Both the position numbers and the translations under genes were made by a program. Under the pieces are notes generated by a model, which ran no database searches, was not told where the DNA came from, and saw only the letters and a list, made by a program, of their open reading frames with translations. DNA of 63,988 nt, the filler included, from Stramenopiles sp. TOSAG23-6 (Eukaryota), in the NCBI GenBank assembly GCA_900128565.1. It is 7 parts of 7 records of this genome, joined end to end, with 100 filler letters (N's around TTAATTAATTAA, not from the genome) between each part and the next. Parts side by side here need not be neighbours in the genome. Positions count along the whole stretch, not along the records: positions 9,401 to 18,670 come from LT636385.1; positions 18,771 to 28,001 come from LT636386.1; positions 28,102 to 37,318 come from LT636387.1; positions 37,419 to 46,632 come from LT636388.1; positions 46,733 to 55,938 come from LT636389.1; positions 56,039 to 63,988 come from LT636492.1; 1 more part is not named here. The stretch is one strand, 5' to 3'. This document shows positions 1 through 63,988 of the stretch, one piece after another. Positions within the stretch are counted from its first letter, which is position 1, and the number at the start of each line of letters is the position of its first letter.

Positions 1-219
1 AATTTATTTTTTCTTCTACTACTGATTGAGTGATAGTCTTAGTTTTTTCTCCGTGGTTGTTTGTACGACGTAGTATACATAGTAAATTTGCAAGCATAGA
101 ATACTATAGGAAACAAAAACAATACAATTTGACTAATTTTTTATTAATCTATGATTCAAGGAGATTACTTGTCAAATCTAGTATGTAATAAATAATGTAA
201 TGTGTAAGAAACCCATCAA

Positions 220-1832
220 TTATTCTGCAGCTTCTTCAGCAGCTTCAGCCTCTGCCGCAGCTTCAGCCTCTGCCGCAGCTGCCTCTTCGGCTTCTTTAGC
301 AGCAGCTGCAGCTTCTTCAGCTTCTTTAGCAGCTTCAGCCTCCGCCGCAGCTTCAGCAGCAGCACAGGTTTCAAGTACAAGTTTTATACCCAACACAAAA
401 TTGCTCCAGCTGGAACGCATTCTGCATAACAATCATCAACAGAAACGCTATTCACTATGGATTGCACTACTTCAATATTTTTTACTTTAGGCATTTTGAA
501 TTTTCTACAGAGCCATTTTTCCAATTGTAATTCCTTAAAAAAAGATTCTTTAAATAACATTTTCAATTTATCCCATGAAATTTGAGTATGATCTTGAAAT
601 TTTTTGCTGTTAACACCTTGCAAAACTAATCCTGCCTTTAATCCTTGGCATGATGAGGTATTCAAACCGACATATTGTTGACTCAGATTCATCAGGTCTT
701 GTTTACATGAAAGACAAAATTCAGTAGCTTTCAAAAGCTTTGCTCGGCTTGATGCTAATGTTTTTGCTTCATCCGTCGCATCTTCGCCTAACTCTTCAAG
801 AGCTGAATTTCCAACTGATTCAAGATTTTCTTTAAATGCGGTAACCTCTGTCGTTAATTCTGTGGCTCTTTCTGCGGCCTCTGCCACGCGTAAAACTTCA
901 GCTTTCATTTTCGAAACTTCAGTCCTTTCAAACGCTTCACTCAATTGCTCCGCAATATCTGATACAAGCTTTACTGCATCTGAAGAGAACGCAAATGGTC
1001 TATTATCTTTGCATGTATCACAACATAAAATCATTTGTTGTTTCGTTCGAGGAAAAGGCTTCTCTTGATCTTCAGTATCGGCAGTCGCTCCGAGTGCTTC
1101 TTTAGACCTAGAACTGTCGTATTCAAATCCTATACATAAATATGCGCCAAGTTGTGGGAATCCACGGAAAAATTTGACATTTGGTTCGCGACAAACTTCA
1201 CCACAGTGTACAGGTACTGGTTTGAGTGGCTCATTTACATCAGCAACTGTGTCACTTTCAGGATTTTCATCAGCCTCTTCATTTGGAGTATCATCTTCGT
1301 CATTTTCACTTGGTTGAGGTAGGTCCCAGCAAGTCCACGAAATTCCTTCTCCCTCCAAGAGAACTTGATTCAATTGCTTTTCACTTCCAGCGGAAGCGTA
1401 AATGTATTTAATAAAGTCACCGTTGTTGGATGGGGTGTCGTCATCTACAGGTGTTTCTTCACCTTTTTCACGCTGTCCGACTGTGACAGAAGATGCACCA
1501 GTTTTTTGCATAATGAAGTCTGCTACGCTTGGTAGCACAGTAAACACATCAGTTGTTTCTTTTAATTTTGTTTTGAGCAAATCTTCAGCTGATTTATTCG
1601 AATCATCTTCATTTTTAATCACTGATAACTCGCCTTTTTGGAGAGCTTGTAATTCTGCATCCTCTCTCACTTCATCCTTTTCAAGTTGTGCTTGAGCATC
1701 TACTGCGTCTGCGTAATTTATGAGGAAGTCTGCGAGAAAGTTAACATTATCTTCAGGCTGTGCCAATACTAATTGAGACATACCTTCAGCCAATGCTTCC
1801 CCGACTGTTCTTTTTAAATAGTCAGCGTCCAT
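220..1832 (-). CDS. Dpy-30-motif flagellar protein, radial spoke RSP2/DYDC-like, with Ala/Glu-rich tail; 1-nt frameshift near 385
   Basis: N-terminus MDADYLKRTVGEALAEGMSQLVLAQPEDNVNFLADFL resembles the Dpy-30 motif, followed by a GAF-like middle region. ORF 384..1832 continues into the (AEAAA/KE) ORF 220..432 if one base is removed at ...TGG GTA TAA AAC. Confidence 0.6.
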
Positions 1833-2065
1833 TTTGATTGATCTATGAAAAGTTTATGCAAATTAAGATTTCGACTAGTAAGTGAAGTTGTGAAGTTGTA
1901 ACAGAACAAATGAAACGTCGTCTTTTTGCGGAGATTTTATAAAAAACAGGTTTGTGCCATACGTTACTTTTTGACGTTTTTTTTTTGTTTTTTTTTTGTT
2001 TTTGTGTTCACTTTTACAAGGATTAGTTGATACAACTTCTCATAGTTTGATTATTATTTAGCAAT

Positions 2066-5000
2066 ATGAGATATTCTACAGAAGAATCAAGAGGAATTCA
2101 ACAAGGTGAGAGTGTGCATAATGCTGGAATCAACTCAGTATCCACTGTAAACCCAATTCATCCAATAGACTCGCGTTTGAGAAAACAGAACCGTAAGTAC
2201 GAAAAACGACTACGACGACAAAATAAGGCTAAAAGTAAACGTACTTGTACTATAGTAGTCTTTTCTCTGTCAATATTTTTCTCTTTTTGTATTGTTTTGG
2301 GTCTTTATCTTATTGATACACACCATGGAATTGGAGTGTTTAAAACGAATGATCGAATGATAAGAGAAGACAGGGGGGAAAAACGTATTGCTATTGAAGA
2401 ACAAAACACTTTCATAGTATCAAAAACAGCAAATGCAAAAGAAGCTTTCAAGAACGCCGAAGAAGTATTGCTACAACAGAAAAAGTTATCAAAAGACGCC
2501 GATAAACAGCTAGATCAAGTCGCAGATATAACACCAAAGATGGAAGAGGCACATGTTGTGGCAAGAAATGCTATCGGTGTTGCCAAAGCACTTCAAAAAA
2601 CGTTCGACGTTTTGAATAAGAAAATAGAAGCTGAGTTAACTTTTATCAAAGATAAGTATACCGCAACTCATCGACTAAAGGCAGACAAAATAAAATGGAC
2701 AAATTCTAAAAATCTACTAAATAAAAAGTATTTAGAAGCATTAAAAGTCTCAAGGCTAAAGTCTACAGAATTGAAGACCGCAACTAGAGCGGCTAACAAA
2801 GCTAAATCCGACTATATGGACACTTGGAAGAATTCTAGAAAATTTCTACAAGCAAGTTATGTCGCAAATTTAGCCCTGAAAGCAAATGAGGAGAAAGCAT
2901 TAGGTTTTGTGAATCAATGTTTGAATAATTTGAATGAATCGATTTTTCGTCTAGATTATATTCGAAATAATAATGAGCAGCAACGAAATTTGATAAAGGA
3001 ACAAAAAGCCAGGTGCACCAAATTAAAAAATGAATTAATCAACGAGACTTTAGGACGGACAGAAGAAAACACATCAAACATTACAAATAGAGTAGATCGA
3101 TATACACAAATATACAATGATAAAGTACACACTGAAAAAGAACTGAATGTTGCTTTCTTGTCTGCATTGAAAGTTAGTGCAAAAGCAGATCAAATGATCA
3201 AGGATGCTCTTGAGCAGAATTCTCTCACTTCAAATGCCGAAAAGAAAGGAAAAGAAAAAGCAGAAGCCAAAGAAAATCCAGACACAGAAACCAAAACAAT
3301 AGTGAAAGATTCAAATAACAAGAAAATGCAAGAAGATACGCTTACTTTATTGAAAGGTGCATTTGACAAAACTCAGGAAGCAATAAAAGAGTTTGAGAAA
3401 ATATCTCATTTGAGAGATTCGGTTTTGAAAAAAAACATTTCATTGAATAAAGCTGCTGATTTAGCAAAACTGGCTGAACATCAGCGGCTTATGCTTGGAC
3501 TCCAAAAGGCAAAGAGTAAGAATGTAGTTGCTTCAAATGAAAAACGAGTATTAACTGAATCATTAAAATCAAAACAGACCATTTTTACAAACTTCCAACG
3601 CCATACTCAGGAGAAATTGAAAGAATTTATTTCTGATTTAGTGAAACACAAAGGAAACGAAGCTGCTCTGGAACGAATACATTTTGCATATGCAGAGTAT
3701 AAAAAACATAGAGCGAAAGGCTTCAAAATTGTAAATGAAGATTTACAAAAAGCAAAAGATCTTTTGATGACACAGTCTCTTGATGTAGAAAGTGCAAAAG
3801 ATAATTTAAGAGCTATACATGCAACCATTGACGTTTTAAAGTTTACGCCTTCTGTATATTATGTAGGTAATAGACAAAATCATACGGGGGCTTTTCTACA
3901 AAATGAGGCATATGATTTTGCCTTGGAAGCTAAAATGGCTTATGACACTCTTTTATTGTCTGTCAAAGATTCAAAAGAAAAGGCAACTATTGCATTCAAA
4001 TCTCGTGCTATAAGTGCCAAGGATTCGAATTATTCTTCATTTAGTTCCAAAGTAAATCTTTGGATCTTCAAGTTAAACACTATGCAGGCTTTGATTAGTC
4101 GTTATAAATTGAGGTATGATAGCTACAAAGTTGTTGATACTGTTCTACTTGCGAGAGATTCAGGTCTACGAGTCTTGTCTGAAAGATCTCGATTATTACC
4201 TTCTTGGTTACATGATTATCATAAATTAAGACGTTTTGCTAGATCTACACGAAATGAAAATCTTGCTTTGGGTTCGTCAAATGTTGCAGACACTATACTC
4301 CGTCATGTGAAAGAGTCTTCAATTCTTTTGTCAAAGGGTGGTCGAGACACTGATTTTTTAAAAGCGTATAAAGATTTCGAGAATGTATCAAAGATAGTTT
4401 TAGATCAATCAAATAGAACCTTTTATAATGTAAAAGATAAAACCAAACGCACAGTAGAAGAAGCAGAAAAGTCTGCAGAGGCTTCTGCATTGGCAAGATC
4501 ATTCAATGTATTTAAGGATTCTCAAAATTACCCAGCATTTATCGAATCTATAGCGAATGCAAAGAATTTCTTAGATGAAACAGTCAAAATGATGGATCTT
4601 ACGAAACGTATACGAACTGAACAAAAACGATGGACTGAGTGTGCCGACTTTATATCAGTAAATATGCGCATACTAACAATCATGGAAAATCCAATGGTAC
4701 AAAAATCATCAATTGTTGCATTCACAAAAACGTTAAAACTTTTACAAAATCAAAACTTGATAGTACGAAAATCTTTACACGAATATGGACGTTTAACAAC
4801 GGATGTTATAAAAGGCAAAACAAAATCCAAGGGTGTTTTATCTAAGATGAAATTGGACCTTCGAACAGTAAATTCTATTAGAGTAAAAAATATTCTATTT
4901 TCCAAGAATTTATCAAAGGATGCAATATTACCTCTACAAAAAAATATGCTTGCTACGTATCGAAATACACAAGAATTGAAAGAACGAGTTTTACACAATA

Positions 5001-5830
5001 CAACACATATGGAAAGAATAAGTGATGTACGCAATATAAGTGTAATTATTGCCAATTCAAACTACTCTAAAATGACTGAAACTTTAAATACTACAAATGT
5101 TCATGTAAAACATTCCGAATTTTGTCAAAGCGATTTTACTGAAGAAGAATGCGAAAAAAGAGCAAAGCGTGAAGGCCAGCCGTATTTGGGCACAACGAAA
5201 TGTAATGGCAAGCATTGTGCTCCTCCTGGGTGCTACATGTATAATTCAGATTTTATGGATACCTTCAATCGTAATGATGTTAACTTCTTTAGTGGCAAAT
5301 CTGGATATTATTTTAGTACAAGTAATAATGAATCTTCTGGAGATTGCTCAATTGGTAACAGTTGCGTATGCAAGGAGTCAAGAATTGGTTTGACGAACAC
5401 ATCATCTCGTTCTGATACATGTGAAACTAGTGTAACTGAAAAGGAATGCAAAGATTTTGCAGAATCACAAGGTTACAATTATGTTGGACAAACGGCATGT
5501 CAAGAACCAGATTGTGCGCCGAGTGGTTGTTATAAATATGATGAGAACCTTGCAAAAACGGCTGGAACATTGTCTATACATGGTGCATATAGTGGATATT
5601 ATTGGAACAACGGATACTTGAATAATGGTCGTCGATATAATAGTAAATGTACAAAAGAAAGGCAGTGTTATTGTTTGACAAGTTCATTTAGTGCACGCAT
5701 TGTCAAAGGCTTTACATTATTTGATGATACTAATGTAACAAGTACATTCGATACGCAACGTCCTGATGCGGACGGAGTGAATACAGGTAATAATAGAGCA
5801 AGGAGGGTTCTTCGGAAAAAGCTACATTAG
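2066..5830 (+). CDS. Uncharacterised 1254-aa single-pass membrane coiled-coil protein with two C-terminal Cys-rich repeats
   Basis: Long intronless ORF with a hydrophobic segment (IVVFSLSIFFSFCIVLGLYLI), a long K/E/A helical region and two related C..EC...CAP.GCY.Y...SGYY...C...C.C units. Confidence 0.7.
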   Translation: MRYSTEESRGIQQGESVHNAGINSVSTVNPIHPIDSRLRKQNRKYEKRLRRQNKAKSKRTCTIVVFSLSIFFSFCIVLGLYLIDTHHGIGVFKTNDRMIREDRGEKRIAIEEQNTFIVSKTANAKEAFKNAEEVLLQQKKLSKDADKQLDQVADITPKMEEAHVVARNAIGVAKALQKTFDVLNKKIEAELTFIKDKYTATHRLKADKIKWTNSKNLLNKKYLEALKVSRLKSTELKTATRAANKAKSDYMDTWKNSRKFLQASYVANLALKANEEKALGFVNQCLNNLNESIFRLDYIRNNNEQQRNLIKEQKARCTKLKNELINETLGRTEENTSNITNRVDRYTQIYNDKVHTEKELNVAFLSALKVSAKADQMIKDALEQNSLTSNAEKKGKEKAEAKENPDTETKTIVKDSNNKKMQEDTLTLLKGAFDKTQEAIKEFEKISHLRDSVLKKNISLNKAADLAKLAEHQRLMLGLQKAKSKNVVASNEKRVLTESLKSKQTIFTNFQRHTQEKLKEFISDLVKHKGNEAALERIHFAYAEYKKHRAKGFKIVNEDLQKAKDLLMTQSLDVESAKDNLRAIHATIDVLKFTPSVYYVGNRQNHTGAFLQNEAYDFALEAKMAYDTLLLSVKDSKEKATIAFKSRAISAKDSNYSSFSSKVNLWIFKLNTMQALISRYKLRYDSYKVVDTVLLARDSGLRVLSERSRLLPSWLHDYHKLRRFARSTRNENLALGSSNVADTILRHVKESSILLSKGGRDTDFLKAYKDFENVSKIVLDQSNRTFYNVKDKTKRTVEEAEKSAEASALARSFNVFKDSQNYPAFIESIANAKNFLDETVKMMDLTKRIRTEQKRWTECADFISVNMRILTIMENPMVQKSSIVAFTKTLKLLQNQNLIVRKSLHEYGRLTTDVIKGKTKSKGVLSKMKLDLRTVNSIRVKNILFSKNLSKDAILPLQKNMLATYRNTQELKERVLHNTTHMERISDVRNISVIIANSNYSKMTETLNTTNVHVKHSEFCQSDFTEEECEKRAKREGQPYLGTTKCNGKHCAPPGCYMYNSDFMDTFNRNDVNFFSGKSGYYFSTSNNESSGDCSIGNSCVCKESRIGLTNTSSRSDTCETSVTEKECKDFAESQGYNYVGQTACQEPDCAPSGCYKYDENLAKTAGTLSIHGAYSGYYWNNGYLNNGRRYNSKCTKERQCYCLTSSFSARIVKGFTLFDDTNVTSTFDTQRPDADGVNTGNNRARRVLRKKLH

Positions 5831-5834
5831 TTCT

Positions 5835-6125
5835 TGAAAAACATTTTTTTTGTTAGGTACAAAATTTACTATGAAAAAAAAAATAAAAAAAATAAAAAAA
5901 ATTCGATTTTTTTGTAAAAACATTACACGTTGTTGATGATGTAAAACTCTAACTTTACTGATAAGTTTGTTTTGGATATAGAATAAAATTTTAATCATTT
6001 GATTTCAGATTTAATATCATGTGAACATACTCGAGGAATTGATATTGAAAAAATATTTTTTTTTGTAAAATTTGTTAGGTATGAAATTTCGTACGAAATT
6101 AAAAAAAAATAAAACATATGAATTT
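5835..6125 (-). mobile_element. Two intergenic/degenerate family copies; others near 15860, 18510, 22640, 22930, 32660-32750, 48563-48650, 55090-55180, 61410-61490
   Basis: Core GTTAGGTAYRAAATTT with flanking A-tracts, outside any CDS. Confidence 0.7.
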
Positions 6126-6487
6126 GTTTTTGTCGGGTCAACATTTGTTTCCTTTGAATCCTTTGTTTTTCTTTCATTTTTGTTTTCTATACGATTGTTG
6201 CATTCTTGTAAAATATACACTATTTTGATCAATCGAAAGCATTCTTCATTATAGTAGATATTTGATTATAATATCATTATATGGTGTTTCAAGAATAACA
6301 GAGAACAACGTGTCAAAAATCCCGGTAACAACTTTTTCAAATTTCTGTCAGGTCATGACGTCGAGTCTGTTTTCTTTTCATATAATAAACTATTTTTCCA
6401 GTAAGCCATCAATAAACTATTTTAACAGTATCTCTTCTTTTTTAGAATGCATTTTTTTTGTGTAATTTAGGACATAAAGAAGAAACA

Positions 6488-8656
6488 ATGTCACAAGAAG
6501 CACCGAATAATTTAATATGTCCTATAACATGTGAATTATTCAAAGACCCAGTTGTTTCTGCCGATGGTCACACGTATGAAAGAGTTGCAATTTTGAAACA
6601 CTTTTGTACAAAAAATACGTCGCCTTTAACAAACAATGTGTTGCCTCATACAAATCTTGTGACCAACTTTCGTTGTAAATCGCAATGTATTGAATGGAGA
6701 GAACAACAAACAAGTGACGCAAATAAAATAGACGAGTTGTGGCGTAAATGTTTTCACGTAAAGTTACCTGTCGAAATTGTTCAAGTCATTACACAAATGA
6801 TAGTTTTAGTCACACAGTCTGACGAATGCATCCTTCAAATGTCACAATTTGATAAGTTGAAACCTTTTTTTATCCTTACAAAAACATTTAACAATGATGT
6901 TAAGTCTGCACTGGAAACCTTATTGATAACTTGCAAAGACAAAAATAGAAATGAAAATCAAGATGTTTTGAATACGAAACAAATGCAAGAGAATAATAAA
7001 GCATCTGTTGCTGTTTCAGATGATAAGATTGAAGACTATGATGCTAAAGTAAAGTTTACTAAAATTGCAGTTGAAAACGCAGAGAAGAAACTACCAGCAG
7101 CAGAAAAACTGCTTGAAGCTGCACTAAATAATATGGATAAAATAAAGCAATCTATTGCGAATGCTCGAAACGCATATGACATAGCTATTGTAGCACAAAA
7201 GAAGCAGACTGATAGCTACATCAATGGGACAATGACAGATGAGCTTTCAAGTATTAGTATTCACAAGAATCAAAGCGATAAACAGCAGATGAAACTTTGC
7301 AACATTAAAGAAAGCGCTTGTGCCAAATATTGTCTTGACCTTTACAATTCTCTTCCTCGCATTCGTACTGAATTTGGTAGTAGCGATCCTGCAGTTCAAC
7401 TTAAAGCTGTTGGTCAAGTTCGTCAAATGCTTTCAAAGGCCGCAGATCCGCCTGCTAAAGAGGTCGTGGAAGCTGGTCTCGTTCCGTTATTAGTTAATTT
7501 TCTTGGCCCACAAAACAGCACGGAGCTTCACCTTGAAGCAGCATGGGCTCTAACAAATATTGCTTCGACTGAGATGACTGAAGTAATCATCGAACATAAT
7601 GCTATTCTACCACTAGTTAAATTACTTCGCTCCGATGACGCTGATGTGAGAGAGCAAAGTTTATGGTGCATCGGAAACGTCGCAGGAGATTGTGCCAATT
7701 TTCGCGATACAGTACTCAACACCGAAGGTGCCCTAGAGGCAATTCTTCTCAATATCAAACACCCACAGAATGAATCTATGAGTCGGAATGCCGTTTGGGT
7801 TGTCTCAAATTTATGCCGTGGAAAGCCTAATCCACCAATTGAGTCGCTCCTTCCTGCCATTGGTGTTCTCTCTCAATGTCTCAAGTATGACGACGCAGAA
7901 GTACTCGCTGATACCAGTTGGGCATTGTCCTACGTAACTGATGGCTCGGAAAAACGCATTAAAGCTGTTATTGATACTGGTTGCGCAGGTCGTTTGGTTC
8001 AACTCCTAGCCCATAAAAGTTTTAAGATTGTGACTCCATGTCTTCGAACTGTCGGTAACATTGTATCTGGTAATGACACACTTACAGAAGAAATAGTCAA
8101 AGTTGGTGCTCTCAATGCTTTACAACAACTTCTTAACCATGCAAAAGAGGGAATTCGTAAAGAAGCTTGTTGGGCTATATCCAATATTGCTGCGGGTTCA
8201 AAGGCTCAAGTTGCTGCTGTTTGTGGTAATAGAGAATTATTACAACAAGTTATTAATGTAATGAAAAATGATCAGCCTGATGTAGCAAGGGAAGCTGCTT
8301 GGGTTATTTCCAACATTTTTACTAGTCCTTTTCCTGTGCGGCGTGGTAGGCGGCGTATGACTAAGTTCGAAATTATGAAATTAACAGTTGATATGAGGTT
8401 ACTTCATGCAATTTTCAGGTTAATATCCACTGATCACATGAAATGTATTAGTATCTCCCTCAAAATTATTTCCGCATTGGTTAAATTTGCTGTCCGGAAA
8501 AAAGAATGTGATTTTGCTCTTAAGTTGGATGAAATCGGTGTAGTTGAGAAATTAAAAGAATTACAGAATCATGCTGATGATGAGGAAATTCTCACCAAAG
8601 CAAGAAATTTACTAGATACTTTCCAGAAGAGGACGAAGGTGATAGTGTTTAAGTAG
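6488..8656 (+). CDS. U-box + coiled coil + importin-alpha-like ARM repeat fusion protein
   Basis: U-box motif LICPITCELFKDPVVSADGHTYERVAI. Importin-alpha motifs EAAWALTNIAS, EQSLWCIGNVAGD, VSNLCRGK, SWALSYVTDG, PCLRTVGNIVSG, KEACWAISNI. Confidence 0.9.
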   Translation: MSQEAPNNLICPITCELFKDPVVSADGHTYERVAILKHFCTKNTSPLTNNVLPHTNLVTNFRCKSQCIEWREQQTSDANKIDELWRKCFHVKLPVEIVQVITQMIVLVTQSDECILQMSQFDKLKPFFILTKTFNNDVKSALETLLITCKDKNRNENQDVLNTKQMQENNKASVAVSDDKIEDYDAKVKFTKIAVENAEKKLPAAEKLLEAALNNMDKIKQSIANARNAYDIAIVAQKKQTDSYINGTMTDELSSISIHKNQSDKQQMKLCNIKESACAKYCLDLYNSLPRIRTEFGSSDPAVQLKAVGQVRQMLSKAADPPAKEVVEAGLVPLLVNFLGPQNSTELHLEAAWALTNIASTEMTEVIIEHNAILPLVKLLRSDDADVREQSLWCIGNVAGDCANFRDTVLNTEGALEAILLNIKHPQNESMSRNAVWVVSNLCRGKPNPPIESLLPAIGVLSQCLKYDDAEVLADTSWALSYVTDGSEKRIKAVIDTGCAGRLVQLLAHKSFKIVTPCLRTVGNIVSGNDTLTEEIVKVGALNALQQLLNHAKEGIRKEACWAISNIAAGSKAQVAAVCGNRELLQQVINVMKNDQPDVAREAAWVISNIFTSPFPVRRGRRRMTKFEIMKLTVDMRLLHAIFRLISTDHMKCISISLKIISALVKFAVRKKECDFALKLDEIGVVEKLKELQNHADDEEILTKARNLLDTFQKRTKVIVFK

Positions 8657-8713
8657 AATACTATTTAGTATTAAAAAAAAGTTTAGTAGATTATTTTATT
8701 ATATGTCTTCAAC

Positions 8714-9300
8714 TCATCTTTTTTTTCTCTTCTTTTTAGCAGAATTTTGTTTTGCTCCAGATTTTCTCTTTGATTTTTTTTTATTTGTCTTTTTCGTATC
8801 TGCAACGACATTAGGTTCAGGTTCAGGCTCAGCCAACATAATTTCTTGCCATCTTTGAGAGTAGATTTTGACATCAACGATTCGTTTTTTTGAACGTCTC
8901 CCCGAGCGACTAGATGAAATTGCACTGGGACTCCATGCGCTTTCATTGAAGTCAGTAATACCAAAAGCTATACAATGATCTTGAAGGGAATCAACTGCGA
9001 CGGATAATGCTGGAAATGTTTTTGCTTCACTCACTCTAGTTCGCCATCGACATCTAGCTTCAAATGAAGGCCATAAAGTCAATGCAGAAGATTCATCTTC
9101 ATCTTCTTCTTCGCTATCAGATTGTTCCTTTCTCTCACGTGCCGCTTGCGCTTTTTTTTCACGGAGATCTTGTTTATACAAAGAGATAGCAGCGTCTACT
9201 TCTTCTTTTTCCAAGTCTTCTTCGTCGCCATCATCATGTACAAAACGCCATAAAGCTGGGTCTTCAAATGTAGCTTCTTTAAAACCTAAAATAGTTCCAT
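8714..9300 (-). CDS. 3' part of a chromatin-associated protein (Tudor-like and WHIM/WSD-like segments), truncated by contig end
   Basis: Frame is open to the gap: GTILGFKEATFEDPALWRFVHDDGDEEDLEKEEV, then RCRWRTRVSEAKTFPALSVAVDSL, then a basic NLS-like tail. Confidence 0.45.
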
Positions 9301-9400
9301 NNNNNNNNNNNNNNNNNNNNNNNNNNNNNNNNNNNNNNNNNNNNTTAATTAATTAANNNNNNNNNNNNNNNNNNNNNNNNNNNNNNNNNNNNNNNNNNNN
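9301..9400. other. Artificial contig linker (N-run + TTAATTAATTAA + N-run); also at ~18671-18770, 28001-28101, 37319-37418, 46633-46731, 55939-56038
   Basis: An identical six-frame-stop spacer sits inside N runs at ~9.3-kb intervals. Confidence 0.97.
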
Positions 9401-9452
9401 GTACCTAACAAATTTTAGTTTTTTTTTTTTGAAATATTTTTTCACAATACTT

Positions 9453-10130
9453 GTATGTGTTTCACTAATATTAGGTTCACTTGTAATAGGTTTGAGTCGA
9501 TTAATTGATAGAAGGCATCATTGGTGGAACATGTACATTTTCATGATAAATTTTTTACCTACATTTGTTTTCATAGAAAATTCCGTACCTAACGAAATGT
9601 TTCGTTTTTAATATTTTTTCACAATATATTCTTATGGGTTTTATACTGGGTTATCTAACCTCAACAGTAGCTTATTTTCAGTACTGGCCATCTCCTTTCT
9701 CCAAGTTATCTCATTCTCCTAGTGCAATGTTGGAGCAAGAAGGAGATCTAGAAAATGTCGTTAACAGTAATGTACGTTTTCATCATTCGTTTTTTACCAA
9801 TTTCGAATTTATTTTTTTTATACAAAATTTTGTACCTGACGATTTTTTTTTGTAAAAAAAAAAAATATTTTTTTCACCCAACATGTGGGAGGATTTACTC
9901 TCATTTATTTACAAAGTAATGGAAACCCGGGGGATAGACTACAAAAACGTTTCTATATGGCAAATGTAAAGAGTGATTTATATGTATGTTTTCCATCATG
10001 AGAGAATTTCAAATTTTTTATATTATGAAATTTTGTACGTAACGATTTTTTTTTTTGAAATATATTTTCATAGAATTTGATGACTTGGAGACTGATGAAA
10101 AAAAACAATTTGCAATGGACAATTAGTTAG
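9453..10130 (+). CDS. 3' part of a PAP2/lipid phosphate phosphatase; family introns 9533-9629, 9772-9884 and from 9984 (3' end uncertain)
   Basis: Spliced GLSRLIDRRHHWWN|ILMGFILG matches the PAP2 C3 motif SRxxxxxHxxxD. Confidence 0.7.
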
Positions 10131-10337
10131 GGTTAAACAATTAAATAATGCCACGAGTTAAAGTAAAATATTCCTATTTTATTGAGAATAATTGAAACAG
10201 AAAATATTAAAACAAAGATATTATATATATTTTTTTTTTCTCATGATAAAATTTGACATTGAAAAATAGTAGTGTTAGTGTTAGTGTTATATTATAAATC
10301 TTTGTCTTTTCTCATGATAAAATATCTTTGTCTTTTC

Positions 10338-10807
10338 TCATGATAAAATTTGACATTGAGCATGAATAATCACAAGCAAATTCAGCATGGCATTTATTTA
10401 ACCGGTAATATCTGATATAATTTGTATTTTCTGTTTGTACATTTTGTTTTGTTGGTTTTGTTGTATGAATTTGCTTAGGGTTAGGGTTTTTTCTTTCTAG
10501 TGTTTTCGTAGAAAAATATTTACTTTCAACAATCAGACAGTGAAGGTCTGTTGGACATGTTTTTTGTAAAAATATTTCAAAAAAAAAAAACTTAAATTTG
10601 TTAGGTACGAAATTTCGTACGAAAAAAAAATCAAATTTGAAAAAAAAAATAAAACATACAAGTCATTTCTTTAAGGCCTCCTTCATCGGCAAAAACAGTC
10701 ATTGTAAATCGTTTTGGTGAAAATACAGATAGTATATGCTTCAACATTGGTTGATAATTACGAATCTGTATATTTGTTTCAAAACTCGCATAACTACAAT
10801 GCGACTC
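10338..10807 (-). CDS. 3' part of S-adenosylmethionine decarboxylase; family intron 10557-10659
   Basis: ESHCSYASFETN...LSVFSPKRFTMTVF matches the eukaryotic AdoMetDC (HITPE)xxxSYASFETN...F.P..F motif. Confidence 0.7.
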
Positions 10808-10918
10808 ATGTATTTTGGAAAAATATTTCAAAAAAAAATCTAAAAACATTTGTTAGGTACAAAATTTCGTACGAAAAAAAAATTTCGATTTTTTTGTAAA
10901 AAAAAAAATAAAACATAC

Positions 10919-11765
10919 ATATGCCACCGTTCATTACAAAATGTAAATTGTTTTTAAATCGACCTATCTGCGAAGGTCTAAATGTAAAAAGGATATTTCT
11001 ACTTTGTAGAGGTTGCAATATGCCACGTTGCAGCTGACTCTGGAAATGGGCAACTTTATTCAAAGAGAATGCTATGGCTAAATTTTCAGAACTGTTTTTT
11101 ACTGTAATTTCGATATCACGACGATCACCAACAGAGCATTCCCCAAATCGTAAAAGTCTTTGCGATAATTCGACATTTGGCATTGTAGCTGTTCCATTTA
11201 ATTCCAATGGCATTTGTTGTTTTGTATCGCTACAAATAATTTCAAGTTGTTGAGAAAATGTTTTTGTACTAGAAAATTGTATGTATTTTGGAAAAATATT
11301 TAAAAAAAAAATTAAAATTTGTTAGGTACAAAATTTTTATAAAAAAAATATTTAGATAAAAAATTGAAAAAAAAAAACATACATATTTTGAGTGTTTCCC
11401 CCGCCCTTTTTTTTCATCACACTACTAAACCCCTTTGTAACGGGTGATAATTGAGGTTTAAAAGTACATGTTATTTTTAATTTTGAATATGGTTTTATCA
11501 TCCCTTCACGTGGCGAAACGGTTAATGCATGTATTTTGGAAAAATATTTCAAAAAAAAACTTAAAAAAATCGTTAGGTACAAAATTTCCTATAAAAAAAA
11601 ATTTTCGATTTTTTTGTAAAAAAAAAAAATAAAACATACATCGGGTAATTTTGGTGGTGCATTACTCTCATCATCAAACGTCGTTTCATCACTTTTTTCA
11701 TCTGCTTTTTTTATAACAAAAGAAATCGTTTGTGGACCATTATTGACCAACAATGACGTCACAGT
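10919..11765 (-). CDS. Internal fragment of a CFAP47/Hydin-like ASH (Ig-like) ciliary protein; family introns 11281-11382, 11529-11639
   Basis: LVNNGPQTISF, LTVSPREGMIKPYS...FKP, LRFGECSVGDRRDIEITVKN, GILQPLQS...FTFRPSQIG. Exons join in frame. Confidence 0.6.
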
Positions 11766-11883
11766 ACGTATTGTGAAAAAATATTTCAAAAAAAAATTCT
11801 AAAAAATTTGTTAGGTACGAAATTTCGTATAAAAAAAATTTAAAAAAAAAAAAAAAAAAATTAGAAATTCATATAAAACATAC

Positions 11884-12569
11884 ATTCTTTTTGCGGAGAC
11901 TTTTGCTAATGTAGTCGTATAGTGTGAAAGTGTGAAATTAAAAAAAAAATAAAATCGTTAGATACAAAATGTACTATGAAAAAAAATTGAAAAAAAAATT
12001 AGTTTTTTTTTTTTTTTTTTTCTTAGGTACAAAATTTCGTATAAAAAAAAAAAATTAAAATTCATGATAAAAACGTATGCCTTCGCTCGTCGTTTACGTA
12101 ATTGGTCCCAACTATTATTTTTAGAGCCATGATATTGATCTTTTCTCTCGCCAACACGATGAAGAAGATGAAGAAGTTCCTTGTTTCCTTGATTTAAAAT
12201 TTTTCTCTGAGCTCTTCCCTTAATTTCTTTATACAAATCATTGGAATGCAAAGCGCGACTTCGTTTTACGACTTTTTCATGTTCTCGCACTTCATGAGAC
12301 ACATAAGATTTCGCATTCATAATGAGTTCATCATGCATGGCGTGATGTGCCTTTATCCACATTCTCTGGGTCATATGAAGTTTAGGTCCTTTCAGGTCTA
12401 TTTCTTTATGAATCATTTTTGGTTTTCTTTGAGACTTTTGGACAGATCGAAGCATCGCCATCAAGTATTTTTCACCAGATTCTGGTTGTATTTGATTATC
12501 AAGTGTATCCCGTTCCGACACACGTCCCATGATTTCATCCCTTAGACTTTCGGTAGACCTTCGAGCCAT
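11884..12569 (-). CDS. Hypothetical basic protein (weak CFAP97/KIAA1430-like); family intron 11915-12078
   Basis: ORF 11958..12569 runs into an ATACGT-type family insert; RKILNQGNKELLHLLHRV segment. Confidence 0.4.
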
Positions 12570-12837
12570 TTTTAATGAATAAATACAAACGAATACAACG
12601 TAGTTTTTCTAAATACAAATATGTCGTTGTAGTAGAGACAAAAATAATTTTGTATTCTTTGACTTGATCGATTTTCAGAATGAAACTGTCAAAAAAAAAA
12701 AAAAAATTCCATAATTTTGGGTCCCGGGTATCTTTTTTTAGGTAATCATTTTCCTTCGAAGCGAAGCAAAAGCCGCAAGCGCGAAAAAAAAGACGCAAGT
12801 GTTCTCCCTCACTCATTTGTGTATTTCATGTTTTGAG

Positions 12838-14910
12838 ATGGTGATGATGGATAATAATGAATCAGATGGTGAAGTATCTGGTATAATTTACCCTCCACCT
12901 GATGTCCGTGCGATTGTTGATAAAACAGCGCAATTTGTAGCCAGAAATGGAGTTCAATTTGAGTCCCGCATCGCTGCCAGCGAGTCGGGTAACCTCAAGT
13001 TTGCTTTTCTTCAGAAAAATGATCCATATCATGCATATTACAAATTCATGGTTGCAGGTGGTGGCGATAAAACAAAGGAAAAGTCAAATGCCGATGGAGA
13101 TGACAAAAACAATGATACCACCGAAAAATCCTCAAATGAAATACCTCAAAGTTCCACAACGGATGACACGAATGGTCCGGAGAGTTCATCAGTATCAACT
13201 ACTATAGGTACAGTGCTACAGAAGAAAGCAACTTCAAAGTCATGGGGTCGATATTTAGATGCTAGCATGTCCAATGTTCCACCTGAAGAACCAGAACTTA
13301 TATTTGATCCCATCCACTCGGATCCTGAGTTAGTGGACGTCATAAAATTAGTCGCTCAACATGTTGCTGTCAGTGGAAGGCGATTTTTAGATCAAGTTGT
13401 TGTCAGAGAGAGGTTAAACACAGAATTTAACTTTTTAAAAACGGATCATAAATTATTTCCTTATTTCACGTCCTTAATTAAAGCATATGAGAGGTGTGTC
13501 GTTCCAACGCAAGATTTATTGGACTCTCTAAAAAATGATGTGACAAGTATTGACCCAATTCTTCGAAGGTCCGTTCACATTATGGATTATACTCAAAGAA
13601 CAAGAGATCAAAAAAAAATAGATGAAGAAGAAGCACGAGCTGAGAGGATTATGTATTTATCTACAGATTGGCATGATTTTGTTGTTGTTGAGACAATAAC
13701 GTTTGACGAATCCGATGAATATGATGATGTCGATGATTCGACTACCCATGACAATTCGAATCAATCGAATACAAAGTCTAATCTCAACTCAAGCCATAGT
13801 GATAGAACGTCTCGTCAAACGTCAGCAATGGATATCGATGACCGTGGGCAAAAATATTCTGAACAGATGGGCAGTCAAAGTCAATCCAATTCAGAAAATA
13901 CACGAAAAAAACGAAAATTAAACGTTCAAACTGATTATAAGCCAAAAGTTCAAAGTGCTACTGTCGAAGAACAACATTTTGTAGATAAAACAGGACGACG
14001 TATTGCCGTTGACCAATCAGAAGAAGTCATGCGGATAGAGTTACTCGATCCGACATGGCGTGAACAGCGTCAGCGCTCAATAGCTAAACAAAAAATTACT
14101 GCATTTGCAACAAACAACCAAATTGCTTCGAATTTACGTCGATTACAAACAAAACGTGGAGAAGCTGAAAGTTTGAACAAAGACGACGAATCTTCATCAA
14201 AAAATCTTGGTGACAAACTTGCTGAAATTAAAGGGTATGATCCAATGGATACATCAGAAGCAGCTAATGATGATGATGATGATGAGAAAATTAATTCTGT
14301 AATGAATAGCCTAGGTGGTGTTGTTCAATCCAATTCATCAAACCCTAACCCTAACCTCAGGAAAAGTCATGCCATGAGTCAATCCATTTTGCCTCCTCCT
14401 CCAATGACTCACTTGAATACTACCAATGATACAATTGATCATAAGATTATACCAAATATGCCAAAAACAATACAACAAAATCAAACAATTCAACCACCAC
14501 CACCATCATCACAAAGTGTACCTGTTGAACCGAAAAGTATGCCTCCTCCTCAAGAAAAATGGAAAGATCCAAATGCATTGATTTCCGCAGTTGAATGGCA
14601 AAAAACTCATACGGACAAAATTTTAATTAAAATTCAAGTTCCTATGGATGAAAATGGAAGTATGTATCCTACACAATGGGGATTGAATGGTCAAGTGATT
14701 GAAATCAATGCAAATCTTTCAGAAACTATTAAACAAATTAAATTGAAATTGTCTACACATTTGGGGAAAATGCCATGTAACAAGCAACAATTAAAATCTG
14801 TTCAATTTGGATTTCTTAGAGATAATTTAAGTCTTTCACATTATAATTTTACTGGGACAATAGACCTTGTGTTGAAACCAAAGGTAAGAGGCAAACGTGG
14901 AAAAAGATAG
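12838..14910 (+). CDS. SF3A1: Splicing factor 3A subunit 1 (Prp21/SAP114), U2 snRNP
   Basis: SURP1 GIIYPPPDVRAIVDKTAQFVARNG, SURP2 VIKLVAQHVAVSG, DWHDFVVVETI, MRIELLDPTWREQ, a Pro-rich region and a C-terminal ubiquitin-like domain. Confidence 0.95.
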   Translation: MVMMDNNESDGEVSGIIYPPPDVRAIVDKTAQFVARNGVQFESRIAASESGNLKFAFLQKNDPYHAYYKFMVAGGGDKTKEKSNADGDDKNNDTTEKSSNEIPQSSTTDDTNGPESSSVSTTIGTVLQKKATSKSWGRYLDASMSNVPPEEPELIFDPIHSDPELVDVIKLVAQHVAVSGRRFLDQVVVRERLNTEFNFLKTDHKLFPYFTSLIKAYERCVVPTQDLLDSLKNDVTSIDPILRRSVHIMDYTQRTRDQKKIDEEEARAERIMYLSTDWHDFVVVETITFDESDEYDDVDDSTTHDNSNQSNTKSNLNSSHSDRTSRQTSAMDIDDRGQKYSEQMGSQSQSNSENTRKKRKLNVQTDYKPKVQSATVEEQHFVDKTGRRIAVDQSEEVMRIELLDPTWREQRQRSIAKQKITAFATNNQIASNLRRLQTKRGEAESLNKDDESSSKNLGDKLAEIKGYDPMDTSEAANDDDDDEKINSVMNSLGGVVQSNSSNPNPNLRKSHAMSQSILPPPPMTHLNTTNDTIDHKIIPNMPKTIQQNQTIQPPPPSSQSVPVEPKSMPPPQEKWKDPNALISAVEWQKTHTDKILIKIQVPMDENGSMYPTQWGLNGQVIEINANLSETIKQIKLKLSTHLGKMPCNKQQLKSVQFGFLRDNLSLSHYNFTGTIDLVLKPKVRGKRGKR

Positions 14911-15342
14911 ATTGTATCAACCCTAACCCAACCCTGGTATCAAATTAAAAAAAACATGATTTTTTTGGTTTTATAGTTTTATAGTTTTATGTTTTTTTGT
15001 GGTTTTATGGTTTTATGGTTTTATGTATGGTTAATTAATATGAAGTGAAAAAAAGCATGATTTTGTTTTATGGTTTTATGTATGGTTGATTAATATGAAG
15101 TGAAAAGAAAACGAAACGGAAAACTATCTTTTTTTTGAAAAGAAATTTCATTATCATTTTATGAATTAAATTTATTAGTTTGAAAATATTTTATTTTATT
15201 TTGGTGCACTACCGACAGATGTAGGGTTTTAAAGTTGAATTTAACTATTTTTTCATTGATTTTCAAACCAATTATTGTTTCTTGAGCTGCTGTAAAAGTA
15301 AATTGACTATCTCTGATGAATGTGAATTTTTTTGAGAAAACT

Positions 15343-15630
15343 TCATTNCTTTTGTTGGTTTTGGTTTCTCAGAAGGTTGCCCAGAACCTTCGACAGAACG
15401 TTGTCATCTAATTTGTATAATTTTGCTATTTCTTCTTCTGACAAGACGTCAATAAGATCTTTAATAAATTTAACATCACCTTTATCAACAGCAAAGATAA
15501 GTGCTTTGTTTTTCTTTTCTTTTGGCAAGACATAGGCATCAGCACCACCAGCGATAAGTCGTTGAACTACTTCATCCTTACCATTTGATGTCAATAAGGC
15601 AAATACATACGGAGCTACACCATTGTCTGT
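15343..15630 (-). pseudogene. Ankyrin-repeat gene remnant
   Basis: NGKDEVVQRLIAGGAD...KALIFAVDKGDVKFIKDLI; short and lacks a clear start. Confidence 0.4.
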
Positions 15631-15910
15631 TGGCTAATTATTGTATATATAGTGTTGTTTATTGTATATAAATAGTATAAGGATTTCGTGTGTATGTGAT
15701 ATCGGTGTAAAAAGCACAAGTTTCTTAGTAGTATATAATTTAAACCAGAAATAATTGGAAAGTCGAAATCTCAAAATTGCGATTGGAAACAAAAAAAATA
15801 TGTATTTATTTTTTACCAAAAAATGTTTTTATTAAGATAAAAATTTCAATATTTTTTTTGTACCAAATTTTGTACCTAACAAAAAAAACATTTTTTTGAA
15901 TTATTTTCAG

Positions 15911-16591
15911 TTATGGTTTACTATGGTGGGTTCTTAGCGCAACGTGGTATTTACAAATAACCTTCGTGAAGTATGGTTTATTGCCCTTTAACAGTTTTGA
16001 AACTGTTAGCCCATTTTTGTAGTTGTTGTCAAAGAATTTGCGTTCCCAGCGAAAGTGGTTACCCCACTTACGACGTTTGCTTACAACAGCAATTGCATGG
16101 CACCAGTTGTCTTCAGGCATACCATCATCTTCGAACCCACACTCTTTGTTTAAAGTTCCAATTACCAGCAGGGGTAGGTGGTGGGATTTGATGATTGCTT
16201 TATGGTCTTTATTTTTGATCGTTTTGAAGATTAACTTTCTTTTGTGTTTTTTTGTCAATGCCCGCTCTATTGCTTCAAGACACCACGTGACACCTTCTCT
16301 CCCACAAATCTCTCTCGTTAGATCCTTTTCTTTGTGTTTCCTTGAGACTTTTTGACGTTTTGTATATGTTTCGGGGATCTGGTGGTCTAGCTCTTCTATT
16401 GTTGGCGCTGCATCACCAAGCAGCTTCTTTAGAGCCACATGGACACATTTCCCACGATCATCTGGGCAAGCAGGCGGTGGCATATCAACTCCCAAAAAAG
16501 TAGAGAGTAAGGTTACGTCTCTATGGTTCGGGACATGATTGATAGCAGAATAAGTTTGACAGAAATATTTTTTAAAATCGGCTCCAAACAC
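15911..16591 (-). CDS. Hypothetical basic protein
   Basis: 226-codon ORF with higher GC than its flanks; no recognisable family. Confidence 0.45.
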   Translation of the reverse strand: MFGADFKKYFCQTYSAINHVPNHRDVTLLSTFLGVDMPPPACPDDRGKCVHVALKKLLGDAAPTIEELDHQIPETYTKRQKVSRKHKEKDLTREICGREGVTWCLEAIERALTKKHKRKLIFKTIKNKDHKAIIKSHHLPLLVIGTLNKECGFEDDGMPEDNWCHAIAVVSKRRKWGNHFRWERKFFDNNYKNGLTVSKLLKGNKPYFTKVICKYHVALRTHHSKP

Positions 16592-16864
16592 GAAATATCA
16601 GGTTAATTAGTTAGATTTAGATTTCGTGATTTATATTTTAATCGACTGTTGGCCATATATTCAAATGGACATCAACGCCGGCCACCACTCATCTGATACC
16701 ATTCGTGTGTCTGTGTGGCCACTAATTGTTATATGTTATAAAGAGAATAAAGAGATTCATTCTTAAGTTAATTAAGCAGATTTAGATTATATTGGACCCT
16801 ATACTTTCTTTATCTAAATTATTATATATATCCATTGCGTGTTTCTGAAAATAATATAGAGATA

Positions 16865-17730
16865 ATGCCACAGGATGACGTACCGAAGAATCTAATATGC
16901 CCTATTACACAAGACTTATTTAAAGATCCTGTTTTTGCTGCAGATGGTCACACGTATGAAAGAGCTGCAATTTTGCGCCACTTTCAATTTTCAAAAATTA
17001 CGTCACCTTTAACAAATGAATCGTTGCCGCATTTTAACCTTGTGTCAAATTTTCATTGTAAATCTCTATGTTTGGAATGGAAACAACAACAAGATAACAA
17101 GATGAGTTACCTCGAATCACTGTTGTTGAAATGCTTTCAAGCGAAAAATTCGGCAGACATTATTAACACTATTACACAAATGATTGAGTTGGTTACCAAC
17201 TCTGAAACATGTATTCTTCAAATGTCAAGTCTCGATAAGTTGAAATTAGTTTTCGTTGCCGCCAGTAATTATACAGAAGAAGTTGAATCTGTATTGGATA
17301 CACTACAAATGATGTGTAAAGAGAAGAACGATAAATGGCTTCAAAAGCTTATTAAAATAAGAGAAATGAGAAANGTCAATGAAGAATCCGTTGTTGCTTT
17401 GGAAAATGAGATTGATGAAGAAGTCAAAGTAGCAAAGGCTGCATTTGAAAAGGCAAAGAAGAAATTACCAGCAGCAAAGAAACGATTCAAAGATGCAAAA
17501 GCGAAAAGATCAGCGCAAAGTAATTTGAATCGGATAGAGAGTGCAATTTCAGAAACAAAGAAGAAATATGACGAAATTGTTCAAGCACAAATGGAGAAGA
17601 TTGATTGTTTGAATGGTTTTAAAAAGTTGACAAAATCATTTATAGAAGAGGAGACAAAACTTTATTCCAGATTGGATGAAATTGATGATATCGTTGATGA
17701 GAATGTACCACCTACAGTATCTAATAATAA

Positions 17731-17765
<35 letters not shown>

Positions 17766-18490
17766 GTAGTAGTAGTGGTAGTAGTAGTAGTAGTAGTAGT
17801 GGTAGTAATGGTATTATTATTATTAGTAGTAGTAGTAGTAGTGGAAAAAAACGAAAATCGAGTTCATCATCATCATCATCATCTAATAGCGCAGTAAAGT
17901 GTCAAAAGATAGAAAATAAAGGTGCGCGGAATTTATTTGAACTTGGTCATGCAAAATATCATGGCACTGACTTTCAAACTATTGATGAAAAGAATGGACA
18001 ACGAATGATTGAATCTGCAGCTATTGCTGGTTTTCCAATGGCTATTGCTTGTTGTACATATAGTGGCTGGAATGGTTATAAAAAGGATGATAAAAAAGCA
18101 TTTAAGATGTTTATGGATAATAGTGATTATAGTTATGCTCAATATTATATTGGTCGATGCTATTATTATGGTTTTGGTGTTGCTAAAGATAAAAAAGAAG
18201 CTTTCAAGTGGTATACGAAATCGGCTAATTTAGGTAATAGTATGGGACAATTTGGACTAGGTTGGTGTTTTTATCATGGTTGGGGTGTTGATCAAGACAG
18301 AAAAGAAGCTTTCAAGTGGTGGACTAAATCTGCTAATTTAGGTAATAGTACAGGACAATATCATCTTGGTAATTGCTATTTTTATGGTCGTGGTGTTGCT
18401 GAAGACGACAATGCAGCTAAAAAATGGTATACTAAATCTGCTAATTTAGGTAATAGTGATGCAAAAGACATGCTTGATGACTACTTCTAA
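16865..18490 (+). CDS. U-box + coiled coil + poly-Ser + Sel1 repeat protein
   Basis: U-box LICPITQDLFKDPVFAADGHTYERAAI and Sel1 repeats AQYYIGRCYYYGFGVAKDKKEAFKWYTKSANLG. Confidence 0.9.
17730..17882 (+). repeat. (AGT)n/(TCA)n microsatellite encoding poly-Ser
   Basis: Imperfect trinucleotide run seen directly. Confidence 0.9.
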
Positions 18491-18770
18491 ATTCTGTTTT
18501 TGCTTACATTTTTATACCTAACATTTTTATTTTCAAAAAATAAAATAAATATATTTTAAACTGCATTAAAAATAAAATTTATTTTTCAAATTTCATTTTT
18601 TTTTAAATTTATTCCTACTAAAATAGTTTTGTTTTGCAATATCTTTCAAATGTGATGATTTTAATGGACCNNNNNNNNNNNNNNNNNNNNNNNNNNNNNN
18701 NNNNNNNNNNNNNNTTAATTAATTAANNNNNNNNNNNNNNNNNNNNNNNNNNNNNNNNNNNNNNNNNNNN

Positions 18771-19325
18771 ATTTCGATCTCTTTTGCTACGCGCAATTGA
18801 CTGTATTTTTATTGCAGAATTATTTTCAGTACATCGTTGTTTGCGTTCTCTCCTTCCTCTTACTATTGATTGGACTTGCGTAGATGCAAATTGTTGTTGT
18901 CGTAGATGCATACGATCTTTTCTTCCACGTTGAATGGATTGTATACGAGTTGCCGAGATTTTCTTTTTCTGGAGGTTAGCATTGCATCGTTTGCCTCTAA
19001 ATGTTGATTGTATTAGTGTTGACGAAGCATGTTTACGAACCATTACATTTCGATCTCTTTTGCTACGCGCAATTGACTGTATTTTTATTGCAGAATTATT
19101 TTCAGTACATCGTTGTTTGCGTTCTCTCCTTCCTCTTACTATTGATTGGACTTGCGTAGATGCAAATTGTTGTTGTCGTAGATGCATACGATCTTTTCTT
19201 CCACGTTGAATGGATTGTATACGAGTTGCCGAGATTTTCTTTTTCTGAAGGTTAGCATTGCATCGTTTACCTCTAAATTTTGATTGTATTAGTGTTGACG
19301 AAGCATGTTTACGAACCATTAAATT
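18771..19325. repeat. 276-bp near-identical tandem duplication (4 IQ motifs per unit)
   Basis: ATTTCGATCTCTTTTGCTACGCGC occurs at 18771 and 19047. Confidence 0.9.
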
Positions 19326-20474
19326 TCGATCTCTTTTGCCGCGTGTAATTGACTGTATGTTTATTGCAGACATATTTTCTAAGTGATGCTGCTTGCGTTC
19401 TCTTTTGCCTCGCACTATAGATTGAATCTGGATGCAAGCAACTTGCTGTCGCCAAAGATGCACACGGGTACTTCTTCCTCGACATACCGATTGTATAAGA
19501 GTCGCAGATACTTGTTGTTTGCATAAATTAAAACGGCATTGTCTACCTCGTGTATGTGCTTGTATACTCACTACGGATTTGTCTATTCTTTCAGGCGTCC
19601 AATAAGACGCAGGATACCCAGGAGGAGGCTCAGGTCGACATTCAATAGTGGACCTTTCTATAGTAGAAAGGATGAGATGATTGGGCACCCCTTCAGGTTT
19701 GCACCATTGTGATACACCTGTCACGAGATTATGATAATATTTGCTTGCGTCATCTGTAACCCATTCTTCCCAATTTGCCATTGTATTTGATATACTAGCG
19801 TCACTTTGTCCGATACCTTTTTTCTCTTCATATGTAAATCTTTTGTTTGAGTTGTTTACACGGGCAACTTCGATCCATGCTTGAAGATCTTCTGGAGAAC
19901 TATCAAAGGACAAAACAAATTTTATAAATTGGTCATAATGTACTCGATCACTGGCATCATTCGTTATAGCAAACAATATGCGTAGTGTTTGTATCTCATC
20001 TTCTGTGAAATCAAGTTGCACGCTAACTTTAAGAGTTTCTATAAATTCAGACCACTTGAGCAAACCTGTTTGATTTGTATCCATATCCTCAAATACGCTA
20101 AAGTAATCTACCCCTTCTCGTTGAGCAGCGACATATCCTTCCTTCCATATCTTATTACATAAATGTTTCACTTTACTACCGATAGTAATTTCTATATTTT
20201 CGTCGTCATCCAACCTACACGGCTTTATATTAAGTAGTCGTAAGCTCGACACTTTTGCAATAGCACGGTTTAATTTTGCAGGGGCTGGTGGCCGAATTGT
20301 AAATGTATCACTATTTAGCATCGACTTAATCAAATGAGTTGCACATACAGGTTCTTCCCACTGTGACTCCCCAGTTTTGCAGTTGTGATAGTAAGGACCG
20401 TTACCATCGTCCCAAATTTCCCATAGTACTTCGTAGTCCCATGAATCATCTACGTCCCAACCTTCTTCCCACAT
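18771..20474 (-). CDS. WW + EF-hand + WW + tandem IQ-motif protein, 3' truncated
   Basis: WW motifs PYYHNCKTGESQWEEP and YYHNLVTGVSQWCKP, EF-hand DTNQTGLLKWSEF, and many IQSxxRG motifs at 23-aa spacing. Confidence 0.85.
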
Positions 20475-21033
20475 TTCAAAGGAGTAATGAAGTTATATAG
20501 TTTCTATAGCAACATAATTTGGGTGAATAATTGTGTGCTAATCAATCATTTAAATAATAAATACATCAGCTCGTAGTGCATTCTATGTCTTATCCAATAC
20601 TTCCAGTTAGAGGAAGCGTCAGCACAATCAATCGAGTGACTAATATGGTATATATCCTTTCGCTTGAACCACTTTGAAACTGTCGCTGCTATATTTGCTT
20701 TGAACTTGCTCTTTAATGAACGTATTTTTCATTCGAGTGGTATCGGTCCATACCTTTACTGTAATACGTAGTTGTGAGTGGGCTCGACAGCGACGCCCAA
20801 GCTATGACACCATTCAATGATTTAGAAGTAAATGAAAGATGAATAAGTTATATGTTGTAATCCATATGCAAAAATGATTCATTTATTCATCAACTCTGTA
20901 CTGGAAGCTGTCACTACAAAATTTAGAAAGTATTTTTCAATTTGACGAAAACAAAACAGTGTTGAAGCTAAAATACCAAATAGAAAAAAAATATATTTTC
21001 TTGTTTCTTTATTACGGTAATAATTTGATAACT

Positions 21034-22461
21034 CTATTCACTTTCATGAAGAGTGGCATTTGCGTTAATTTTTGCTTCAGCTTGCACGCACTTCACGTGG
21101 TACTTTGCTGCAATTGCGGCTTCTTCATGTGCTTTGCGAATAGCTGCAATTTGCTCAGCCCGAGCTATGGTGAGTTGCATTTGTTGCTGCTTTACCGTTT
21201 CTATCACGGCATCATACTTAATTTTACTTATATTAAGAGTAGGACTTTTAGATCTATTGGTTGGACTATGAACGTTCATAAAAGCAATGTATTCCATTTG
21301 TTCCTCTTTATTTTTCATTTCTTGCTCAGCAATCAATTGCTCATAATTTTCGTCAATTTCTATTGTTCCGACTTTTGACATTAAAGAAGAGTGCATACTC
21401 AAAAGTTCAGTTTCTTGTCGAAGACGATGCAATTTTTCCATTTCAGCATATTCTGCTTGTAATTCGTCAAGATTTGCTATTTTACGTTGTGTACTCTCTA
21501 TAGTATTTACTGCAGATTTTATTATTTTTGGAATTTTCGTTAGTTTTTCTTCTATTAGTTCACCACGTTTGACATCATTTTCCGTTTTGTTTATTTCGAT
21601 TTCTTCTTCGGCAAGCGATTCAGTTTGCTTCACATCTTCAGTTATCTCCATAAACTCAGCCTCTGCAGCTGAAAGATCAAGTGAATCATCTCGATCTCGT
21701 GGCTCTTCTTTTACTGTTTTNTTTTCGTACGTTTCAGACGATTNATCTTGCTTTTCTTCTGTCATATTTTTATCTTGAAGTTGGGGAGTTGTATTCACTT
21801 CTGCTACCGACTTTGTTTCATTATCTTTTGGAAAGGTCAAATTTTGTTTTTTATTTTCTTGTTGTTTTGCTTTATTGATCATTGATAATAATGGCTTTGC
21901 CTTAGATCTCAAAGGTTCTACATGAGTATAAGAACCGTCTTTATTTTTATTCCTTTTGAAGCGCGTTTGTAAAGCAGCCATACTTTTCTTTTCCGACTTT
22001 GATAAAGGACATTTTAATTTCGTGTGAAAGTCTTGAGCATGGTCCTCAACATCACGACAAAGCTGTTCTAGCTGTTGTTTTGTTCGCTTCAATTCGATTT
22101 GTAGAGCCTCGTGCTTCGGAACTGTATCAATAAATAGAGATTGATGAGATATTTGTCCAATTAAATTACTGTGATGCTTCATTGTCTCAGTCATTGCGTG
22201 CTTTCGAGACATTAAATCAGTGAGGTCTTGAGCAACATCAAGTATCATGGGTGCTTTTCCATCTGTAGCAGCATGTGCAGCTGTTGTATAATCCCGATGT
22301 TTATGTTTTGGCGACATAGATGAACTATTCGAGGCTGTGTGATGGTGGTGGTGGTGGTGGCGTTTTTCTTTCGGACGTTTAGAAGAATTCGTTTCTTCTC
22401 GATGGTGGTGGTGACGACGATGGTGTTTGGAATGCCTACTCTTACTATCTGGATTATTCAT
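21034..22461 (-). CDS. Hypothetical coiled-coil protein with His-rich N-terminus
   Basis: Long ORF with poly-His tracts. Confidence 0.65.
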   Translation of the reverse strand: MNNPDSKSRHSKHHRRHHHHREETNSSKRPKEKRHHHHHHHTASNSSSMSPKHKHRDYTTAAHAATDGKAPMILDVAQDLTDLMSRKHAMTETMKHHSNLIGQISHQSLFIDTVPKHEALQIELKRTKQQLEQLCRDVEDHAQDFHTKLKCPLSKSEKKSMAALQTRFKRNKNKDGSYTHVEPLRSKAKPLLSMINKAKQQENKKQNLTFPKDNETKSVAEVNTTPQLQDKNMTEEKQDXSSETYEXKTVKEEPRDRDDSLDLSAAEAEFMEITEDVKQTESLAEEEIEINKTENDVKRGELIEEKLTKIPKIIKSAVNTIESTQRKIANLDELQAEYAEMEKLHRLRQETELLSMHSSLMSKVGTIEIDENYEQLIAEQEMKNKEEQMEYIAFMNVHSPTNRSKSPTLNISKIKYDAVIETVKQQQMQLTIARAEQIAAIRKAHEEAAIAAKYHVKCVQAEAKINANATLHESE

Positions 22462-22985
22462 ACTACTAACGTATACCAAACCGACGAAGGAATATCCAAT
22501 ATACAATTCGAGCTCAAGGGGTGAACGGTGTGCTCAGCAAGATCGATTCTTCACAATAGTAGTGCAAGCAAAGATATGTTCGTCGGTTACTTTTGTAGAA
22601 AAATCCCCCCGAAAAATCATTCAGCTGTGCTTAAGTACGAAAATTTGTACCTAAAAATCGATCTGGAATTGAGAATGAAATTGTTTTTTTTGTCAATAAT
22701 TAGCCTAGGGTTAGGGCTTTCAAAAAATATGAAAAAAAGTGAAATTTCAAAATCGAATCCTTTGATTCATTAACCTACAGAAATGGAAAAGTTCAAAAAC
22801 ATTGTAGCCGTGAAAATAAAAAGTAACTCCTTATTTCAATTAATTCGCCTAGGATAAATGTAAACCAGAGTATGTAATTTTTACTTTTTGAAACAAGAAA
22901 AATAAAGACGATTTTTTTTTACTACGAAAATTCATACCTAAATATATATATTTTATATTTTACTATTACGAAGTATTACGTTATT

Positions 22986-24479
22986 TCACACATTCACATT
23001 CATTCCTTCATTTTGTTTCATCTTTTCAAGTTGTTCCATTTGTTTGTTCATTTGTTCTTGTATTTGTGTCATCTTTTCAACTTCATGTTCTTCCATCATT
23101 TTTTTATCCTCTTTTGTTAGTTTTAAATCTCCGAGATGAATTTCTTTTTTTTCAAAATGATTTTCGGGATTTTCGACGTCTTCCGCCGCTTCTTTTTGGG
23201 CACTTTCGACTGATGTGAAACTCCCTCTCACCATTTTATCGACGTACATTACACCATCGAGATGATCCATCTCATGTTGCAGTACACATGCATGCCAGCC
23301 ATCAGCGACCCAGTCAAAAGGTAAGCCTTCGGGGGTTTTCCCGGTGACTCGAACTTTTTGAGGTCTTTCAACCAGGGCTTGAAATCCCGGTATCGACAAA
23401 CATGCTTCACTACGAATTACAGAAGTCGCATCGATTACTTCTAAAATTGGGTTGACGATAGCCACAAGATCCATATCTTCTTCTCTTGTTCCTAGATTTG
23501 CATCGCTTAATTTTGCAGCTTCTTCCGCAGCTTTTTTGGCTTTTTCGTTTGATTCTTTGATTTCTTCATTAGAGCCTAAGGTAAAAGTCGCAGTATTGGC
23601 TTTAGATTCCATGGCTATTTTAGACTGTATAGCAGCTCTTTCTTCTACTTCAGCAATCTCTATTTTATTCTGTGCTTTTTGTTTTGCAGTGTTTAATTCA
23701 TCCATTGGTTCGTGTGCCACCACAGACATTTTGTCACTAGTATTTTTGGATGCCTCAGAATATATTTCTGCATTGCTATTTACTTTAGCGACAGATGATA
23801 ACGATGAGCTATCATCAACTTTTATGGTCAAATTTTCATTGGCACTTTCAAAATCGTGAAATGTATCTGGATTGACAGATTCTAAATCAACTGTTTCATC
23901 AGGTGTCTGACTGATGAGTCCTTTATTGACAACAATTACTCGGATGGGGCTTCCTATTTGTGGTGCGGCAAGACCCCAACCACCATAATGTAGAATGGCG
24001 GCTTTCATCGAGTCAACAAAGGCGTGTAATTCTGGACTATTGATTTTATCTTCAGCAACTTGGTTAGAAATACGGACGAGGGCTTTGTGTCCTGCTTGAA
24101 CCACTTCAGGTATACCATTTTCGTACAAGTCTTGCTCATTTTGGAGGTCGAGTTCATTGAAAATAGACACAAATTCACCTACTTCACTTTCAAGCTCTTT
24201 AATACGCAACGCAGCTTCTGATAATCTGTCTTCGTACATTTTCATTAATTCCTTATTTACATCAATTGCACCCGCACTTGGTACTTTACGAGTTGGGTTA
24301 ACACGACGCTCCATTGGCATGATTGTTGGTGGGTCGTGCTCCACATTTTTCTTTAATTTGTTTCTCTTTTTATCCTTCTTTTGGCGCTTGTTATAAAATC
24401 GGATTGCATTAGCCGGAGTGCGGCGTCCTATTCTAATAAAGAATGACGGACGTGAAATGCACTGATATAAAGATGCCAT
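22986..24479 (-). CDS. PDF: Organellar peptide deformylase with large insertion
   Basis: Motifs GWGLAAPQIG, EACLS and QHEMDHLDG; basic N-terminal presequence. Confidence 0.9.
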   Translation of the reverse strand: MASLYQCISRPSFFIRIGRRTPANAIRFYNKRQKKDKKRNKLKKNVEHDPPTIMPMERRVNPTRKVPSAGAIDVNKELMKMYEDRLSEAALRIKELESEVGEFVSIFNELDLQNEQDLYENGIPEVVQAGHKALVRISNQVAEDKINSPELHAFVDSMKAAILHYGGWGLAAPQIGSPIRVIVVNKGLISQTPDETVDLESVNPDTFHDFESANENLTIKVDDSSSLSSVAKVNSNAEIYSEASKNTSDKMSVVAHEPMDELNTAKQKAQNKIEIAEVEERAAIQSKIAMESKANTATFTLGSNEEIKESNEKAKKAAEEAAKLSDANLGTREEDMDLVAIVNPILEVIDATSVIRSEACLSIPGFQALVERPQKVRVTGKTPEGLPFDWVADGWHACVLQHEMDHLDGVMYVDKMVRGSFTSVESAQKEAAEDVENPENHFEKKEIHLGDLKLTKEDKKMMEEHEVEKMTQIQEQMNKQMEQLEKMKQNEGMNVNV

Positions 24480-24711
24480 TTCGCCTTCTTTCACAAATTG
24501 ATCCGATCGTCTACGGGCTTTCCTTAAAAAAATTGCGAAATTGAAAATGGACTGAATTCATTTCATCATCATCATTGATCACAGACAGGTTTGTGTAAAA
24601 TGTTTTTGTAACTATTTTTCGAAAACTTTCAGCCCAATTCCGTAGAGAAGGGCATACAATTGCTACCCTTTAACACATGCATTAATTTATTAAGGTAAAC
24701 TGACGCATAAG

Positions 24712-26476
24712 ATGAATCTTTCTTCTGCACCAATGGCAATCAATAATAATCGCCCTCCAGCGCTTCCTCCATTGAGCACCTTATTTCAGGGAGCTCCAGC
24801 TACCCCAGTTACACAAGGAATGCTTGGCGTAGGAGAGCGCGACAGTTTCTCGAGTACATACGAATTAGGACGAATTATAGGGCGTGGTAGCGCGTCTCTT
24901 GTTCGACAAGCTCGACATAGAGTCACTGGCCAAATATGTGCCGTGAAACATATTAATATGTCATCTATCCATTATAAAGATCGACAGCAGCTTCGAGTAG
25001 AGGTGACTATTTTAAAGAATGCGCGTCACCGAAACATTGTTTCACTATTAGATTTGTACGAGACGAGAGATGAGCTTATTCTTGTTATGGAATACGCATT
25101 AGGGGGTGAACTCTTTGACCGAATTGTTGCAAAGGGAAAATATTCTGAGCACGAAGCAAGTATTGTAATGACAAAACTTTTAAAGGCTGTTGAATATCTT
25201 CATAACAGAAATATTGTTCATCGTGATATAAAACCAGAAAATATTTTACTTGCGTCTCCTGAAAGTGACACAGATATCAAGGTCTCTGATTTCGGTATTG
25301 CAAAAATTTTAAAAGGCCATGTTTCCACGATTAATGCACCTACAGGTGTTGCAGCTGGATTTGGTTTAGTTTCGGATAATTCTAATAATAGTAGTGTTTC
25401 TCGGTCAAGAACTTCGAGACATCCAGTAGCTGCGTCACTTCGGCCACAGACTTCTTTACGAGAAATTTCTAGTTTATCTCAGAATAGCTCACTTAGACAA
25501 CCATCTAGTTTCCGTGGTTCTTCGAGTTTACTTACCAGTTGTCTTCGGAATGATCCACAAGTTAGACCAACTCGTGCATTTTCTACATGCGGGACCGATT
25601 GTTATATGTACGTTTGTATTGTGAATTTCATTTTTTTTTTGCTTTTTTTGTACCAAATTTCATACCTAAAACATTTTTTATTGACTGATTTCGAATTTGA
25701 CATATCTTCTCAAAATTCATGGCCCCTGAAGTATTAGGCGTACAGCCTTCAAAAACGAATCGAAATGAAGGGTATCATGCTCCAGTGGATATGTGGAGTA
25801 TGTATGTTTTATTTTTTTTTGTATGAATTTTTTTTCATACGAAATTTTTTACCTAACAAACTTTATAGATTTTTTTTTTGAAATATTTTTTCAAAATACA
25901 TTGGTGTAGTTATGTATATTTTACTCAGTGGCGAGCCGCCATTTGAAAATGATTTTTATGTACGTTTCAAAATTGAATGTATTTTTTTTGTACAATGAAA
26001 ATTTTGTATGAAAATTTTTTGTACAATGAAAATTTTGTATTAAAATTTTGTACCTAACAAAGCATTTTTATAAAACAAATATATATGTTTTCACTATACA
26101 TGCTCCGAGTCTTTCTGTGAATAATAGTTTGAATCTTAATCAGAATGATGCAGTTTGTGGCAGTGCAACTTTTGCTGCAGGCAATTGGTTTGCTGGTCAG
26201 CGCAATAGAAGTGACTTTTCAGTTCGTTTTAATGACGTCTACTGGGGTACAATATCTGCAGAAGCTAAAGATTTAATTTGCTGCCTCTTGACAAAAAACC
26301 CAGAACGAAGGATTACTGCTTCGCAAGCATTGAAACACCCTTGGTTAAAAGGCGAAACACATTCTTTAGGAACAGGGGATACATTGCCTGAATCACATAG
26401 TCTTCAACTGCGACGATATATTTCTCAAAGAAAAGAAAGTATGAGTGGATGCTTTGGTATGGATGTTGATACTTAA
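24712..26476 (+). CDS. CAMK-group Ser/Thr kinase; family introns 25608-25720, 25802-25901, 25960-26101
   Basis: [20 protein letters not shown]. Splicing restores [29 protein letters not shown] and ISAEAKDLI...[12 protein letters not shown]. Confidence 0.92.
25802..25901 (+). mobile_element. Representative copy of the Introner-like GT-AT intron family
   Basis: AT|GTATGTTTT...TTTCATACGAAATTTTTTACCTAAC...TTTTGAAATATTTTTTCAAAATAC-AT|. Removal gives the kinase motif DMWSIG. Confidence 0.85.
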
Positions 26477-26720
26477 CTATTTTGTAGAAATAAAAGATTT
26501 TGTACACCACAAAAGATTGTTTTTTGTTTTCATTTTTTATTCAAAGATGGATTTATCATTTTTTTTATTCGCCAAAAGCAATATAACAATGTATTTATAG
26601 CTATAATATAGTCACTTACACTTTGCTATAGAAAAAAACACCTATGTGGAAGAAAGATTTCAGCGGGTCTTCAGGTACTCAATTTAGCATTCGAATTTGC
26701 TGAGTGCTACCTTGAAAGAT

Positions 26721-26939
26721 TTATTCATTTTTCTTCAAGTTCTTATTTTCATTATCAATATTCTTGCTTCTAAATTCATCTTTTCCCTCATACTCCTGTT
26801 CTCCTGTATCATGTGCACTTTCTCCAGTCAACAGACGTTTCAATATTCTCAAAAATAAACAATACCAATATATATGCATGACAAATAAAACCAAAAGAAG
26901 ACCACATGCCACAATTGCTTTAATGAATGTGACAGTAGA
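26721..26939 (-). CDS. Last exon of a TLC-domain (LAG1/ceramide synthase-like) protein
   Basis: LLLVLFVMHIYWYCLFLRIL followed by an acidic tail. Confidence 0.55.
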   Translation of the reverse strand, partial: STVTFIKAIVACGLLLVLFVMHIYWYCLFLRILKRLLTGESAHDTGEQEYEGKDEFRSKNIDNENKNLKKNE

Positions 26940-27026
26940 ACGTATCGTGAAAAAATATTTCAAAAAAAAATTCGTTAGGTACGAAATTTCGTACGAAAAA
27001 AAATTAGAAATTCATATAAAACGCAC

Positions 27027-27636
27027 GAGCAAAACAACCAGAATCTTTTGGATCACTTGGACCAATTGAATAGATTTCAAATGCTCTTAAAGAACGTCGT
27101 GATACTGAACAACCTATATTACCTGTAGAGAAACTTTTTCGAAGACCTCTATATGTAGAAGCATGATGATTATATGTATTATCAAGTAAACCTCCTTTAT
27201 ACCGTAGAGTGTTCATCCACGACATAATTTCTAATGCGTTATCTGTTTGAAGATCAAGTGAACCACCCACTCGTTTGATTCTGAATCCAAAGAGTCCATT
27301 ATGTTTTCTTAAACGTGTTAAATCATCTATTTCGCGTAAATNNNNNNNNNNNNNNNNNNNNNNNNNNNNNNNNNNNNNNNNNNNNNNNNNNNNNNNNNNN
27401 NNNNNNNNNNNNNNNNNNNNNNNNNNNNNNNNNNNNNNNNNNNNNNNNNNNNNNNNNNNNNNNNNNNNNCATGATAGCTGACTTTTTGCGGGAATAGTTA
27501 ACCACCCAGTCTTTGTTGGAAGCATCTTGCGCCCCAGTCGTGGTTCAACAAGTGTTGGGGCTAGCACTGGTCGAGTATCCAAAAGTTGAGACGCTGGTAC
27601 ATGGGATGACTTTCGACGAGACCTTTGAGACGACAT
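27027..27636 (-). CDS. 5' part of a PH-domain protein (N gap inside)
   Basis: KTGWL...FGFRIKRVGGSLDLQTDNALEIMSWMNTLR. Confidence 0.55.
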
Positions 27637-28175
27637 GTTTACTTAATACAATAACAAATGATACCACAAAGACGATAAATTATTCTAAAGTAATACAAAA
27701 CGAAACAAATGTATACGTATATCCCTAACTATTGTGTCACCAATGCGGATGTAATAGCTTTTTTGTAAGAAGTAAAAAAATAACAAAAGTTCTTTTTTAG
27801 AGGCCAATAATAATCCAGAGAGACCTGTCATAAAAAAAAAAAAAAAATGGAAGTCAAAATTTCTGTCAAGATTTCGTGTCGTCATCATCGTGATTGATTG
27901 CACATGGTGTTGTGGGATCTCACGTACTTTCCAACAACACCTTGTGTAAAAACACCTTGTGTAAAAACACCTTGTGTAAAAACACCATGTATTTCACCAA
28001 ANNNNNNNNNNNNNNNNNNNNNNNNNNNNNNNNNNNNNNNNNNNNTTAATTAATTAANNNNNNNNNNNNNNNNNNNNNNNNNNNNNNNNNNNNNNNNNNN
28101 NAATTTCTTTTTTTTTTCGTAGTAAATGTTGTACCTAACCAGTTTTTTTTTCATAAATATTTTTTCACAATACTT

Positions 28176-29695
28176 ACTTCAAAGATTGGTCGAGAAAGAG
28201 GAAGAACTCAGACAAAAAGTTGTTGACGAGGGACAAGGAGATGTATTACGACACTTCTTACAACGACAACATGGTCTACTAGAGCAAGAACAAGCCCTCC
28301 GTGGAGAGGTTGAAGCAAAGGAAAATGAATTAGCTAGCATTCGTGTACGTTTTCAAAATTGAATTTCAAATTTTTTTTTTTTAACGATTTTTTTTTTACC
28401 GAAAAAAAAAAATATTTTTCACAATACGATCTTCTTTATGTAACGTTGATATGTCAAATATGGATGAGAGTGAATTGGAACGAGCGAAGCTTTTTGTCGA
28501 GTGGAAAACAAATGTAAAAGCAAAACATGTACGTTTTTATCATGAATTTTAATTTTTTTTTCATACGAAATTTTGTACCTAAGATTTTTTTTTTTTTTTT
28601 TTTTTTTTNNNNNNNNNNNNNNNNNNNNNNNNNNNNNNNNNNNNNTCATGAATTTTAATTTTTTTTTACATGTATATTTTCATAATGAATTTCAAAATTT
28701 ATTTTTTCATAGAAAAGCATACAGCTTGTTGTACTTAACAAATTTCAAATTCAACAGATTTTTCACAACATATGAGTATTTACGTGAATTCCGTGATGAG
28801 CAGTACCGTATGTTAATGTCGATCAAGACTAGGCGAGATACGATGCATGTAGTGGCTGAGTTGGAGAAAAAATCTCAGCTTGATAGCGGAAAGAAAAAAT
28901 CTGAAGATTACAAATTAGAAATTGAAAAAGCAGAGCATCGTATAAAACTTTTAGAGCAGGGTATTCTAAAAGCAGGCACAGCTATGAAGGAGTTCCGGCG
29001 TGAATTTGAACAATTGCGGGTGGCGATCATGCTAGATAAGACAATCAAAAGTACACAAATGGCAGCTTTGGATGAGCACAAAAAACGTTTACTAAGAGCA
29101 GAAAAAATGTATGAAGAATGTACGTTTTCATCATGAATTTCAAAAAAAAAAAAGATCTACCAAATCCAAATGTTTTTTACCTAACGTTTTTTTTACAACA
29201 AAACAAATATATTTTTACAATACATTGGTTGATCAAGAACGAGAGCGCATAAGAAAAGAAGAAGCAGAAAAGTGGAAGCCACGTCTCAAAGCAGCAAAAG
29301 ATAAGATGGCATTGCACCTTCGACAGCAACAGGAAAAGATGAAAGCAAAGATTGCTCAGGTACGGGAAGCATTGGGAAATAGATATAAAGAGGGATTTGA
29401 TCCACTTTTACGGGAAGCTGAAGCTCGATATGCTGAAGAAGCTCAAGAAAGTGAAAGGATACGGCAACAAATCAAAGCTAAAGAGTCTGGTCTTCGAAAA
29501 GCGCAAAAAGAAATCCGTCGATTAGAAAAGAATTTGAAATTTAAAAAAGAGAATTTGCTTACGGAAGAGCAGCACAAGGAAATGAAATCTTTAAACACGG
29601 AACTAAGAAATCTCTGGGTTGAGTTAAAAACGGATCCAGAAGAAGTAGCTGGTTTTCTCGCTGATATGAAAGAGCTTACAAAAGCAGAATCGTAA
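28176..29695 (+). CDS. 3' part of a coiled-coil protein; family introns 28345-28429, 28529-~28773 (gapped), 29120-29225
   Basis: E/K/R-rich exons join in frame after removal of the family inserts. Confidence 0.7.
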
Positions 29696-29735
29696 ATTAT
29701 ACTATAAAAAATCAAAATTCGATTCATTTTTATTT

Positions 29736-31707
29736 TTAATTGTTTTGAATTGATATTTGGCCATTCATCAATATAGTACGTTTGACGAGTTCTTTTGTCA
29801 TTAAACAACGTTTCTCTCGATCACTTTTATATTCTTGTAAGTTTTGACCATATAACTTCATAGCTTCCTCTTCATCTATAGAATATTGTTGTTCATTCGT
29901 CGATATGGTATACACTAAACCACCAAACGATGCTTCGCATGTAATACTTTTTGATGGATCGTTTTGATCGACCAAAGTACCTTTAATTACAGCTTCTTGT
30001 AAGAATAATGTTAGTACAGATTTGTCATTCTTGATTCCAATGCATCGTAATAAACATTCATTAGATTTAAAGTCCTCTGCAATGACCAATGGTTTTGCAG
30101 AAGTAATAAAAGAATTTTGTGTTTTGTTTTCTAACCTCGCTTTCACTATTTTACATTCTTTCTGCAATATTCCAGAATTATCATGCTTCTTCACATATAA
30201 TTCACCTTCATCCCAAACAGACAATATAATGGATATTTCTGTGCTGTCGTTTTCTTGGATTGATGCAGATGATGTAGGTATTGAAGATATTACACATTCT
30301 TCTTCATCAAGATTATTCACAGTAATATCATCTACTTTCACATGTAATGTATCATTAGGATTAGTATCACTCATTTTGATAATTCGTGTTTCAAGTTTTG
30401 CTGGTAAAGATCTATCGATATTCCACACAATAAAAGGATTGTCAAATGCTATTTCTGGAACTGAATTTGTATGAATACTCATCCTTGCTTCCAAATCCTT
30501 TCCATATGCATTTTCAGCTTTTACACGGCTGCAAGAATTAACGTATTGTGAAAAAATATTTCAAAAAAAAGATCGTTAGGTACGAAATTTTGTATGAAAA
30601 AAACATTAAATTAGACATTCATCTAAAACATACACGAGGTTTCCATCCAACTGTGATAATGATGAAAGTCTCTGAATGATTCGAAATTGATAATCCGCGC
30701 ATTCACACACCGGATTTCCCGCTACAGAAAAGTTTTCAAGTGTTTTTATGTCACTGATATACTCCAATTGTTTAATGCCACAGATAAAATTGTCTTTTAG
30801 TGATACTGTATCGTGAAAAAATATTTTATATTTGAAAAAAAAAAAGTTAGGTATAAAATTTACTATAAAAAAAAAAAGTAGTAAAAAAATAATTTAAAAT
30901 TCATAATGAAAACAATACATTTTTTCAGAGCTTTACAATTTTTTAAATTTTCTATACTAGAAAAATTATTATTATCAAGACTACATGTGTGTAAAAATTG
31001 CAGTTTTGTTATTCCTTCACCTAATTCTGAAATATTATTATTATCCAATAAAAGTGTCCATATTGTGAAAAAATATTTTTTTTGCTTAAAAAAATCGTTA
31101 GGTACAAATTTTCGTATGAAATGTTTTTTTGGAAATTCATAAAAAAACGTACTCTTAATTGTATCGCGGAACCTTTGCCAATACCATCAGTCGATACAAT
31201 GTCGTTATACCCCAAATCCAGGTATTGCAAATGTTCCATTTCCTCTAAACCTGTAATATTACAGATATGGTTATTTCTCAGACAGAGTTTTACTAAAAAC
31301 TTTGTTTTTATTGCTTTAGGCATGACTTGGATATTATTATTATTAGCAAGAATGGTTTCTAGAGAAGCTCCACCAACGCATTCAGAGAGTCCATATATAG
31401 TATCTGGGCTATTTTCGAAAGGTTTTGCAAACACATTTAATGAATCCACGACATTATTTGAAATATTAAGAGATCGAAGTTTAGGGATTGAAGCTAAAGG
31501 AATCAAAGAATCTGCTGAGAGAACGTTTGACGAAAGGTCAAGAAATTGAAGGTGAATGCAATTTTGTAAAACTGCAACGTCTGATAAATTTTGATCAGTT
31601 GCTACAAACTCTAAATAAGCTGGAGTATTGCTAACAGGCGAACGACCTAGTCGGCGCATACCTTTAGCAAGATCTTCTTTTTGTAGTACATTCCCAGATT
31701 GATTCAT
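29736..31707 (-). CDS. Leucine-rich repeat protein, LRRC23/LRGUK-like; family introns 30541-30633, 30806-30918, 31058-31152
   Basis: LQFLDLSSN, LRSLNISNN, LQYLDLGYN; spliced QLR|TLLLDNN, LKK|LSLKDN and LDGNLV|N. Confidence 0.8.
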
Positions 31708-31952
31708 ATTGATTTAGCAGAAATGAGTGCGTAAATGAGATTAGATTCTTTGATCATGGAGAGGATTTAGCTTTTTGTTGTATTTGTTGTAACGGTCACA
31801 TTCATCGATGGGGGACCAGGTAACACAACAACAAAAGTGCTGTCATTTTCATTTTTTCAAAAACATCAATTTAATATTTTTTGACTCATTTCATTTGATA
31901 TATTTGGTGACAGAGACAAAGACTTTCATTTCCATCCTCTTCATTTAATAAT

Positions 31953-32577
31953 ATGGTTCAGACTCGTTCATTGTCTAAAGGCTCGAAGAAACTCAATCTT
32001 CGTACCCGTAAAGTCTCAAAAGGTTCACTCAAACCTATCCCTAAAACAGCAAAGAAGCCCAGTGAATGTGGTATGACTTCTCTATTGATGAGTACTGAAC
32101 TATATTTACGTATTCGGCAGAAATGCAACGGTAAAATACTTTGTAGTGTAGAACCATCTTTGCGGGATAAAAATAATAATCTTCGAGCTCTTACAAATGC
32201 TGAGTTGAACACTAAAGGTTTCATTGGTAAAAGCTTAACTATTGGTCCATCAACTGGTGTACACCGAAAAAAAGGTGTCACTGGGCACAAAATGACCTTC
32301 TCCAATAAAAGGGGCTATTTTACAATTGCTCAAATGTTAAAACGTATTTCAGATTTCGAATCAAAGGATCGTTTAAAGACAAGTGAAATTGGTGATAAAG
32401 GTGTGGACACCAGCAACATATTTCATATACGTTATCATCATGAATTTCAAATTTATTTGTTTTTCATACGAAATTTCGTAGCTAATATTTTTTTCTTTTT
32501 TGAATGTTTTTGCTTTACATAAATGCTTTGTTTGGAAGAAGAATATGTACTCATTGTCTTGGAGAGATAAAATGTAA
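31953..32577 (+). CDS. Hypothetical basic protein; family intron 32427-32520 (ATACGT...AT)
   Basis: The ORF runs into a family insert; the spliced end reads DTSNIFH|KCFVWKKNMYSLSWRDKM*. Confidence 0.6.
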
Positions 32578-32815
32578 AAGTAAGTTGTAATGTTTGAATT
32601 GTATCATAATGAGTGCCACATGGCACCAGTACAATAAAAAACTGAATCTATCAAAGTGAAATTGTGGAAAATATTTTTTTGTAAAAAAATCGTTAGGTAC
32701 AAAATTCCGTACGAAAAAAAACTTAAATTTGAAATTAATTGTGAAAACTCAAAAAAAACTCACGAAAACATTCTGAAAAACAATTCGAATACATTTATTG
32801 AATGTAAAAAAAAAC

Positions 32816-32962
32816 AAATGTATTGATTTATCCGAATGTAACATAAAATAAATGTATTGATTTATCCGAATATAAAATAAAATAAATGTATTGATTTATC
32901 CGAATATAAAATAAAATAAGTGTATTGATTTATCCGAATATAAAATCCGAATGTAAAATAAA
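32816..32962. repeat. ~33-bp tandem minisatellite (AAATGTATTGATTTATCCGAATATAAAATAAAAT), ~4 copies
   Basis: Seen directly between convergent genes. Confidence 0.85.
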
Positions 32963-32980
32963 ATGAAACCCTAGCCCTAA

Positions 32981-34694
32981 TTAGAAAACTTTGTGCTTTG
33001 CAAACCAGTTTTCTAAATTTCGTTTTCTTTCCCCTGCATTCACTAAACCTCGCTTTTTTAGTCTAGTATATGATGCATCTGCAATAATTCCATGAATTTC
33101 TTTTTCCCTGTTTTCTCTCTCCTTCTTTTGTACTTTTCGAAAAGGGCTTCTTTGAAGTAATCTTTCAGCTGAGCGAGCTAATTTAGGGAAAATAATTTTT
33201 TTGGCTTCTTTTCTTTTCTGCCTTTTTTCGTGTGCTACTGCCTCTAAGGCTTCTTCTTCACTGAATAATTACTGTTAAAAAATATTTCAAAAATTTGATT
33301 TTTTTTGTTAGGTACGAAATTTTCATAGTAAAAAACATACATTTAAAATCAAAGTGAACAACGTACAAGAATACTATGAAATCAAAATACGAAATGTCTC
33401 CATTAGCATTTGTCTGAATAGCATCAAATATGTATTTTGGAAAAATATTTCAAAAAAATCTAAAAAAATTGTTAGGTACAACATTTCGTACGAAAAAAAA
33501 AATCGAATTTGAAAAAAAATAAATCATACATCATTCTAATTTCTTCTTCAGTTGCGCAACAAAATTTTCGTAGAGCCTCACATGTATTATGAAAAAATAT
33601 TTTTCTTTTTTTTTAAGTAAACAAAGTTCGTTAGGTCAGGTGCAAAACTTTTTATGAAAAAAAAAATGTTGGTAAAAATTTTTTAAAATGAAAACAAAAC
33701 AAAATCGTTAGGTACAAAATTTCGTACGAAACAAAAATGTAGGTAAAAAACTCATTTTTTAAAACGTACAAAATTCTACTAAATGTACAGTACCAGATTG
33801 ATCTATGTCCTTATCTACAAAGTATGTATAAAAAACTTTTGCAGAAACATCGAGCGATTTTAGCTTTTCCTTTAGTATTGAAAACTTGTTTATTTCGTGT
33901 TTCTTGTGTTTTTCACTATGTACAAATAAAAACTCTTTAAACATTTCCAAATTCATAGTTGAAACTGCTGTGTCTACATTAGGGTTAGGGTTATTTTGTT
34001 GATTTTGTCGTCTTTTCCAAGCTTGGAGAATTGCCCGATGTTTTTTTTCCTCGTTCAGATTTCGTGTTACATGAATATTTGATCCTTGAGTATTCGTATT
34101 ATTTAAAGTATTTGCTTGTGGAATATGTAGAGACCTGAACTTTGACACAACGTTTTCATCTTTATTGGAACGAAAAACATTAGGGTTAGGGTTGTCATTA
34201 GGGTTAGGGTTAAATATATTTGATACTGTCGCTGCTGCTTTTGATCGAACTTTCTTCAATTCCGCGTTTGTCCTTCCTGGTGATTGATCTAATATAGCTT
34301 TCATCGATTGTTTAAATGTCTTTCTTTTTAAGGGTGGTCTAGTTTCTATTCCAATGCTATTTTCTATTCCAAAACGAAATGGACGATAAGTATGGTTGGA
34401 AACTGTTTTTTGCTCATCTGGTCTGAAAAACTCTTGCGGATTTACACCCCATATATTTTGTTTTCTTTGTTCATTTGATTGGGCGGTTGGATCTAAGCTA
34501 TCGGTAAGGAATGTTTTGGGGATATATTCCACAGCTGTTGGAGTAATATGCACTGCTGTTGGTGTTTTTCTAGTCTTTGCGAAGAAAGTTGACAAGTTGT
34601 TTGGCATTTTTTGCTTCTTTGAAACACTTTCAGGAAGTAAGTCACTTTTTAGTTCTTGGTAGGTTGCCTGACTAGAATTATTGCCGAGGTTCAT
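32981..34694 (-). CDS. EF-hand protein; family introns 33267-33366, 33430-33529, 33582-33769
   Basis: DIDQSGTVHLVEF|CEAL, EIRM|IFDAIQTNANGDISYFDFIVF|LFSEEE. Confidence 0.8.
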
Positions 34695-35065
34695 TTTATA
34701 AGCTATTATTTCATCGAATATAATTTTACTTTACCGTGAAGTTGATGCTATAATACAATAAATATCAAAACTTCTTCAGTTGTAAGTCGTTATAAGTTCT
34801 GCCTGTACTAAGTTGTGTTGACTTATGTAACTGTCTCGATTGGAGTCGTAGTAGTGTCACGTCACGCACGCTCAGTTAACGTTCTCAGTTTGCTGCTGTC
34901 ATAAGAAAAAAATCGCGAAAAAGCAGAAAAATAATAAAAAATCGCGAAAAAGCCCGCAAAACTTTTTAAACTTTGCGTCATCATCATAAAATACAAGGCT
35001 GTTTCATCGACGTAAAAAAGTATTAAATTTACTCCTCCTAATAGATTTAGCCAAAAATGACATAG

Positions 35066-37230
35066 ATGCAGTCATCTGCATTTGCTAGGAGCCTCAACTA
35101 CAACTTACTTCATGCTTGCTCGGAAAGTTACTACTCTTCTTCACCTCGAGAGTCAAATATGATATCAAGTTCCCCTGAAAGGAGTAGATTGACGACACCA
35201 CCAAAAGTGTATGCTCCATATCCGTCTTCCAACCAAATTGATACAAACGATCATAACAATGGAAAAGTATCCACTAATTCTGAGCAGATAAATCCAAAAC
35301 ACGCGCCTTTCCAAATTCCGTTGAGTGCTATTAAATCTAGTGAAAATGGAGTTGTAATAAATAAAAATAATGAGACATCAAACTCTGTGATACATACTCT
35401 CGGTGTTGAGTTCGTTGCTCTTTGCGGTTCTTCAAATGAAAGTTCTTCTGGGCGACTCAACAAGGTTTTTAATGATATGTGTTCTAGATTGGTTCTTAGG
35501 GGTAACTCACCGGCAAAATCAACTTTAATGGTATCAACTTTGGAACTAGAAAAAAGTGGTTGGTTAATTGGCTTATTTGACGCAGTTATTAAACATAGTA
35601 AAGTTATCCACCGCAGTAACTCAATTGATAACAAAATGAATTTGCTAATAATTGTTCTTGCACGATGTGCGCAAATTAGTCATACTGTAGCTGAGCTAAT
35701 TTGTATATATCCCAACTCTAAAGATTTAGTTCGTGTTTTATTACGGCTACTTGCAAAAGTCGAAAAAGGCGAAAAGGGAACGACTACTGATATGAACACT
35801 CAGACTGTAGCCTGCGCCCTCGCTACGTTAATGACTTTACGACTTGATAGTAATGTGGAAGCTCGTTTGTTTGCTGATGCGAATGTTCTGCAGATGTGGC
35901 ATCTTGTGTATAATATATTTAAACAGAGAATTTCTACTGACTTGTTTAGTGATCCCTATACACCTAACCCTAATATATTTAACTCTAACGCGATGAAAAA
36001 TTATAGAGTTTTTTATGTCAAACTCATTAGTGCTTCTATGGTATGCAAGATGATTAAAAATCCACGTTTACTTCAGAGTTTAGAAAACTTGTCGTATATA
36101 GAAAAATTCACGACGCATCTACTTCATAGTATTAGCCAATATAAAGGTATAAAAAAAGATATTGAAAATCAAAAACGTGTGAATTATTTAGGCATGAAAT
36201 TTGGTACGGATTCAATTGATAATAAGATAACTGTCTCCGATAGAGTTGAAAGTGTTCGTTGGTTAATTGCACTTCCAAATATTTTATTACTGGGCGCAAT
36301 GATTACAATTTCTCCAAAAATTACACGACATGCATTGAAACGTTGGAAAGGTGTAGATCTGAATCAAAAAGAAAATCTATGTGACTCTTTATTGTCAGTT
36401 GCTGCTGGTGCAGATACTGCAAGTGTTGTGTTTATGTCAATTACTGTCTTTACTAGTGTTGGAACCACCGATAGAGCTGATACGAATTCATGTACTTTCT
36501 TCGAAATTGAATTTTTTACTTATATATATATATATATATATATGTGTGTACGAAAGTTTGTACCTAACAATTTTATTTTTACTATTTCTTCACGATGCAT
36601 CTGTATGGAAAGAATCGGCTATTTTATTGTCATCTGAAGCACTTTTGATTATTAGATCATTGTTTATATACGATTGTGTACCTCTTTCTTTAGGTATGGA
36701 ATCTAATACGAAATTATCATCTGAAAGTTCTACAACTAAAAAAGTCAATGATTGGAATTTATGTACAAATACAAATATGACTGGAAATGGGAATTTGTCG
36801 GGCCAACTTTCTAATAGAATGTTTAAAAATCGCGATATGCTGAGAAATTACTCTTGTATTGGGGATGCAGGTAGACATTTGGAATCATCAAAAAAAAGTA
36901 ATAGAAATATTTACAATAATGGGAAAATGAATAATAAAAAATGGTCTGAATCTTTTGCTAAAAAACTCGCTATAGCCATAGCTGGTATAAAAATGGTGAC
37001 AAATACAAATGAAAACCAACATCATCATCAACAACAACAAGCAAATACATCGGGGGTTTTAGATACGGAAACAAAAATGGAATTAAATGGATTGGTAAAT
37101 ATCTCTGTACTTGCCAGGCAGCTACAGACATTTGGTATTTTATTAGTCTCTTGTTTTCAAATTCCTCGAGTGAATTCCCTAATATCATATCACATTTCCC
37201 CTAACATCATCAGTGGTGTAATTAAAAACT
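35066..37230 (+). CDS. Hypothetical protein, 3' truncated; family introns 36492-36600 and from 37231
   Basis: ORFs 35066..36637 and 36381..37277 are joined in frame by removing the insert. Confidence 0.7.
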
Positions 37231-37470
37231 GTATGAATGTTTTATTTTTTTTCAAATTCGAACTTTTTTTTTTATAAAAATTTTGTACCTAACGATTTTT
37301 TTTTGAAATATTTTTCCANNNNNNNNNNNNNNNNNNNNNNNNNNNNNNNNNNNNNNNNNNNNTTAATTAATTAANNNNNNNNNNNNNNNNNNNNNNNNNN
37401 NNNNNNNNNNNNNNNNNNGTACCTAACAATTTTTTTTAGATTTTTTTTGAAATATTTTTCCAAAATACAT

Positions 37471-39797
37471 GGAACTTATAAGGAAGGTGATTTCTCATTG
37501 ATTCAATTGCATCATTCGGCATCTACTGACACGAAATCATCCACTCTACATTCAAATATTTCAATTGATCGTTCACCATCTTTGACTACAACATCAGAAC
37601 ATAAAAATGTATGTTTTATTTTTTTTTTCGTATGAATTTTTTTTTCGTACGAAATTTTGTACCTAACAATTTTAAGTTTTTTTTTTTTGAAATATTTTTC
37701 CAAAATATATGTAATATTGAAAAGAAATGTATCAAGATCACCTTTATCAACTGTGTGTCCTAATAATAGTATACGACAAGATATGCGTACCCCTAACCAT
37801 AATAAAAATAACAACCCTAACCCTAAACATCTTAGAGTCCAAGCAGAGAAAACAGATTTTTCTCCTATAAATACTCCACAAGTGAATTATTCTAGCCCAA
37901 ACGACTCGTCTATAGAAAAAACATCGCATAAGAAATTAGTATTTGTCGAAAATGCCTCGGAATTTTCTGAAGGAAGAAAAATAAAAACATTAAAAGACGT
38001 CTGGCCTTTACCATCGATGGGATGTACATTTCAATTTCGAATGTTTTTTTTTTTGGTACGAAATTTTGTACCTAACAAAATTTTAATTTTTTTTTTGAAA
38101 TATTTTTTTTTTCGTATGAAATTTTGTACCTAACAAACTTTAATTTTTTTTAAATATTCATTTACAATACTTGGTCACAAGAAACAATTGATGAAATTGA
38201 ACGTTGTACGTTTTCATTATGAATTTCATTTTTTTTTTTTTTTTGGTTTTCGTACGAAATTTTNTACCTAACAAATTTCGAATTTAATTTGTTTTCTAAT
38301 ACATGTATTTCTGGTATTTGGACTGGTCAAAGTTTGAGGTCAACGGAAGCAAATGCAACGAATTGGAATGATATTGCCTTTCGATTTACAGTGGATAATC
38401 CTATGACGGGTACATCATCAATGACTGGCGAGGGTGTGTCATTGTGGAGAGGTCAAAAAATAGATTTTGATATTATTGGTAGAAGCATGTATGTTTTATT
38501 TTTTTTCAATTTCGAATTTATTTTTCGTATGAAATTTTGTACCTAACAATTTTTTTTGAAATTTTTTTTTCAAATTTTTTTCCAAAATACATACTAGACA
38601 CAAATATATTGACGCTACAGAAGCAACACAAAGGTAAGTTTAATAATGTCATAAAATATACAGCTGCATTTGAGTTTCAAGTATTTAACATTGATGAATC
38701 AATTCATCCAGGAGAAAATATGAAAACTGGAATTGGTTGCAGGATTCGGGGTTTTTATGTACGTTTTTATTATGAATTTCAAATTTATTAATTTTTTCAT
38801 ACGAAATTTTGTACCTGAACAATTTTTTTTCATTTNTTTTACTAAAAACAAAATATTTTTCACACTACATGGAGCTGATCAAAAAGGTTATTTATATTTG
38901 CAAAAAGAAAAAAANGCNACTGCGAATGTNGATAACTTGCTGGCAGGGTTAACACCAATGACATCAAAGAGGTCAAGAGAGAGTTTCTCATTTTCATCTG
39001 GAAAAATAACAACTCTTAAAAGTCGTTCAAGAAGTGTCTTACATAGTATTATTAATGATTCTGATAAAAAGGAATGCAAAAGATCAAATGTGGATGACCA
39101 AAATTTTGATGATTCTGAAAATATTGTTATGAGTAATCACCACAATGATGAAGTGGCTAGTACTAGTACTAATATTTCTAGTAGAAAACGGAAAAGAAGT
39201 AGTAGAGATAGTAGATTATCACACTATAAGAATTTTTTAGCAGGAATTATAGTTAGTGGAATTATTGGGCCTCAAGCTGAAGATGTACGTTTTCATCATG
39301 AATTTCAATTTTTTTTTTTCATACGAAATTTCATACCTAACAAGTATTTTTTTAACTAAAAAAAAATCTATTTTTTTACAATACATGCTTTACGTAAATT
39401 CCGACAAACAAATAATATTAAAGATGTAGAACATAATAAAGCATTAGAATCTATGGGACTCTCAAAATCTCAGTTTAATATGTATGTTTTATTTTTTTTT
39501 TGTATGATTTTTTTTCGTACGAAATTTTGTACCTAACGATTTTTGTTTTGAAATATTTTTCCAAAATACATGATGCATACTTCATTGAATAATGGTAATC
39601 CTATTTCCTCTGATAGAAATAGTTCGAATGATATATGTAAAATATGTATGGAAAAACCTATTAACTCTGTTATTTTAAATTGTATGCATTTTGCTGTGTG
39701 TTTGACGTGTGGAGACAAATTATTAGAAACAACAACACCTAAATGTCCTTTTTGTCGGCAGAATATTTCCAAGATTCAGCCAGTGTTTCGTTCATAA
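37471..39797 (+). CDS. 3' part of a C3HC4 RING-finger protein; seven family introns (37609-37710, 38024-38172, 38206-38304, 38489-38592, 38759-38870, 39285-39386, 39482-39571)
   Basis: All exons join in one frame under the same boundary rule; C-terminal CKICMEKPINSVILNCMHFAVCLTCG...CPFCR. Confidence 0.8.
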
Positions 39798-39951
39798 TAA
39801 ACTTATTTTAGATTAAAGGGTTGTGGATATAACATTTTATTTTTGTTCTCTCTCTCGACTTCTGTTGTATGTACACCATCAGGTTTGTTCCTAAAAATAG
39901 AAAAAAAATCCAGTTCCCGCTTTTATTTATAGTATATACAAAATTTCAATT

Positions 39952-41235
39952 CTATGCTGCGTAATACATTTTTCTGATTAACTTTCCACATTTTGCAATC
40001 ACATGGTTACGTTTTTTATAAATAATAGTACCCATCCAAGTTGCTTGAACTTTCACCACTTTTGTATGTTTTAATGCTGCAAAAAGTGTAGGTTTGTTTT
40101 GATTAACATTAACACCACAACCAAGTTGACCATATGTTCCATTTCCCCATGTGTATACAGTACGATTTTTTTTTTTATTTTTTTTATTTTTTTTTAGTAA
40201 TGCAACAGTGTGGTATGCACCAGCTGATATTTGCTTTACTTCATCTGGTAAATTTGCAACAAGTTTAGGTGTGAGTTGATTTGCTGTATCACCATGACCA
40301 AGTTGACCATAATTTCCATATCCCCATGTGTATACAGTACCATCTTCAAGTAATGCAATAGTGTGGTATGCACCAGCTGATATTTGCTTTACTTTTTTAT
40401 CCTTTAATTCTTCAACAAGTTTAGGTATTTGTTGATTGTTTTTATCACCATGACCAAGTTGACCATTATGTCCACTTCTCCATGTGTATACAGTACCATC
40501 TTCAAGTAATGCAACAGTGTGAGCCTCATGTTGCAATGGGGTACCTCCAAGTATGTGAGCCACAGTGACGTCAGCACCAGCATCAAGACGGTTTTGAACA
40601 ACTCCAACGTGACCATACGATGAAGCACCAGTTAATATTTGCTTTACGTTTTTACCCTTGAATTCTTCAACAAGTTTAGGTATTGGTTGATATTCTGTGC
40701 TTCCCCATTGACCCCATGCGTAAACAGTATCATTTATTAAAGCAACAAAATATGCAGTATCTGTAGATAAACTACCAAGATTAGATACATAATTTCCCAC
40801 TGGAATTAAATTCAGTTTTTTACTTTCAAATATTTCTGTCGCTTCCCGTTCAATACGAGAGTACCAGTTATTTGCAGACACGTTTTTTCCTTTCGTTTCA
40901 ATTGTTGTTTCTTCTGGAATAAAGTCAAGTGATTTCATTAGATTTATCACTTGCATAATATGAAAATGCACTTTTTCTGTACGTGTTATGAGTTCTGCTT
41001 CAACTACGCTCTGCAGACCCCGTGAAACAGAAGCCAAACTGAACAAATTCTTCTTGGAAAAAAAGTTTCGAAGTTCCTGGACCACCTCTGCGGCCTTATN
41101 AAGTCCTGGCGCTGGTGATCTGTTTCTTAGTGCAGGTGCCACATGTGTTTTTGTTGTTGCTGTTGCTGCTGCATTGACATGTAATACATATTGAGATGAA
41201 AGTATTAGTGAAATTAATAATATCAGATTGACCAT
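39952..41235 (-). CDS. RCC1-repeat protein with N-terminal signal peptide
   Basis: Repeats VKQISAGAYHTIALLEDGTVYTWGYGNYGQLGHG; N-terminus MVNLILLISLILSSQYVLHVNA. Confidence 0.85.
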   Translation of the reverse strand: MVNLILLISLILSSQYVLHVNAAATATTKTHVAPALRNRSPAPGLXKAAEVVQELRNFFSKKNLFSLASVSRGLQSVVEAELITRTEKVHFHIMQVINLMKSLDFIPEETTIETKGKNVSANNWYSRIEREATEIFESKKLNLIPVGNYVSNLGSLSTDTAYFVALINDTVYAWGQWGSTEYQPIPKLVEEFKGKNVKQILTGASSYGHVGVVQNRLDAGADVTVAHILGGTPLQHEAHTVALLEDGTVYTWRSGHNGQLGHGDKNNQQIPKLVEELKDKKVKQISAGAYHTIALLEDGTVYTWGYGNYGQLGHGDTANQLTPKLVANLPDEVKQISAGAYHTVALLKKNKKNKKKNRTVYTWGNGTYGQLGCGVNVNQNKPTLFAALKHTKVVKVQATWMGTIIYKKRNHVIAKCGKLIRKMYYAA

Positions 41236-41671
41236 TTTGTTTTGTTTTACGTTTTGCTTTTTATTTACAAAATGATGCGCCACAATCGATTTTTCATTGG
41301 AAAGGACAGTCAGCTGACCAATATTTTAACTAGGGAATTTTATACCAAAACAAAGGCTAGTTCCTGGCGATTTATACATGAGCAGGTCTGTCTGTTCACA
41401 TCAAAAAAAATTACCTGCCTGATTTAGATTTGAGATTTCAGAATTCAGAGCTTTTTCAGATAAGATTCTTCTGTAGTAGTAGCTACGCGAAGGAATTGAG
41501 TGTTATTTTGTATTTTACTGACATCATTGTCACATCTGTATAACATCATCAAAGTAGAGTTGCTGCTTTGTTGTTGTATTTTTTTCTTTTGAATTATTGA
41601 AGTACGCGTAACCTTGCATCTTGAAGTATTTGGATATTTTAATTGGTTTAGAAAGGACTTTACTATCTATA

Positions 41672-42814
41672 ATGGTTGGGCATGACCGAACAACTGAGTT
41701 CCTGACAGTAACAGAGTCACTAAAGAAATCAGCATCAAAAACAAGCTCGGCAAATGATACTGTAGAATCAAAAAAATCTCTTAAAGGAAATACTACGCAG
41801 CAATCTCGTTTTGCTCAGCAAGCAAGTTTGATTGGTAAGGAAATACATGCCACAAGTATCAAACTGTCTCGGCTTGCAGATAGTATTAGATGTTCAAGTG
41901 GTCTTTTCAATGATTCATCTGATGAAATTAATCGATTGACATTTTCTGTCAAGGGTGATATTAATCGATTGAATGCACGATTAGAAAGTTTACAGGGAGT
42001 TTTGGAAGAAAATTCTAAAAATAAAACTAGAGCGAAGCACAACCGCAGTGTGATGGGACAACTACAAAAAAGTTTGATGCAAACAACAAAAGGTTTTGGT
42101 TCTGTATTACAACAAAGAAGTAAAACCATGAAAGAACGCTCTACGCGAAGAGGTCGCTTCGGGCAAACCCAAAGAATGAACCCGCTTGGTAAACCAGGAA
42201 ATTTTGGTCGAAACTCCTTCAATATTGGTGGTAATGGTATTGGTGCTGGTGCTGGTTCAACTGGCGAGTCGTCTTCTAGCTCTACTCTCAGCCTAAATAA
42301 TAATAATAATAATAATAATAATAGATTGACTCGAATCAATTCGCCTGGGGCTGCGAAAAAACATTTTGGTGGGTTTAAGACGGATCATTTCCCACAAAAT
42401 CATAGAAACAGCATTGGCCACGAAAATAAAGAAACTTCATCGCTTTTAGGAAATTCGAGTAGAAATTCTGTAGACCTTGAAGGAGGTGGACAGTCATTTG
42501 GCTTAACTCAAAGAAGGCTTTTAGTGAATGGTGAGTCATATCTGACACAAAGAGCAGATGCGATGGTTAATGTAGAAAAGCACATTTCTGATTTAGGAAG
42601 AGTTTTCAACAAGCTATCGAGTATGATTGCAGAGTCTCGTGAAACAATTGATCGAATCGATGATAACGTTGATGAGACATATATGAATGTTCAACATGGG
42701 CATAATGAACTTATGAAATATTTTGAAAGTATTAGTAGCAACAGGATGCTCATTGGGAAGATCTTTTTTATCCTTTTGTCATTTATTATATTTTTTATTA
42801 CTTTTATGGTTTAA
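41672..42814 (+). CDS. STX5: Syntaxin-5 / Sed5 Qa-SNARE
   Basis: DRTTEF N-peptide, SRFAQQASLIG, LFND..EI..LT..VK.DI, a SNARE motif and a C-terminal TM segment. Confidence 0.92.
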   Translation: MVGHDRTTEFLTVTESLKKSASKTSSANDTVESKKSLKGNTTQQSRFAQQASLIGKEIHATSIKLSRLADSIRCSSGLFNDSSDEINRLTFSVKGDINRLNARLESLQGVLEENSKNKTRAKHNRSVMGQLQKSLMQTTKGFGSVLQQRSKTMKERSTRRGRFGQTQRMNPLGKPGNFGRNSFNIGGNGIGAGAGSTGESSSSSTLSLNNNNNNNNNRLTRINSPGAAKKHFGGFKTDHFPQNHRNSIGHENKETSSLLGNSSRNSVDLEGGGQSFGLTQRRLLVNGESYLTQRADAMVNVEKHISDLGRVFNKLSSMIAESRETIDRIDDNVDETYMNVQHGHNELMKYFESISSNRMLIGKIFFILLSFIIFFITFMV

Positions 42815-43088
42815 AAAAGTAAATTATTATAAATCCTTTTTTTTATGGTTTGAAATAAATTAATATTTCTCTCAAGAAAGGAGATGCGTGAACGACCAGG
42901 CCTATGGTGTATTATATAAGAAGACTCCAAGTTGTATTAGGGCGAATTAGGGTTAGGGGAATATGAAGTATTAGGGGGTAGCAAAAAATTAAAACCATAT
43001 ATTTCCAAAAATTATTGGCCAGTAGAAGACTACGAATAGTACTACCTCTATCTAATACATGGTGTGTGTGTGCTACAATAAAAGAAAC

Positions 43089-44508
43089 ATGTTTTCGAAT
43101 ATAATTAGAGCATTCACACGTCCAAGTCATTTAATCGCAATCCGCCGTTTATCCACGGCCAAAAGTGAGATCTACCACAAACAAAACCTTCGTCGAATCA
43201 GCGAAGCAAAACTAGCCCACGCAAAAGCTTTGCAATTATTTTCCAACGGTGATGAAAAGGGAGGTGTTTCTTGTTTAGAGAACGCTTTATCTTTAGATTC
43301 GAACTTTTCAAAGGCTCGTTCAACACTAGGGATACATCTCGTTAGCACAGGTGACCGTTCTAGAGGAGAGGCTTTATTACAGGAATCAGTTGCACGCGAC
43401 TCAAGTGCCCCGGGTGCTTGGATTGAATTAGGTAGAGGCCTTATTTTACTACAGGAGAACGCTGAGGGCGCAAAAGCATTAGCGCGTGGGATTGAATTAT
43501 ATGAAATGGATATCTGTAATAATAAATCTCTCTCCTCTGTGTACGCCGACATAACGATGGGAGAAGGAACGGATCCTTTTTATTTTTCAACGGGACTGCC
43601 AGATGGAGTTCTGAGTGCTCAAAGATTGGTTTGTGGTAGTAGCTTTCTTCGGGCAGCTCTTGAAGTCGAAAAAGGATCTTTATCGTACTTTGATGAATCT
43701 GGTCATTCTGGTGGGGAATATATTAATGCCGCTATAAAGAATTTTTCTTCAGTTTTAGAAAACAACGAAGGCATTCCACTGGAGAGTAAACCAGTTATCG
43801 ATAAAAAGTCTATCGGATTGACTCACTCTCTACTAGGGTTCTCTTTGTTTTCAAGTAACCCAGGCGGTACCAAAGACAACCAGCCTTTAGAAAATATCAG
43901 TGGTGGTAATGCATCATTTCATTTCCAACAGGCTACAAAAGTTTGCGATAGTGATGATGAAGCTTTATTTACTGGTGTCTCTGTCATGGCGCATTCTTTG
44001 ATGACCCAAATCGATGTACGTTTTATTTTTTTTCGATTTCAAATTTATTTTTTTATAGGAAATTTTGTACCTAACATTTTTTTTTTGAAATATTTTTCCA
44101 AAATACATGTAATCTCAGGACAAGATTTTTGGAAAACCAATGAAGTTGGTGGAGAAGTAGGTGAAGCCAATGCAAAACTTAAAGAACAACTTATATCAAA
44201 TTTGGATCCTTCAGTGGTAGATAATAAAGTATCGGAAACTACAATTATTGAAGCAGTACATGCTTTTGGAATAAATGTAATCGGTGCCTTACTGGGTGGT
44301 GTAGCACCTCATGATGTATGTTGTATTTTTTTTCAATTTCGAATTTATTTTTTTATAAAAATTTTGTACCTAACAAAAACAATTACAAAAACAAAATTTC
44401 ACAATACATGGATCGTGGAGTATTGCAGAGTTAAACCAAGAAGTGGGTGATTTTGCAAAGGCATTTACAAAGAAAGATGCTAATAAAACTTATCAGTTAG
44501 AAGAATGA
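43089..44508 (+). CDS. TPR-like protein with putative mitochondrial presequence; family introns 44016-44108, 44316-44409
   Basis: MFSNIIRAFTRPSHLIAIRRLST presequence, TPR-like helices, in-frame splicing. Confidence 0.65.
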
Positions 44509-44783
44509 AAGAAATTCTATATGTAAAACACAAGCCTTTGAAATCTGTATAATAATCTCTACTACCTCTTTGAGCTACAATGTAAAAAATAATAATCTTT
44601 GTATTTTGTATTTTTATTCAATGTGAAGAATAAATCCTAAGGTAAATATTCTCCCGTGAAAACTTTATGTAAAAATTTACTATTACTGACTTTAAATTAT
44701 AGTTTTAGTTTAATTTCGAAAAAAGGGTATATCTTTTTTCTACTGTGTATGCAAATGCTTACAATGCTTCGTACGCATTACTC

Positions 44784-46632
44784 TTACCACAGAGGTTTTT
44801 GTCTTATTTGCTCTGATTCAGACGCATCATATGAATCATTACGACATGGATCATAAGATGATGATATTGACCGATCTCGATCCCGACTAGGAAAGGCAGA
44901 TAAAGATGAAGTTAATACAGGTGGCAATCCACCATTACTAGCATCGAAAGCATTAGCATCATTTAACCCAGTCGAATTAGAATGCAAGGCTGGGGGTTGT
45001 AATAGTCCTGTAACATTGGAAGTTTCATTCACTGGTTTCGGTTTCAGTCCGTCGACGGCATGCTGCTGAACAGATTTAGCTTCATCTAACATGTGTTCAT
45101 TGGTCAGCAAATCAATGAAGGGTTGTAAAAGCCCATCAATAATTTCTACACCAGCTCCATCGCGAGATGATGATGTTCGTGGGGTCATCCGAGCCATATG
45201 ACCAAATATTTCATATGCATCCGACGCTCTTTGGCTTTCAACTAGACGATTTAATAGCATATTGAAGGCCATGCCATCAGGTAATAAGCCTTTTTTTACC
45301 ATCATTAAGAAAATTTCCTTGGCCTTAATCACGAATCGATCGTCGCGACTGTGATGACTAAAGGACTGAATCAAACATGAATAAGCACGAACGTCAGGTT
45401 GAAAGCCGGATGACGTCATTGTGTCGAAAACTCCTTCTGCTTCTTCAACTAAACTATCTTGTACCAATCCATGAATGAGTGAATTTAAACTGACAATATC
45501 TGGTTGTACACCAGCTTCAGTCATGGATAAATACACTGCATGTGCTTCAGCTGACATTCCTTTTTGTTTGGATAAGCCTTGAATGAGAGTATTGACGGTT
45601 ACAAATTCTGGTTGCATACCTACATCTAACATGTTTCTAAATAAATTCATTGCTTCACCAAATTGATTGTTATGAGCCATTGCAAACATTAGAGAGTTGT
45701 ATGAAATCATATTAGGTCGAAGGCCAGCCATCTGCATTGCGTTGAGTACTTCTTTAGCCTCTAAAGCAAGTCCATTTTGAGCCATTACGTGTATTAAAGA
45801 GTTATAAGTGATTTCATCTGGTTTCAAATTGGATCTAACCATCGAGTCAAAAAAGTTCTTTCGCCTCTGACACCATACCTTTATGTGCCATTGCATTGAG
45901 TAGAGTATTATACGTAATAAGATCAGGACGGAGATCGAGGTCAGATTCCATCATTGCGTCAAACACTCCTTTCGCTTCTGCCGCGAGACCTTTTTGGGNN
46001 NNNNNNNNNNNNNNNNNNNNNNNNNNNNNNNNNNNNNNNNNNNNNNNNNNNNNNNNNNNNNNNNNNNNNNNNNNNNNNNNNNNNNNNNNNNNNNNNNNNN
46101 NNNNNNNNNNNNNNNNNNNNNNNNNNNNNNNNNNNNNNNNNNNNNNNNNNNNNNNNNNNNNNNNNNNNNNNNNNNNNNNNNNTGAGCCATCGCATTGACT
46201 AAAGACGAATATGCTATAATATTTGGCCGAATACCTGATGATAACATTTGTTGAAACACAGCCTCTGCTGCACGTCCCATTTTCTTTTGTGCCATTGCAT
46301 GCATTAAGGACGTATACGCAACAATATCTGGACGATAACCTGCAGCTTGCATCTCATCAAATATGTATTTTGGAAAAATATTTCAAAAACAATNNNNNNN
46401 NNNNNNNNNNNNNNNNNNNNNTGAGCCATCGCATTGACTAAAGACGAATATGCTATAATATTTGGCCGAATACCTGATGATAACATTTGTTGAAACACAG
46501 CCTCTGCTGCACGTCCCATTTTCTTTTGTGCCATTGCATGCATTAAGGACGTATACGCAACAATATCTGGACGATAACCTGCAGCTTGCATCTCATCAAA
46601 TATGTATTTTGGAAAAATATTTCAAAAACAAT
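44784..46632 (-). CDS. Pentatricopeptide repeat protein, 5' truncated, gapped
   Basis: Repeated 35-aa PD..TYNSLI units. There is a homopolymer frameshift at ~45850 and an assembly duplicate (46184-46393 = 46423-46632). Confidence 0.85.
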
Positions 46633-46804
46633 NNNNNNNNNNNNNNNNNNNNNNNNNNNNNNNNNNNNNNNNNNNNTTAATTAATTAANNNNNNNNNNNN
46701 NNNNNNNNNNNNNNNNNNNNNNNNNNNNNNNNTTTTTTTTTTTATAAAAATTTTGTACCTAACAAATTTTCAAAAAAAAATTGAAATATTTTTCCAAAAT
46801 ACGT

Positions 46805-47426
46805 TATCATATTGTCTCAGTGTGTCAGGATAATATATTGAGATGTTATTCTGGTGATGAACTTCGACAAATTGGCGGTCATTCAAAAAAAATTGTACGT
46901 GTTCACTTTTCACCATTAAGTTCAAAGTTGTATCACTATATATGAATTTCAAAGGCAATTTTAAATTTTGTATATAGATATTTTTAAATTTTGTACCTAA
47001 CGAATTTTTTTGAACCAAAAAAACAAAAAAAACAAAAAATATTTTTCACAAAATATGTGAAACCGTTTTATGCACCACGACATGATTGTCGAACAGGGAG
47101 ATGGTTGACAAAGTTCCAAGCCCGTTGGGATCCACAATCTCCTGATTGTTTTATTATTGGAAGTATGAGTCAACCAATACGTTTTCATCATGAATTTTTT
47201 TTTTTTTTTTGTAGTAATTTTTGTACCTAACAAAAAAAAACAATTTTTCAAATATTTTTTCTCAGTGTCTAGGTGTGTTGAAATTTTCAATGTTCGATGT
47301 AAACAAAAGCAAATGCGTATTCGAGATGACTACGTCGCATCTGTTCAATCACTTACTGAATATCATTCTTCTAGAAATATATTAGCGACAGCTAATTCAT
47401 CTGGTCGTGTTTATATATGGAAGTAA
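46805..47426 (+). CDS. 3' part of WD40 protein, WDR76/Cmr1-like; family introns 46895-47056, 47177-47270
   Basis: HDCRTGRWLTKFQARWDP...IGSMSQP|RCVEIF...LATANSSGRVYIW. Confidence 0.8.
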
Positions 47427-47579
47427 ATTAATAAATTAGGATTAATATTTTTTCATTTTTTTTTCTGATCGGTGGTATCGGTGGTATGTATCGGCGGTAT
47501 TTGGAAAATTCGAATTTCAAATTCAATTTCCAGTACATGCACATAGGACCTATATATACACATTCGAAATCGTAAACCC

Positions 47580-48428
47580 ATGGGAATGTATTCAATGTAC
47601 TTGCATTTTTTTCTCTTTGGCACGACTTTTCATTTGAGTTTTGCACGAGAGGTAAAATCTATGGATCCTTTGTCAGAGTTGACAATGTTACCTTCCGAAG
47701 TTTTAAATATGCAGCAACAGCAAAGGCATTTTCGCGGACTTTCAAAAAGAGAGCAAGAAGATTCAAAAAGGGAAGAAATATTTTCAAACATTTGGCTCAA
47801 TAACTCATGGGGATCAAAGGAATCTAGGAGTGGCCCCGGTTCTACCGTAAAGTATACGACCAATACAAGATTATTCCTGAGCAACTTTATCAAGAAATAC
47901 AAAATTAGAAGTGTATTAGATGCTGCATGTGGTGCAATGACTTGGCAAGAATATATTCCAGGTATTGATACAATCGATTTTACAGGAATGGATATTGTTT
48001 TATCTGCAATTGAAAAACACAAAGTTACATTCAAAAATAATAAAAACTGGCGTTTCATTCAAGGAGATATTACAGATAGCAAACTACCAGATGCAGATAT
48101 AATAATAGCTCGAGATGTGCTTTTTCATTTACCATTAGGAGAAGTGAAAAAAGCTATTACCAATTTCAATAGTACAAATGCGAAGTATCTAGTAACAACG
48201 TCTTTTGAGATGGTGAATGGTAAGGAAAATACTGAAATTCGTGCAGGAAATTGGCACTTTTTATACTTGGAAAAAAAACCTTTCGATTTCCCCCCTCCAA
48301 TGGAGAAAGTCATTGAGGAAAAAAATACTGAATATACAAAATATCTAGGAGTATGGAAATTACCCATTATTGAAAAAAAAATAACAACCAGAACAACCAC
48401 AATGTTCACGCCGTCGATCCCGCTATAA
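47580..48428 (+). CDS. Class I SAM-dependent methyltransferase with signal peptide
   Basis: F..IW..N.WG..ES.SGPGS, SVLDAACG, GMDIV, DIIIARDVLFHL. Confidence 0.85.
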   Translation: MGMYSMYLHFFLFGTTFHLSFAREVKSMDPLSELTMLPSEVLNMQQQQRHFRGLSKREQEDSKREEIFSNIWLNNSWGSKESRSGPGSTVKYTTNTRLFLSNFIKKYKIRSVLDAACGAMTWQEYIPGIDTIDFTGMDIVLSAIEKHKVTFKNNKNWRFIQGDITDSKLPDADIIIARDVLFHLPLGEVKKAITNFNSTNAKYLVTTSFEMVNGKENTEIRAGNWHFLYLEKKPFDFPPPMEKVIEEKNTEYTKYLGVWKLPIIEKKITTRTTTMFTPSIPL

Positions 48429-49154
48429 CAGTGGGGAAAAAATCAGAATCACTCTTAATTAATTCACATTACTTTGTATCATTTTATGCATTATTTTATT
48501 AATAAATGTTGACACAAACCTGCTTCAGTATTTCCTTTCAAATCAAATCAAATCACATACGACGTACGTTTTTTAAGGACTAATTTCAAATTGTTTTTGT
48601 ACCAAATTCCGTACCTAACAAAACAACGAATCCAATTCTAAAATTTGTAGATCCATGCGGTTGTTGTTTGTTCTTTTGTGTTTCTCCGCTGCGCGCACTC
48701 AGCTCTGCTGAAAACGCAATTTTCGTCTGGGTATTGTAGATTACATTTATTGTCGCGCCCGCTAAAGTGATTTGTTGTGTGCCCAGTTTACGGCACCAAA
48801 TTAGAATATCGTGGTTTTGTTATCAATAACTGACCGATAATTTAGATTACACTTTTGTACACAGACTCACGGCATCATTCGCGGCTTAATTTGGTAAGGG
48901 CTCAGGGATAAAAGTACCGCGCAAAGCGCGTGCTAAAAAGTAGCTGGCTTAGACTTTATAAGTCTACGCACATACAGAATTCCCTAAAGAAAACTTCCAC
49001 AAAGTCTTGTTACTTTTGTTGGACGGGTTTCATACCAGCCGTTGAATAGTTTTCTGCTTTACCCCAATCCACGAAAATATTACTCCAACCTTCTTCTGAC
49101 TTCCGAGAGGAAAGTTCGTCAATTATTGCGAAAAGTACTGCCCCCTTTCCAGCT

Positions 49155-51981
49155 ATGGTTCAACCAAGAAAAGTTAGCACAGGAATGGCTGTACCACCTC
49201 TTCCTCCTCGGCCACCTCTCCCAACTGCTCCTGCTCCGAGAGTTGAAACAATTGAAACAATTCAACCTCCATTACCAGGAGCACCTCTTCCTCTTGCCCC
49301 ACCGGCACCAGGAACACCGACAAGAAAGCACGTATCTGCTTATAATTCTGGAAGTAAATCCGTTGGTTCAAATAAAAATGAGGCAACTGTTTCTGAAGTA
49401 TCGCCACTTCCTCCGTTGCCACCTCCTGAGTCGGGCTCTATAACCAACGCGACGGATCTGTTGTCACTCCCTCCGTTACCGCCTCCAGAGTCTGGATCTG
49501 TAACCAATGTGTCGGAACAGGTACCAACACCCAGAAAACGTCAGAGAGATAAAAATGGACAATCAAAAGAAGGTTCAAAGAATTCTCAAAAAAGAAATGG
49601 ATATTCGAATTCAGCGAAACGCCGTCGTCGTTTTCAATCGAGAAAAGGTTCTAGAAGATCTTTGGATAAAGCGAAATCTGATATCGAAGTAGGGTTCTTA
49701 CAACGCAAAACTCGCATCGGATTACGTGACGCAAAAGATGCATATAAAATAATTGAACAGTGTGGCGAAGGTACATATGGGTACGTGGTATTTAGAATAA
49801 TATTATTGCTTTTAACCCATCAACGTGCTCAATTCTCTGTTTCTCGTTTTTGCATTTTCAGTCATTTTCTTCATTTGATATGTTGAATATCTGAATGCTT
49901 TTCTTCATTGTCACTTGATGGATTACATCATTTGATACGTTGACTAGCTTGATTGTTTTTTTTGGCTTCACTTTGATGTGTTAGCTTTGATTTTTTGAGT
50001 TTTATTTGTGTCAGTGTAATGCTTTAGAATGCATTGTACAATCTATCTTATATGTAGACTTTTTTGTCTATTTTCCCTTTCCCGTGTCATTTTAATGTTT
50101 CCCTTTATTATTATATAATTATATTATGAGTAGTTACTTACGAGCATAATTTCGCCCTCCCCACCTCACCTAACTCTATATCCAAACCAAACCGAACAAA
50201 ACCAATACTTCCGCACTTAAATTACTATTACTATTCCGAAAAAATCAAATTCTACTTTATATTCAACAATTTGCAATTTGCATGTTTAATCATTATCTAT
50301 TCGACTGTCCCATCCATTACTTATAAAATGTTCGACATCGATTTCTATTGATATGATACACTAAACAGACAAGTATACAAAGCAAAATGTAAAATTACAG
50401 GTCAAATTGTTGCAATGAAAAAGATTCGCATGGAAAATGAAAAAGAAGGAGTAAGTAGTACATAAATAATTGTTTTATACAAGTGAAATTTTGACAATCT
50501 ACCAATCTACGCATAGAGAAACGTTTCGTCGGTAAAATCGCATGTTGTATCAAGTTTGTACCCTAATCGTTTATTGATTATAATGATTGTGTTAGTTGGA
50601 ATTATTGTGCGAATAAGTTTCCAAGCCTATTTTATTATACTTTTATAGTAATTGGCATTTTCACAGTAGGGTTAAATAGGCACAGCAGTCGATCTTACTC
50701 AGTACTAGTGTTGGTTATTCTCCGTCTCTTTCCTTTAGNGAGAGAAATGACTTCTAGTGGTGTAAACTGAGAATCGCGATGAAACGCACATCATGTGATA
50801 GTATTAGGGTTGTAACTTAGTGTGTTCGATGCAGTGAAACTATTGCAATTCTTATTGGCTATATCTAGTCCAAAGCTGTCAAACATGGGCTTTGATTTTT
50901 GTTTTTTTGTGTTTTTTTTGTGTTTTTTTCTTATTTTATTTAAAAAAAAAGCAAGATCTTATCATCTTCTGCTTATCATTAATATTCCCTCTTAGTATAG
51001 TTTCCAATAACTGCTTTACGCGAAATAAAAATTTTGAAGAGGATTTCAAGGCACCCCTCTATTGTCCGATTGATTGAAATTGTAACAACAAAAGCAACCG
51101 ATCATAACCGAAATCGAGGCGCAGTGTATATGGTCTTTGAGTATATGGATCACGATCTNACAGGTCTTTTAGATACCCCTGGAGTTGTTTTGTCGAAGGC
51201 ACACATAAAATGTTACATGAGGCAGTTACTAGAAGGCTTGTTATACATTCACAAACATGGTATTTTGCATCGTGATATTAAAGGTGCAAATCTTTTGTTG
51301 AATAATAATGGTGAACTTAAAATTGCTGATTGGGGTTTGAGTAGAGTTTTTCTAGGTAGAGAAAAAAAGTACACGACACGTGTTGCAACCTTATGGTATC
51401 GAGCACCGGAACTTTTACTTGGTACAACTTCCTATGGTGCTGAAATTGATATTTGGTCTGTTGGATGTATTTTTGCAGAGTTATTGTATCGTAAGCCAAT
51501 TTTGCCTGGGCGTGTTGAGATGGATCAAATTAAGCTAATTTGGAATCTTTGTGGNACTCCAACACAAAAGAATTTTCCAAATCATGATAGATTGCCTTGG
51601 TTTCATCTGTGTCGTCCTGAGAAGACTCGTGCTTCAGTGTTGAAGAAACGATTTGCTGGATTTTCAAATCTTGAACTTGATCTTGTGAGTAAAATGCTCA
51701 CCTTGGACCCAGCGAAACGAATTACTGCCGCAAAGGCTCTAGATCATGATTATTTTTGGTCAGGTTCCGGTGTCCCGAAACCTGAGGATTTGCCAAAGTT
51801 TAAAGTGAAATCAGCGCATGAATTTGAAGCGAAACAGAGACGAAATGCTGCAAAAAAAAGACAAGAAAATAACGTAAAACGAGGTCATGTACTACCTAAG
51901 CATGCTGGTAATAGAATGCATCATTCGCGAAAGAGTGGTTCAAATTTTCGCCCGCCACCTAGGCCTGGTTTACCCCCATGA
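49155..51981 (+). CDS. Transcriptional CDK (CDK9/CDK12/CDKC type) with Pro-rich N-terminus; canonical GT-AG introns 49781-50368 and 50451-51000
   Basis: Spliced GEGTYG|QVYKA...[50 protein letters not shown]. Confidence 0.92.
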
Positions 51982-52131
51982 TTAAATAGTAAAATTCGTA
52001 ACAAGAAACGTAACAGTGCTGTTGCGCTTTTTAAGAGAAAAAAAAATAGTATGAACAAAATATAGCATACATTTGCTATAATAAATTAAACAATGAACAT
52101 TTCTTCATATAATATTATCGGTTTATTTGTT

Positions 52132-52872
52132 TTATTTTGGTTTAATAGATTTTACTATCGATTNTACCAGAACTGAAAAATCGAAGTTACTTCTCTGAAC
52201 GAGGGGAAATTTTAGCGTCATAAACTCCAAAGAATCTTTAAGTACTTGGTCATTGTATTGCTTTATCAAGATGTTTAATTTGCTAACATCTTCTCGGAAT
52301 ATCCGTGCTTCTGAGGAAAAGATGAAAGTACTAGACACATTACCTTCCTTTATATAAGCAGAAACTTTTGTTTTTAAAGCACTTTGTATTCTATCTACTT
52401 CCAAGCGTATTTTTTTATCTAGGCCAAATGATGGGGGAGAAAAATTTGCATTCGCTAGTATTTTTGTATGAGCAGAACTCCCGCTAATATTATTCTGTGG
52501 AATTGGTTTTCCCTTGCCTGCAAGATTGTTGAATACACCTTCTTTTTGGGCTTGAAGCATCCGTCTTTCTGCTAGGGCAGCGAGTCCAGTGAAACCACCA
52601 ATTCCATTCTGTTGGAGATCTTCGAGCGAAATATCGTCAACACCACTTGCTTCATTTGCACGTTTTCGTTCAGCATACAAATTAGCAGCCCTTGTAGCTT
52701 TCGACTGAGAATCTAAACGCTGTGATACTTTATCCGCTTCCCGTTGTGCAGGACTTTTATGAAAGCCAGGGAAATCTTTACCTGACCAAAAACTGAAGTT
52801 ACGACTCGTATGTACAGCTCTGGTGAGAACTTGAGAGAAATTTATATTCAACATTACGTATCGATACATCAT
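52132..52872 (-). CDS. DUF1992 / DNAJC28-like protein, probably organellar
   Basis: LAERRMLQAQKEGVFNNLAGKGKP...KILANANFSPP. Confidence 0.75.
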   Translation of the reverse strand: MMYRYVMLNINFSQVLTRAVHTSRNFSFWSGKDFPGFHKSPAQREADKVSQRLDSQSKATRAANLYAERKRANEASGVDDISLEDLQQNGIGGFTGLAALAERRMLQAQKEGVFNNLAGKGKPIPQNNISGSSAHTKILANANFSPPSFGLDKKIRLEVDRIQSALKTKVSAYIKEGNVSSTFIFSSEARIFREDVSKLNILIKQYNDQVLKDSLEFMTLKFPLVQRSNFDFSVLVXSIVKSIKPK

Positions 52873-53173
52873 TTAGAAAGCATAAATGCAGTAAAAATCG
52901 ACATTTTTGTTGCTCATTTGTAGCTAGTTAACCATAATAACGGGTACCGATTATTATTAATATCATATACGCGTAGTAGCCTTGATCAAAATAAGATCGA
53001 TCCCGAGGGCAATAAATCAAACAACGCGAAAGCGGTCAAAAAAAAAAGAGTCAAAACCGAAAACGTTCAGTGTGTCTGTCAGCACATCTGCACATATATA
53101 TACTACGGTTTATTTTTTTTAATAATAATACGACGTAGAGTCTTCTTCACTTTAACCAATTCGAATTCTTTAA

Positions 53174-54990
53174 ATGAAAATGGATTGTAGTATACATGGT
53201 GTACCTGTTGGTGCCGTTCTCACATCAAGATCTAGTATGCGTGTCGTTCGAAATTGTTTGCATAGTTTAGGATCAACATTAACGGTGACTCCGTACAGAT
53301 ACTCTGCTGGTGACACAACAAAAGAATTTGCAGTTCACGTCAAAAATAGTGAGGTAACACTACTGCTCAATGATGCAGAAGTCACTGGTGTTTTCGACAA
53401 AATTCCTCCTAAATTATCATCATTATTAAAACAAGGCCTAATTCATTGGGTCAATGGTTTGCGTATAGGATCTAAGAGCTGTAGAGGTTGCGAAAATGTT
53501 GTGCCAAACACTCTAAGTTGGTCACTATCTGGTGGTGAACGAAGACGTCGAGCAAGTGGATTAGCTGCTAAAATAGCCTATATGGCTAGTTGTACGGCAG
53601 TTACTGTTGTCTCGAATATGGATAATCAAGTTGTAGATACTAACACGAAGTCGGTAGGAGTTTTAGATACAGAAAAAAAAAGTTGCTTTCGTTATATTGA
53701 ACTATTCGCAGGAATAGGAGGCTTTCGAATTGCTATGGATAAAATTGGAGGACGTTGTGTGTTTGCGAGTGAAATATGTAGAGAGGCACGCCAAACATAC
53801 CATGCTAACTTTGGGCCAACACCAATCACATTTGCTGGTGACATAACTGAAGTGGAAGCATCATCTATACCGGAATATGATATACTAACTGGTGGTTTTC
53901 CATGTCAAAGTTTTAGTCATGCAGGTGAACAGAAAGGATTTCGTGATTCTCGAGGACAACTCTTTTTTGAGGTCTGTAGATTACTTCACCATGGTAAACC
54001 TAAAGCCTTCATATTAGAAAATGTTCCTGCTTTGGTTGAGATAGATGATGGTGCCGTTTTGTGTACAATATTAACTGAACTAAAAAATGCAGGATATTTT
54101 GTGAAATGGAAAATTCTTGACCACAAAGCGTATGTTCCACAGAGGCGATTTCGCGTTTTTTTTATTGGAGTTCGGACTGATTTGATGAAAACGGAAAAAG
54201 ATTTGGAATCATTTCAATGGCCTGAAGGACCTACATGTTCAACGCCACCAATTTTGAGAGATGTCCTTGAAGACTTCGTAGATGAATCAACCCCTAAGAA
54301 ATATAAAATAAATGATATCATCTCTGATAGGGAGTGTAACCTTAAGTCTACACAGAGTCATAATGAAAAAACATTCGATAGATTCAAATTAACAAAAGAC
54401 CAATGGAATAATATTAAGGAACGAAACANGAAAAGACACAAAAATATTTCTAGTGATACAAACAATATAGATTTAGATTGGCGTGTTGTCGATGTAAATG
54501 GTATTGCGAATACATTAAGGGGAAGATATAGAAAAAGTTGGCAAGTACAAAGTCAATTTGTTCGAGTTCAACAAAAATCATGTACGTTTTCATTGTGAAT
54601 TTCAAATTTATTAGTTTTTTTCATACGAAATTTCGTACCTAACGATTTTTTTTTTTTTTAAATTTTCACAACACATCATCCAATCAATCAGATAATGATT
54701 TAAATAATGATTCCTCAGAAGTACCCATTCGATTTTTTACTCCAAGGGAATGTGCACGAATTCAAGGCTTTCCCGATTCCTTTATTCTCGATGCCTGTAC
54801 AAGGAATAGTCACGGGAAAATTAAGGGATCTCATAGAAAGAGAAAACGGAAACAAAATATAAAAGAAGAAATAGCTAGGGTTAGGGTTGCAAATGGGCTT
54901 AATCGGATATATCATCAAATTGGAAATTCAGTTTGTCCTCCTCTAGTCAGTGCAATTGCTGAGTCTCTTGTAGACATACTGAAACTATAA
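53174..54990 (+). CDS. DNA (cytosine-5) methyltransferase, Dcm/bacterial-like; family intron 54582-54676
   Basis: Motifs I ELFAGIGG, IV GGFPCQSFS, VI ENV and VIII PQRRFRVF; after splicing, IX RFFTPRECARIQGFP and X YHQIGNSVCPP. Confidence 0.92.
54582..54676 (+). mobile_element. Introner-like family copy in the DNA methyltransferase gene
   Basis: AT|GTACGTTTT...ATACGAAATTTCGTACCTAAC...CACAACAC-AT|. Removal restores the frame to motifs IX and X. Confidence 0.85.
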
Positions 54991-55299
54991 GTATTCAATG
55001 AAAATAAAGACTTACTGAAACTATAAGTATTCAATGAAAATAAAATTGCATCTTATTATATTATCTACTAAAAATTATTATAAAAAAATTTTAAAAATCT
55101 AAAAAAAAATCTTAGGTACAAAATTTTCAAAAAAAAAAAAACATAAATTCGAAATTGAAATTATTAATATTGAACATTAAAAAGATACTTGACTTAAGTT
55201 TTATTATTTCTTTTATTTCATAATATAACTATCCAATGGATTAGTGAATTATTAGGGGCAATCAGATAGCAAGACATCAATTTTTAAATAATTTATATT

Positions 55300-55770
55300 T
55301 TACTCACTAATGGTGCCCCATAATACTTCTGAAGCCAAATCTGTAATACTTGAACCTACATGTATTGTGAAAAAAAAATGTAGTCAAAATTTGTTACGTA
55401 CGGAATTTCGTACGAAAAAAAGATAAATTTGAAATTCAATTTTGAAATTCAATTTTGAAAACGTACTAACTTATGGCTATTTTTCGTGAGGTGAATGCCA
55501 TCCGTTCCATTTTCTACATCCTTTACATCATCTAATACAAGGCATTTGCAAATGTATTTTGGAAAAATATTTCAAAAAAATTCTAAAAAATTTGTTAGGT
55601 ACAAAATTTCGTACGAAAAAAAAATCGATTTTTTCGTTAAAAAAAAAAATAAAACATACATATTAGCATCTGTACTAAATTCATCCAGGGTATACACAAT
55701 CTCTCCAGTACCCGGTACTGTAGTTTGAATATGACAATATCCATAAAATGTACCTGACCACAAGCATTGT
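55300..55770 (-). CDS. 3' part of SGNH/GDSL-like hydrolase; family introns 55360-55466, 55552-55659; probable 1-nt homopolymer frameshift
   Basis: DGIHLT followed, after a frame change in an A-run, by NSHKL|VGSSI, resembling SGNH block V. Confidence 0.45.
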
Positions 55771-56038
55771 CACGAAATATTACAATTTTTATTTTGTTAG
55801 GTGTACAATGTTTCATACAAAATACAAATTTTAATTCAAATTCAAATTAAAATTCAAATTTTAATTCAAATTAAAATTCAAAAAAAAAAAAAAAAAAAAA
55901 AAAAATGTTTAGGAAAAAATTTTGGAAAAAAAAAAAAANNNNNNNNNNNNNNNNNNNNNNNNNNNNNNNNNNNNNNNNNNNNTTAATTAATTAANNNNNN
56001 NNNNNNNNNNNNNNNNNNNNNNNNNNNNNNNNNNNNNN

Positions 56039-59000
56039 TACCATTTGGATAAGCAGCTGTAACAACACCTGGATACCAATTATTTCCATCCGTGCCACTC
56101 CCATACATTGCTGTTATTGTTTGACCGATTGTAAATGACATAGAAGGTATAGTTTCTGGTTGTGTTGGTTGCTCTGCTTTTTGTACATCCTCCTTTGATT
56201 GTGCTGTAGACTGTGGTTGAGGTGTAGACTCTGATTGAGGTGCATTTGGTGCTTCGCGCTCGCGAATATATTGTGATTGCATACCGGCCTCGAAGTCACC
56301 ATCCTCGTATCGTATATCGAATGTACCATTTGGATAAGCAGCTGTAACAACACCTGGATACCAATTATTTCCATCCGTACCACTCCCATACATTGCTAAT
56401 ATTGGCTTTCCAATGAGAGCATTCATCTTTGCTTCAGTTTGAGCTCTTTCCAATGCTTCTCTTTCTATTGCTTCTCTTTCTATTGCTTCTCTTTCTTCCC
56501 TTAGTACTCTATCCGCTTCAGCTTTAGCTTCTCTTTGTATAGCTTCTATCTCTGCAGCTTCTTTGGCTGCTCTTTCCTCCTCAGCTTTTGCTATAGCTTC
56601 TTTTTCAGCGGCTTCCCTTGCTATTTTTTCTGCATTTGCTCTAGCTTCTCTTTCCTTGATTACTTTTGAATGTAAAACTTGCATTCTTTTTGCTTTAGAC
56701 GTATCAACATATTTATCATACTCATCTTTAGTCATATCATCTAAATCTATAGCAACTATTAAAGTTTCTGATGAACTTATTCTTCTTGTCGTTCTCCATC
56801 CTTCTTTTAGATTTCTTTTGGGTTTCCAGCTCATTAGAGGCAATTTGTTATTTGGTGCAAGTGATGGAAATAATGACGACTGTTGTACAGGTTGAACACT
56901 TTGCGTAGTTGGTTCTAATGCCGCCGAAGATGAGTCTGGACTACTTGGCTTATTTTCACTGGATTGTCGCTCTTCTGATTTATTACTTGCTGAATCTGAA
57001 ATTTTTTCCTCATTGTCGGCTTCATTGGTTTTACCACTTTCTGTGTGTACTTTCTCCTTCTTTCTAAAACTGAAGAAACTTTTTTTTCCCTTTTGTCTTC
57101 GACGTTCAGGTTTATTTACTTCTTTGTGGATTTCATTTTGTGTTCCATCTGTATCATTATGGCTTTTACAATTTGACTGAGATAAATCATTTCTTCTTTG
57201 ATTTTCTCCTATTTTATCTTGTGTGTCATTCGAATTTAATATATTCTCAGCAGCTACATTTTCTATTTTTTGACTTTTTGTGTCATTTGAAATTAATATA
57301 TTTTCAGCAGCTACATTTTCTATTCTTTGAGCTTTAAGTAAAGGTGCAGCGCTTTCTGTCCGAACAACATCAGGTACGTTTATACTAAATTGTGTTTGAG
57401 CAATGTTAACATCGGGTACATTTATAATTGTCTTTGGTACTATGGTATCAGGTATAGATTTTGACTGTGGCGTAGGCTGTATTTCAGGAACACCCATAGC
57501 TACCGGGTCAACATCATTTACATTACTATTTTCTGTGCTTTGTACTTCACCAAGATCTGCTACATCATTCATTTTATTCTCTTTTGATGGGTCCACGATA
57601 TCAATTTCATTTTTGTTCAAACTTCTTCTTTCATGTTTATGTTTCTTTTTTTTGTCGCTTTTGAAAAATCCTAAAAAACCTTTTCTTGTTTTCTTTTTCT
57701 TTTTCATTCTCTTCGTTTTTGTTGAAGTTTGTTTTTCAATATTATCTACACTTTGCGTACTTGGGTATTCAGGAGACAGTTCTGTTTCATTCTTTAGATT
57801 TTCAGTTTCCCCAATAGAAATTGTATTTGTCTCATCATTCTTGACATTTTCATTATCTACGTTTACTTTACCATCAGTATCATTTGATTCAGATATTTTT
57901 TCTTCAGTGTTTTTATTATCCTTTTCAATTTTGTTCTCTTCAGAGATTTTTACGGTATTAGTTTCATTATGACTTATTTTGTCACCTATTTTGTTAGTCG
58001 CTTCTAATGTTAAATTTGTTTCAGCACTAGCTATACTTGGTGCTGATTCATCTTTCTCTTTCTCTTTCTCTTTGGATACTATATTTTCATCTAGGGTCTT
58101 TTCAATTTCTGTAGTTTCATGCTCTTCATTCAAAATTGGTTCGATAATTTCTACTTTCGGTCGATGAATTTCACTTTGTATACTTGATTGATCAATTTTA
58201 TCTTGAATATCTTTCTCTATCCTATCCGGCATTATTTCATCATTACTTGGGTCGATCGAAACCTGTTTTCCATTTTCTTGTAATAGTTCAGATGCATTCG
58301 CCAATATCTCATTAGTAGTTGGAGTACCATTACTATTGTCATCTCGATGTATAGGTGTTGCGGTGGTTTGATTAACGATTTTTGGGATTTCAGATGACTT
58401 TGGACTAATTTGTGAACTTTCTTCAATTTGATTACTTTGTTTTGCTGATAGATTATTGACACATTGCTTGTTATTACCCATGATTGTATTTTCAGATGTT
58501 TCATTTTGAGCAAGATTATTATTAGCAATATCATTTTTTGTTGGTGTATTATTTTTTTCTGTGAACAAAGGCTCACCTTGCTCTTCTGTTTTCGAATTTT
58601 TCGAATTTTCAAAACTATTTATTTCGTTGTCTTTTATTTTTTCATCTGGAGTGTACGCCGGATCTATACTAAATTTATCCGATTTATTCTCTAATTTGCT
58701 TCGCATTATTTTCGCTGCTTCGCTTTGAGATTCTTTCATCATATCTTTTTTTGTTTTTTTTGGCGAAAACATTTCAATATCATGAGGAGACATTCCTAGT
58801 GTACTAGCGGATACTGAATCTATATTATCTACGGGGTTTGCTGCATTATTATTATTCACATGTTTTACTCTCTTCGACTTTTTTTTCTTTTGCTTTCTTC
58901 TAGTTTTTGGTCTGTTTTTACCTAATTTAGCTGTTTTGGGTATAGCTGCAGTCTTTGGCCTTTGTCTTTTACTCTTTGGTGTTTTTTTATCTATTTTAGT

Positions 59001-59924
59001 TTTAGCAGTCTTTGGACGCGTCTTCAAATTATTTTTAGCAGTCTTTGGACGCGTTTTCAAAGTTTTTGGTGATTTCGATTTTGTTTTAGAGACATTATTT
59101 GATCTATTCTTTTTTATTTTTCTTAAAGATTTTGTAAGTTTTTTTTCCAAATTGTACACAATTCTTGCAGTGTGAATAGAACCTACACCCGAAGCGGTAT
59201 TATTTGTGGTTTGATACTTTGACTCTGAACTTTTCTCACTATTTCGTGTTTTGGAATCTGATTTACTCGATGCAGCTGCAGTAGCACGGGCAGATGCCCC
59301 AGCTGCAGCCCGCTGTGCGTCTGAAAGTTCAACTTTATCCGTTTTCCAATTTGTTTCCCCTGGGATCTTACTCGAACTATCTTTGTCAGTTTTTGGCACT
59401 GACTTAATGGTTGTCTCAATTGTCATTGGTCGTGCCATGAGACGTTCATGCGCTGCAGATACTTTTTGAAACATGGCCTTTGCTTCTTCTGGATTCTCTG
59501 GATTTTTATCCGGATGGTACTTTCGTGCTAATGTTCGATATCGCGCACGGATTTCTTCATCGCTCAGTGCTCCAAAACCGGGTAACTCAAGTAACTGACG
59601 AGCTTCTATTTCAGTCATTAATGTTGGCCTAGATTGTTTACCTCCCAGATTACCAGGAGATTTTCTATTTCTTGTATTTTGAGAATATTTAGAACCAATT
59701 GGCGAATTCTCAGGACGTTTCGGTCTCGCCGAGTAAGGCCGTTTCGGTCTGGCTGAGTATGGTCTATTGTGTTTTATCCCCATCTTTTGATCCAGGTGTT
59801 GCATGAAGGCATCCGCAGCGCTGCTCACATTTCGTTTTCTTTCGACAAAACCCTTTAACTTACGTTTAGTTTGCATCTTCTTTGGTCTAACCTTCCTCTT
59901 TCTCAATATCTTTTTCTTCGTCAT
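56039..59924 (-). CDS. Large J-domain protein with low-complexity middle and tandem Tudor/Agenet-like repeats, 3' truncated
   Basis: J domain EIRARYRTLARKYHPDKNP, RPKTA repeats, and a duplicated AMYGSGTDGNNWYPGVVTAAYPNG(TFDIRYEDGD). Confidence 0.85.
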
Positions 59925-60473
59925 TGTCTAACTCGAGTCAAGTCTTTTGTCCCAAGACTCTTTTCCCTTGTTTTGTTATTCCTATTAACCCTAACCCTAA
60001 CTCAAACCTAAGACAAACCTAAGACAGTTGGAGTAACTCTAACCCTAGCAGTTATGACCAAACTGGTTGAGACAATAGACGGATAATAGCAATTGATGTT
60101 TTGTTTTCTATATTTCAAGTATTTGTATTGTGGTGCTTCCCAACGCTCGTTAATTGTATGCCATGGTTAAGCGTGAATGTACTACTATACTATACGTATA
60201 ACTAAATGTTATTGTTAGAATCAGTTACAACTTCAAACGTAAAAAAAAAACGGCTTGATAACCCTAACCCTAACCTTAAAAGGTTTAGGTAAGGAATTTA
60301 GTACGGAATTTCATACTAGTAAGTCAGTTTTAGCTATACGGTTACACAAAAAAAGCGTGACATCCCCCCCCACTTTGAAATTAGCAGTATCAAACAAGCT
60401 GAAGCAACTTAATATTTACGATAACTACATTTAGAGATACTCGAGATTCTAATTTATTCATTTCATAGCTTCG

Positions 60474-61415
60474 ATGACAGAAAAATGCTTTTTATCTGAA
60501 TCATCTGTAGAACGTATCTATGGAGAACTCGAACGTTTAGATGCGTCATCTTCTGTCAGCAGCATTGCGTACCTAACACTATATAAAATATTTTTATCAA
60601 ACATCACTTATTTGAATCATTTCTAAAACTAAAATATTGAAGCATTTTGAAATATTACACAAAATATAGACAACTTGCAACGGACTTAAACAGACCTAAC
60701 TATCAATATGATATGCGTGATAGCATTTATGTAGACTATACCTATTACAATATAGGGTTTTGCAGAGAATCACAATTTTCAATAAAAAAAGCAATGACAT
60801 TGCTTAATTTACTAGAAAGAGTATTTTTACACGCCATTGAAACAGAATTTGGAGATATACAGACAACTTATGAAGTATTACAAAAAGGGATACTCGATCA
60901 TGTAGCAAAAACAGAGTCAAACAAGTCTATTGCTGAGAGCGAAACAACTGAACAACACGAAAAACACGAAAAACACGAAAGTGTTTCGTTTTCAGTGAGT
61001 GAAATCAAAAATCTCACAGAGTATTTTGCTAATACATTTGCACGATACTTCCCAGCATATAAGCAAGTGTTTACAAAACGAAGATATGAAACACAATCTG
61101 TTTTATCAGTTTCTTGTACATTGTTTTCAGCATTCAATTATTTCTTTTTTTTTACGCGTAAAAAAAAATTCCATACCTAACATTTGTTTTTTTGAAATAT
61201 TTTTTCACAATATATGCGAAACTCCTTTACGCCAACCATGTTTGATGGAAGGTCGACTAAAAGGTGAAGGAAAACCTGATGGAACAAATTTGGTAAAAAC
61301 AGTTGAAAAGGTTAAAAAAGATATTGAGCCAAATGTGAGCACTATTGATAATGTTAGCACTATTGATGATGTCAACACTCAAGAAGAAAATACAGAAGAT
61401 GTGAATTCGTCGTAA
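60474..61415 (+). CDS. Flagellar CLAMP/C1a-32 (CFAP119-like) protein; canonical intron 60569-60642, family intron 61116-61215
   Basis: YNIGFCRESQFSIKK...FSVSEIKNLTEYFANTFARYFPAYKQVF. Confidence 0.65.
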
Positions 61416-61629
61416 AAAAAAGTTTGTTAGGTACAAAATTGTCTACGAAAAAATAATTTTGAAAAAAATCATAAAAACATTTTAAAAACATTTTTGGTAA
61501 TCCTGGCCCTTTCCAAAATACATAGTTAAAAACTTTAACCGTGTGTATATTATATAAATAAACAACAGAATAATTACATTTACTTTATTTTGCGTGCATG
61601 TGCCAAAAAATGATTCATTAGAGTTAGAA

Positions 61630-62394
61630 TTATTGCAAAATACAAATAGAATTTTGCTGTTGGTTTAGCTCACTAGAAGGGTTAGTGTTACAATTTTTTT
61701 TTTCCCACTCGATATCAGCTTCAAATGCTTGTAGAGATTTATTTACATCATTATTACATTCATCTAAATAAACTTTTGCTTCCTTTAAAGATAGTTTCCC
61801 ACCCGTTCGTTGAATGAGATCCATTTGTTTAGAATATTTTGGATTTTTCTCAGTTTTCGTTTTTTTTTGTTGTAGACGAAATAATGCCGGTAGAAAAATC
61901 TTTTTACCCACATATCCATGTAATTCAAAGTCAGCAGTAAAAAAGTTCATTTTCCGNAGTTTATTCTGAGAAATTGAATGTTGCAAAGCAATCCCAGTGA
62001 TAGTGTCCCCTTTTTTTACAACATACTCTACTTGATTATTTTGTTTTTCTGACTGTTCGAATTCCGTTTTTTTTAATAGCGGTTGATTGAGAACAGAATT
62101 TTCTTCAGAAGGAACTAAGGATATAGCTGCTACTTTTTCTTTAACATGAATAGGATCTCTAGAATCAATGTCAGATGTTTTTCTGTGAGTAAGACTATTG
62201 GGAGCCGCAGCACATATTAATTCGTTTTCAATTTGTTCGTTTAACTCTTTAGCTAATGAAGCAACCGATTCTGGACCTTCCCTAAAAGCCTTTTCAAAGT
62301 TGGGCTTCTCTAACGAGGATAAACGATGTGCTACAGGCTTAGTGGGGATCAAAACTCCATCTTTTGTCACGAACTGCTTCTTTGCGAGAATCAT
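61630..62394 (-). CDS. LysM-domain protein
   Basis: YVVKKGDTITGIALQHSIS...RKMN; EAKVYLDECNNDVNKSL...D..WE. Confidence 0.75.
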   Translation of the reverse strand: MILAKKQFVTKDGVLIPTKPVAHRLSSLEKPNFEKAFREGPESVASLAKELNEQIENELICAAAPNSLTHRKTSDIDSRDPIHVKEKVAAISLVPSEENSVLNQPLLKKTEFEQSEKQNNQVEYVVKKGDTITGIALQHSISQNKXRKMNFFTADFELHGYVGKKIFLPALFRLQQKKTKTEKNPKYSKQMDLIQRTGGKLSLKEAKVYLDECNNDVNKSLQAFEADIEWEKKNCNTNPSSELNQQQNSICILQ

Positions 62395-62595
62395 GAATTT
62401 ATTATTGTAATTTGAAAACTGGTAAATATCGACACAAAAAGGAATCCGTTCCTAACCGGTTTAACAAACAGAACACAATGTCATCACTGATGATTGATTT
62501 TTGGCGGTCAAAAGCCGAAAGAAAAATGTCAAAATAATAATTGATCTGAGATCGTCTCTTAAGTGTTCCTCTCTCACTTTTAAATTTACATAAAT

Positions 62596-63941
62596 ATGAT
62601 TTCAAGATTATTAAAGTTACATGGGAGTTCATTACCTCATGGTATTGGACAATACCTCAAACGGTACAATAGAATACAGAGATTTTCATCTAGCACTCCG
62701 ATTAAATATGACGTTGTCATAGTGGGGGGTGGCATCATGTACTTTACATTTACTGAATTATGAATATACATTTATCACATATTTCTTGAAATCTTTACAG
62801 TTGTAGCTCATATATATAAATATGTTATTGATATTCAATTATATGTAGGGGTTCTTCATCTGCCTATCATCTTCAAAAGTTAAATCCAAACCTTCGTATT
62901 TGTGTAGTGGAACGCGATCTGACATACACTTCTGCATCGACACCGTTGTCTGTTGGTTCAATTCGGCAACAATTTTCTATCGAGGGAAATATTTTAATGT
63001 CAATGTATGGGGCGCGGTTTCTAAAAGACATTCATAAACACCTTTCTGTGGAGGGCGAGGAAGACGCAGACTGCGGATTTGTGGAAGGCGGCTATTTATT
63101 CCTTGCAAGTGATACGGGTGGTTCAGTATTAAAAACCAATTATAAATTGCAGACAAGTCTTGGCGCTGATGTAGAAATATTTTCTCCTCAAGAACTGAAA
63201 AAAAAATTTGGTTGGCTAAACGTTACAGATTTAGACAGTGCTGTTCTTGGAGTTCGAAATGAAGGATGGTTTGATCCTTGGTTACTTCTTGGAGCATTTA
63301 AAAAAAAAGCTATATCTCTTGGCGTCGATTATATAGCAGGCAATGTAGTAGGATTTGATATGTCACCTGTCAAAAACACTTCAAAAAAAGTGATACATTG
63401 TGTAAATGTTGAAAGTACAAAAAGTGAAAATACTTCTAGTCCGAAACAGATGATGTTGGAGGCAAATCATGTAATCAATGCAGCAGGACCTTGGGCTGCT
63501 GATATCATGGCTTTGACAGATGTTCAAAATTTTCCAGTTCAACCACGTAAACGTATGGTTTTCGTGTTACATTGTCCAAAAGGCCCTTCATGTACGTTTT
63601 CATCATGAATTTCAATTTTTTTTTTTTTTTTTTTTTCATAGTAAATTNNNNNNNNNNNNNNNNNNNNNNNNNNNNNNNNNNNNNNNNNNNNNNNNNNNNN
63701 NNNTTTTTTTTTTTTTTTTTTGGTATGAAATTTTGTACCTAACGATTTTTTTAAAACCAAAAAAAAAAAAATCACAATACAGTAGACTGTCCCTTGATCG
63801 TTGATCCTACAGGTTTTTATATACGAAGGGAAGGCTCTCACGGAAACTTTATTTGTGGTAAATCGCCAGATACTAATGATCCGAATACCTTTAGTCATGA
63901 AGTTGAACATGAATTTTTTGAAGAGAATATTTGGCCAGAAT
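62596..63941 (+). CDS. FOXRED1: FAD-dependent oxidoreductase FOXRED1, 3' truncated; canonical intron 62739-62848, family introns 63592-63782 and from 63942
   Basis: YDVVIVGGGIM|GSS, VVERD.TY..AST.LSVG.IRQQFS, GYLFLA, EGWFDPW, INAAGPW, PRKR.VFV.HCP. Confidence 0.88.
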
Positions 63942-63946
63942 GTACG

Positions 63947-63979
<33 letters not shown>

Positions 63980-63988
63980 TTTTTTTTT

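Follow-up and report, generated by a model that had tools for sequence, protein, structure and literature searches.

Which process removes the inserts that interrupt gene after gene in this DNA, when most of them do not end in AG, and how did the inserts reach their sites? The DNA comes from an uncultured marine protist (a stramenopile), for which the name that one source gives to an identical protein suggests the MAST-3 group as host lineage. The whole stretch analysed, here called the window, is 64 kb long and was screened for inserts; it is not one locus, being made of at least seven contigs of ~9.2-9.3 kb each, linked via N44-TTAATTAATTAA-N44. GT...AG intron ends are near-universal, and with GT...AT ends instead, standard gene finders would misread the genes of this protist. 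A published description of such a family was searched for and none was found. Ends were tallied on a curated set of 33 copies, and profile and position counts were made on a curated set of 28. The RNA data were assembled metatranscriptome contigs, not raw reads.

Anatomy and extent of the insert family

A single AT-rich element, ~90-190 nt long, is present in ~54 copies within the window. A profile of seven copies gave 47 matches, and a profile of the 28 curated copies gave 59 matches, which merge into 54 elements. Family copies have in common a 5' end GTAYGTTTT and a branch-like box, TACCTAAC, at a distance of 34-52 nt from the 3' end. Their 3' side is formed by a conserved module of 22 nt, GAAATATTTTTYCAMAATAC (the 3' module), which terminates in ATAC plus 2 nt. 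The box occurs 45 times (1.27 expected; none of 100 shuffles reaches 45), and the 3' motif TTTTGAAATATTTTTC, allowing up to two mismatches, 27 times (1.21 expected). Within the 28 copies, conservation is highest in three blocks, namely 5' site, branch region and 3' end. Regarding the 33 copies, the 5' dinucleotide is GT in 32 and AT in one, and the 3' dinucleotide is AT in 24, GT in three, AG in two, TT in two, and GG and GA in one each; the final base is T in 29 and the penultimate base A in 26. A first-pass annotation, made from the sequence alone, had claimed a high-copy family with this common 5' end, a branch-like box and a conserved 3' end. Copy number and motif counts far above chance bear this out, and its tally of 32 copies (AT 24, AG 2, TT 2, and GA, GG, GT and CT one each) is closely matched by the recount.

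Each of the 35 copies that could be assigned to ORF models (31 junctions and four more) is in sense orientation, a count that leaves out ~10 degenerate or UTR-like copies. The earlier statement that all inserts are sense holds for these 35. Two degenerate minus-strand copies outside ORFs, at 5833-5928 and 6040-6119 (5' GT lost), are antisense to both of their plus-strand neighbours. These two also place the family outside 9401-63988, the extent originally given. Other copies are degenerate or only family-like. On the plus strand, 46895-47056 is a putative intron with predicted boundaries (GTACGTG...CACAAAAT-AT), 47177-47270 begins ATACGT and ends in CAG (47265) or, by homology, in CT (47270), both frame-compatible, 15802-15910 ends in TTTTCAG, and 48564-48650 (GTACGTTTT..GTACCTAAC.., end TTGTAG) is probably in a UTR context. 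On the minus strand, 32657-32773 is degenerate (5' GAATGT) and lies 3' of the stop of an EF-hand gene, 55762-55938 is an intron that resembles the family at its 3' end (..CAATGC-TT) and lost its 5' end at a contig join, and 61407-61525 is degenerate, with a 5' terminus, ATGTATTTTGGAAA, that is the exact inverse of the usual family 3' terminus.

Six of the 12 contig ends at linkers fall within family copies. Plus-strand 3' portions stand at contig ends at 9401-9452 and 28102-28175 (both ..ATAC-TT), 37419-37470 (..ATAC-AT) and 46733-46804 (..ATAC-GT), a plus-strand 5' portion at 37235-37318, and a minus-strand 3' portion at 46591-46631. The minus-strand 3' portion at 46352-46392 adjoins an assembly gap, and the plus-strand copy at 63592-63782 (..ATAC-AG) is interrupted by one.

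Removal from mRNA and restoration of reading frames

The metatranscriptome contigs yielded one explicit junction. Contigs of two runs, X1 and X3, both from a single study (P1), skip exactly the 93 nt at 30541-30633 (minus strand; GT..GT with GT/GT flanks), the third intron of an LRR gene. The X1 contig (446 nt) has 347 and 99 nt on either side of the junction, and the X3 contig (298 nt) has 139 and 159 nt. The junction is ambiguous by 3 nt; its four registers all lack a terminal AG, and the AG found 12 nt beyond the cut is unused. Since an RNA library can contain DNA, an intron-less allele is a conceivable source of these contigs. Three other RNA contig pieces have a boundary at 32423 (end), 36488 (end) and 33768 (start), respectively; the boundaries are piece ends rather than explicit junctions, and they coincide with the leftmost registers of three predicted introns: 32427-32520 (plus; 5' ATACGT, 3' ..TTTACAT; GT start in no register; frame-compatible), 36492-36600 (plus; GTACTT..GCAT with a CAT/CAT repeat, between open frames of 475 and 224 codons) and 33582-33769 (minus; EF-hand gene, GT..AT, duplicated branch module, in frame). 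RNA depth reaches 100-9,800 in element-bearing bins, as against 0-16 in other bins.

When the DNA is cut from GT through the final 2 nt, all 31 junctions of 12 gene models give a single open frame, and four further copies are compatible with the frame. The resulting frames measure 476 aa (kinase), 559 aa (LRR) and 523 aa (contig-5 gene), whereas control cuts shifted by -2/+1 give 45/43, 200/60 and 141/138 aa, respectively. In the kinase gene (plus strand, all GT..AT), removal of 25608-25720 restores CYM|APE and removal of 25802-25901 restores DMWS|IGV, with gap-free homologue alignment through both; the third intron, 25960-26101, has tandem modules inside, is in frame and agrees with the homologue alignment. 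The database kinase model P0002, which uses other splice sites, is without both motifs. Introns 1 (31058-31152, GT..GG) and 2 (30806-30918, GT..AG) of the LRR gene, on the minus strand, join the RNA-confirmed one in giving a protein that aligns to P0121 and P0122 with no gaps at all three junctions. The DNMT intron (54582-54676, plus, GT..AT) separates an exon matching positions 1-249 of the Pfam DNA_methylase HMM from one matching positions 270-295 in the predicted frame. The PAP2 gene (plus strand) is interrupted at 9533-9629 and 9772-9884 (GT..AT, in frame) and at 9984-10078 (GT..TT by positional homology, with an alternative AG 5 nt upstream; the frame fits both acceptors), and the exon upstream of the first intron matches PAP2 HMM positions 82-105 weakly (E 0.017). 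In the EF-hand gene (minus strand), 33272-33366 (GT..AG) and 33430-33529 (GT..AT) are in frame. The restoration of protein motifs announced by the annotation is thus confirmed by alignment for CYMAPE, DMWSIG and the three LRR junctions, and for DNMT by the frame together with Pfam coordinates; it is weak for PAP2, and for the EF-hand gene it is carried by the open frame.

Further GT..AT copies in frame are found on the plus strand at 29120-29225, 37609-37710, 38206-38304, 38489-38592, 38759-38870, 39285-39386, 39482-39571, 44016-44108, 44316-44409 and 61116-61215, and on the minus strand at 55360-55466 and 55552-55659. An ASH-domain gene on the minus strand has in-frame introns at 11281-11382 and 11529-11639 (GT..AT) and 11766-11883 (GT..GT). 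Also in frame are 11915-12078 (minus; 5' ATACGT, i.e., G1 to A, 3' ..ATAC-GA, duplicated branch module), 38024-38172 (plus; GT..TT, duplicated branch module) and 10557-10659 (minus; GT..AT), in an AdoMetDC gene fragment whose upstream exon matches SAM_decarbox HMM positions 255-300. Two more plus-strand introns of the family are 28345-28429 (GT..GA, without a clear TACCTAAC box) and 28529-28773 (one intron or two, with an assembly gap within, ..ACAT-AT). At 26940-27026 (minus) the frame calls for a cut 2 nt shorter (85 nt) unless the 5' site is read as GC, a GT direct repeat giving the registers GT..AC, TG..CG and GC..GT. At 10808-10918 (minus) a family copy has an ASH-domain exon on one side and an exon of AdoMetDC on the other, with a frame break and a Pfam mismatch, and is therefore probably a repeat-induced chimeric assembly rather than an intron of one gene.

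The RNA junction, the three piece ends at predicted introns, the 31 of 31 frames and the gap-free homologue alignments support removal of the inserts from mRNA at non-AG 3' ends with the standard 5' GTAYGT kept, as the annotation had claimed; its branching at CCTAAC and its altered 3' splice-site recognition are putative. Cuts run from GT through the 2 nt, and AG is not required at the cut. The phrase 'AT instead of AG' fits the data at least as well as 'no AG requirement', because T is the last base and A the one before it in most copies (counts above). A conventional 550-nt intron (50451-51000, plus; GTAAGT, pyrimidine tract, TATAG) interrupts a CDK-like kinase gene on the same contig as family copies, its exons matching Pkinase HMM positions 15-39 and 44-263. 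As the two kinds coexist, AG-type splicing is retained rather than replaced, and this genome still splices conventional GT-AG introns.

Probable mobility and route of spread

Nearest copies, which lie in unrelated genes and on different contigs, are identical at a fraction of 0.69-0.91 over ~85-107 nt, and at least five subfamilies are defined by shared spacer sequence outside the three conserved boxes. In 19 of 28 copies the last two nucleotides of the upstream exon are the same as the 3' dinucleotide (shuffle mean 15.9, P ~0.016), one matching flank being a locus-specific GT/GT pair. This 2-nt flanking direct repeat, usually AT, is probably a target-site duplication, a weak reading since AT stands upstream of 23 of 33 copies in any case, and a preferred insertion site or a 5' exon consensus could look like duplication. 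Inverted repeats at the termini are limited to GTAT/ATAC, extending in one subfamily to as many as 7 bp with a bulge; a perfect 14-nt inverted terminus is present in one copy. The window contains neither a transposase nor an autonomous copy, and a search for an orthologous empty site found none. By its sequence the family looks like an introner (transposon-derived intron) or a MITE-like element.

We consider it likely that the inserts belong to a single mobile element, non-autonomous, present in high copy number and of the introner type, and that each is removed together with one copy of the repeat. Such an element would have colonised the protein-coding genes of this protist, each copy bringing its own 5' splice site GTAYGT, branch-like box and 3' module, and would be excised from the pre-mRNA along with one repeat copy, so that the original reading frame is exactly restored. 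The excised piece would be GT...AT in about three quarters of copies (GT, TT, GG, GA or AG at the 3' end in the rest) because one copy of the flanking repeat leaves too. The major (U2-type) spliceosome would make the cut, its position being determined by the 3' module or the branch point of the element itself, A being preferred at -2 and T at -1, and the family would have spread as DNA.

Spread via RNA (reverse splicing into transcripts, reverse transcription and recombination), with the flanking AT as a proto-splice-site preference and no duplication, is unlikely, although it would suit the sense orientation of every ORF-placed copy, the lack of a transposase in the window and a matching flank that is mostly the same AT everywhere. 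For fungal introners such an interpretation exists (PMC9860276). Against this route stand the two antisense copies outside ORFs, the GT/GT flank and the short inverted repeats at the termini, including the 14-nt one; moreover, selection against unspliceable antisense insertions explains the sense bias equally well.

Position of the cut and comparison with known systems

The same excision could be read two nucleotides upstream, as /ATGTAYGT...ATAC/ with the downstream AT exonic. Because of the 2-nt repeat, 20 of 33 copies yield identical mRNA whether cut as GT..AT or as AT..AC; conservation of the ATAC end equals that of the final AT (A 27 and C 24 versus A 23 and T 25; n=28), and AT..AC is among the allowed registers of the G1-to-A copy at 32427-32520. 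A(+1)...C(-1), as in AT-AC, is a known compatible pair of intron termini. We nevertheless regard this register as rather improbable. The other 13 of 33 copies, with unequal flanks, would start with TT, GA, GC, TA or TC despite an intact GTAYGT 2 nt further in; no dinucleotide varies less than GT (G 27, T 28), as against the exonic AT (A 20, T 24; n=28); at 30806-30918 the GT..AG register yields the L of both homologues and the AT..AC register V; and the RNA-confirmed copy would start GTGTATGT.

Removal of the GT...AT element by a minor-type (U12-like) spliceosome tolerant of non-AG 3' ends is more doubtful again. There is partial resemblance between the family 5' sequence GTATGTTTT and RTATCCTTT, and between CCTAAC and CCTTAAC, and U12-type introns have relaxed 3' termini. 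The CC at +5/+6 is, however, absent from the family, GTAYGT is a standard U1/U6 site, and 34-52 nt separate the family branch box from the 3' end, whereas in U12-type introns this distance is roughly 10-20 nt.

It is very improbable that the inserts are simply the regular, immobile introns of a species whose splice signals are exceptionally long and strict and include a non-AG consensus at the 3' end. Such a view would account for the coincidence of the best-conserved blocks with 5' site, branch region and 3' end, and for family-like copies ending in CAG or TAG with the same 5' and branch boxes. It is opposed by spacers common to subfamilies across unrelated genes, whole-length identity of up to 0.91, 5' and 3' variants linked without base-pairing logic, contigs that break in family copies, and the one clear conventional intron with its different signals (GTAAGT, pyrimidine tract, TAG).

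Loss of the inserts from DNA (by programmed elimination, or by absence in some alleles) is scarcely credible: a boundary repeat of 2 nt that is kept as a single copy would agree with it, and the RNA contigs alone fit RNA or DNA removal alike, but the strict sense orientation with 5' splice site and branch box and the abundance of element sequence in RNA libraries oppose it, and nuclear dualism is not known from stramenopile flagellates. The likeness to ciliate IES, which have 2-nt boundary repeats, is a likeness to the 2-nt flanking repeat of this family.

The insert family and its genomic setting

The window is AT-rich (GC 0.28-0.37) and densely filled with long ORFs of eukaryotic proteins, with Pfam matches to U-box/ARM, PRP21/SF3a120, two protein kinases, DNMT, PPR, RCC1, SNARE, LRR and other families. 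Six linkers (N44-TTAATTAATTAA-N44) at 9301-9400, 18671-18770, 28002-28101, 37319-37418, 46633-46732 and 55939-56038 divide it into pieces of 9300, 9270, 9231, 9217, 9214 and 9206 nt, in descending order, and a last piece ending with the window; it is thus a concatenation of at least seven separate contigs and not a single locus, and gene order and distances across the linkers are meaningless. Six of the 12 contig ends at linkers lie inside copies of the insert family, and more N gaps also fall within copies, as expected for a high-copy repeat. Regarding the source organism, a protein 100% identical to that of the first kinase exon bears, in one source, a name containing 'MAST3', and the best named relatives are oomycete CAMK kinases; from these matches the organism is taken to be a MAST-3-like marine stramenopile.

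The family of similar inserts reported in the first-pass annotation was confirmed. The motif TACCTAAC occurs 45 times in the window (1.27 expected) and the 3' motif of the family 27 times (1.21 expected), both far above expectation. A profile built from seven copies yielded 47 matches, whereas a profile of 28 curated copies yielded 59, merging to 54 elements. The consensus consists of GTAYGTTTT, a spacer, TTTCGTACGAAATTTYGTACCTAAC, a T-rich spacer, GAAATATTTTTYCAMAATAC and 2 nt. The curated copies measure 87-188 nt (87-118 nt in 25 of the 28); the long copies at 11915-12078, 25960-26101, 33582-33769 and 38024-38172 carry two to three tandem repeats of the module preceding the branch box. (A near-perfect palindrome, GTACGAAATTTCGTAC, lies within this tandem module.) These contigs contain at least 35 family introns but a single verified conventional one, and the family uses all three codon phases (phase 0, 10; phase 1, 7; phase 2, 10; 27 copies).

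The alternative that the copies have only a splice-signal consensus in common was checked via the spacers outside the three conserved boxes. These spacers form subfamilies that recur on different contigs and in unrelated genes: ATTTTTTTTTTTACAAAAAAATCGAAATTT in the copies at 10918, 11639 and 55659, CATCATGAATTTCAA... in those at 39285, 29120 and 54582, and ATATGAATTTCTAATT in those at 11883, 27026 and 30633. Identity to the nearest copy over the whole length is 0.69-0.91. Particular 5' variants go with particular 3' variants (GTATGTTTTATTTT with CCAAAATAC, GTACGTTTTCAT with TCACAATAC) in a manner that makes no sense in terms of base pairing and is as predicted by descent from different master copies. 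Judged by sequence, the family is evidently more than a common consensus.

Two degenerate copies on the minus strand (5833-5928 and 6040-6119) lie between two plus-strand ORFs and outside any convincing ORF; one of them is without the 5' GT. A further degenerate minus-strand copy starts, at 61508-61521, with ATGTATTTTGGAAA, the exact reverse complement of the usual 3' terminus of the family. This terminus, a perfect inverse over 14 nt and seen in one copy, may be a remnant of an ancestral element whose two 14-nt ends were perfect inverted repeats; otherwise the inverted termini comprise GTAT/ATAC only. No transposase domain was found in the 36 ORFs and exons scanned in the window, the 22-nt element pattern had no matches in viral contigs, and an Rfam scan of the window matched no family. 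A strand test based on flanking open frames was too noisy in this AT-rich DNA.

The conventional intron is located at 50451-51000 (+) in a gene for a CDK-like kinase, measures 550 nt and reads GTAAGT...TATAG, with a pyrimidine-rich tract before the TATAG. Its flanking exons cover positions 15-39 (exon 1) and 44-263 (exon 2) of the Pkinase HMM, and its contig also carries three family introns. The organism therefore still splices GT-AG introns, with different-looking signals. A scan for GTRAGT donors returned mostly chance sites within ORFs, and 50451-51000 was the sole one accepted. Just upstream, a second AG-ended intron may be present (...ACTAAACAG at about 50378).

Two further features of the window were recorded. 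The gene for the splicing factor PRP21/SF3a120 at 12742-14910 (+) is a single uninterrupted ORF with two SURP modules and a PRP21 domain. The telomere-like motif AACCCTAACCCTAA occurs 11 times in the window (0.01 expected), at 10475, 14341, 32967, 33979, 34180, 34198, 37813, 54875, 59987, 60260 and 60266; the sites are interstitial and often close to gene ends, some lie within ORFs, and RNA contigs reach very high depth at 34156-34445. The motif may be a telobox-like regulatory element.

Exact removal in gene models and transcripts

With introns defined as GT through the 2 nt beyond the ATAC-type end, one uninterrupted ORF was obtained across all 31 junctions of 12 gene models, and four more copies are frame-compatible. 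The spliced ORFs comprise 476 aa in the kinase (introns within 25608-26101), 559 aa in the LRR gene (30541-31152, minus strand), 523 aa in a gene with seven introns on the fifth contig (37609-39571) and 386 aa in the ASH-domain gene (11281-12078, minus strand). When every 3' boundary was moved by -2 or +1 as a control, the respective lengths were 45/43, 200/60, 141/138 and 184/182 aa. (Note that a mere listing of frame-compatible acceptors is uninformative, because the T-rich introns are open in several frames.)

The first-pass annotation had also claimed that removal of the inserts restores invariant protein motifs. This holds for the kinase, whose spliced product aligns with six homologues without gaps through CGTDCYM/APEVL and VDMWS/IGVVMY (slashes at the junctions). 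The public kinase model P0002, compared with 24694-26478 of the window, was built on other splice sites and is without APEVLGVQ and SIGV; it thus misses the APE and DxWSxG motifs, both of which are invariant in kinases. The database protein P0001, from an assembled public run, runs directly into kinase intron 1 and is therefore derived from unspliced sequence. In a scan of metagenome sequence the kinase exon matched 80 loci, none of them above 48% identity and none an orthologue or transcript of this species. The spliced LRR protein (557 aa) is collinear with the database proteins P0121 (580 aa) and P0122 and shows no gap at its three junctions, where the introns end in GG, AG and GT; these two proteins were the only matches in a representative search with the LRR exon, and neither is a same-species transcript. 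For the DNMT (intron 54582-54676), frame and Pfam agree, exon 1 corresponding to HMM positions 1-249 and exon 2, in the predicted frame, to 270-295. In the PAP2 gene (9533-10078) a weak match to the C3 region (HMM 82-105, E 0.017) was obtained with the exon that precedes intron 9533-9629. The large exon of the EF-hand gene (33272-33769, minus strand) had no matches in the homologue search.

RNA was compared on the N-free stretch 28646-37318, parts of which are present in four seawater metatranscriptome runs (X1-X4). Among the matches listed, a 446-nt contig from X1 and a 298-nt contig from X3 skip 30541-30633 (93 nt), which is exactly the predicted intron of the LRR gene. The shorter side of the junction is matched over 99 nt (X1) and 139 nt (X3), and the register ambiguity, i.e., alternative boundaries giving the same mRNA, is 3 nt: none of the four registers (GT..GT, TG..CG, GT..AC, CG..TA) ends in AG, and an AG located 12 nt into the downstream exon (TTGCAG) is unused in these contigs. 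Three contig ends among the matches listed lend indirect support to splicing of their introns, as each coincides with the leftmost register of a predicted intron: one piece ends at 32423 (intron 32427-32520, CAT/CAT flank), one ends at 36488 (intron 36492-36600, CAT/CAT flank) and one begins at 33768 (intron 33582-33769, GT/gt flank). The RNA data are assembled contigs, both explicit-junction contigs originate from one study (P1), and an RNA library can contain DNA. Parts of the stretch that no contig covers were left out of account, and the many apparent skips (188-2,831 nt) linking one copy to another were set aside as cross-mapping of other family members.

Summed RNA contig depth reached about 100-9,800 where a bin contained elements vs 0-16 where it contained neither elements nor telomere-like repeats, and 1,276, 1,156 and 1,358 contigs were matched in X2, X3 and X4, respectively, most of them at 90-99% identity; these values indicate many other copies in those samples. 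In three of the four runs, element contigs from 28646-37318 exceeded exon contigs in depth by factors of hundreds to thousands. This excess could be due to a very high copy number, to stable excised introns or to related species with the family.

Two copies deviate from the general pattern. At 10808-10918 (-) the frame is broken across the copy. An ASH/HYDIN-type Ig domain is found upstream (E 1e-8) and positions 255-300 of the AdoMetDC HMM downstream (E 7.6e-12), the downstream exon representing the C-terminal third of S-adenosylmethionine decarboxylase. A true GT..AC intron was dropped as an interpretation because the Pfam domains on either side belong to different proteins; the domain arrangement points to a probable chimeric assembly in which two genes were joined within the repeat. 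At 26940-27026 the frame demands removal of 85 nt, the mRNA is identical in the registers GT..AC, TG..CG and GC..GT owing to a GT/GT repeat, and the sequence is as expected of a GT-flanked GTACG copy minus 2 nt.

The elements thus form a multi-copy family, an element and one copy of its flank are removed exactly, and the cut does not require AG. Of the interpretation in the first-pass annotation, the AG-independent removal, mostly as GT...AT, is supported by the RNA junction at 30541-30633, the 31 in-frame junctions and the two gap-free homologue alignments.

Intron ends and proposed mechanism

The AG at the 3' splice site is among the most constant signals of eukaryotic gene expression. Regarding the 33 curated copies, the 3' dinucleotide is AT in 24, GT in three, AG in two, TT in two, GG in one and GA in one, so that the U2-type 3' YAG does not apply, including to the RNA-confirmed copy. 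The final base is T in 29 of the 33 and the preceding base A in 26; 'AU instead of AG, with some tolerance' thus fits these counts no less well than 'no requirement'. The 5' site was described as normal in the first-pass annotation and is so: the 5' dinucleotide is GT in 32/33 copies and AT in one, and the consensus GTAYGTTTT agrees with the U2-type GTRNGT. As to the U2-type branch consensus CTRAY, 27 of 28 copies carry a CCTRA box as a candidate branch site; in 26 of these it precedes the 3' end by 34-52 nt.

The dinucleotide that closes the upstream exon recurs at the end of the intron in 20 of 33 copies. In the initial set of 28, 19 such matches were counted vs 15.9 in shuffles (P about 0.016); most consist of the same AT, and one is the GT/GT pair of the RNA-confirmed copy. 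As a consequence of this flanking repeat, GT..AT, TG..CA and AT..AC yield the same mRNA in most copies. The most invariant dinucleotide is the GT (G 27/28, T 28/28), as against the exonic AT (A 20/28, T 24/28). Flanks are unequal in 13 copies, where the alternative register would start with TT, GA, GC, TA or TC beside an intact GTAYGT, and at 30806-30918 the GT register yields Leu, as in both homologues, whereas the AT..AC register yields Val. These sequence comparisons favour the GT register over AT..AC; by our own reading, both registers encode the same residues at the unequal-flank copies 31058-31152, 10557-10659 and 61116-61215. In three copies (11915-12078, 32427-32520 and 47177-47270) ATACGT replaces the 5' GTACGT (G1 to A), yet they lie within open reading frames, and the end of one RNA contig agrees with splicing of 32427-32520.

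The best combined explanation, which we regard as probable, is an introner-type DNA element with a 2-bp target duplication, the non-AG 3' cut being made by the major spliceosome. Recognition by U1/U6 and U2 would be compatible with the 5' GTAYGT and with a CTAAC box located 34-52 nt from the 3' end. Where the 3' cut falls would depend on its distance from the conserved 3' module or from the branch point; A at -2 would be kept and U at -1 tolerated for G. The element would spread as DNA and duplicate 2 bp of its target, usually AT, and the duplicated bases would become the 3' end of the intron, as in Fritillaria. For the mode of propagation, the main rival to such a DNA element is RNA-mediated spread by reverse splicing.

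Pairing between the termini amounts to 4 bp, extended in one subfamily to at most 7 bp with a bulge, and folding of six copies revealed no convincing shared structure (z-scores -2.0, -1.65, -0.84, -0.82, -0.74 and +0.18), folds being no better than shuffles in four of the six and end pairing (at most 4 bp) appearing in some folds only; the weak terminal pairing and shuffle-like folds leave a hairpin mechanism of the Amoebophrya or euglenid type unsupported. In U12-type introns the 5' site reads RTATCCTT, a TCCTTAAC box precedes the 3' end by about 10-20 nt, and varied 3' ends are tolerated. The present copies do not fit this type, positions +5/+6 being G/T instead of C/C and the box-to-end distance 34-52 nt. 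One register of most copies reads AT...AC, as in U2- and U12-type AT-AC introns, but the GT register better fits the copies with unequal flanks.

Within the introner reading, we propose tentatively, and with distinctly less confidence than the combined explanation, that in this lineage the spliceosome has acquired an additional route to the 3' splice site, in which location with respect to the conserved 3' module or branch point of the intron itself is read and AU (also GU, UU, GG and GA) is accepted for AG. This change would have let a 2-bp-duplicating DNA transposon become the dominant intron class of the genome. If this is true, a genome whose introns mostly combine a standard 5' site and branch box with AT ends would offer a clean natural experiment on target finding in the second catalytic step, and an independent protist counterpart of Fritillaria with a canonical 5' site, in which 3' splice-site recognition is the single altered step. 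It would also be a further independent case for transposon invasion going together with relaxed spliceosome specificity, an idea discussed for Fritillaria, Amoebophrya, dinoflagellates and euglenids in the cited part of PMC11282704. In practical terms, gene models of this group based on GT-AG will be wrong, as exemplified by the two invariant motifs lost in P0002; introner surveys relying on annotated introns would overlook the family; and its repeats fragment and mis-join assemblies.

Comparison with known systems

Full-text literature searches and term look-ups in MAST genome papers yielded no description of this family or of non-canonical introns in MAST-3. According to the parts of the sources cited (including PMC11282704), abundant non-AG introns occur in Fritillaria (AG-AC, AG-AT), Amoebophrya, euglenids and diplonemids.

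Euglenid nonconventional introns resemble the family in non-AG ends, TSD-like boundary repeats and a suspected MITE origin, but are described in the cited part of PMC11282704 as being without GT or a polypyrimidine tract, as needing an end-pairing stem and as released in the form of circles; in the present family the 5' site and the branch box are spliceosomal in appearance. The introner elements of Amoebophrya are likewise repeated non-canonical introns of a marine protist with direct repeats across their boundaries. In the excerpted account (PMC7789003) they carry hairpin-forming terminal inverted repeats of 8-20 nt, whereas terminal complementarity here is only 4-7 bp, and they have direct repeats of 3-5 nt, no fixed end dinucleotides and a U1 that was not found, whereas the copies here have a fixed GT and a branch box.

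Introners are transposon-derived intron families known from Micromonas, Aureococcus, dinoflagellates and many marine protists, and as far as the cited sections of PMC9860276 and PMC12130899 describe them, they share with the present family the many near-identical short AT-rich copies in unrelated genes, and one splice site within the element with the other formed at its edge by the flanking duplication, so that mRNA length is restored. The introners described there, including those of stramenopile algae, use GY..AG, whereas AG ends only two of 33 copies here, and the putative duplication is 2 nt vs 3-9 bp (PMC9860276). In this literature (PMC9860276/PMC12130899), a 2025 survey lists AG and AC as the 3' sites it accepted, and families whose splice sites were unfamiliar were dropped when transcript support was missing.

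Fritillaria borealis, a tunicate and thus an animal, also has abundant lineage-specific introns of transposon (MITE) origin, together with divergent U2AF paralogues, according to the cited parts of PMC11282704 and PMC13326754. In both systems rare conventional GT-AG introns persist, and the 3' dinucleotide of the Fritillaria introns (AC or AT) copies the exonic bases before the intron, as it does in 20 of 33 copies here. The exonic bases preceding the intron in Fritillaria are TAC (PMC11282704, in part). Fritillaria introns mostly start with AG, their 5' end thus also being non-canonical, whereas GT begins 32 of the 33 copies here (same parts of PMC11282704 and PMC13326754). We rate the present family as introners that combine a canonical 5' site with a 3' site other than AG and that occur in a new lineage.

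Follow-up and report, generated by a model that had tools for sequence, protein, structure and literature searches.

Repeated introns and their junctions

In the marine protist Stramenopiles sp. TOSAG23-6, repeated introns end mostly in AT and seldom in AG. We analysed them in a stretch of 63,988 nucleotides, filler included (the window), comparing the dinucleotide at the end of the upstream exon with its repeat at the end of the intron. Of 49 candidate intron starts, 36 gave junctions fixed by boundary and frame; the other 13 were left out as cut by a gap or an end, surrounded by no evident open reading frame, alternative starts or inconsistent in frame. The two repeat copies differ at 14 of the 36 junctions. 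These 14, and two uncounted intron copies, are listed with the exon copy before the intron copy.

10557..10659, minus strand: intron GT..AT toward the 3' end of an AdoMet decarboxylase gene; exon TT, intron end AT; synonymous (ACT/ACA)
10808..10918, minus strand: intron copy, AT/AT, joining an Ig-like (Hydin/CFAP65/ASH-type) exon to the AdoMet decarboxylase exon out of frame; not counted
11766..11883, minus strand: intron GT..GT; AT/GT; non-synonymous (N/S)
11915..12078, minus strand: intron AT..GA with two branch motifs; GC/GA; non-synonymous (A/D)
26940..27026, minus strand: intron copy with flanks that share a frame only when two further bases are kept (as GT..AC or with a GC donor 2 nt inward); not counted
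28345..28429, plus strand: intron GT..GA; GT/GA; synonymous (CGT/CGA)
30806..30918, minus strand: intron GT..AG in an LRR gene; AT/AG; non-synonymous (L/V)
31058..31152, minus strand: intron GT..GG in an LRR gene; GA/GG; synonymous (AGA/AGG)
33582..33769, minus strand: intron GT..AT; TT/AT; non-synonymous (F/L); new here
38024..38172, plus strand: intron GT..TT; AT/TT; synonymous (GGA/GGT)
38206..38304, plus strand: intron GT..AT; TT/AT; synonymous (CGT/CGA)
46895..47056, plus strand: intron GT..AT; TT/AT; non-synonymous (I/N); new here
47177..47270, plus strand: intron AT..CT with a degenerate end, in a WD40 gene; CA/CT; synonymous (CCA/CCT)
55360..55466, minus strand: intron GT..AT; TA/AT, both bases differing; non-synonymous (L/Y); new here
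61116..61215, plus strand: intron GT..AT; TT/AT; synonymous (TCT/TCA)
63592..63782, plus strand: intron GT..AG spanning an N gap; AT/AG; non-synonymous (L/V); residue varies among homologues

The upstream exon of the 10557 junction (10661-10807) matches AdoMet decarboxylase in open frame (Pfam PF01536), and the intron copy beside it, at 10808..10918, is a probable assembly chimera. The degenerate boundary at 47177 is bridged by the homologue P0121 (83% identity), reading QPRCVE. Other homologue comparisons did not discriminate between the copies. At 63592 (DAO-family) the junction residue is variable in 119 homologues, the best match being a gene model and not a transcript; at the USP junction the alignments listed are TPR repeats; at 30806 (LRR), among the alignments listed, all begin at least one residue too late; at 33769 (EF-hand) they end before the junction; and at 46895 the region has diverged in P0121. 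The homologue search found no homologue of the Ig-like exon, and scanning metagenomes with the first LRR exon turned up no relative.

Silent mismatches and the probable drift of one copy

The seven synonymous codon pairs named by the initial annotation are all present and in open frame. Its denominator of 11 was too small, three mismatched junctions (marked as new above) being absent from its list, so that seven of 14 window mismatches are synonymous and seven are not. Were mismatches blind to codon position, 2.97 synonymous cases would be expected (P=0.007), the window being the discovery set. The annotation had staked its reading on an excess in a larger sample, and one is indeed found in an independent 366 kb of the same genome outside the window, where 8 of 29 mismatches (28%) are synonymous against 2.96 expected (P=0.001), or against 3.5 with uniform phases (P=0.005). 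The pooled set of 150 frame-checked junctions holds 43 mismatches (14 in the window and 29 outside), 11 of them differing at both bases; 15 are synonymous against 5.9 expected and 28 change the protein. Mismatches are thus silent more often than expected, not mostly silent as had been claimed.

Such a pattern might be noise if bases were wrong or if near-identical intron copies had led the assembler to fuse different genes. Three junctions, window 10918, L005 (Mo25 to DUF382/PSP) and L032 (S1_RRP5 to carnitine acyltransferase), join unlike Pfam families out of frame, and such gene-to-gene joins are probably misassemblies. By frame arithmetic about half as many in-frame joins would escape the filter, and the mismatches may thus include a few in-frame chimeras. 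However, misjoining takes no account of codon position and would dilute a synonymous excess, not create it. Mismatches also become more frequent as copies diverge, and diverged copies are less easily misjoined; several mismatched junctions, moreover, are spanned by one family or homologue. We consider an artefact of this kind very unlikely as the source of the pattern.

The excess depends on which copy departs from AT. Where the exon copy is one base off AT and the intron copy is AT, 8 of 19 mismatches are synonymous against 2.2 expected; where the intron copy is off AT and the exon copy is AT, there is no excess (2 of 7 against 1.5). Among AT-acceptor junctions, exon position -2 is not A in 11 of 34 cases at third codon positions versus 6 of 74 elsewhere (P=0.003), and the same comparison outside the window alone is borderline (7/27 versus 5/56, P=0.051). 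These counts support the view that the silent-mismatch excess would stem from drift of the copy retained in the gene, and not from two-way cutting. Where neither copy is AT, 5 of 7 mismatches are synonymous (2.2 expected, P=0.03). Two synonymous cases, 38024 and L004, have AT upstream. Exon drift from AT leaves these two and the five of seven unexplained.

The initial annotation had proposed that the intron end keeps the ancestral dinucleotide while the exon copy drifts at third positions. Exon drift stands, but the intron end is often not ancestral, because 21 of the 29 junctions with an AT acceptor and a differing exon copy are non-synonymous, and at two AT-acceptor junctions AT in the exon would make a stop codon, so that those exons could not have read AT. 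The net direction of departure is toward an AT acceptor (29 versus 7 away, P=0.0003). This lends no support to the suggestion that AG copies are converting to canonical acceptors; the AT/AG pairs at 30806 and 63592 on which it was based are real, yet both change the residue, the latter across an N gap, and AG makes up three of the seven departures from AT (P=0.10). With similarity to another copy as a measure of age, the repeat matches in 45 of 50 junctions in the most-alike third versus 26 of 50 in the least-alike third, and double mismatches number 0 and 8, respectively.

Cut register and the spliceosome

Mismatched junctions can fix the cut site, as the initial annotation stated, and for the non-synonymous ones the DNA by itself is already enough. 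With the downstream copy read as exon, a MatE gene (TGG/TGA) and an amino-acid transporter gene (TAT/TAA) each acquire an in-frame stop, and in both the Pfam match continues across the junction. The upstream copy gives no stop in the 43 mismatched junctions, against 1.7 expected frame-blind, which makes the stop test statistically weak. In the ADxxNH motif of a SET domain the upstream copy gives His and the downstream copy Gln, and at an XPC junction the position occupied by Ile in XPC reads Val with the upstream copy and Asp with the downstream one. Codon usage of the two copies shows no preference either way (20 versus 23).

One candidate U1 snRNA was found, matching at 54 bits, below the Rfam gathering cut-off of 69.5. 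Its 5' end, AAACGUACAUG here versus AUACUUACCUG in Rfam, differs at three positions and is complementary to CAU|GUACGUUU, which favours the GT..NN register. In the GT register it pairs on average at 9.5 of the 11 positions, compared with 7.0 for the Rfam sequence and 4.5 when the cut is moved by 2 nt. The bases +5G (93%) and +6T (98%) fall at U1-pairing positions in the GT register only. The branch-pairing region of U2, the U5 loop and the U6 ACAGAGA are identical to the Rfam consensus. As in U2-type introns, the donor is complementary to U1 and the branch motif, CCTAAC, to the canonical U2; the U2-type AG acceptor occurs in just 6 of 150 introns, against AT in 120, and 6 of 150 elements contain an AG in their final 20 nt. 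The 12-mer of the canonical U1 5' end was present three times versus two for a control, and the one copy inspected lay outside any U1 gene.

Taken together, the codon and pairing evidence suggests that the introns are probably cut as GT..NN. The initial annotation had allowed that GT..NN and NN..AC are both used, with both copies under coding constraint. In favour of this, the synonymous excess does exist, and 7 of the 15 silent mismatches fall outside the type in which the exon deviates and the intron is AT; the junction at 27026, moreover, comes back into frame when just the element is taken out as GT..AC, so AC is perhaps usable as an acceptor. But two products tolerated alike are hard to reconcile with 28 of 43 mismatches altering the protein, 11 double-base differences, two stops and the SET His lost with the downstream copy, and shifting the register lowers the number of U1-paired positions from 9.5 to 4.5. 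Dual-register splicing as a general account is highly improbable, though it may occur at a low level at single loci.

U12-type introns have the donor consensus RTATCCTT. A single NN..AC register with the downstream copy exonic, resembling AT-AC introns, would fit the 116 of 150 elements that end in AC and the 98 of 150 preceded by AT, which look like AT..AC termini. Yet the donor here is GTAYGTTTT, 34 of 150 elements lack the AC end, +5G and +6T meet U1 only in the GT register, the stops and conserved residues oppose it, and the side with the synonymous excess is not the one it predicts. We give this reading hardly any credence.

Metatranscriptome contigs (four runs from three samples, picked via an intronless gene with shares of 0.18 to 0.27) held no joint matching an intron on 28102-37319 (9.2 kb); depth was heaped on the intron repeats, exon cover was patchy, and contigs also lay between genes.

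A probable mobile element and its target dinucleotide

The introns share the consensus GTAYGTTTT...TACCTAAC...CAMAATAC with a median length of 100 nt, and removing them in silico restores open frames. Exact copies of a 17-nt core number 5,479 in 21.1 Mb, against 0 for the reversed control. Donors are GT in 133 of 150, whereas acceptors comprise eight dinucleotides. A target-site duplication is indicated by the 16 of 150 junctions at which both copies are the same dinucleotide other than AT; 20,000 permutations gave 1.75 such junctions on average and never more than 8. No empty-site allele was seen. Many copies at unrelated genic positions, together with this duplication, are as expected of introners. 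When the ends were compared for terminal inverted repeats, the 5' GTAYGTTTT and the reverse-complemented 3' end (GTATTTTGG/GTATTGTGA) agreed only in GTA(T) and a T run.

It could be argued that nothing was duplicated and that the exon-end AT, read by U1, and the acceptor AT are independent signals, like the AG|GT...AG of ordinary introns. U1 indeed complements exonic AT, and the dinucleotides are largely uncoupled in older copies. However, the non-AT matches (GT/GT 8, TT/TT 6, AG/AG 2) are far above independence, with the youngest third of copies contributing half. Independent signals may describe old introns, but as an account of insertion they are very unlikely.

We favour, at a probability of roughly 0.8 on sequence evidence, an introner-like element with a 2-nt duplication, an exon copy drifting silently and an intron copy pulled toward AT. 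The introns would be copies of one such element, inserted with a 2-nt target-site duplication that is usually AT. The major spliceosome would use the GT that the element itself brings as donor and cut again behind the downstream duplicate, yielding GT..NN, mostly GT..AT, so that the upstream copy is kept in the mRNA and the downstream copy serves as acceptor. The exon copy would be constrained by the protein it helps to encode, and its last base probably in addition by the altered U1 that pairs with it; its -2 base would be free at third codon positions, hence the synonymous mismatches. The intron copy would be drawn toward AT regardless of the codon, which would account for the larger group of mismatches, non-synonymous or at both bases, in older copies. 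The counts, frames, duplication signal, age trend, U1 sequence and stop codons are observations; the cut itself, a selective pull on the acceptor, a role for this U1 in splicing and an origin from a DNA transposon are what we infer.

An evenly balanced possibility is that the whole splicing system has been re-tuned to the transposon's AT target, with U1 altered to read exonic AU (C9A) as well as the element's donor and acceptors selected toward AT, turning AG|GT...AG| into AT|GT...AT|. U1 would then hold the last exon base even at silent changes; NAT-to-NAC changes at exon -1 are 0 of 38 versus 8 of 31 silent changes at -2, a rough comparison of two-fold with mostly four-fold sites.

As described in the available texts, several systems share parts of this pattern. 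The MITE-derived non-canonical introns of Fritillaria borealis and F. pellucida likewise often have AT acceptors, use the major spliceosome and repeat at the acceptor a short motif found just 5' of the donor, YAY there and NT/AT here (PMC13326754, PMC11282704); here, unlike Fritillaria, the donor is mostly GT, the repeat 2 nt long and the U1 sequence changed. The two versions of U1 in F. borealis do not differ at the 5' end, and m6A and a duplicated U2AF are invoked (PMC13326754). Introners of Micromonas (IE1), Aureococcus, Polarella and Symbiodinium are multi-copy with one splice site carried and the other from duplication, as here, and undergo later biased conversion of the recruited site, from GA to GC donors in Symbiodinium and toward AT acceptors here; they recruit AG acceptors or GT/GC/GA donors, in contrast to the eight acceptor dinucleotides with an AT majority found here (PMC11282704, bioRxiv 10.1101/2020.10.14.339549). 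Mastigamoeba balamuthi and Entamoeba have a co-evolved U1, and the arm ACGUAC, complementary to GUACGU donors, is a variant common to Mastigamoeba and this genome; U2A and C9A are added here, and pairing reaches +7 and the exonic -1 U, whereas the accessible text on Mastigamoeba reports no extended pairing (bioRxiv 10.1101/2022.06.08.495308). ISL2EU (PHIS superfamily) transposons also make a 2-nt AT duplication, but they target A|AT|T (PMC4482050), while here position -3 is unbiased (A in 27%), GT and TT are duplicated and no linked transposase was found. Five DDE_Tnp_4 matches occur in the genome; no autonomous element with intron-like ends was found, two of these loci having been examined. 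A non-autonomous ISL2EU/PHIS element does not fit, there being no A|AT|T target and, at the two loci examined, no partner transposase with shared ends. A literature search, with most subscription papers outside it, returned nothing on GT-AT introns or non-canonical splice sites in MAST-3, nor on introners in marine stramenopiles.

The synonymous pattern is in itself ordinary, as expected of purifying selection on an exonic duplicate. It is usable, though, as a polarity test, making the exonic copy and the direction of acceptor evolution (here toward AT, not AG) readable from DNA alone. The assembly, which fuses unrelated genes at intron copies, can mimic junction oddities. Combined with a U1 complementary to exonic AT, the polarity test opens to experiment whether a spliceosome has adapted to an element that makes introns, and the U1 change may represent a second route beside the U2AF/m6A route of Fritillaria.

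Intron elements and their flanking dinucleotides

The window consists of AT-rich eukaryotic DNA from an assembly of 21.1 Mb in 6,236 contigs. One of its proteins has a best homologue labelled MAST-3, and on this ground we treat the source as a MAST-3 stramenopile. The genes are interrupted by copies of one element of the form GTAYGTTTT ... AAATTTYGTACCTAAC ... CAMAATAC, flanked on each side by a dinucleotide. The 17-nt core of the element occurs 5,479 times in the assembly, and its reversed control does not occur. Taking out the element with one dinucleotide left long open frames in a kinase gene, an LRR gene (three introns) and a RING-like gene (seven). A literature search turned up no publication about introns of this kind in MAST-3.

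Motif and frame together fixed 36 of 49 candidate starts in the window; the 13 dropped were gap-cut, outside an evident ORF, alternative starts or frame-inconsistent. The larger sample covered 365,905 bases of other contigs, searched with weight matrices that left out both dinucleotides; frames were set on sequence in which the junction was masked. The frame filter kept 134 of the 160 automatic calls made there and in the window, and 114 of these 134 came from outside the window. Because the finder is biased to copies close to the consensus, old introns are under-represented. Across the 150 junctions, acceptors were AT 120, GT 10, TT 7, AG 6, AC 3, GA 2, GG 1 and CT 1, and exon ends were AT at 98. 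Non-GT donors were seen at 17/150 (AT 9, GC 5, GA 3), including window introns 12078, 32427 and 47177, and 10 of the 17 had mismatched repeats. At window 33267-33366 (-), the end that restores the frame is preceded, 5 nt upstream, by a CAG, but splicing there would break the frame; the acceptor is likely TT, with a TT/TT repeat. The intron at window 9984-10073 (+) has an ambiguous end, and an AT/AG reading would add one non-synonymous mismatch (TAT/TAG).

Three gene-to-gene joins at intron copies, two of them at loci on other contigs (L005, L032), were left out of the counts:

Window 10808-10918 (-), Ig-like exon to AdoMet decarboxylase exon, out of frame
L005:7422-7534, Mo25 to DUF382/PSP
L032:6523-6614, S1_RRP5 to carnitine acyltransferase

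Misassembly at intron copies that are nearly identical is the probable cause, and real recombination between copies a possible one. A few in-frame chimeric joins may remain in the counts and would dilute the synonymous share. The assembly is also redundant: window 46300-46633, G000 C13/C14 and L005 show stretches duplicated next to gaps, pairs of near-identical contigs and one self-inverted contig. Telomere-like CCCTAA/TTAGGG runs, translated NPNP or RVRV, lie within coding exons (window 34180-34212, 37815-37830 and others).

Synonymous mismatches and probable acceptor change

The upstream (exon-side) and downstream (intron-end) copies were unequal at 14 of the 36 window junctions, and seven of these mismatches were synonymous. 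The initial annotation had counted 7 of 11; its seven codon pairs are synonymous as stated, but the denominator is 14. The others are:

Non-synonymous window mismatches: 11883, 12078, 30806, 33769, 46895, 55466, 63592

Outside the window, 29/114 junctions were mismatched and 8/29 were synonymous, against 2.96 expected (P=0.001) when each dinucleotide pair was put in three frames with phase weights from matched junctions, or 3.5 (P=0.005) with equal phases. The synonymous excess thus recurs in the larger sample, although "mostly synonymous" overstates a share of 28% outside the window and 35% overall (15/43).

The excess lies where the downstream copy is AT: 8/19 single-base mismatches of this class were synonymous where 2.2 would be expected (P=0.0001; for junctions outside the window, 5/14, P=0.004), compared with 2/7 against 1.5 (P=0.49) where AT is upstream. 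With neither copy AT, 5/7 were synonymous against 2.2 expected (P=0.03), a class whose polarity is not assignable. At AT acceptors, the upstream -2 base was not A at 11/34 third-position sites versus 6/74 others (P=0.003; outside-window junctions alone, P=0.051). The upstream copy evolves like coding sequence and the downstream copy does not. The proposed drift of the exon copy holds for the synonymous cases; to account for the remainder, acceptors must also have shifted to AT, by a separate process.

Non-AT dinucleotides matched at 16/150 junctions (GT 8, TT 6, AG 2) against a permutation expectation of 1.75, indicating that insertion duplicates two bases. Of the 50 copies most like another copy, 45 had matching junctions, against 26 of the 50 that had diverged furthest; each of the 11 double mismatches fell in the older two thirds of copies. 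Mismatches with AT downstream outnumbered those with AT upstream (29 vs 7, P=0.0003). Of the 29 with AT downstream, 21 are non-synonymous, and at the two junctions where the downstream copy gives a stop codon, AT could not have stood in the exon. We infer that the intron end often shifted to AT after insertion, whether through selection or through conversion among copies. Of the suggested return of AG copies to canonical acceptors there was no sign; AG is tolerated, but accounts for 3/7 departures from AT (P=0.10).

Splicing register and U1 pairing

Splicing in both registers, which would place both copies under coding constraint, had been offered as an alternative. That reading fails. The downstream copy creates an in-frame TGA in a MatE gene and TAA in an amino-acid transporter gene, where the frame is open for 149 codons on either side and Pfam matches extend over the junction; the upstream copy gives a stop at 0/43 mismatched junctions. 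Since frame-blind expectations are 3.3 and 1.7 stops, respectively, this argument is a logical one for the two loci and not a strong statistic. A SET-domain gene has the copies AT/AG: the upstream one encodes a His aligned to the His of Rubisco LSMT and SETD3, the downstream one Gln. For the XPC junction (TC/AT), Val from the upstream copy stands against Ile, whereas the downstream copy yields Asp. Five further homologue comparisons, including junction 46895, carried no information on register. RNA contigs over 28102-37319 included none spanning an intron, and we infer the cut position itself. Individual copies can break this rule. At window 26940-27026 (-), with a GT..AC or GC-donor reading, and at L018:7996-8089 on another contig, where an extra AT within the element is followed by a GT/GT repeat, the frame is kept only if one end is moved by 2 nt.

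All snRNA genes found lie outside the window, U6 apart from the others:

L022:9-645 (G000:C1146), U5-U2-U1-U4 snRNA cluster, one strand, head to tail, spacers of 2 to 23 nt

Consensus pairing motifs are kept in U2, U5 and U6. The U1 5' end reads AAACGUACAUG versus AUACUUACCUG in Rfam, with three 5'-arm changes that match the intron donor and exonic AT, and complements CAU|GUACGUUU exactly. Averaged over the 150 junctions, 9.5 of 11 positions can pair in the GT register; for the Rfam sequence the average is 7.0, and moving the cut 2 nt upstream lowers it to 4.5. In U1, C8 and A7 stand opposite +1 and +2; by this established geometry, the AT preceding the element is exon -2,-1. This U1 scores below gathering and occurs at two identical places on duplicate-looking contigs; no other was found among the 41/253 candidates scored, and the canonical U1 5' 12-mer occurs in the genome at chance level only.

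A proposed GT-AT introner system

At L044:767-3410 (G000:C2432), on another contig, two convergent ORFs encode a DDE_Tnp_4 transposase (490 aa) and a partner (327 aa) in a Harbinger-like layout; the pair matched at four near-identical contig positions, and no intron-like termini were seen at this locus.

PMC11282704 and bioRxiv 10.1101/2020.10.14.339549 describe introners that take one splice site from the target-site duplication, as the present element does, and the latter describes later biased conversion of recruited splice sites. Fritillaria introns are alike, with 3' AT common and YAY before the donor (PMC13326754). The Mastigamoeba U1 arm, ACGUAC, is the same as here (bioRxiv 10.1101/2022.06.08.495308); the added pairing to exonic -1 U seen here is not reported in the section of that source consulted.

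We propose that insertion would yield NN-element-NN, that U1 would base-pair across the first NN and the element GT, that U2 would use the CCTAAC branch motif ~40 nt upstream of the intron end, and that the second splicing step would follow the second NN. From then on, changes in the exon copy would have to be silent or tolerated by the protein, and would perhaps be rare at -1, where a rough comparison gave 0/38 NAT-to-NAC changes; the intron copy would be subject to acceptor preference alone. Together, the two regimes would leave about one third of mismatches synonymous. The synonymous mismatches are thus a side effect of a GT-AT introner system; what this analysis adds to the picture of that system is the match of U1 and the direction in which acceptors change.

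What the first reader, a model, noticed from the sequence alone, without database searches (positions are those of the whole stretch)
28345..33366. Intron ends carry a 2-nt direct repeat and GTA...TAC inverted termini: Introner/transposon signature
Seen: the last two intron bases copy the last two bases of the upstream exon. In my tally 21 of 32 are identical (19 AT/AT, GT/GT at 30541-30633, TT/TT at 33267-33366) and the other 11 differ at only one base. Between the repeats, GTAYGTTTT and AAAATAC are imperfect reverse complements. Known: Introner elements of Micromonas and Aureococcus are short TIR DNA transposons whose target-site duplication supplies one splice site. Inference: the same mechanism with a 2-bp, AT-preferring duplication that gives scar-free intron gain without needing an AG target.
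Basis: partly seen in the sequence, partly recalled or inferred. Interest (0 to 1): 0.88.

Follow-up and report, generated by a model that had tools for sequence, protein, structure and literature searches.

The report
Repeated introns that end in AT
This marine protist's genes are full of copies of one ~100-base intron that begins with a normal GT signal but ends in AT instead of AG, which looks like a mobile "introner"; the claimed 2-base insertion scar is not proven.

Summary
The sequence facts hold. The window carries about 49 copies of one ~95-110 nt intron family (nhmmer): NN|GTAYGTTTT...TACCTAAC...TTTTTCMAMAATAC+NN|. Reading frames fit this removal for 35 curated copies. Kinase motifs and homologues fix two boundaries exactly. 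Two RNA contigs show 30541-30633 removed. These introns do not end in AG. Two unrelated introns in a CDK gene are ordinary GT-AG with exon ends GG and GA.

The "2-nt direct repeat" is mostly consensus. Both dinucleotides are usually AT: 22 of 35 pairs are identical against 19.6 expected from re-pairing (p=0.09). A locus-specific signal exists only at the first base: 4 of 4 upstream G have a 3' G (Fisher 1e-4), but 0 of 6 upstream T are copied. A 3' GT is shared by three similar copies. The inverted termini are only GTA/TAC. I found no transposase, empty site or clear non-genic copy.

Verdict: a high-copy introner-like family with a non-AG 3' cut that looks set by position. The 2-bp duplication (as in ISL2EU transposons and Fritillaria introns) is possible but unproven. 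It is a new variant of a known kind.

The parts
28345..28429 (+). Family intron i07, GTACG...CACAATAC+GA; upstream exon ends GT
   Evidence: Frames fit only offset +2 mod 3. Retaining GT or GA both gives Arg.
28529..28773 (+). Family intron i08 (AT/AT), with an N gap inside
29120..29225 (+). Family intron i09 (AT/AT)
   Evidence: Frames: 155 codons open at offset +2
30541..30633 (-). Family intron i34 (GT/GT), 3' end ...CACAATACGT
   Evidence: RNA contigs X6 record 10 and X9 record 26 join 30540|30634; frames
30806..30918 (-). Family intron i33, GTATTG...CACGATAC+AG (AT/AG)
   Evidence: Keeping the exon's AT gives the leucine-rich-repeat consensus LKKLSLKDNFI.
31058..31152 (-). Family intron i32, GTACG...CACAATAT+GG (GA/GG)
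   Evidence: Frames: 64 codons open at offset +2 against 11-12 at other offsets
32427..32520 (+). Family intron i10 that starts ATACG (A at +1) and ends ...TTTACAT
   Evidence: X6 record 11 stops at 32423. That is the leftmost placement if CAT is repeated at both ends. Frames.
32661..32748 (-). Family copy downstream of the minus-strand gene (3' UTR-like), 5' GTGAGTTTT
   Evidence: nhmmer 37.9 bits
33267..33366 (-). A canonical ...TTATTCAG end at 33261 is also in frame.
   Evidence: X9 record 27 (33120-33311) is unspliced here.
33430..33529 (-). Family intron i30 (AT/AT)
33582..33769 (-). Family intron i29 (TT/AT), the one RNA-informative case for where the cuts lie
   Evidence: X9 record 28 piece starts at 33768. 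That is the leftmost placement expected if the cut is before GTACG and after ATACAT.
25608..25720 (+). Family intron i04 in a CaM-kinase gene, ends ...AAAATTCAT
   Evidence: Removal restores CGTDCYMAPEVL, as in homologues P0123 and P0124
25802..25901 (+). Family intron i05 in the same kinase (AT/AT)
   Evidence: Removal restores [19 protein letters not shown], as in homologues
49781..50368 (+). Non-family intron K1, GTACGT...ACTAAACAG, canonical GT-AG; exon ends GG
   Evidence: Spliced product GEGTYGQVYKAK matches P0002. No nhmmer hit.
50451..51000 (+). Non-family intron K2, GTAAGT...TATAG, canonical GT-AG; exon ends GA
   Evidence: Product [15 protein letters not shown] matches P0002
15790..15910 (+). 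Degenerate family copy on the plus strand between two minus-strand ORFs; the only candidate non-intronic or antisense copy
   Evidence: nhmmer 19.1 bits over the core only; sequence

Best explanation
The window comes from an AT-rich marine protist whose closest named homologues are stramenopile. Its genes have been colonised by one family of ~95-110 nt introner-like elements.

Each copy carries its own yeast-like 5' splice site (GTAYGTTTT), a branch-site block (TTTCGTACGAAATTTTGTACCTAAC) and a conserved 3' block (ATATTTTT[CT]CA[CA]AATAC). The spliceosome most likely cuts just before GTAYG and exactly two bases after the ATAC block. Those two bases are usually AT but can be GT, GA, GG, TT or AG, so the 3' cut looks set by position rather than by an AG.

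Removal leaves the coding sequence intact. Copies sit after exonic AT (25 of 35) and before G (18 of 35).

Shown: the family, its copy density, precise removal, the non-AG ends, and coexistence with ordinary GT-AG introns.

Inferred: spread as a mobile element; the GT...AT reading of the cut sites rather than AT...AC; and a position-set 3' cut.

Open: whether the terminal dinucleotide is a 2-bp target-site duplication or part of the element.
For: Family and copy number. nhmmer gives 55 hits, about 49 elements, in 64 kb. Nearest-neighbour identity is 0.71-0.95 among 31 copies of 120 nt or less; the mean over all pairs is 0.71 against 0.61 for shuffled copies. Five contig ends and two N gaps lie inside elements. 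Summed contig depth over intron bins reaches 26,613 in DNA run X3 against about 1-7 over exon bins. The tool warns that this is not a copy number.

Boundaries. Offset +2 (mod 3) is the best or a consistent frame for the 35 curated introns (exon chains for i13, i14 and i37 checked by hand). Removal of i04 and i05 restores CYMAPEVL and DMWSIGVV, as in P0123 and P0124. RNA contigs from two runs of one study join 30540|30634.

GT...AT rather than AT...AC. The X9 record 28 piece starts at 33768, as expected for a cut before GTACG. Keeping the exon's dinucleotide gives Phe after an EF-hand Glu (i29), Leu in a leucine-rich-repeat consensus (i33) and Ile at GH+4 of a WD repeat (i21). Those motif consensuses are recalled, not tested here.

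AG is not used. 11 of 31 introns have an unused AG between the branch block and the 3' end.

Family-specific AT flank. The two canonical GT-AG introns in the CDK gene have exon ends GG and GA.

Hint of recent gain. Relatives' gene models P0123 and P0124 run cleanly through the i04 and i05 sites.
Against: Mobility is not shown. I found no empty site, no polymorphism and no autonomous partner.

Two family introns break the rule. i35 (27026..26942) and i40 (10918..10810) are in frame only if the cut falls right after ATAC or if another 5' site is used.

RNA support for the exact cut rests on contigs. One joint is fully shown. Three more are inferred from where the laid pieces end, and their second pieces were not listed.

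The RNA libraries could hold DNA of an intron-less allele. No DNA contig covered that site.

Four introns start with A at +1 and show no compensating change at the 3' end.

The intron RNAs fold no better than shuffled copies (z from +0.18 to -1.65), so I have no structural explanation for the position-set cut.
Confidence: 0.7

Rival explanations
1. The element proper is GTAYG...ATAC, a non-autonomous cut-and-paste DNA transposon that duplicates a 2-bp target, usually AT. The spliceosome removes the element plus the 3' copy of the duplication, so the gain leaves no scar at any target.
For: All 4 upstream-G introns carry G at the matching 3' position, against 1 of 31 others (Fisher 9.5e-5). First-base matches are 27 of 35 against 21.5 expected, p=0.002.

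In those four the exonic G sits at codon position 1 or 2, so it is likely ancestral (my reading). In the CACAATAC subfamily the terminal dinucleotide varies (AT, GT, GA, GG, TT, AG), as a duplication would.

ISL2EU elements make 2-bp duplications, typically AT (PMC4122938). Fritillaria introns show an exonic TAC that formed the 3' site (PMC11282704). The canonical introns K1 and K2 lack the AT flank.
Against: Whole-dinucleotide identity does not exceed re-pairing (22 against 19.6, p=0.09). 0 of 6 upstream-T introns have a 3' T. In two of these (i21, i29) a change of the exonic T to the intron's A would alter the residue, so it is unlikely to have drifted freely.

i37 is AT/GT and i13 is AT/TT. 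The 3' GT is shared by the similar copies i34, i35 and i37, which suggests inheritance with the element.

There is no terminal inverted repeat beyond GTA/TAC. No transposase turned up in 10 ORFs. I saw only one degenerate copy outside a sense-strand transcript.
Confidence: 0.3
2. An RNA-mediated introner. The unit is GTAYG...ATACAT including its own AT end. It spreads by reverse splicing into transcripts at AT|G-like junctions, followed by reverse transcription and recombination. There is no duplication.
For: About 47 of about 49 copies lie in the sense strand of transcribed regions. There are no terminal inverted repeats. The CCAAAATAC subfamily ends in AT in 10 of 10 complete copies. A 3' GT is shared within one group of similar copies. 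The exon context A(-2) T(-1) | G(+1) looks like a splice-junction preference.
Against: The G/G association is unexplained by this model. The two canonical introns do not share the AT exon end, but that is only two introns. No reverse transcriptase was seen in the window. In a compact genome, selection alone can produce the sense-strand bias.
Confidence: 0.25
3. The cuts lie two bases upstream of where I place them: the intron is NN+GTAYG...ATAC. Most copies would then be AT...AC introns, the known alternative terminal pair.
For: For the 21 AT/AT introns and the GT/GT intron the two readings give the same mRNA, so frames and the RNA joint cannot separate them. Every copy would then end in AC or AT. 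i35 and i40 are in frame with a 3' cut right after ATAC.
Against: The intron would begin with T in 6 copies and the GTAYGT consensus would sit at +3 to +8, which has no precedent (established spliceosome knowledge, recalled). The X9 record 28 piece starts at 33768, which fits the GT cut exactly; under this rival reading it needs a mismatch. The residues at i21, i29 and i33 fit better when the exon's dinucleotide is kept.
Confidence: 0.12
4. The family is a transformed minor-spliceosome (U12-like) class. It would have a rigid 5' site and branch site, G or A at +1, and a 3' end chosen by distance. Physarum shows that such a class can expand greatly.
For: G or A occurs at +1: 4 copies start ATAYG. 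The 5' and branch blocks are highly conserved. The terminal pairs seen here (GT-AT, GT-GG, AT-AT) are listed among non-canonical U12-type introns, and GT-AT can be spliced by the U12-type machinery (PMC1557818, Table 2 and text passages). The family coexists with ordinary GT-AG introns.
Against: GTAYGT and TAC(C)TAAC resemble the yeast U2-type signals, not RTATCCTT and TCCTTAAC (recalled consensuses). The distance from the branch block to the 3' end is 33-56 nt, which is far longer than I recall for U12-type introns. No snRNA gene was found in the window.
Confidence: 0.08
5. These are old introns kept alike by unusually long splicing signals, not a mobile family.
For: The most conserved blocks are the splice signals themselves.
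Against: Subfamilies differ in internal, non-signal segments (ATTTTTTTT... against CATCATGAATTTCAAA) and some copies are 0.90-0.95 identical. Contigs break inside copies. Phases are spread 15:11:9 (my count). Relatives' models pass cleanly through the i04 and i05 sites. Canonical introns in the same genome are long and unique.
Confidence: 0.05

Closest known systems
Introner elements (Micromonas, Aureococcus, Symbiodinium, Chrysochromulina and others; Gozashti et al. 2022, PMC9860276, passages read; Huff et al. 2016, recalled only)
   Same: Many near-identical short introns at unrelated gene positions. The element brings at least one splice site. Splicing restores the mRNA. Marine protist host.
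   Different: Known families mostly use GY-AG, with the duplication supplying a canonical site. Here the 3' end is not AG and varies. The duplication is unproven and would be only 2 bp, against the 3-9 bp quoted for earlier families. There is no inverted repeat of 6 bp or more.
Fritillaria borealis non-canonical introns (PMC13326754 results passages; PMC11282704 review passages; Henriet et al. 2019 not held)
   Same: Introns thought to derive from transposons, with non-AG 3' ends (AC, AT). A short exonic motif before the intron is repeated as the last intron bases (YAY or TAC there; AT or CAT here). They coexist with a minority of canonical introns.
   Different: Fritillaria introns start with AG and lack GT. 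Here the 5' site is a strong GTAYGT with a strong branch block. Fritillaria introns are reported to have inverted repeats. The host is an animal.
Amoebophrya introner elements (PMC7789003, passages read)
   Same: Repeated non-canonical introns in a marine protist, with short direct repeats that overlap the exon/intron borders.
   Different: Those have 8-20 nt inverted repeats that form hairpins, direct repeats of 3-5 nt and no fixed terminal dinucleotides. Here there is no significant fold, the 5' site is fixed and any repeat is at most 2 nt.
ISL2EU / PHIS cut-and-paste transposons (PMC4122938, Discussion passage)
   Same: They make a 2-bp target-site duplication, typically AT, and prefer AT-rich targets.
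   Different: No DDE transposase, no inverted repeats and no empty site were seen here. Membership is untested beyond the dinucleotide.
Non-canonical U12-type introns (PMC1557818, Table 2 and passages)
   Same: GT-AT, GT-GG and AT-AT terminal pairs. Rigid 5' and branch motifs. A tolerant 3' end.
   Different: The motif sequences differ and the branch-to-3' distance is 33-56 nt.

Membership tests
Introner (transposon-like intron family) | Many similar intron sequences at unrelated positions in different genes | tested here: met
   About 49 elements in 64 kb; nearest-neighbour identity 0.71-0.95; contig ends fall inside copies
Introner (transposon-like intron family) | Copies are spliced precisely from mRNA | tested here: met
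   RNA joint 30540|30634 in two contigs; kinase motifs restored at i04 and i05; frames for 35 copies. Two copies (i35, i40) do not fit the rule.
Introner (transposon-like intron family) | Recent mobility: presence/absence between strains or relatives | tested here: inconclusive
   No intron-less DNA joint was listed for run X3, but most joints were not shown. P0121 from another sample holds i04. Relatives' gene models are uninterrupted at i04 and i05, which is indirect evidence only.
Introner (transposon-like intron family) | Locus-specific target-site duplication | tested here: inconclusive
   Dinucleotide 22 against 19.6 expected (p=0.09); first base p=0.002, driven by 4 G/G pairs; 0 of 6 T/T
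Miniature inverted-repeat (MITE) type DNA transposon | Terminal inverted repeats of about 6 bp or more | tested here: not met
   Only GTA/TAC (3 bp, or 4 with GTAT/ATAC) is complementary in all copies. A longer match needs a bulge and occurs in one subfamily only.
ISL2EU / PHIS transposons | DDE transposase in autonomous copies | tested here: not met
   No transposase family among 10 ORFs scanned against Pfam. This covers only the window, and I did not scan every ORF.
ISL2EU / PHIS transposons | 2-bp duplication, typically AT | tested here: inconclusive
   AT flanks 25 of 35 copies, but this cannot be told apart from a consensus
U12-type (minor) introns | 5' RTATCCTT and branch TCCTTAAC within about 10-26 nt of the 3' end (recalled consensus) | tested here: not met
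   The 5' site is GTAYGTTTT and the branch block TACCTAAC lies 33-56 nt from the 3' end
Euglenid / hemistasiid non-conventional introns | Extensive base pairing that brings the intron ends together; no conserved GT | tested here: not met
   Six copies folded: z from +0.18 to -1.65. GT is present in 33 of 35.

The most novel reading that the evidence does not exclude
This organism's major spliceosome sets the 3' cut of these introns with a ruler, two bases past a conserved ...CAMAATAC block, whatever those two bases are. That lets a mobile element with a 2-bp duplication become a scar-free intron at any dinucleotide. It would have seeded thousands of GT...AT introns in an uncultured marine stramenopile, where GT-AG-only gene models would then be wrong genome-wide.
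Probability: 0.3. Interest if true: 0.8.

Novelty: new variant of a known kind. Interest (0 to 1): 0.6.

Why it matters
If the reading holds, this is a natural case where canonical 5' and branch signals combine with a 3' cut that ignores AG. That bears on how the second splicing step picks its site, and on how transposon-like elements can create introns without needing a splice-like target.

There is also a practical side. Gene models that force GT-AG go wrong here. The public model P0122, identical to this window's kinase over 68% of the query, skips the conserved APE and SIGVV motifs that a GT...AT splice restores. The proteome predicted for this organism is therefore probably damaged at many such introns.

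My literature searches returned no paper describing a GT...AT repeated intron family. Supplements were closed, and Henriet et al. 2019 and Huff et al. 2016 were not read.

Tried and rejected
No whole genome is held for this window.

I scanned three collections with the 18-base core motif. It gave 7 metagenome loci and 4 bacterial-genome loci. The 7 metagenome loci were checked in context and lack the element; the 4 bacterial-genome loci were not inspected and I take them for chance hits from their titles. Viral contigs gave none. The sample therefore could not be enlarged beyond the window.

The earlier-findings look-up held nothing for this genome.

A protein search with the exon next to i29 found no relatives, so the junction residue could not be read from a transcript-derived protein. 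The cluster look-up added no names. The protein atlas gave no lineage.

Rfam at gathering threshold found no snRNA or other RNA family in the window. A Pfam scan of 10 ORFs found no transposase.

RNA folds of six copies were no better than shuffled copies, so I dropped a model in which paired ends position the cut.

I tested G(+1)/C(-3) pairing by covariation. Six G.U cases fit, but the two A(+1) introns in the set keep C, so it is not supported.

The DNA run X3 listed no intron-less joints. Only the best-supported of about 300 joints were shown, and the listed ones join one intron copy to another, so this says nothing either way. Parts without RNA cover are likewise uninformative.

I first misread the CDK gene's first intron as non-canonical. 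Reading the sequence showed GTACGT...ACAG, which P0002 confirmed.

Full report
**What the window is**

The window is 63,988 bases at about 33% G+C. It is built from short contigs joined by 44 N + TTAATTAATTAA + 44 N linkers. No whole genome is held for it.

The stretch 28646-37318 is held at 0.80-0.81 of sampled words by two small 2015 DNA runs of 'organism A'. Seawater metagenomes and poly(A) metatranscriptomes hold parts of it.

The genes are eukaryotic and include flagellar proteins (C1a-32, a Dpy-30 motif, leucine-rich repeats). The closest named homologues of a CaM-kinase are oomycete, ochrophyte and labyrinthulid proteins. I therefore read the source as a marine stramenopile-like flagellate.

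**The thing itself**

Scans for the 5' motif and the branch-like motif show one repeated intron:

NN|GTAYGTTTT, then either ATTTTTTTT... or CATCATGAATTTCAAA..., then TTTCGTACGAAATTTTGTACCTAAC, a T-rich spacer, ATATTTTT[CT]CA[CA]AATAC, two more bases, then the next exon.

A profile built from 36 curated copies finds 55 nhmmer hits, about 49 elements, in 64 kb. Lengths run from 80 to 188 nt and most are 90-113. Nearest-neighbour identity is 0.71-0.95. The mean over all pairs is 0.71, against 0.61 for shuffled copies.

Five contig ends and two N gaps lie inside copies. In the metagenome run X3, bins holding introns reach a summed contig depth of 26,613, against about 1-7 for exon bins. The tool warns that this is not a copy number, but it fits a very high-copy repeat.

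**Are the boundaries right?**

I set the 5' position at the G of GTAYG and the 3' anchor at the C of ATAC for 41 copies, then asked which 3' offset keeps the frames open. Offset +2 (mod 3) is best, or consistent along exon chains, for 35 copies. I checked i13, i14 and i37 by hand.

Frames cannot choose among +2, -1 and +5. Two introns in a CaM-kinase gene can:

- Removing 25608-25720 gives CGTDCYMAPEVL.
- Removing 25802-25901 gives [19 protein letters not shown].

These match the relatives P0123 and P0124.

Three further RNA contigs end where a leftmost-placed joint should lie for i10 (32423), i11 (36488) and i29 (33768). Their second pieces were not listed, so these count as consistent, not as proof.

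The family introns therefore do not end in AG. In addition, 11 of 31 have an unused AG between the branch block and the 3' end.

Two copies do not fit. i35 (27026..26942) and i40 (10918..10810) are in frame only with a cut right after ATAC. For i40, an ATATGT site 4 nt upstream would also work. Four copies begin ATAYG rather than GTAYG (i10, i22, i36, i42).

**GT...AT or AT...AC?**

When the exon's last two bases equal the intron's last two, the intron can be written either as GTAYG...ATAC+NN or as NN+GTAYG...ATAC. Only unlike pairs can decide.

i29 (TT/AT) is crossed by X9 record 28, whose piece starts at 33768. With the tool's leftmost placement, this is what a cut before GTACG and after ATACAT predicts. 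The other reading needs a mismatch.

Keeping the exon's bases also gives better residues in three places: Phe after the last Glu of an EF-hand loop (i29), Leu in LKKLSLKDNFI (i33), and Ile at GH+4 of a WD repeat (i21). Those motif consensuses come from my own knowledge, not from a call.

I put GT...NN at about 0.85.

**Is the 2-nt repeat more than chance?**

| Measure | Observed (of 35) | Expected by re-pairing | p |
|---|---|---|---|
| Both bases identical | 22 (21 AT/AT, 1 GT/GT) | 19.6 | 0.09 |
| First base matches | 27 | 21.5 | 0.002 |
| Second base matches | 29 | 27.5 | 0.14 |

Of the 13 unlike pairs, 12 differ at one base and 1 at both. AT is the consensus on both sides (upstream 25 of 35, 3' end 27 of 35), and that explains the whole-dinucleotide result.

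The first-base excess is all G. The four introns whose exon ends G-N all have G at the matching 3' place: i07 GT/GA, i32 GA/GG, i34 GT/GT and i36 GC/GA. Only 1 of the other 31 does (Fisher 9.5e-5). In these four the exonic G is at codon position 1 or 2, so it is probably ancestral.

Against a duplication:

- None of the six introns with T at that exon place has a 3' T. In two of them (i21, i29) a change of the exonic T to the intron's A would alter the residue.
- i37 is AT/GT and i13 is AT/TT.
- The 3' GT is shared by three similar copies (i34, i35, i37), as if it were part of the element.

Gozashti et al. 2022 make the same caution in their methods: matches that hold across all introns cannot show a duplication (PMC9860276).

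**Inverted termini**

GTA and TAC are nearly invariant: +1 G in 33 of 35, +2 T in 35, +3 A in 35, -5 T in 30, -4 A in 33, -3 C in 29. Beyond that, GTAYGTTTT against AAAATAC needs a bulge and applies only to the CCAAAATAC subfamily. The other copies end in CACAATAC or variants.

Six copies fold no better than shuffled copies. This is not an inverted repeat of the miniature-transposon (MITE) kind.

**Context**

The same genome has ordinary introns. In a CDK gene, 49781-50368 (GTACGT...ACTAAACAG) and 50451-51000 (GTAAGT...TATAG) are long, unique and GT-AG. Their product matches the relative P0002. Their exons end GG and GA, not AT, so the AT flank seems tied to the family, though that is only two introns.

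About 47 of about 49 copies lie in the sense strand of coding or UTR-like sequence. One degenerate copy (15790-15910, plus strand) sits between two minus-strand ORFs. My count of phases is 15:11:9. No transposase was found in 10 ORFs and no snRNA in the window.

**Comparison with what is known**

- Introners can take a splice site from their duplication (PMC9860276, passages).
- ISL2EU transposons make 2-bp duplications, typically AT (PMC4122938, Discussion passage).
- In Fritillaria borealis most introns are non-canonical (AG/AC, AG/AT). A YAY triplet stands before the 5' site and forms the last three intron bases (PMC13326754, results passage). A review figure legend says an exonic TAC led to the 3' site (PMC11282704).
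- Amoebophrya introners have 3-5 nt direct repeats over the borders plus 8-20 nt inverted repeats (PMC7789003, passages).

This family differs from all of these. It keeps a strong GTAYGT 5' site and a strong branch block, has no real inverted repeat, and cuts at a fixed place after a conserved 3' block.

I read only the passages named above. Supplements were closed. Henriet et al. 2019 was not held and Huff et al. 2016 is cited from recall.

**Verdict**

The family, its non-AG ends and its precise removal are well supported. Its introner nature is likely. The 2-bp duplication is possible, at about 0.3, but the statistic offered for it has no discriminating power.

The public gene model P0122 for the kinase forces GT-AG and loses conserved motifs, so these introns seem not to have been recognised in that annotation.

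I rate the finding a new variant of a known kind, interest 0.6.

Noticed in passing
window 10475, 14343, 33979, 34180, 34198, 35962, 37791, 37815, 42947, 59989, 60262 and others: Telomere-like CCCTAACCCTAA dimers occur 15 times with up to 1 mismatch, against 0.07 expected. Several lie inside coding sequence on the sense strand, where they read as Asn-Pro-Asn-Pro-Asn runs.
   Followed up: partly
window 24712-26700 (CaM-kinase gene); protein P0122: A public 'assembled CDS', identical to this gene over 68% of the query, splices with forced GT-AG sites. It loses MAPEVLGVQ and SIGVV, which the GT...AT rule restores and which relatives conserve. Gene models for this organism are probably wrong at many family introns.
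   Followed up: partly
window 10810-10918 (i40, minus strand) and 26942-27026 (i35, minus strand): Two family introns are out of frame under the usual rule. They are in frame if the cut falls right after ATAC or, for i40, if an ATATGT site 4 nt upstream is used. Assembly error has not been excluded.
   Followed up: partly
window 32427, 47177, 12078 (minus strand), 6119 (minus strand): Four family introns start ATAYG instead of GTAYG (A at +1), with no visible compensating change at the 3' end.
   Followed up: no
window 32800-32930: Four tandem copies of a ~30-nt unit (AAATGTATTGATTTATCCGAAT...) lie just downstream of a minus-strand gene, next to a family copy.
   Followed up: no
window 9301-9400, 18671-18770, 28002-28101, 37319-37418, 46633-46732, 55939-56038: Contigs are joined by identical 44 N + TTAATTAATTAA + 44 N linkers, so gene order across the linkers may be arbitrary.
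   Followed up: no
window 6446-8656 and 16772-18490: Two intron-less paralogues share a similar N-terminal region. It looks like a U-box (my reading; not scanned against Pfam). One continues into armadillo-like repeats and the other into Sel1-like repeats with a long Ser run.
   Followed up: no
window 38024-38172, 33582-33769, 11915-12078, 25960-26101: Longer family introns (142-188 nt) hold two branch-block modules in tandem. These look like internal partial duplications rather than nested insertions.
   Followed up: no
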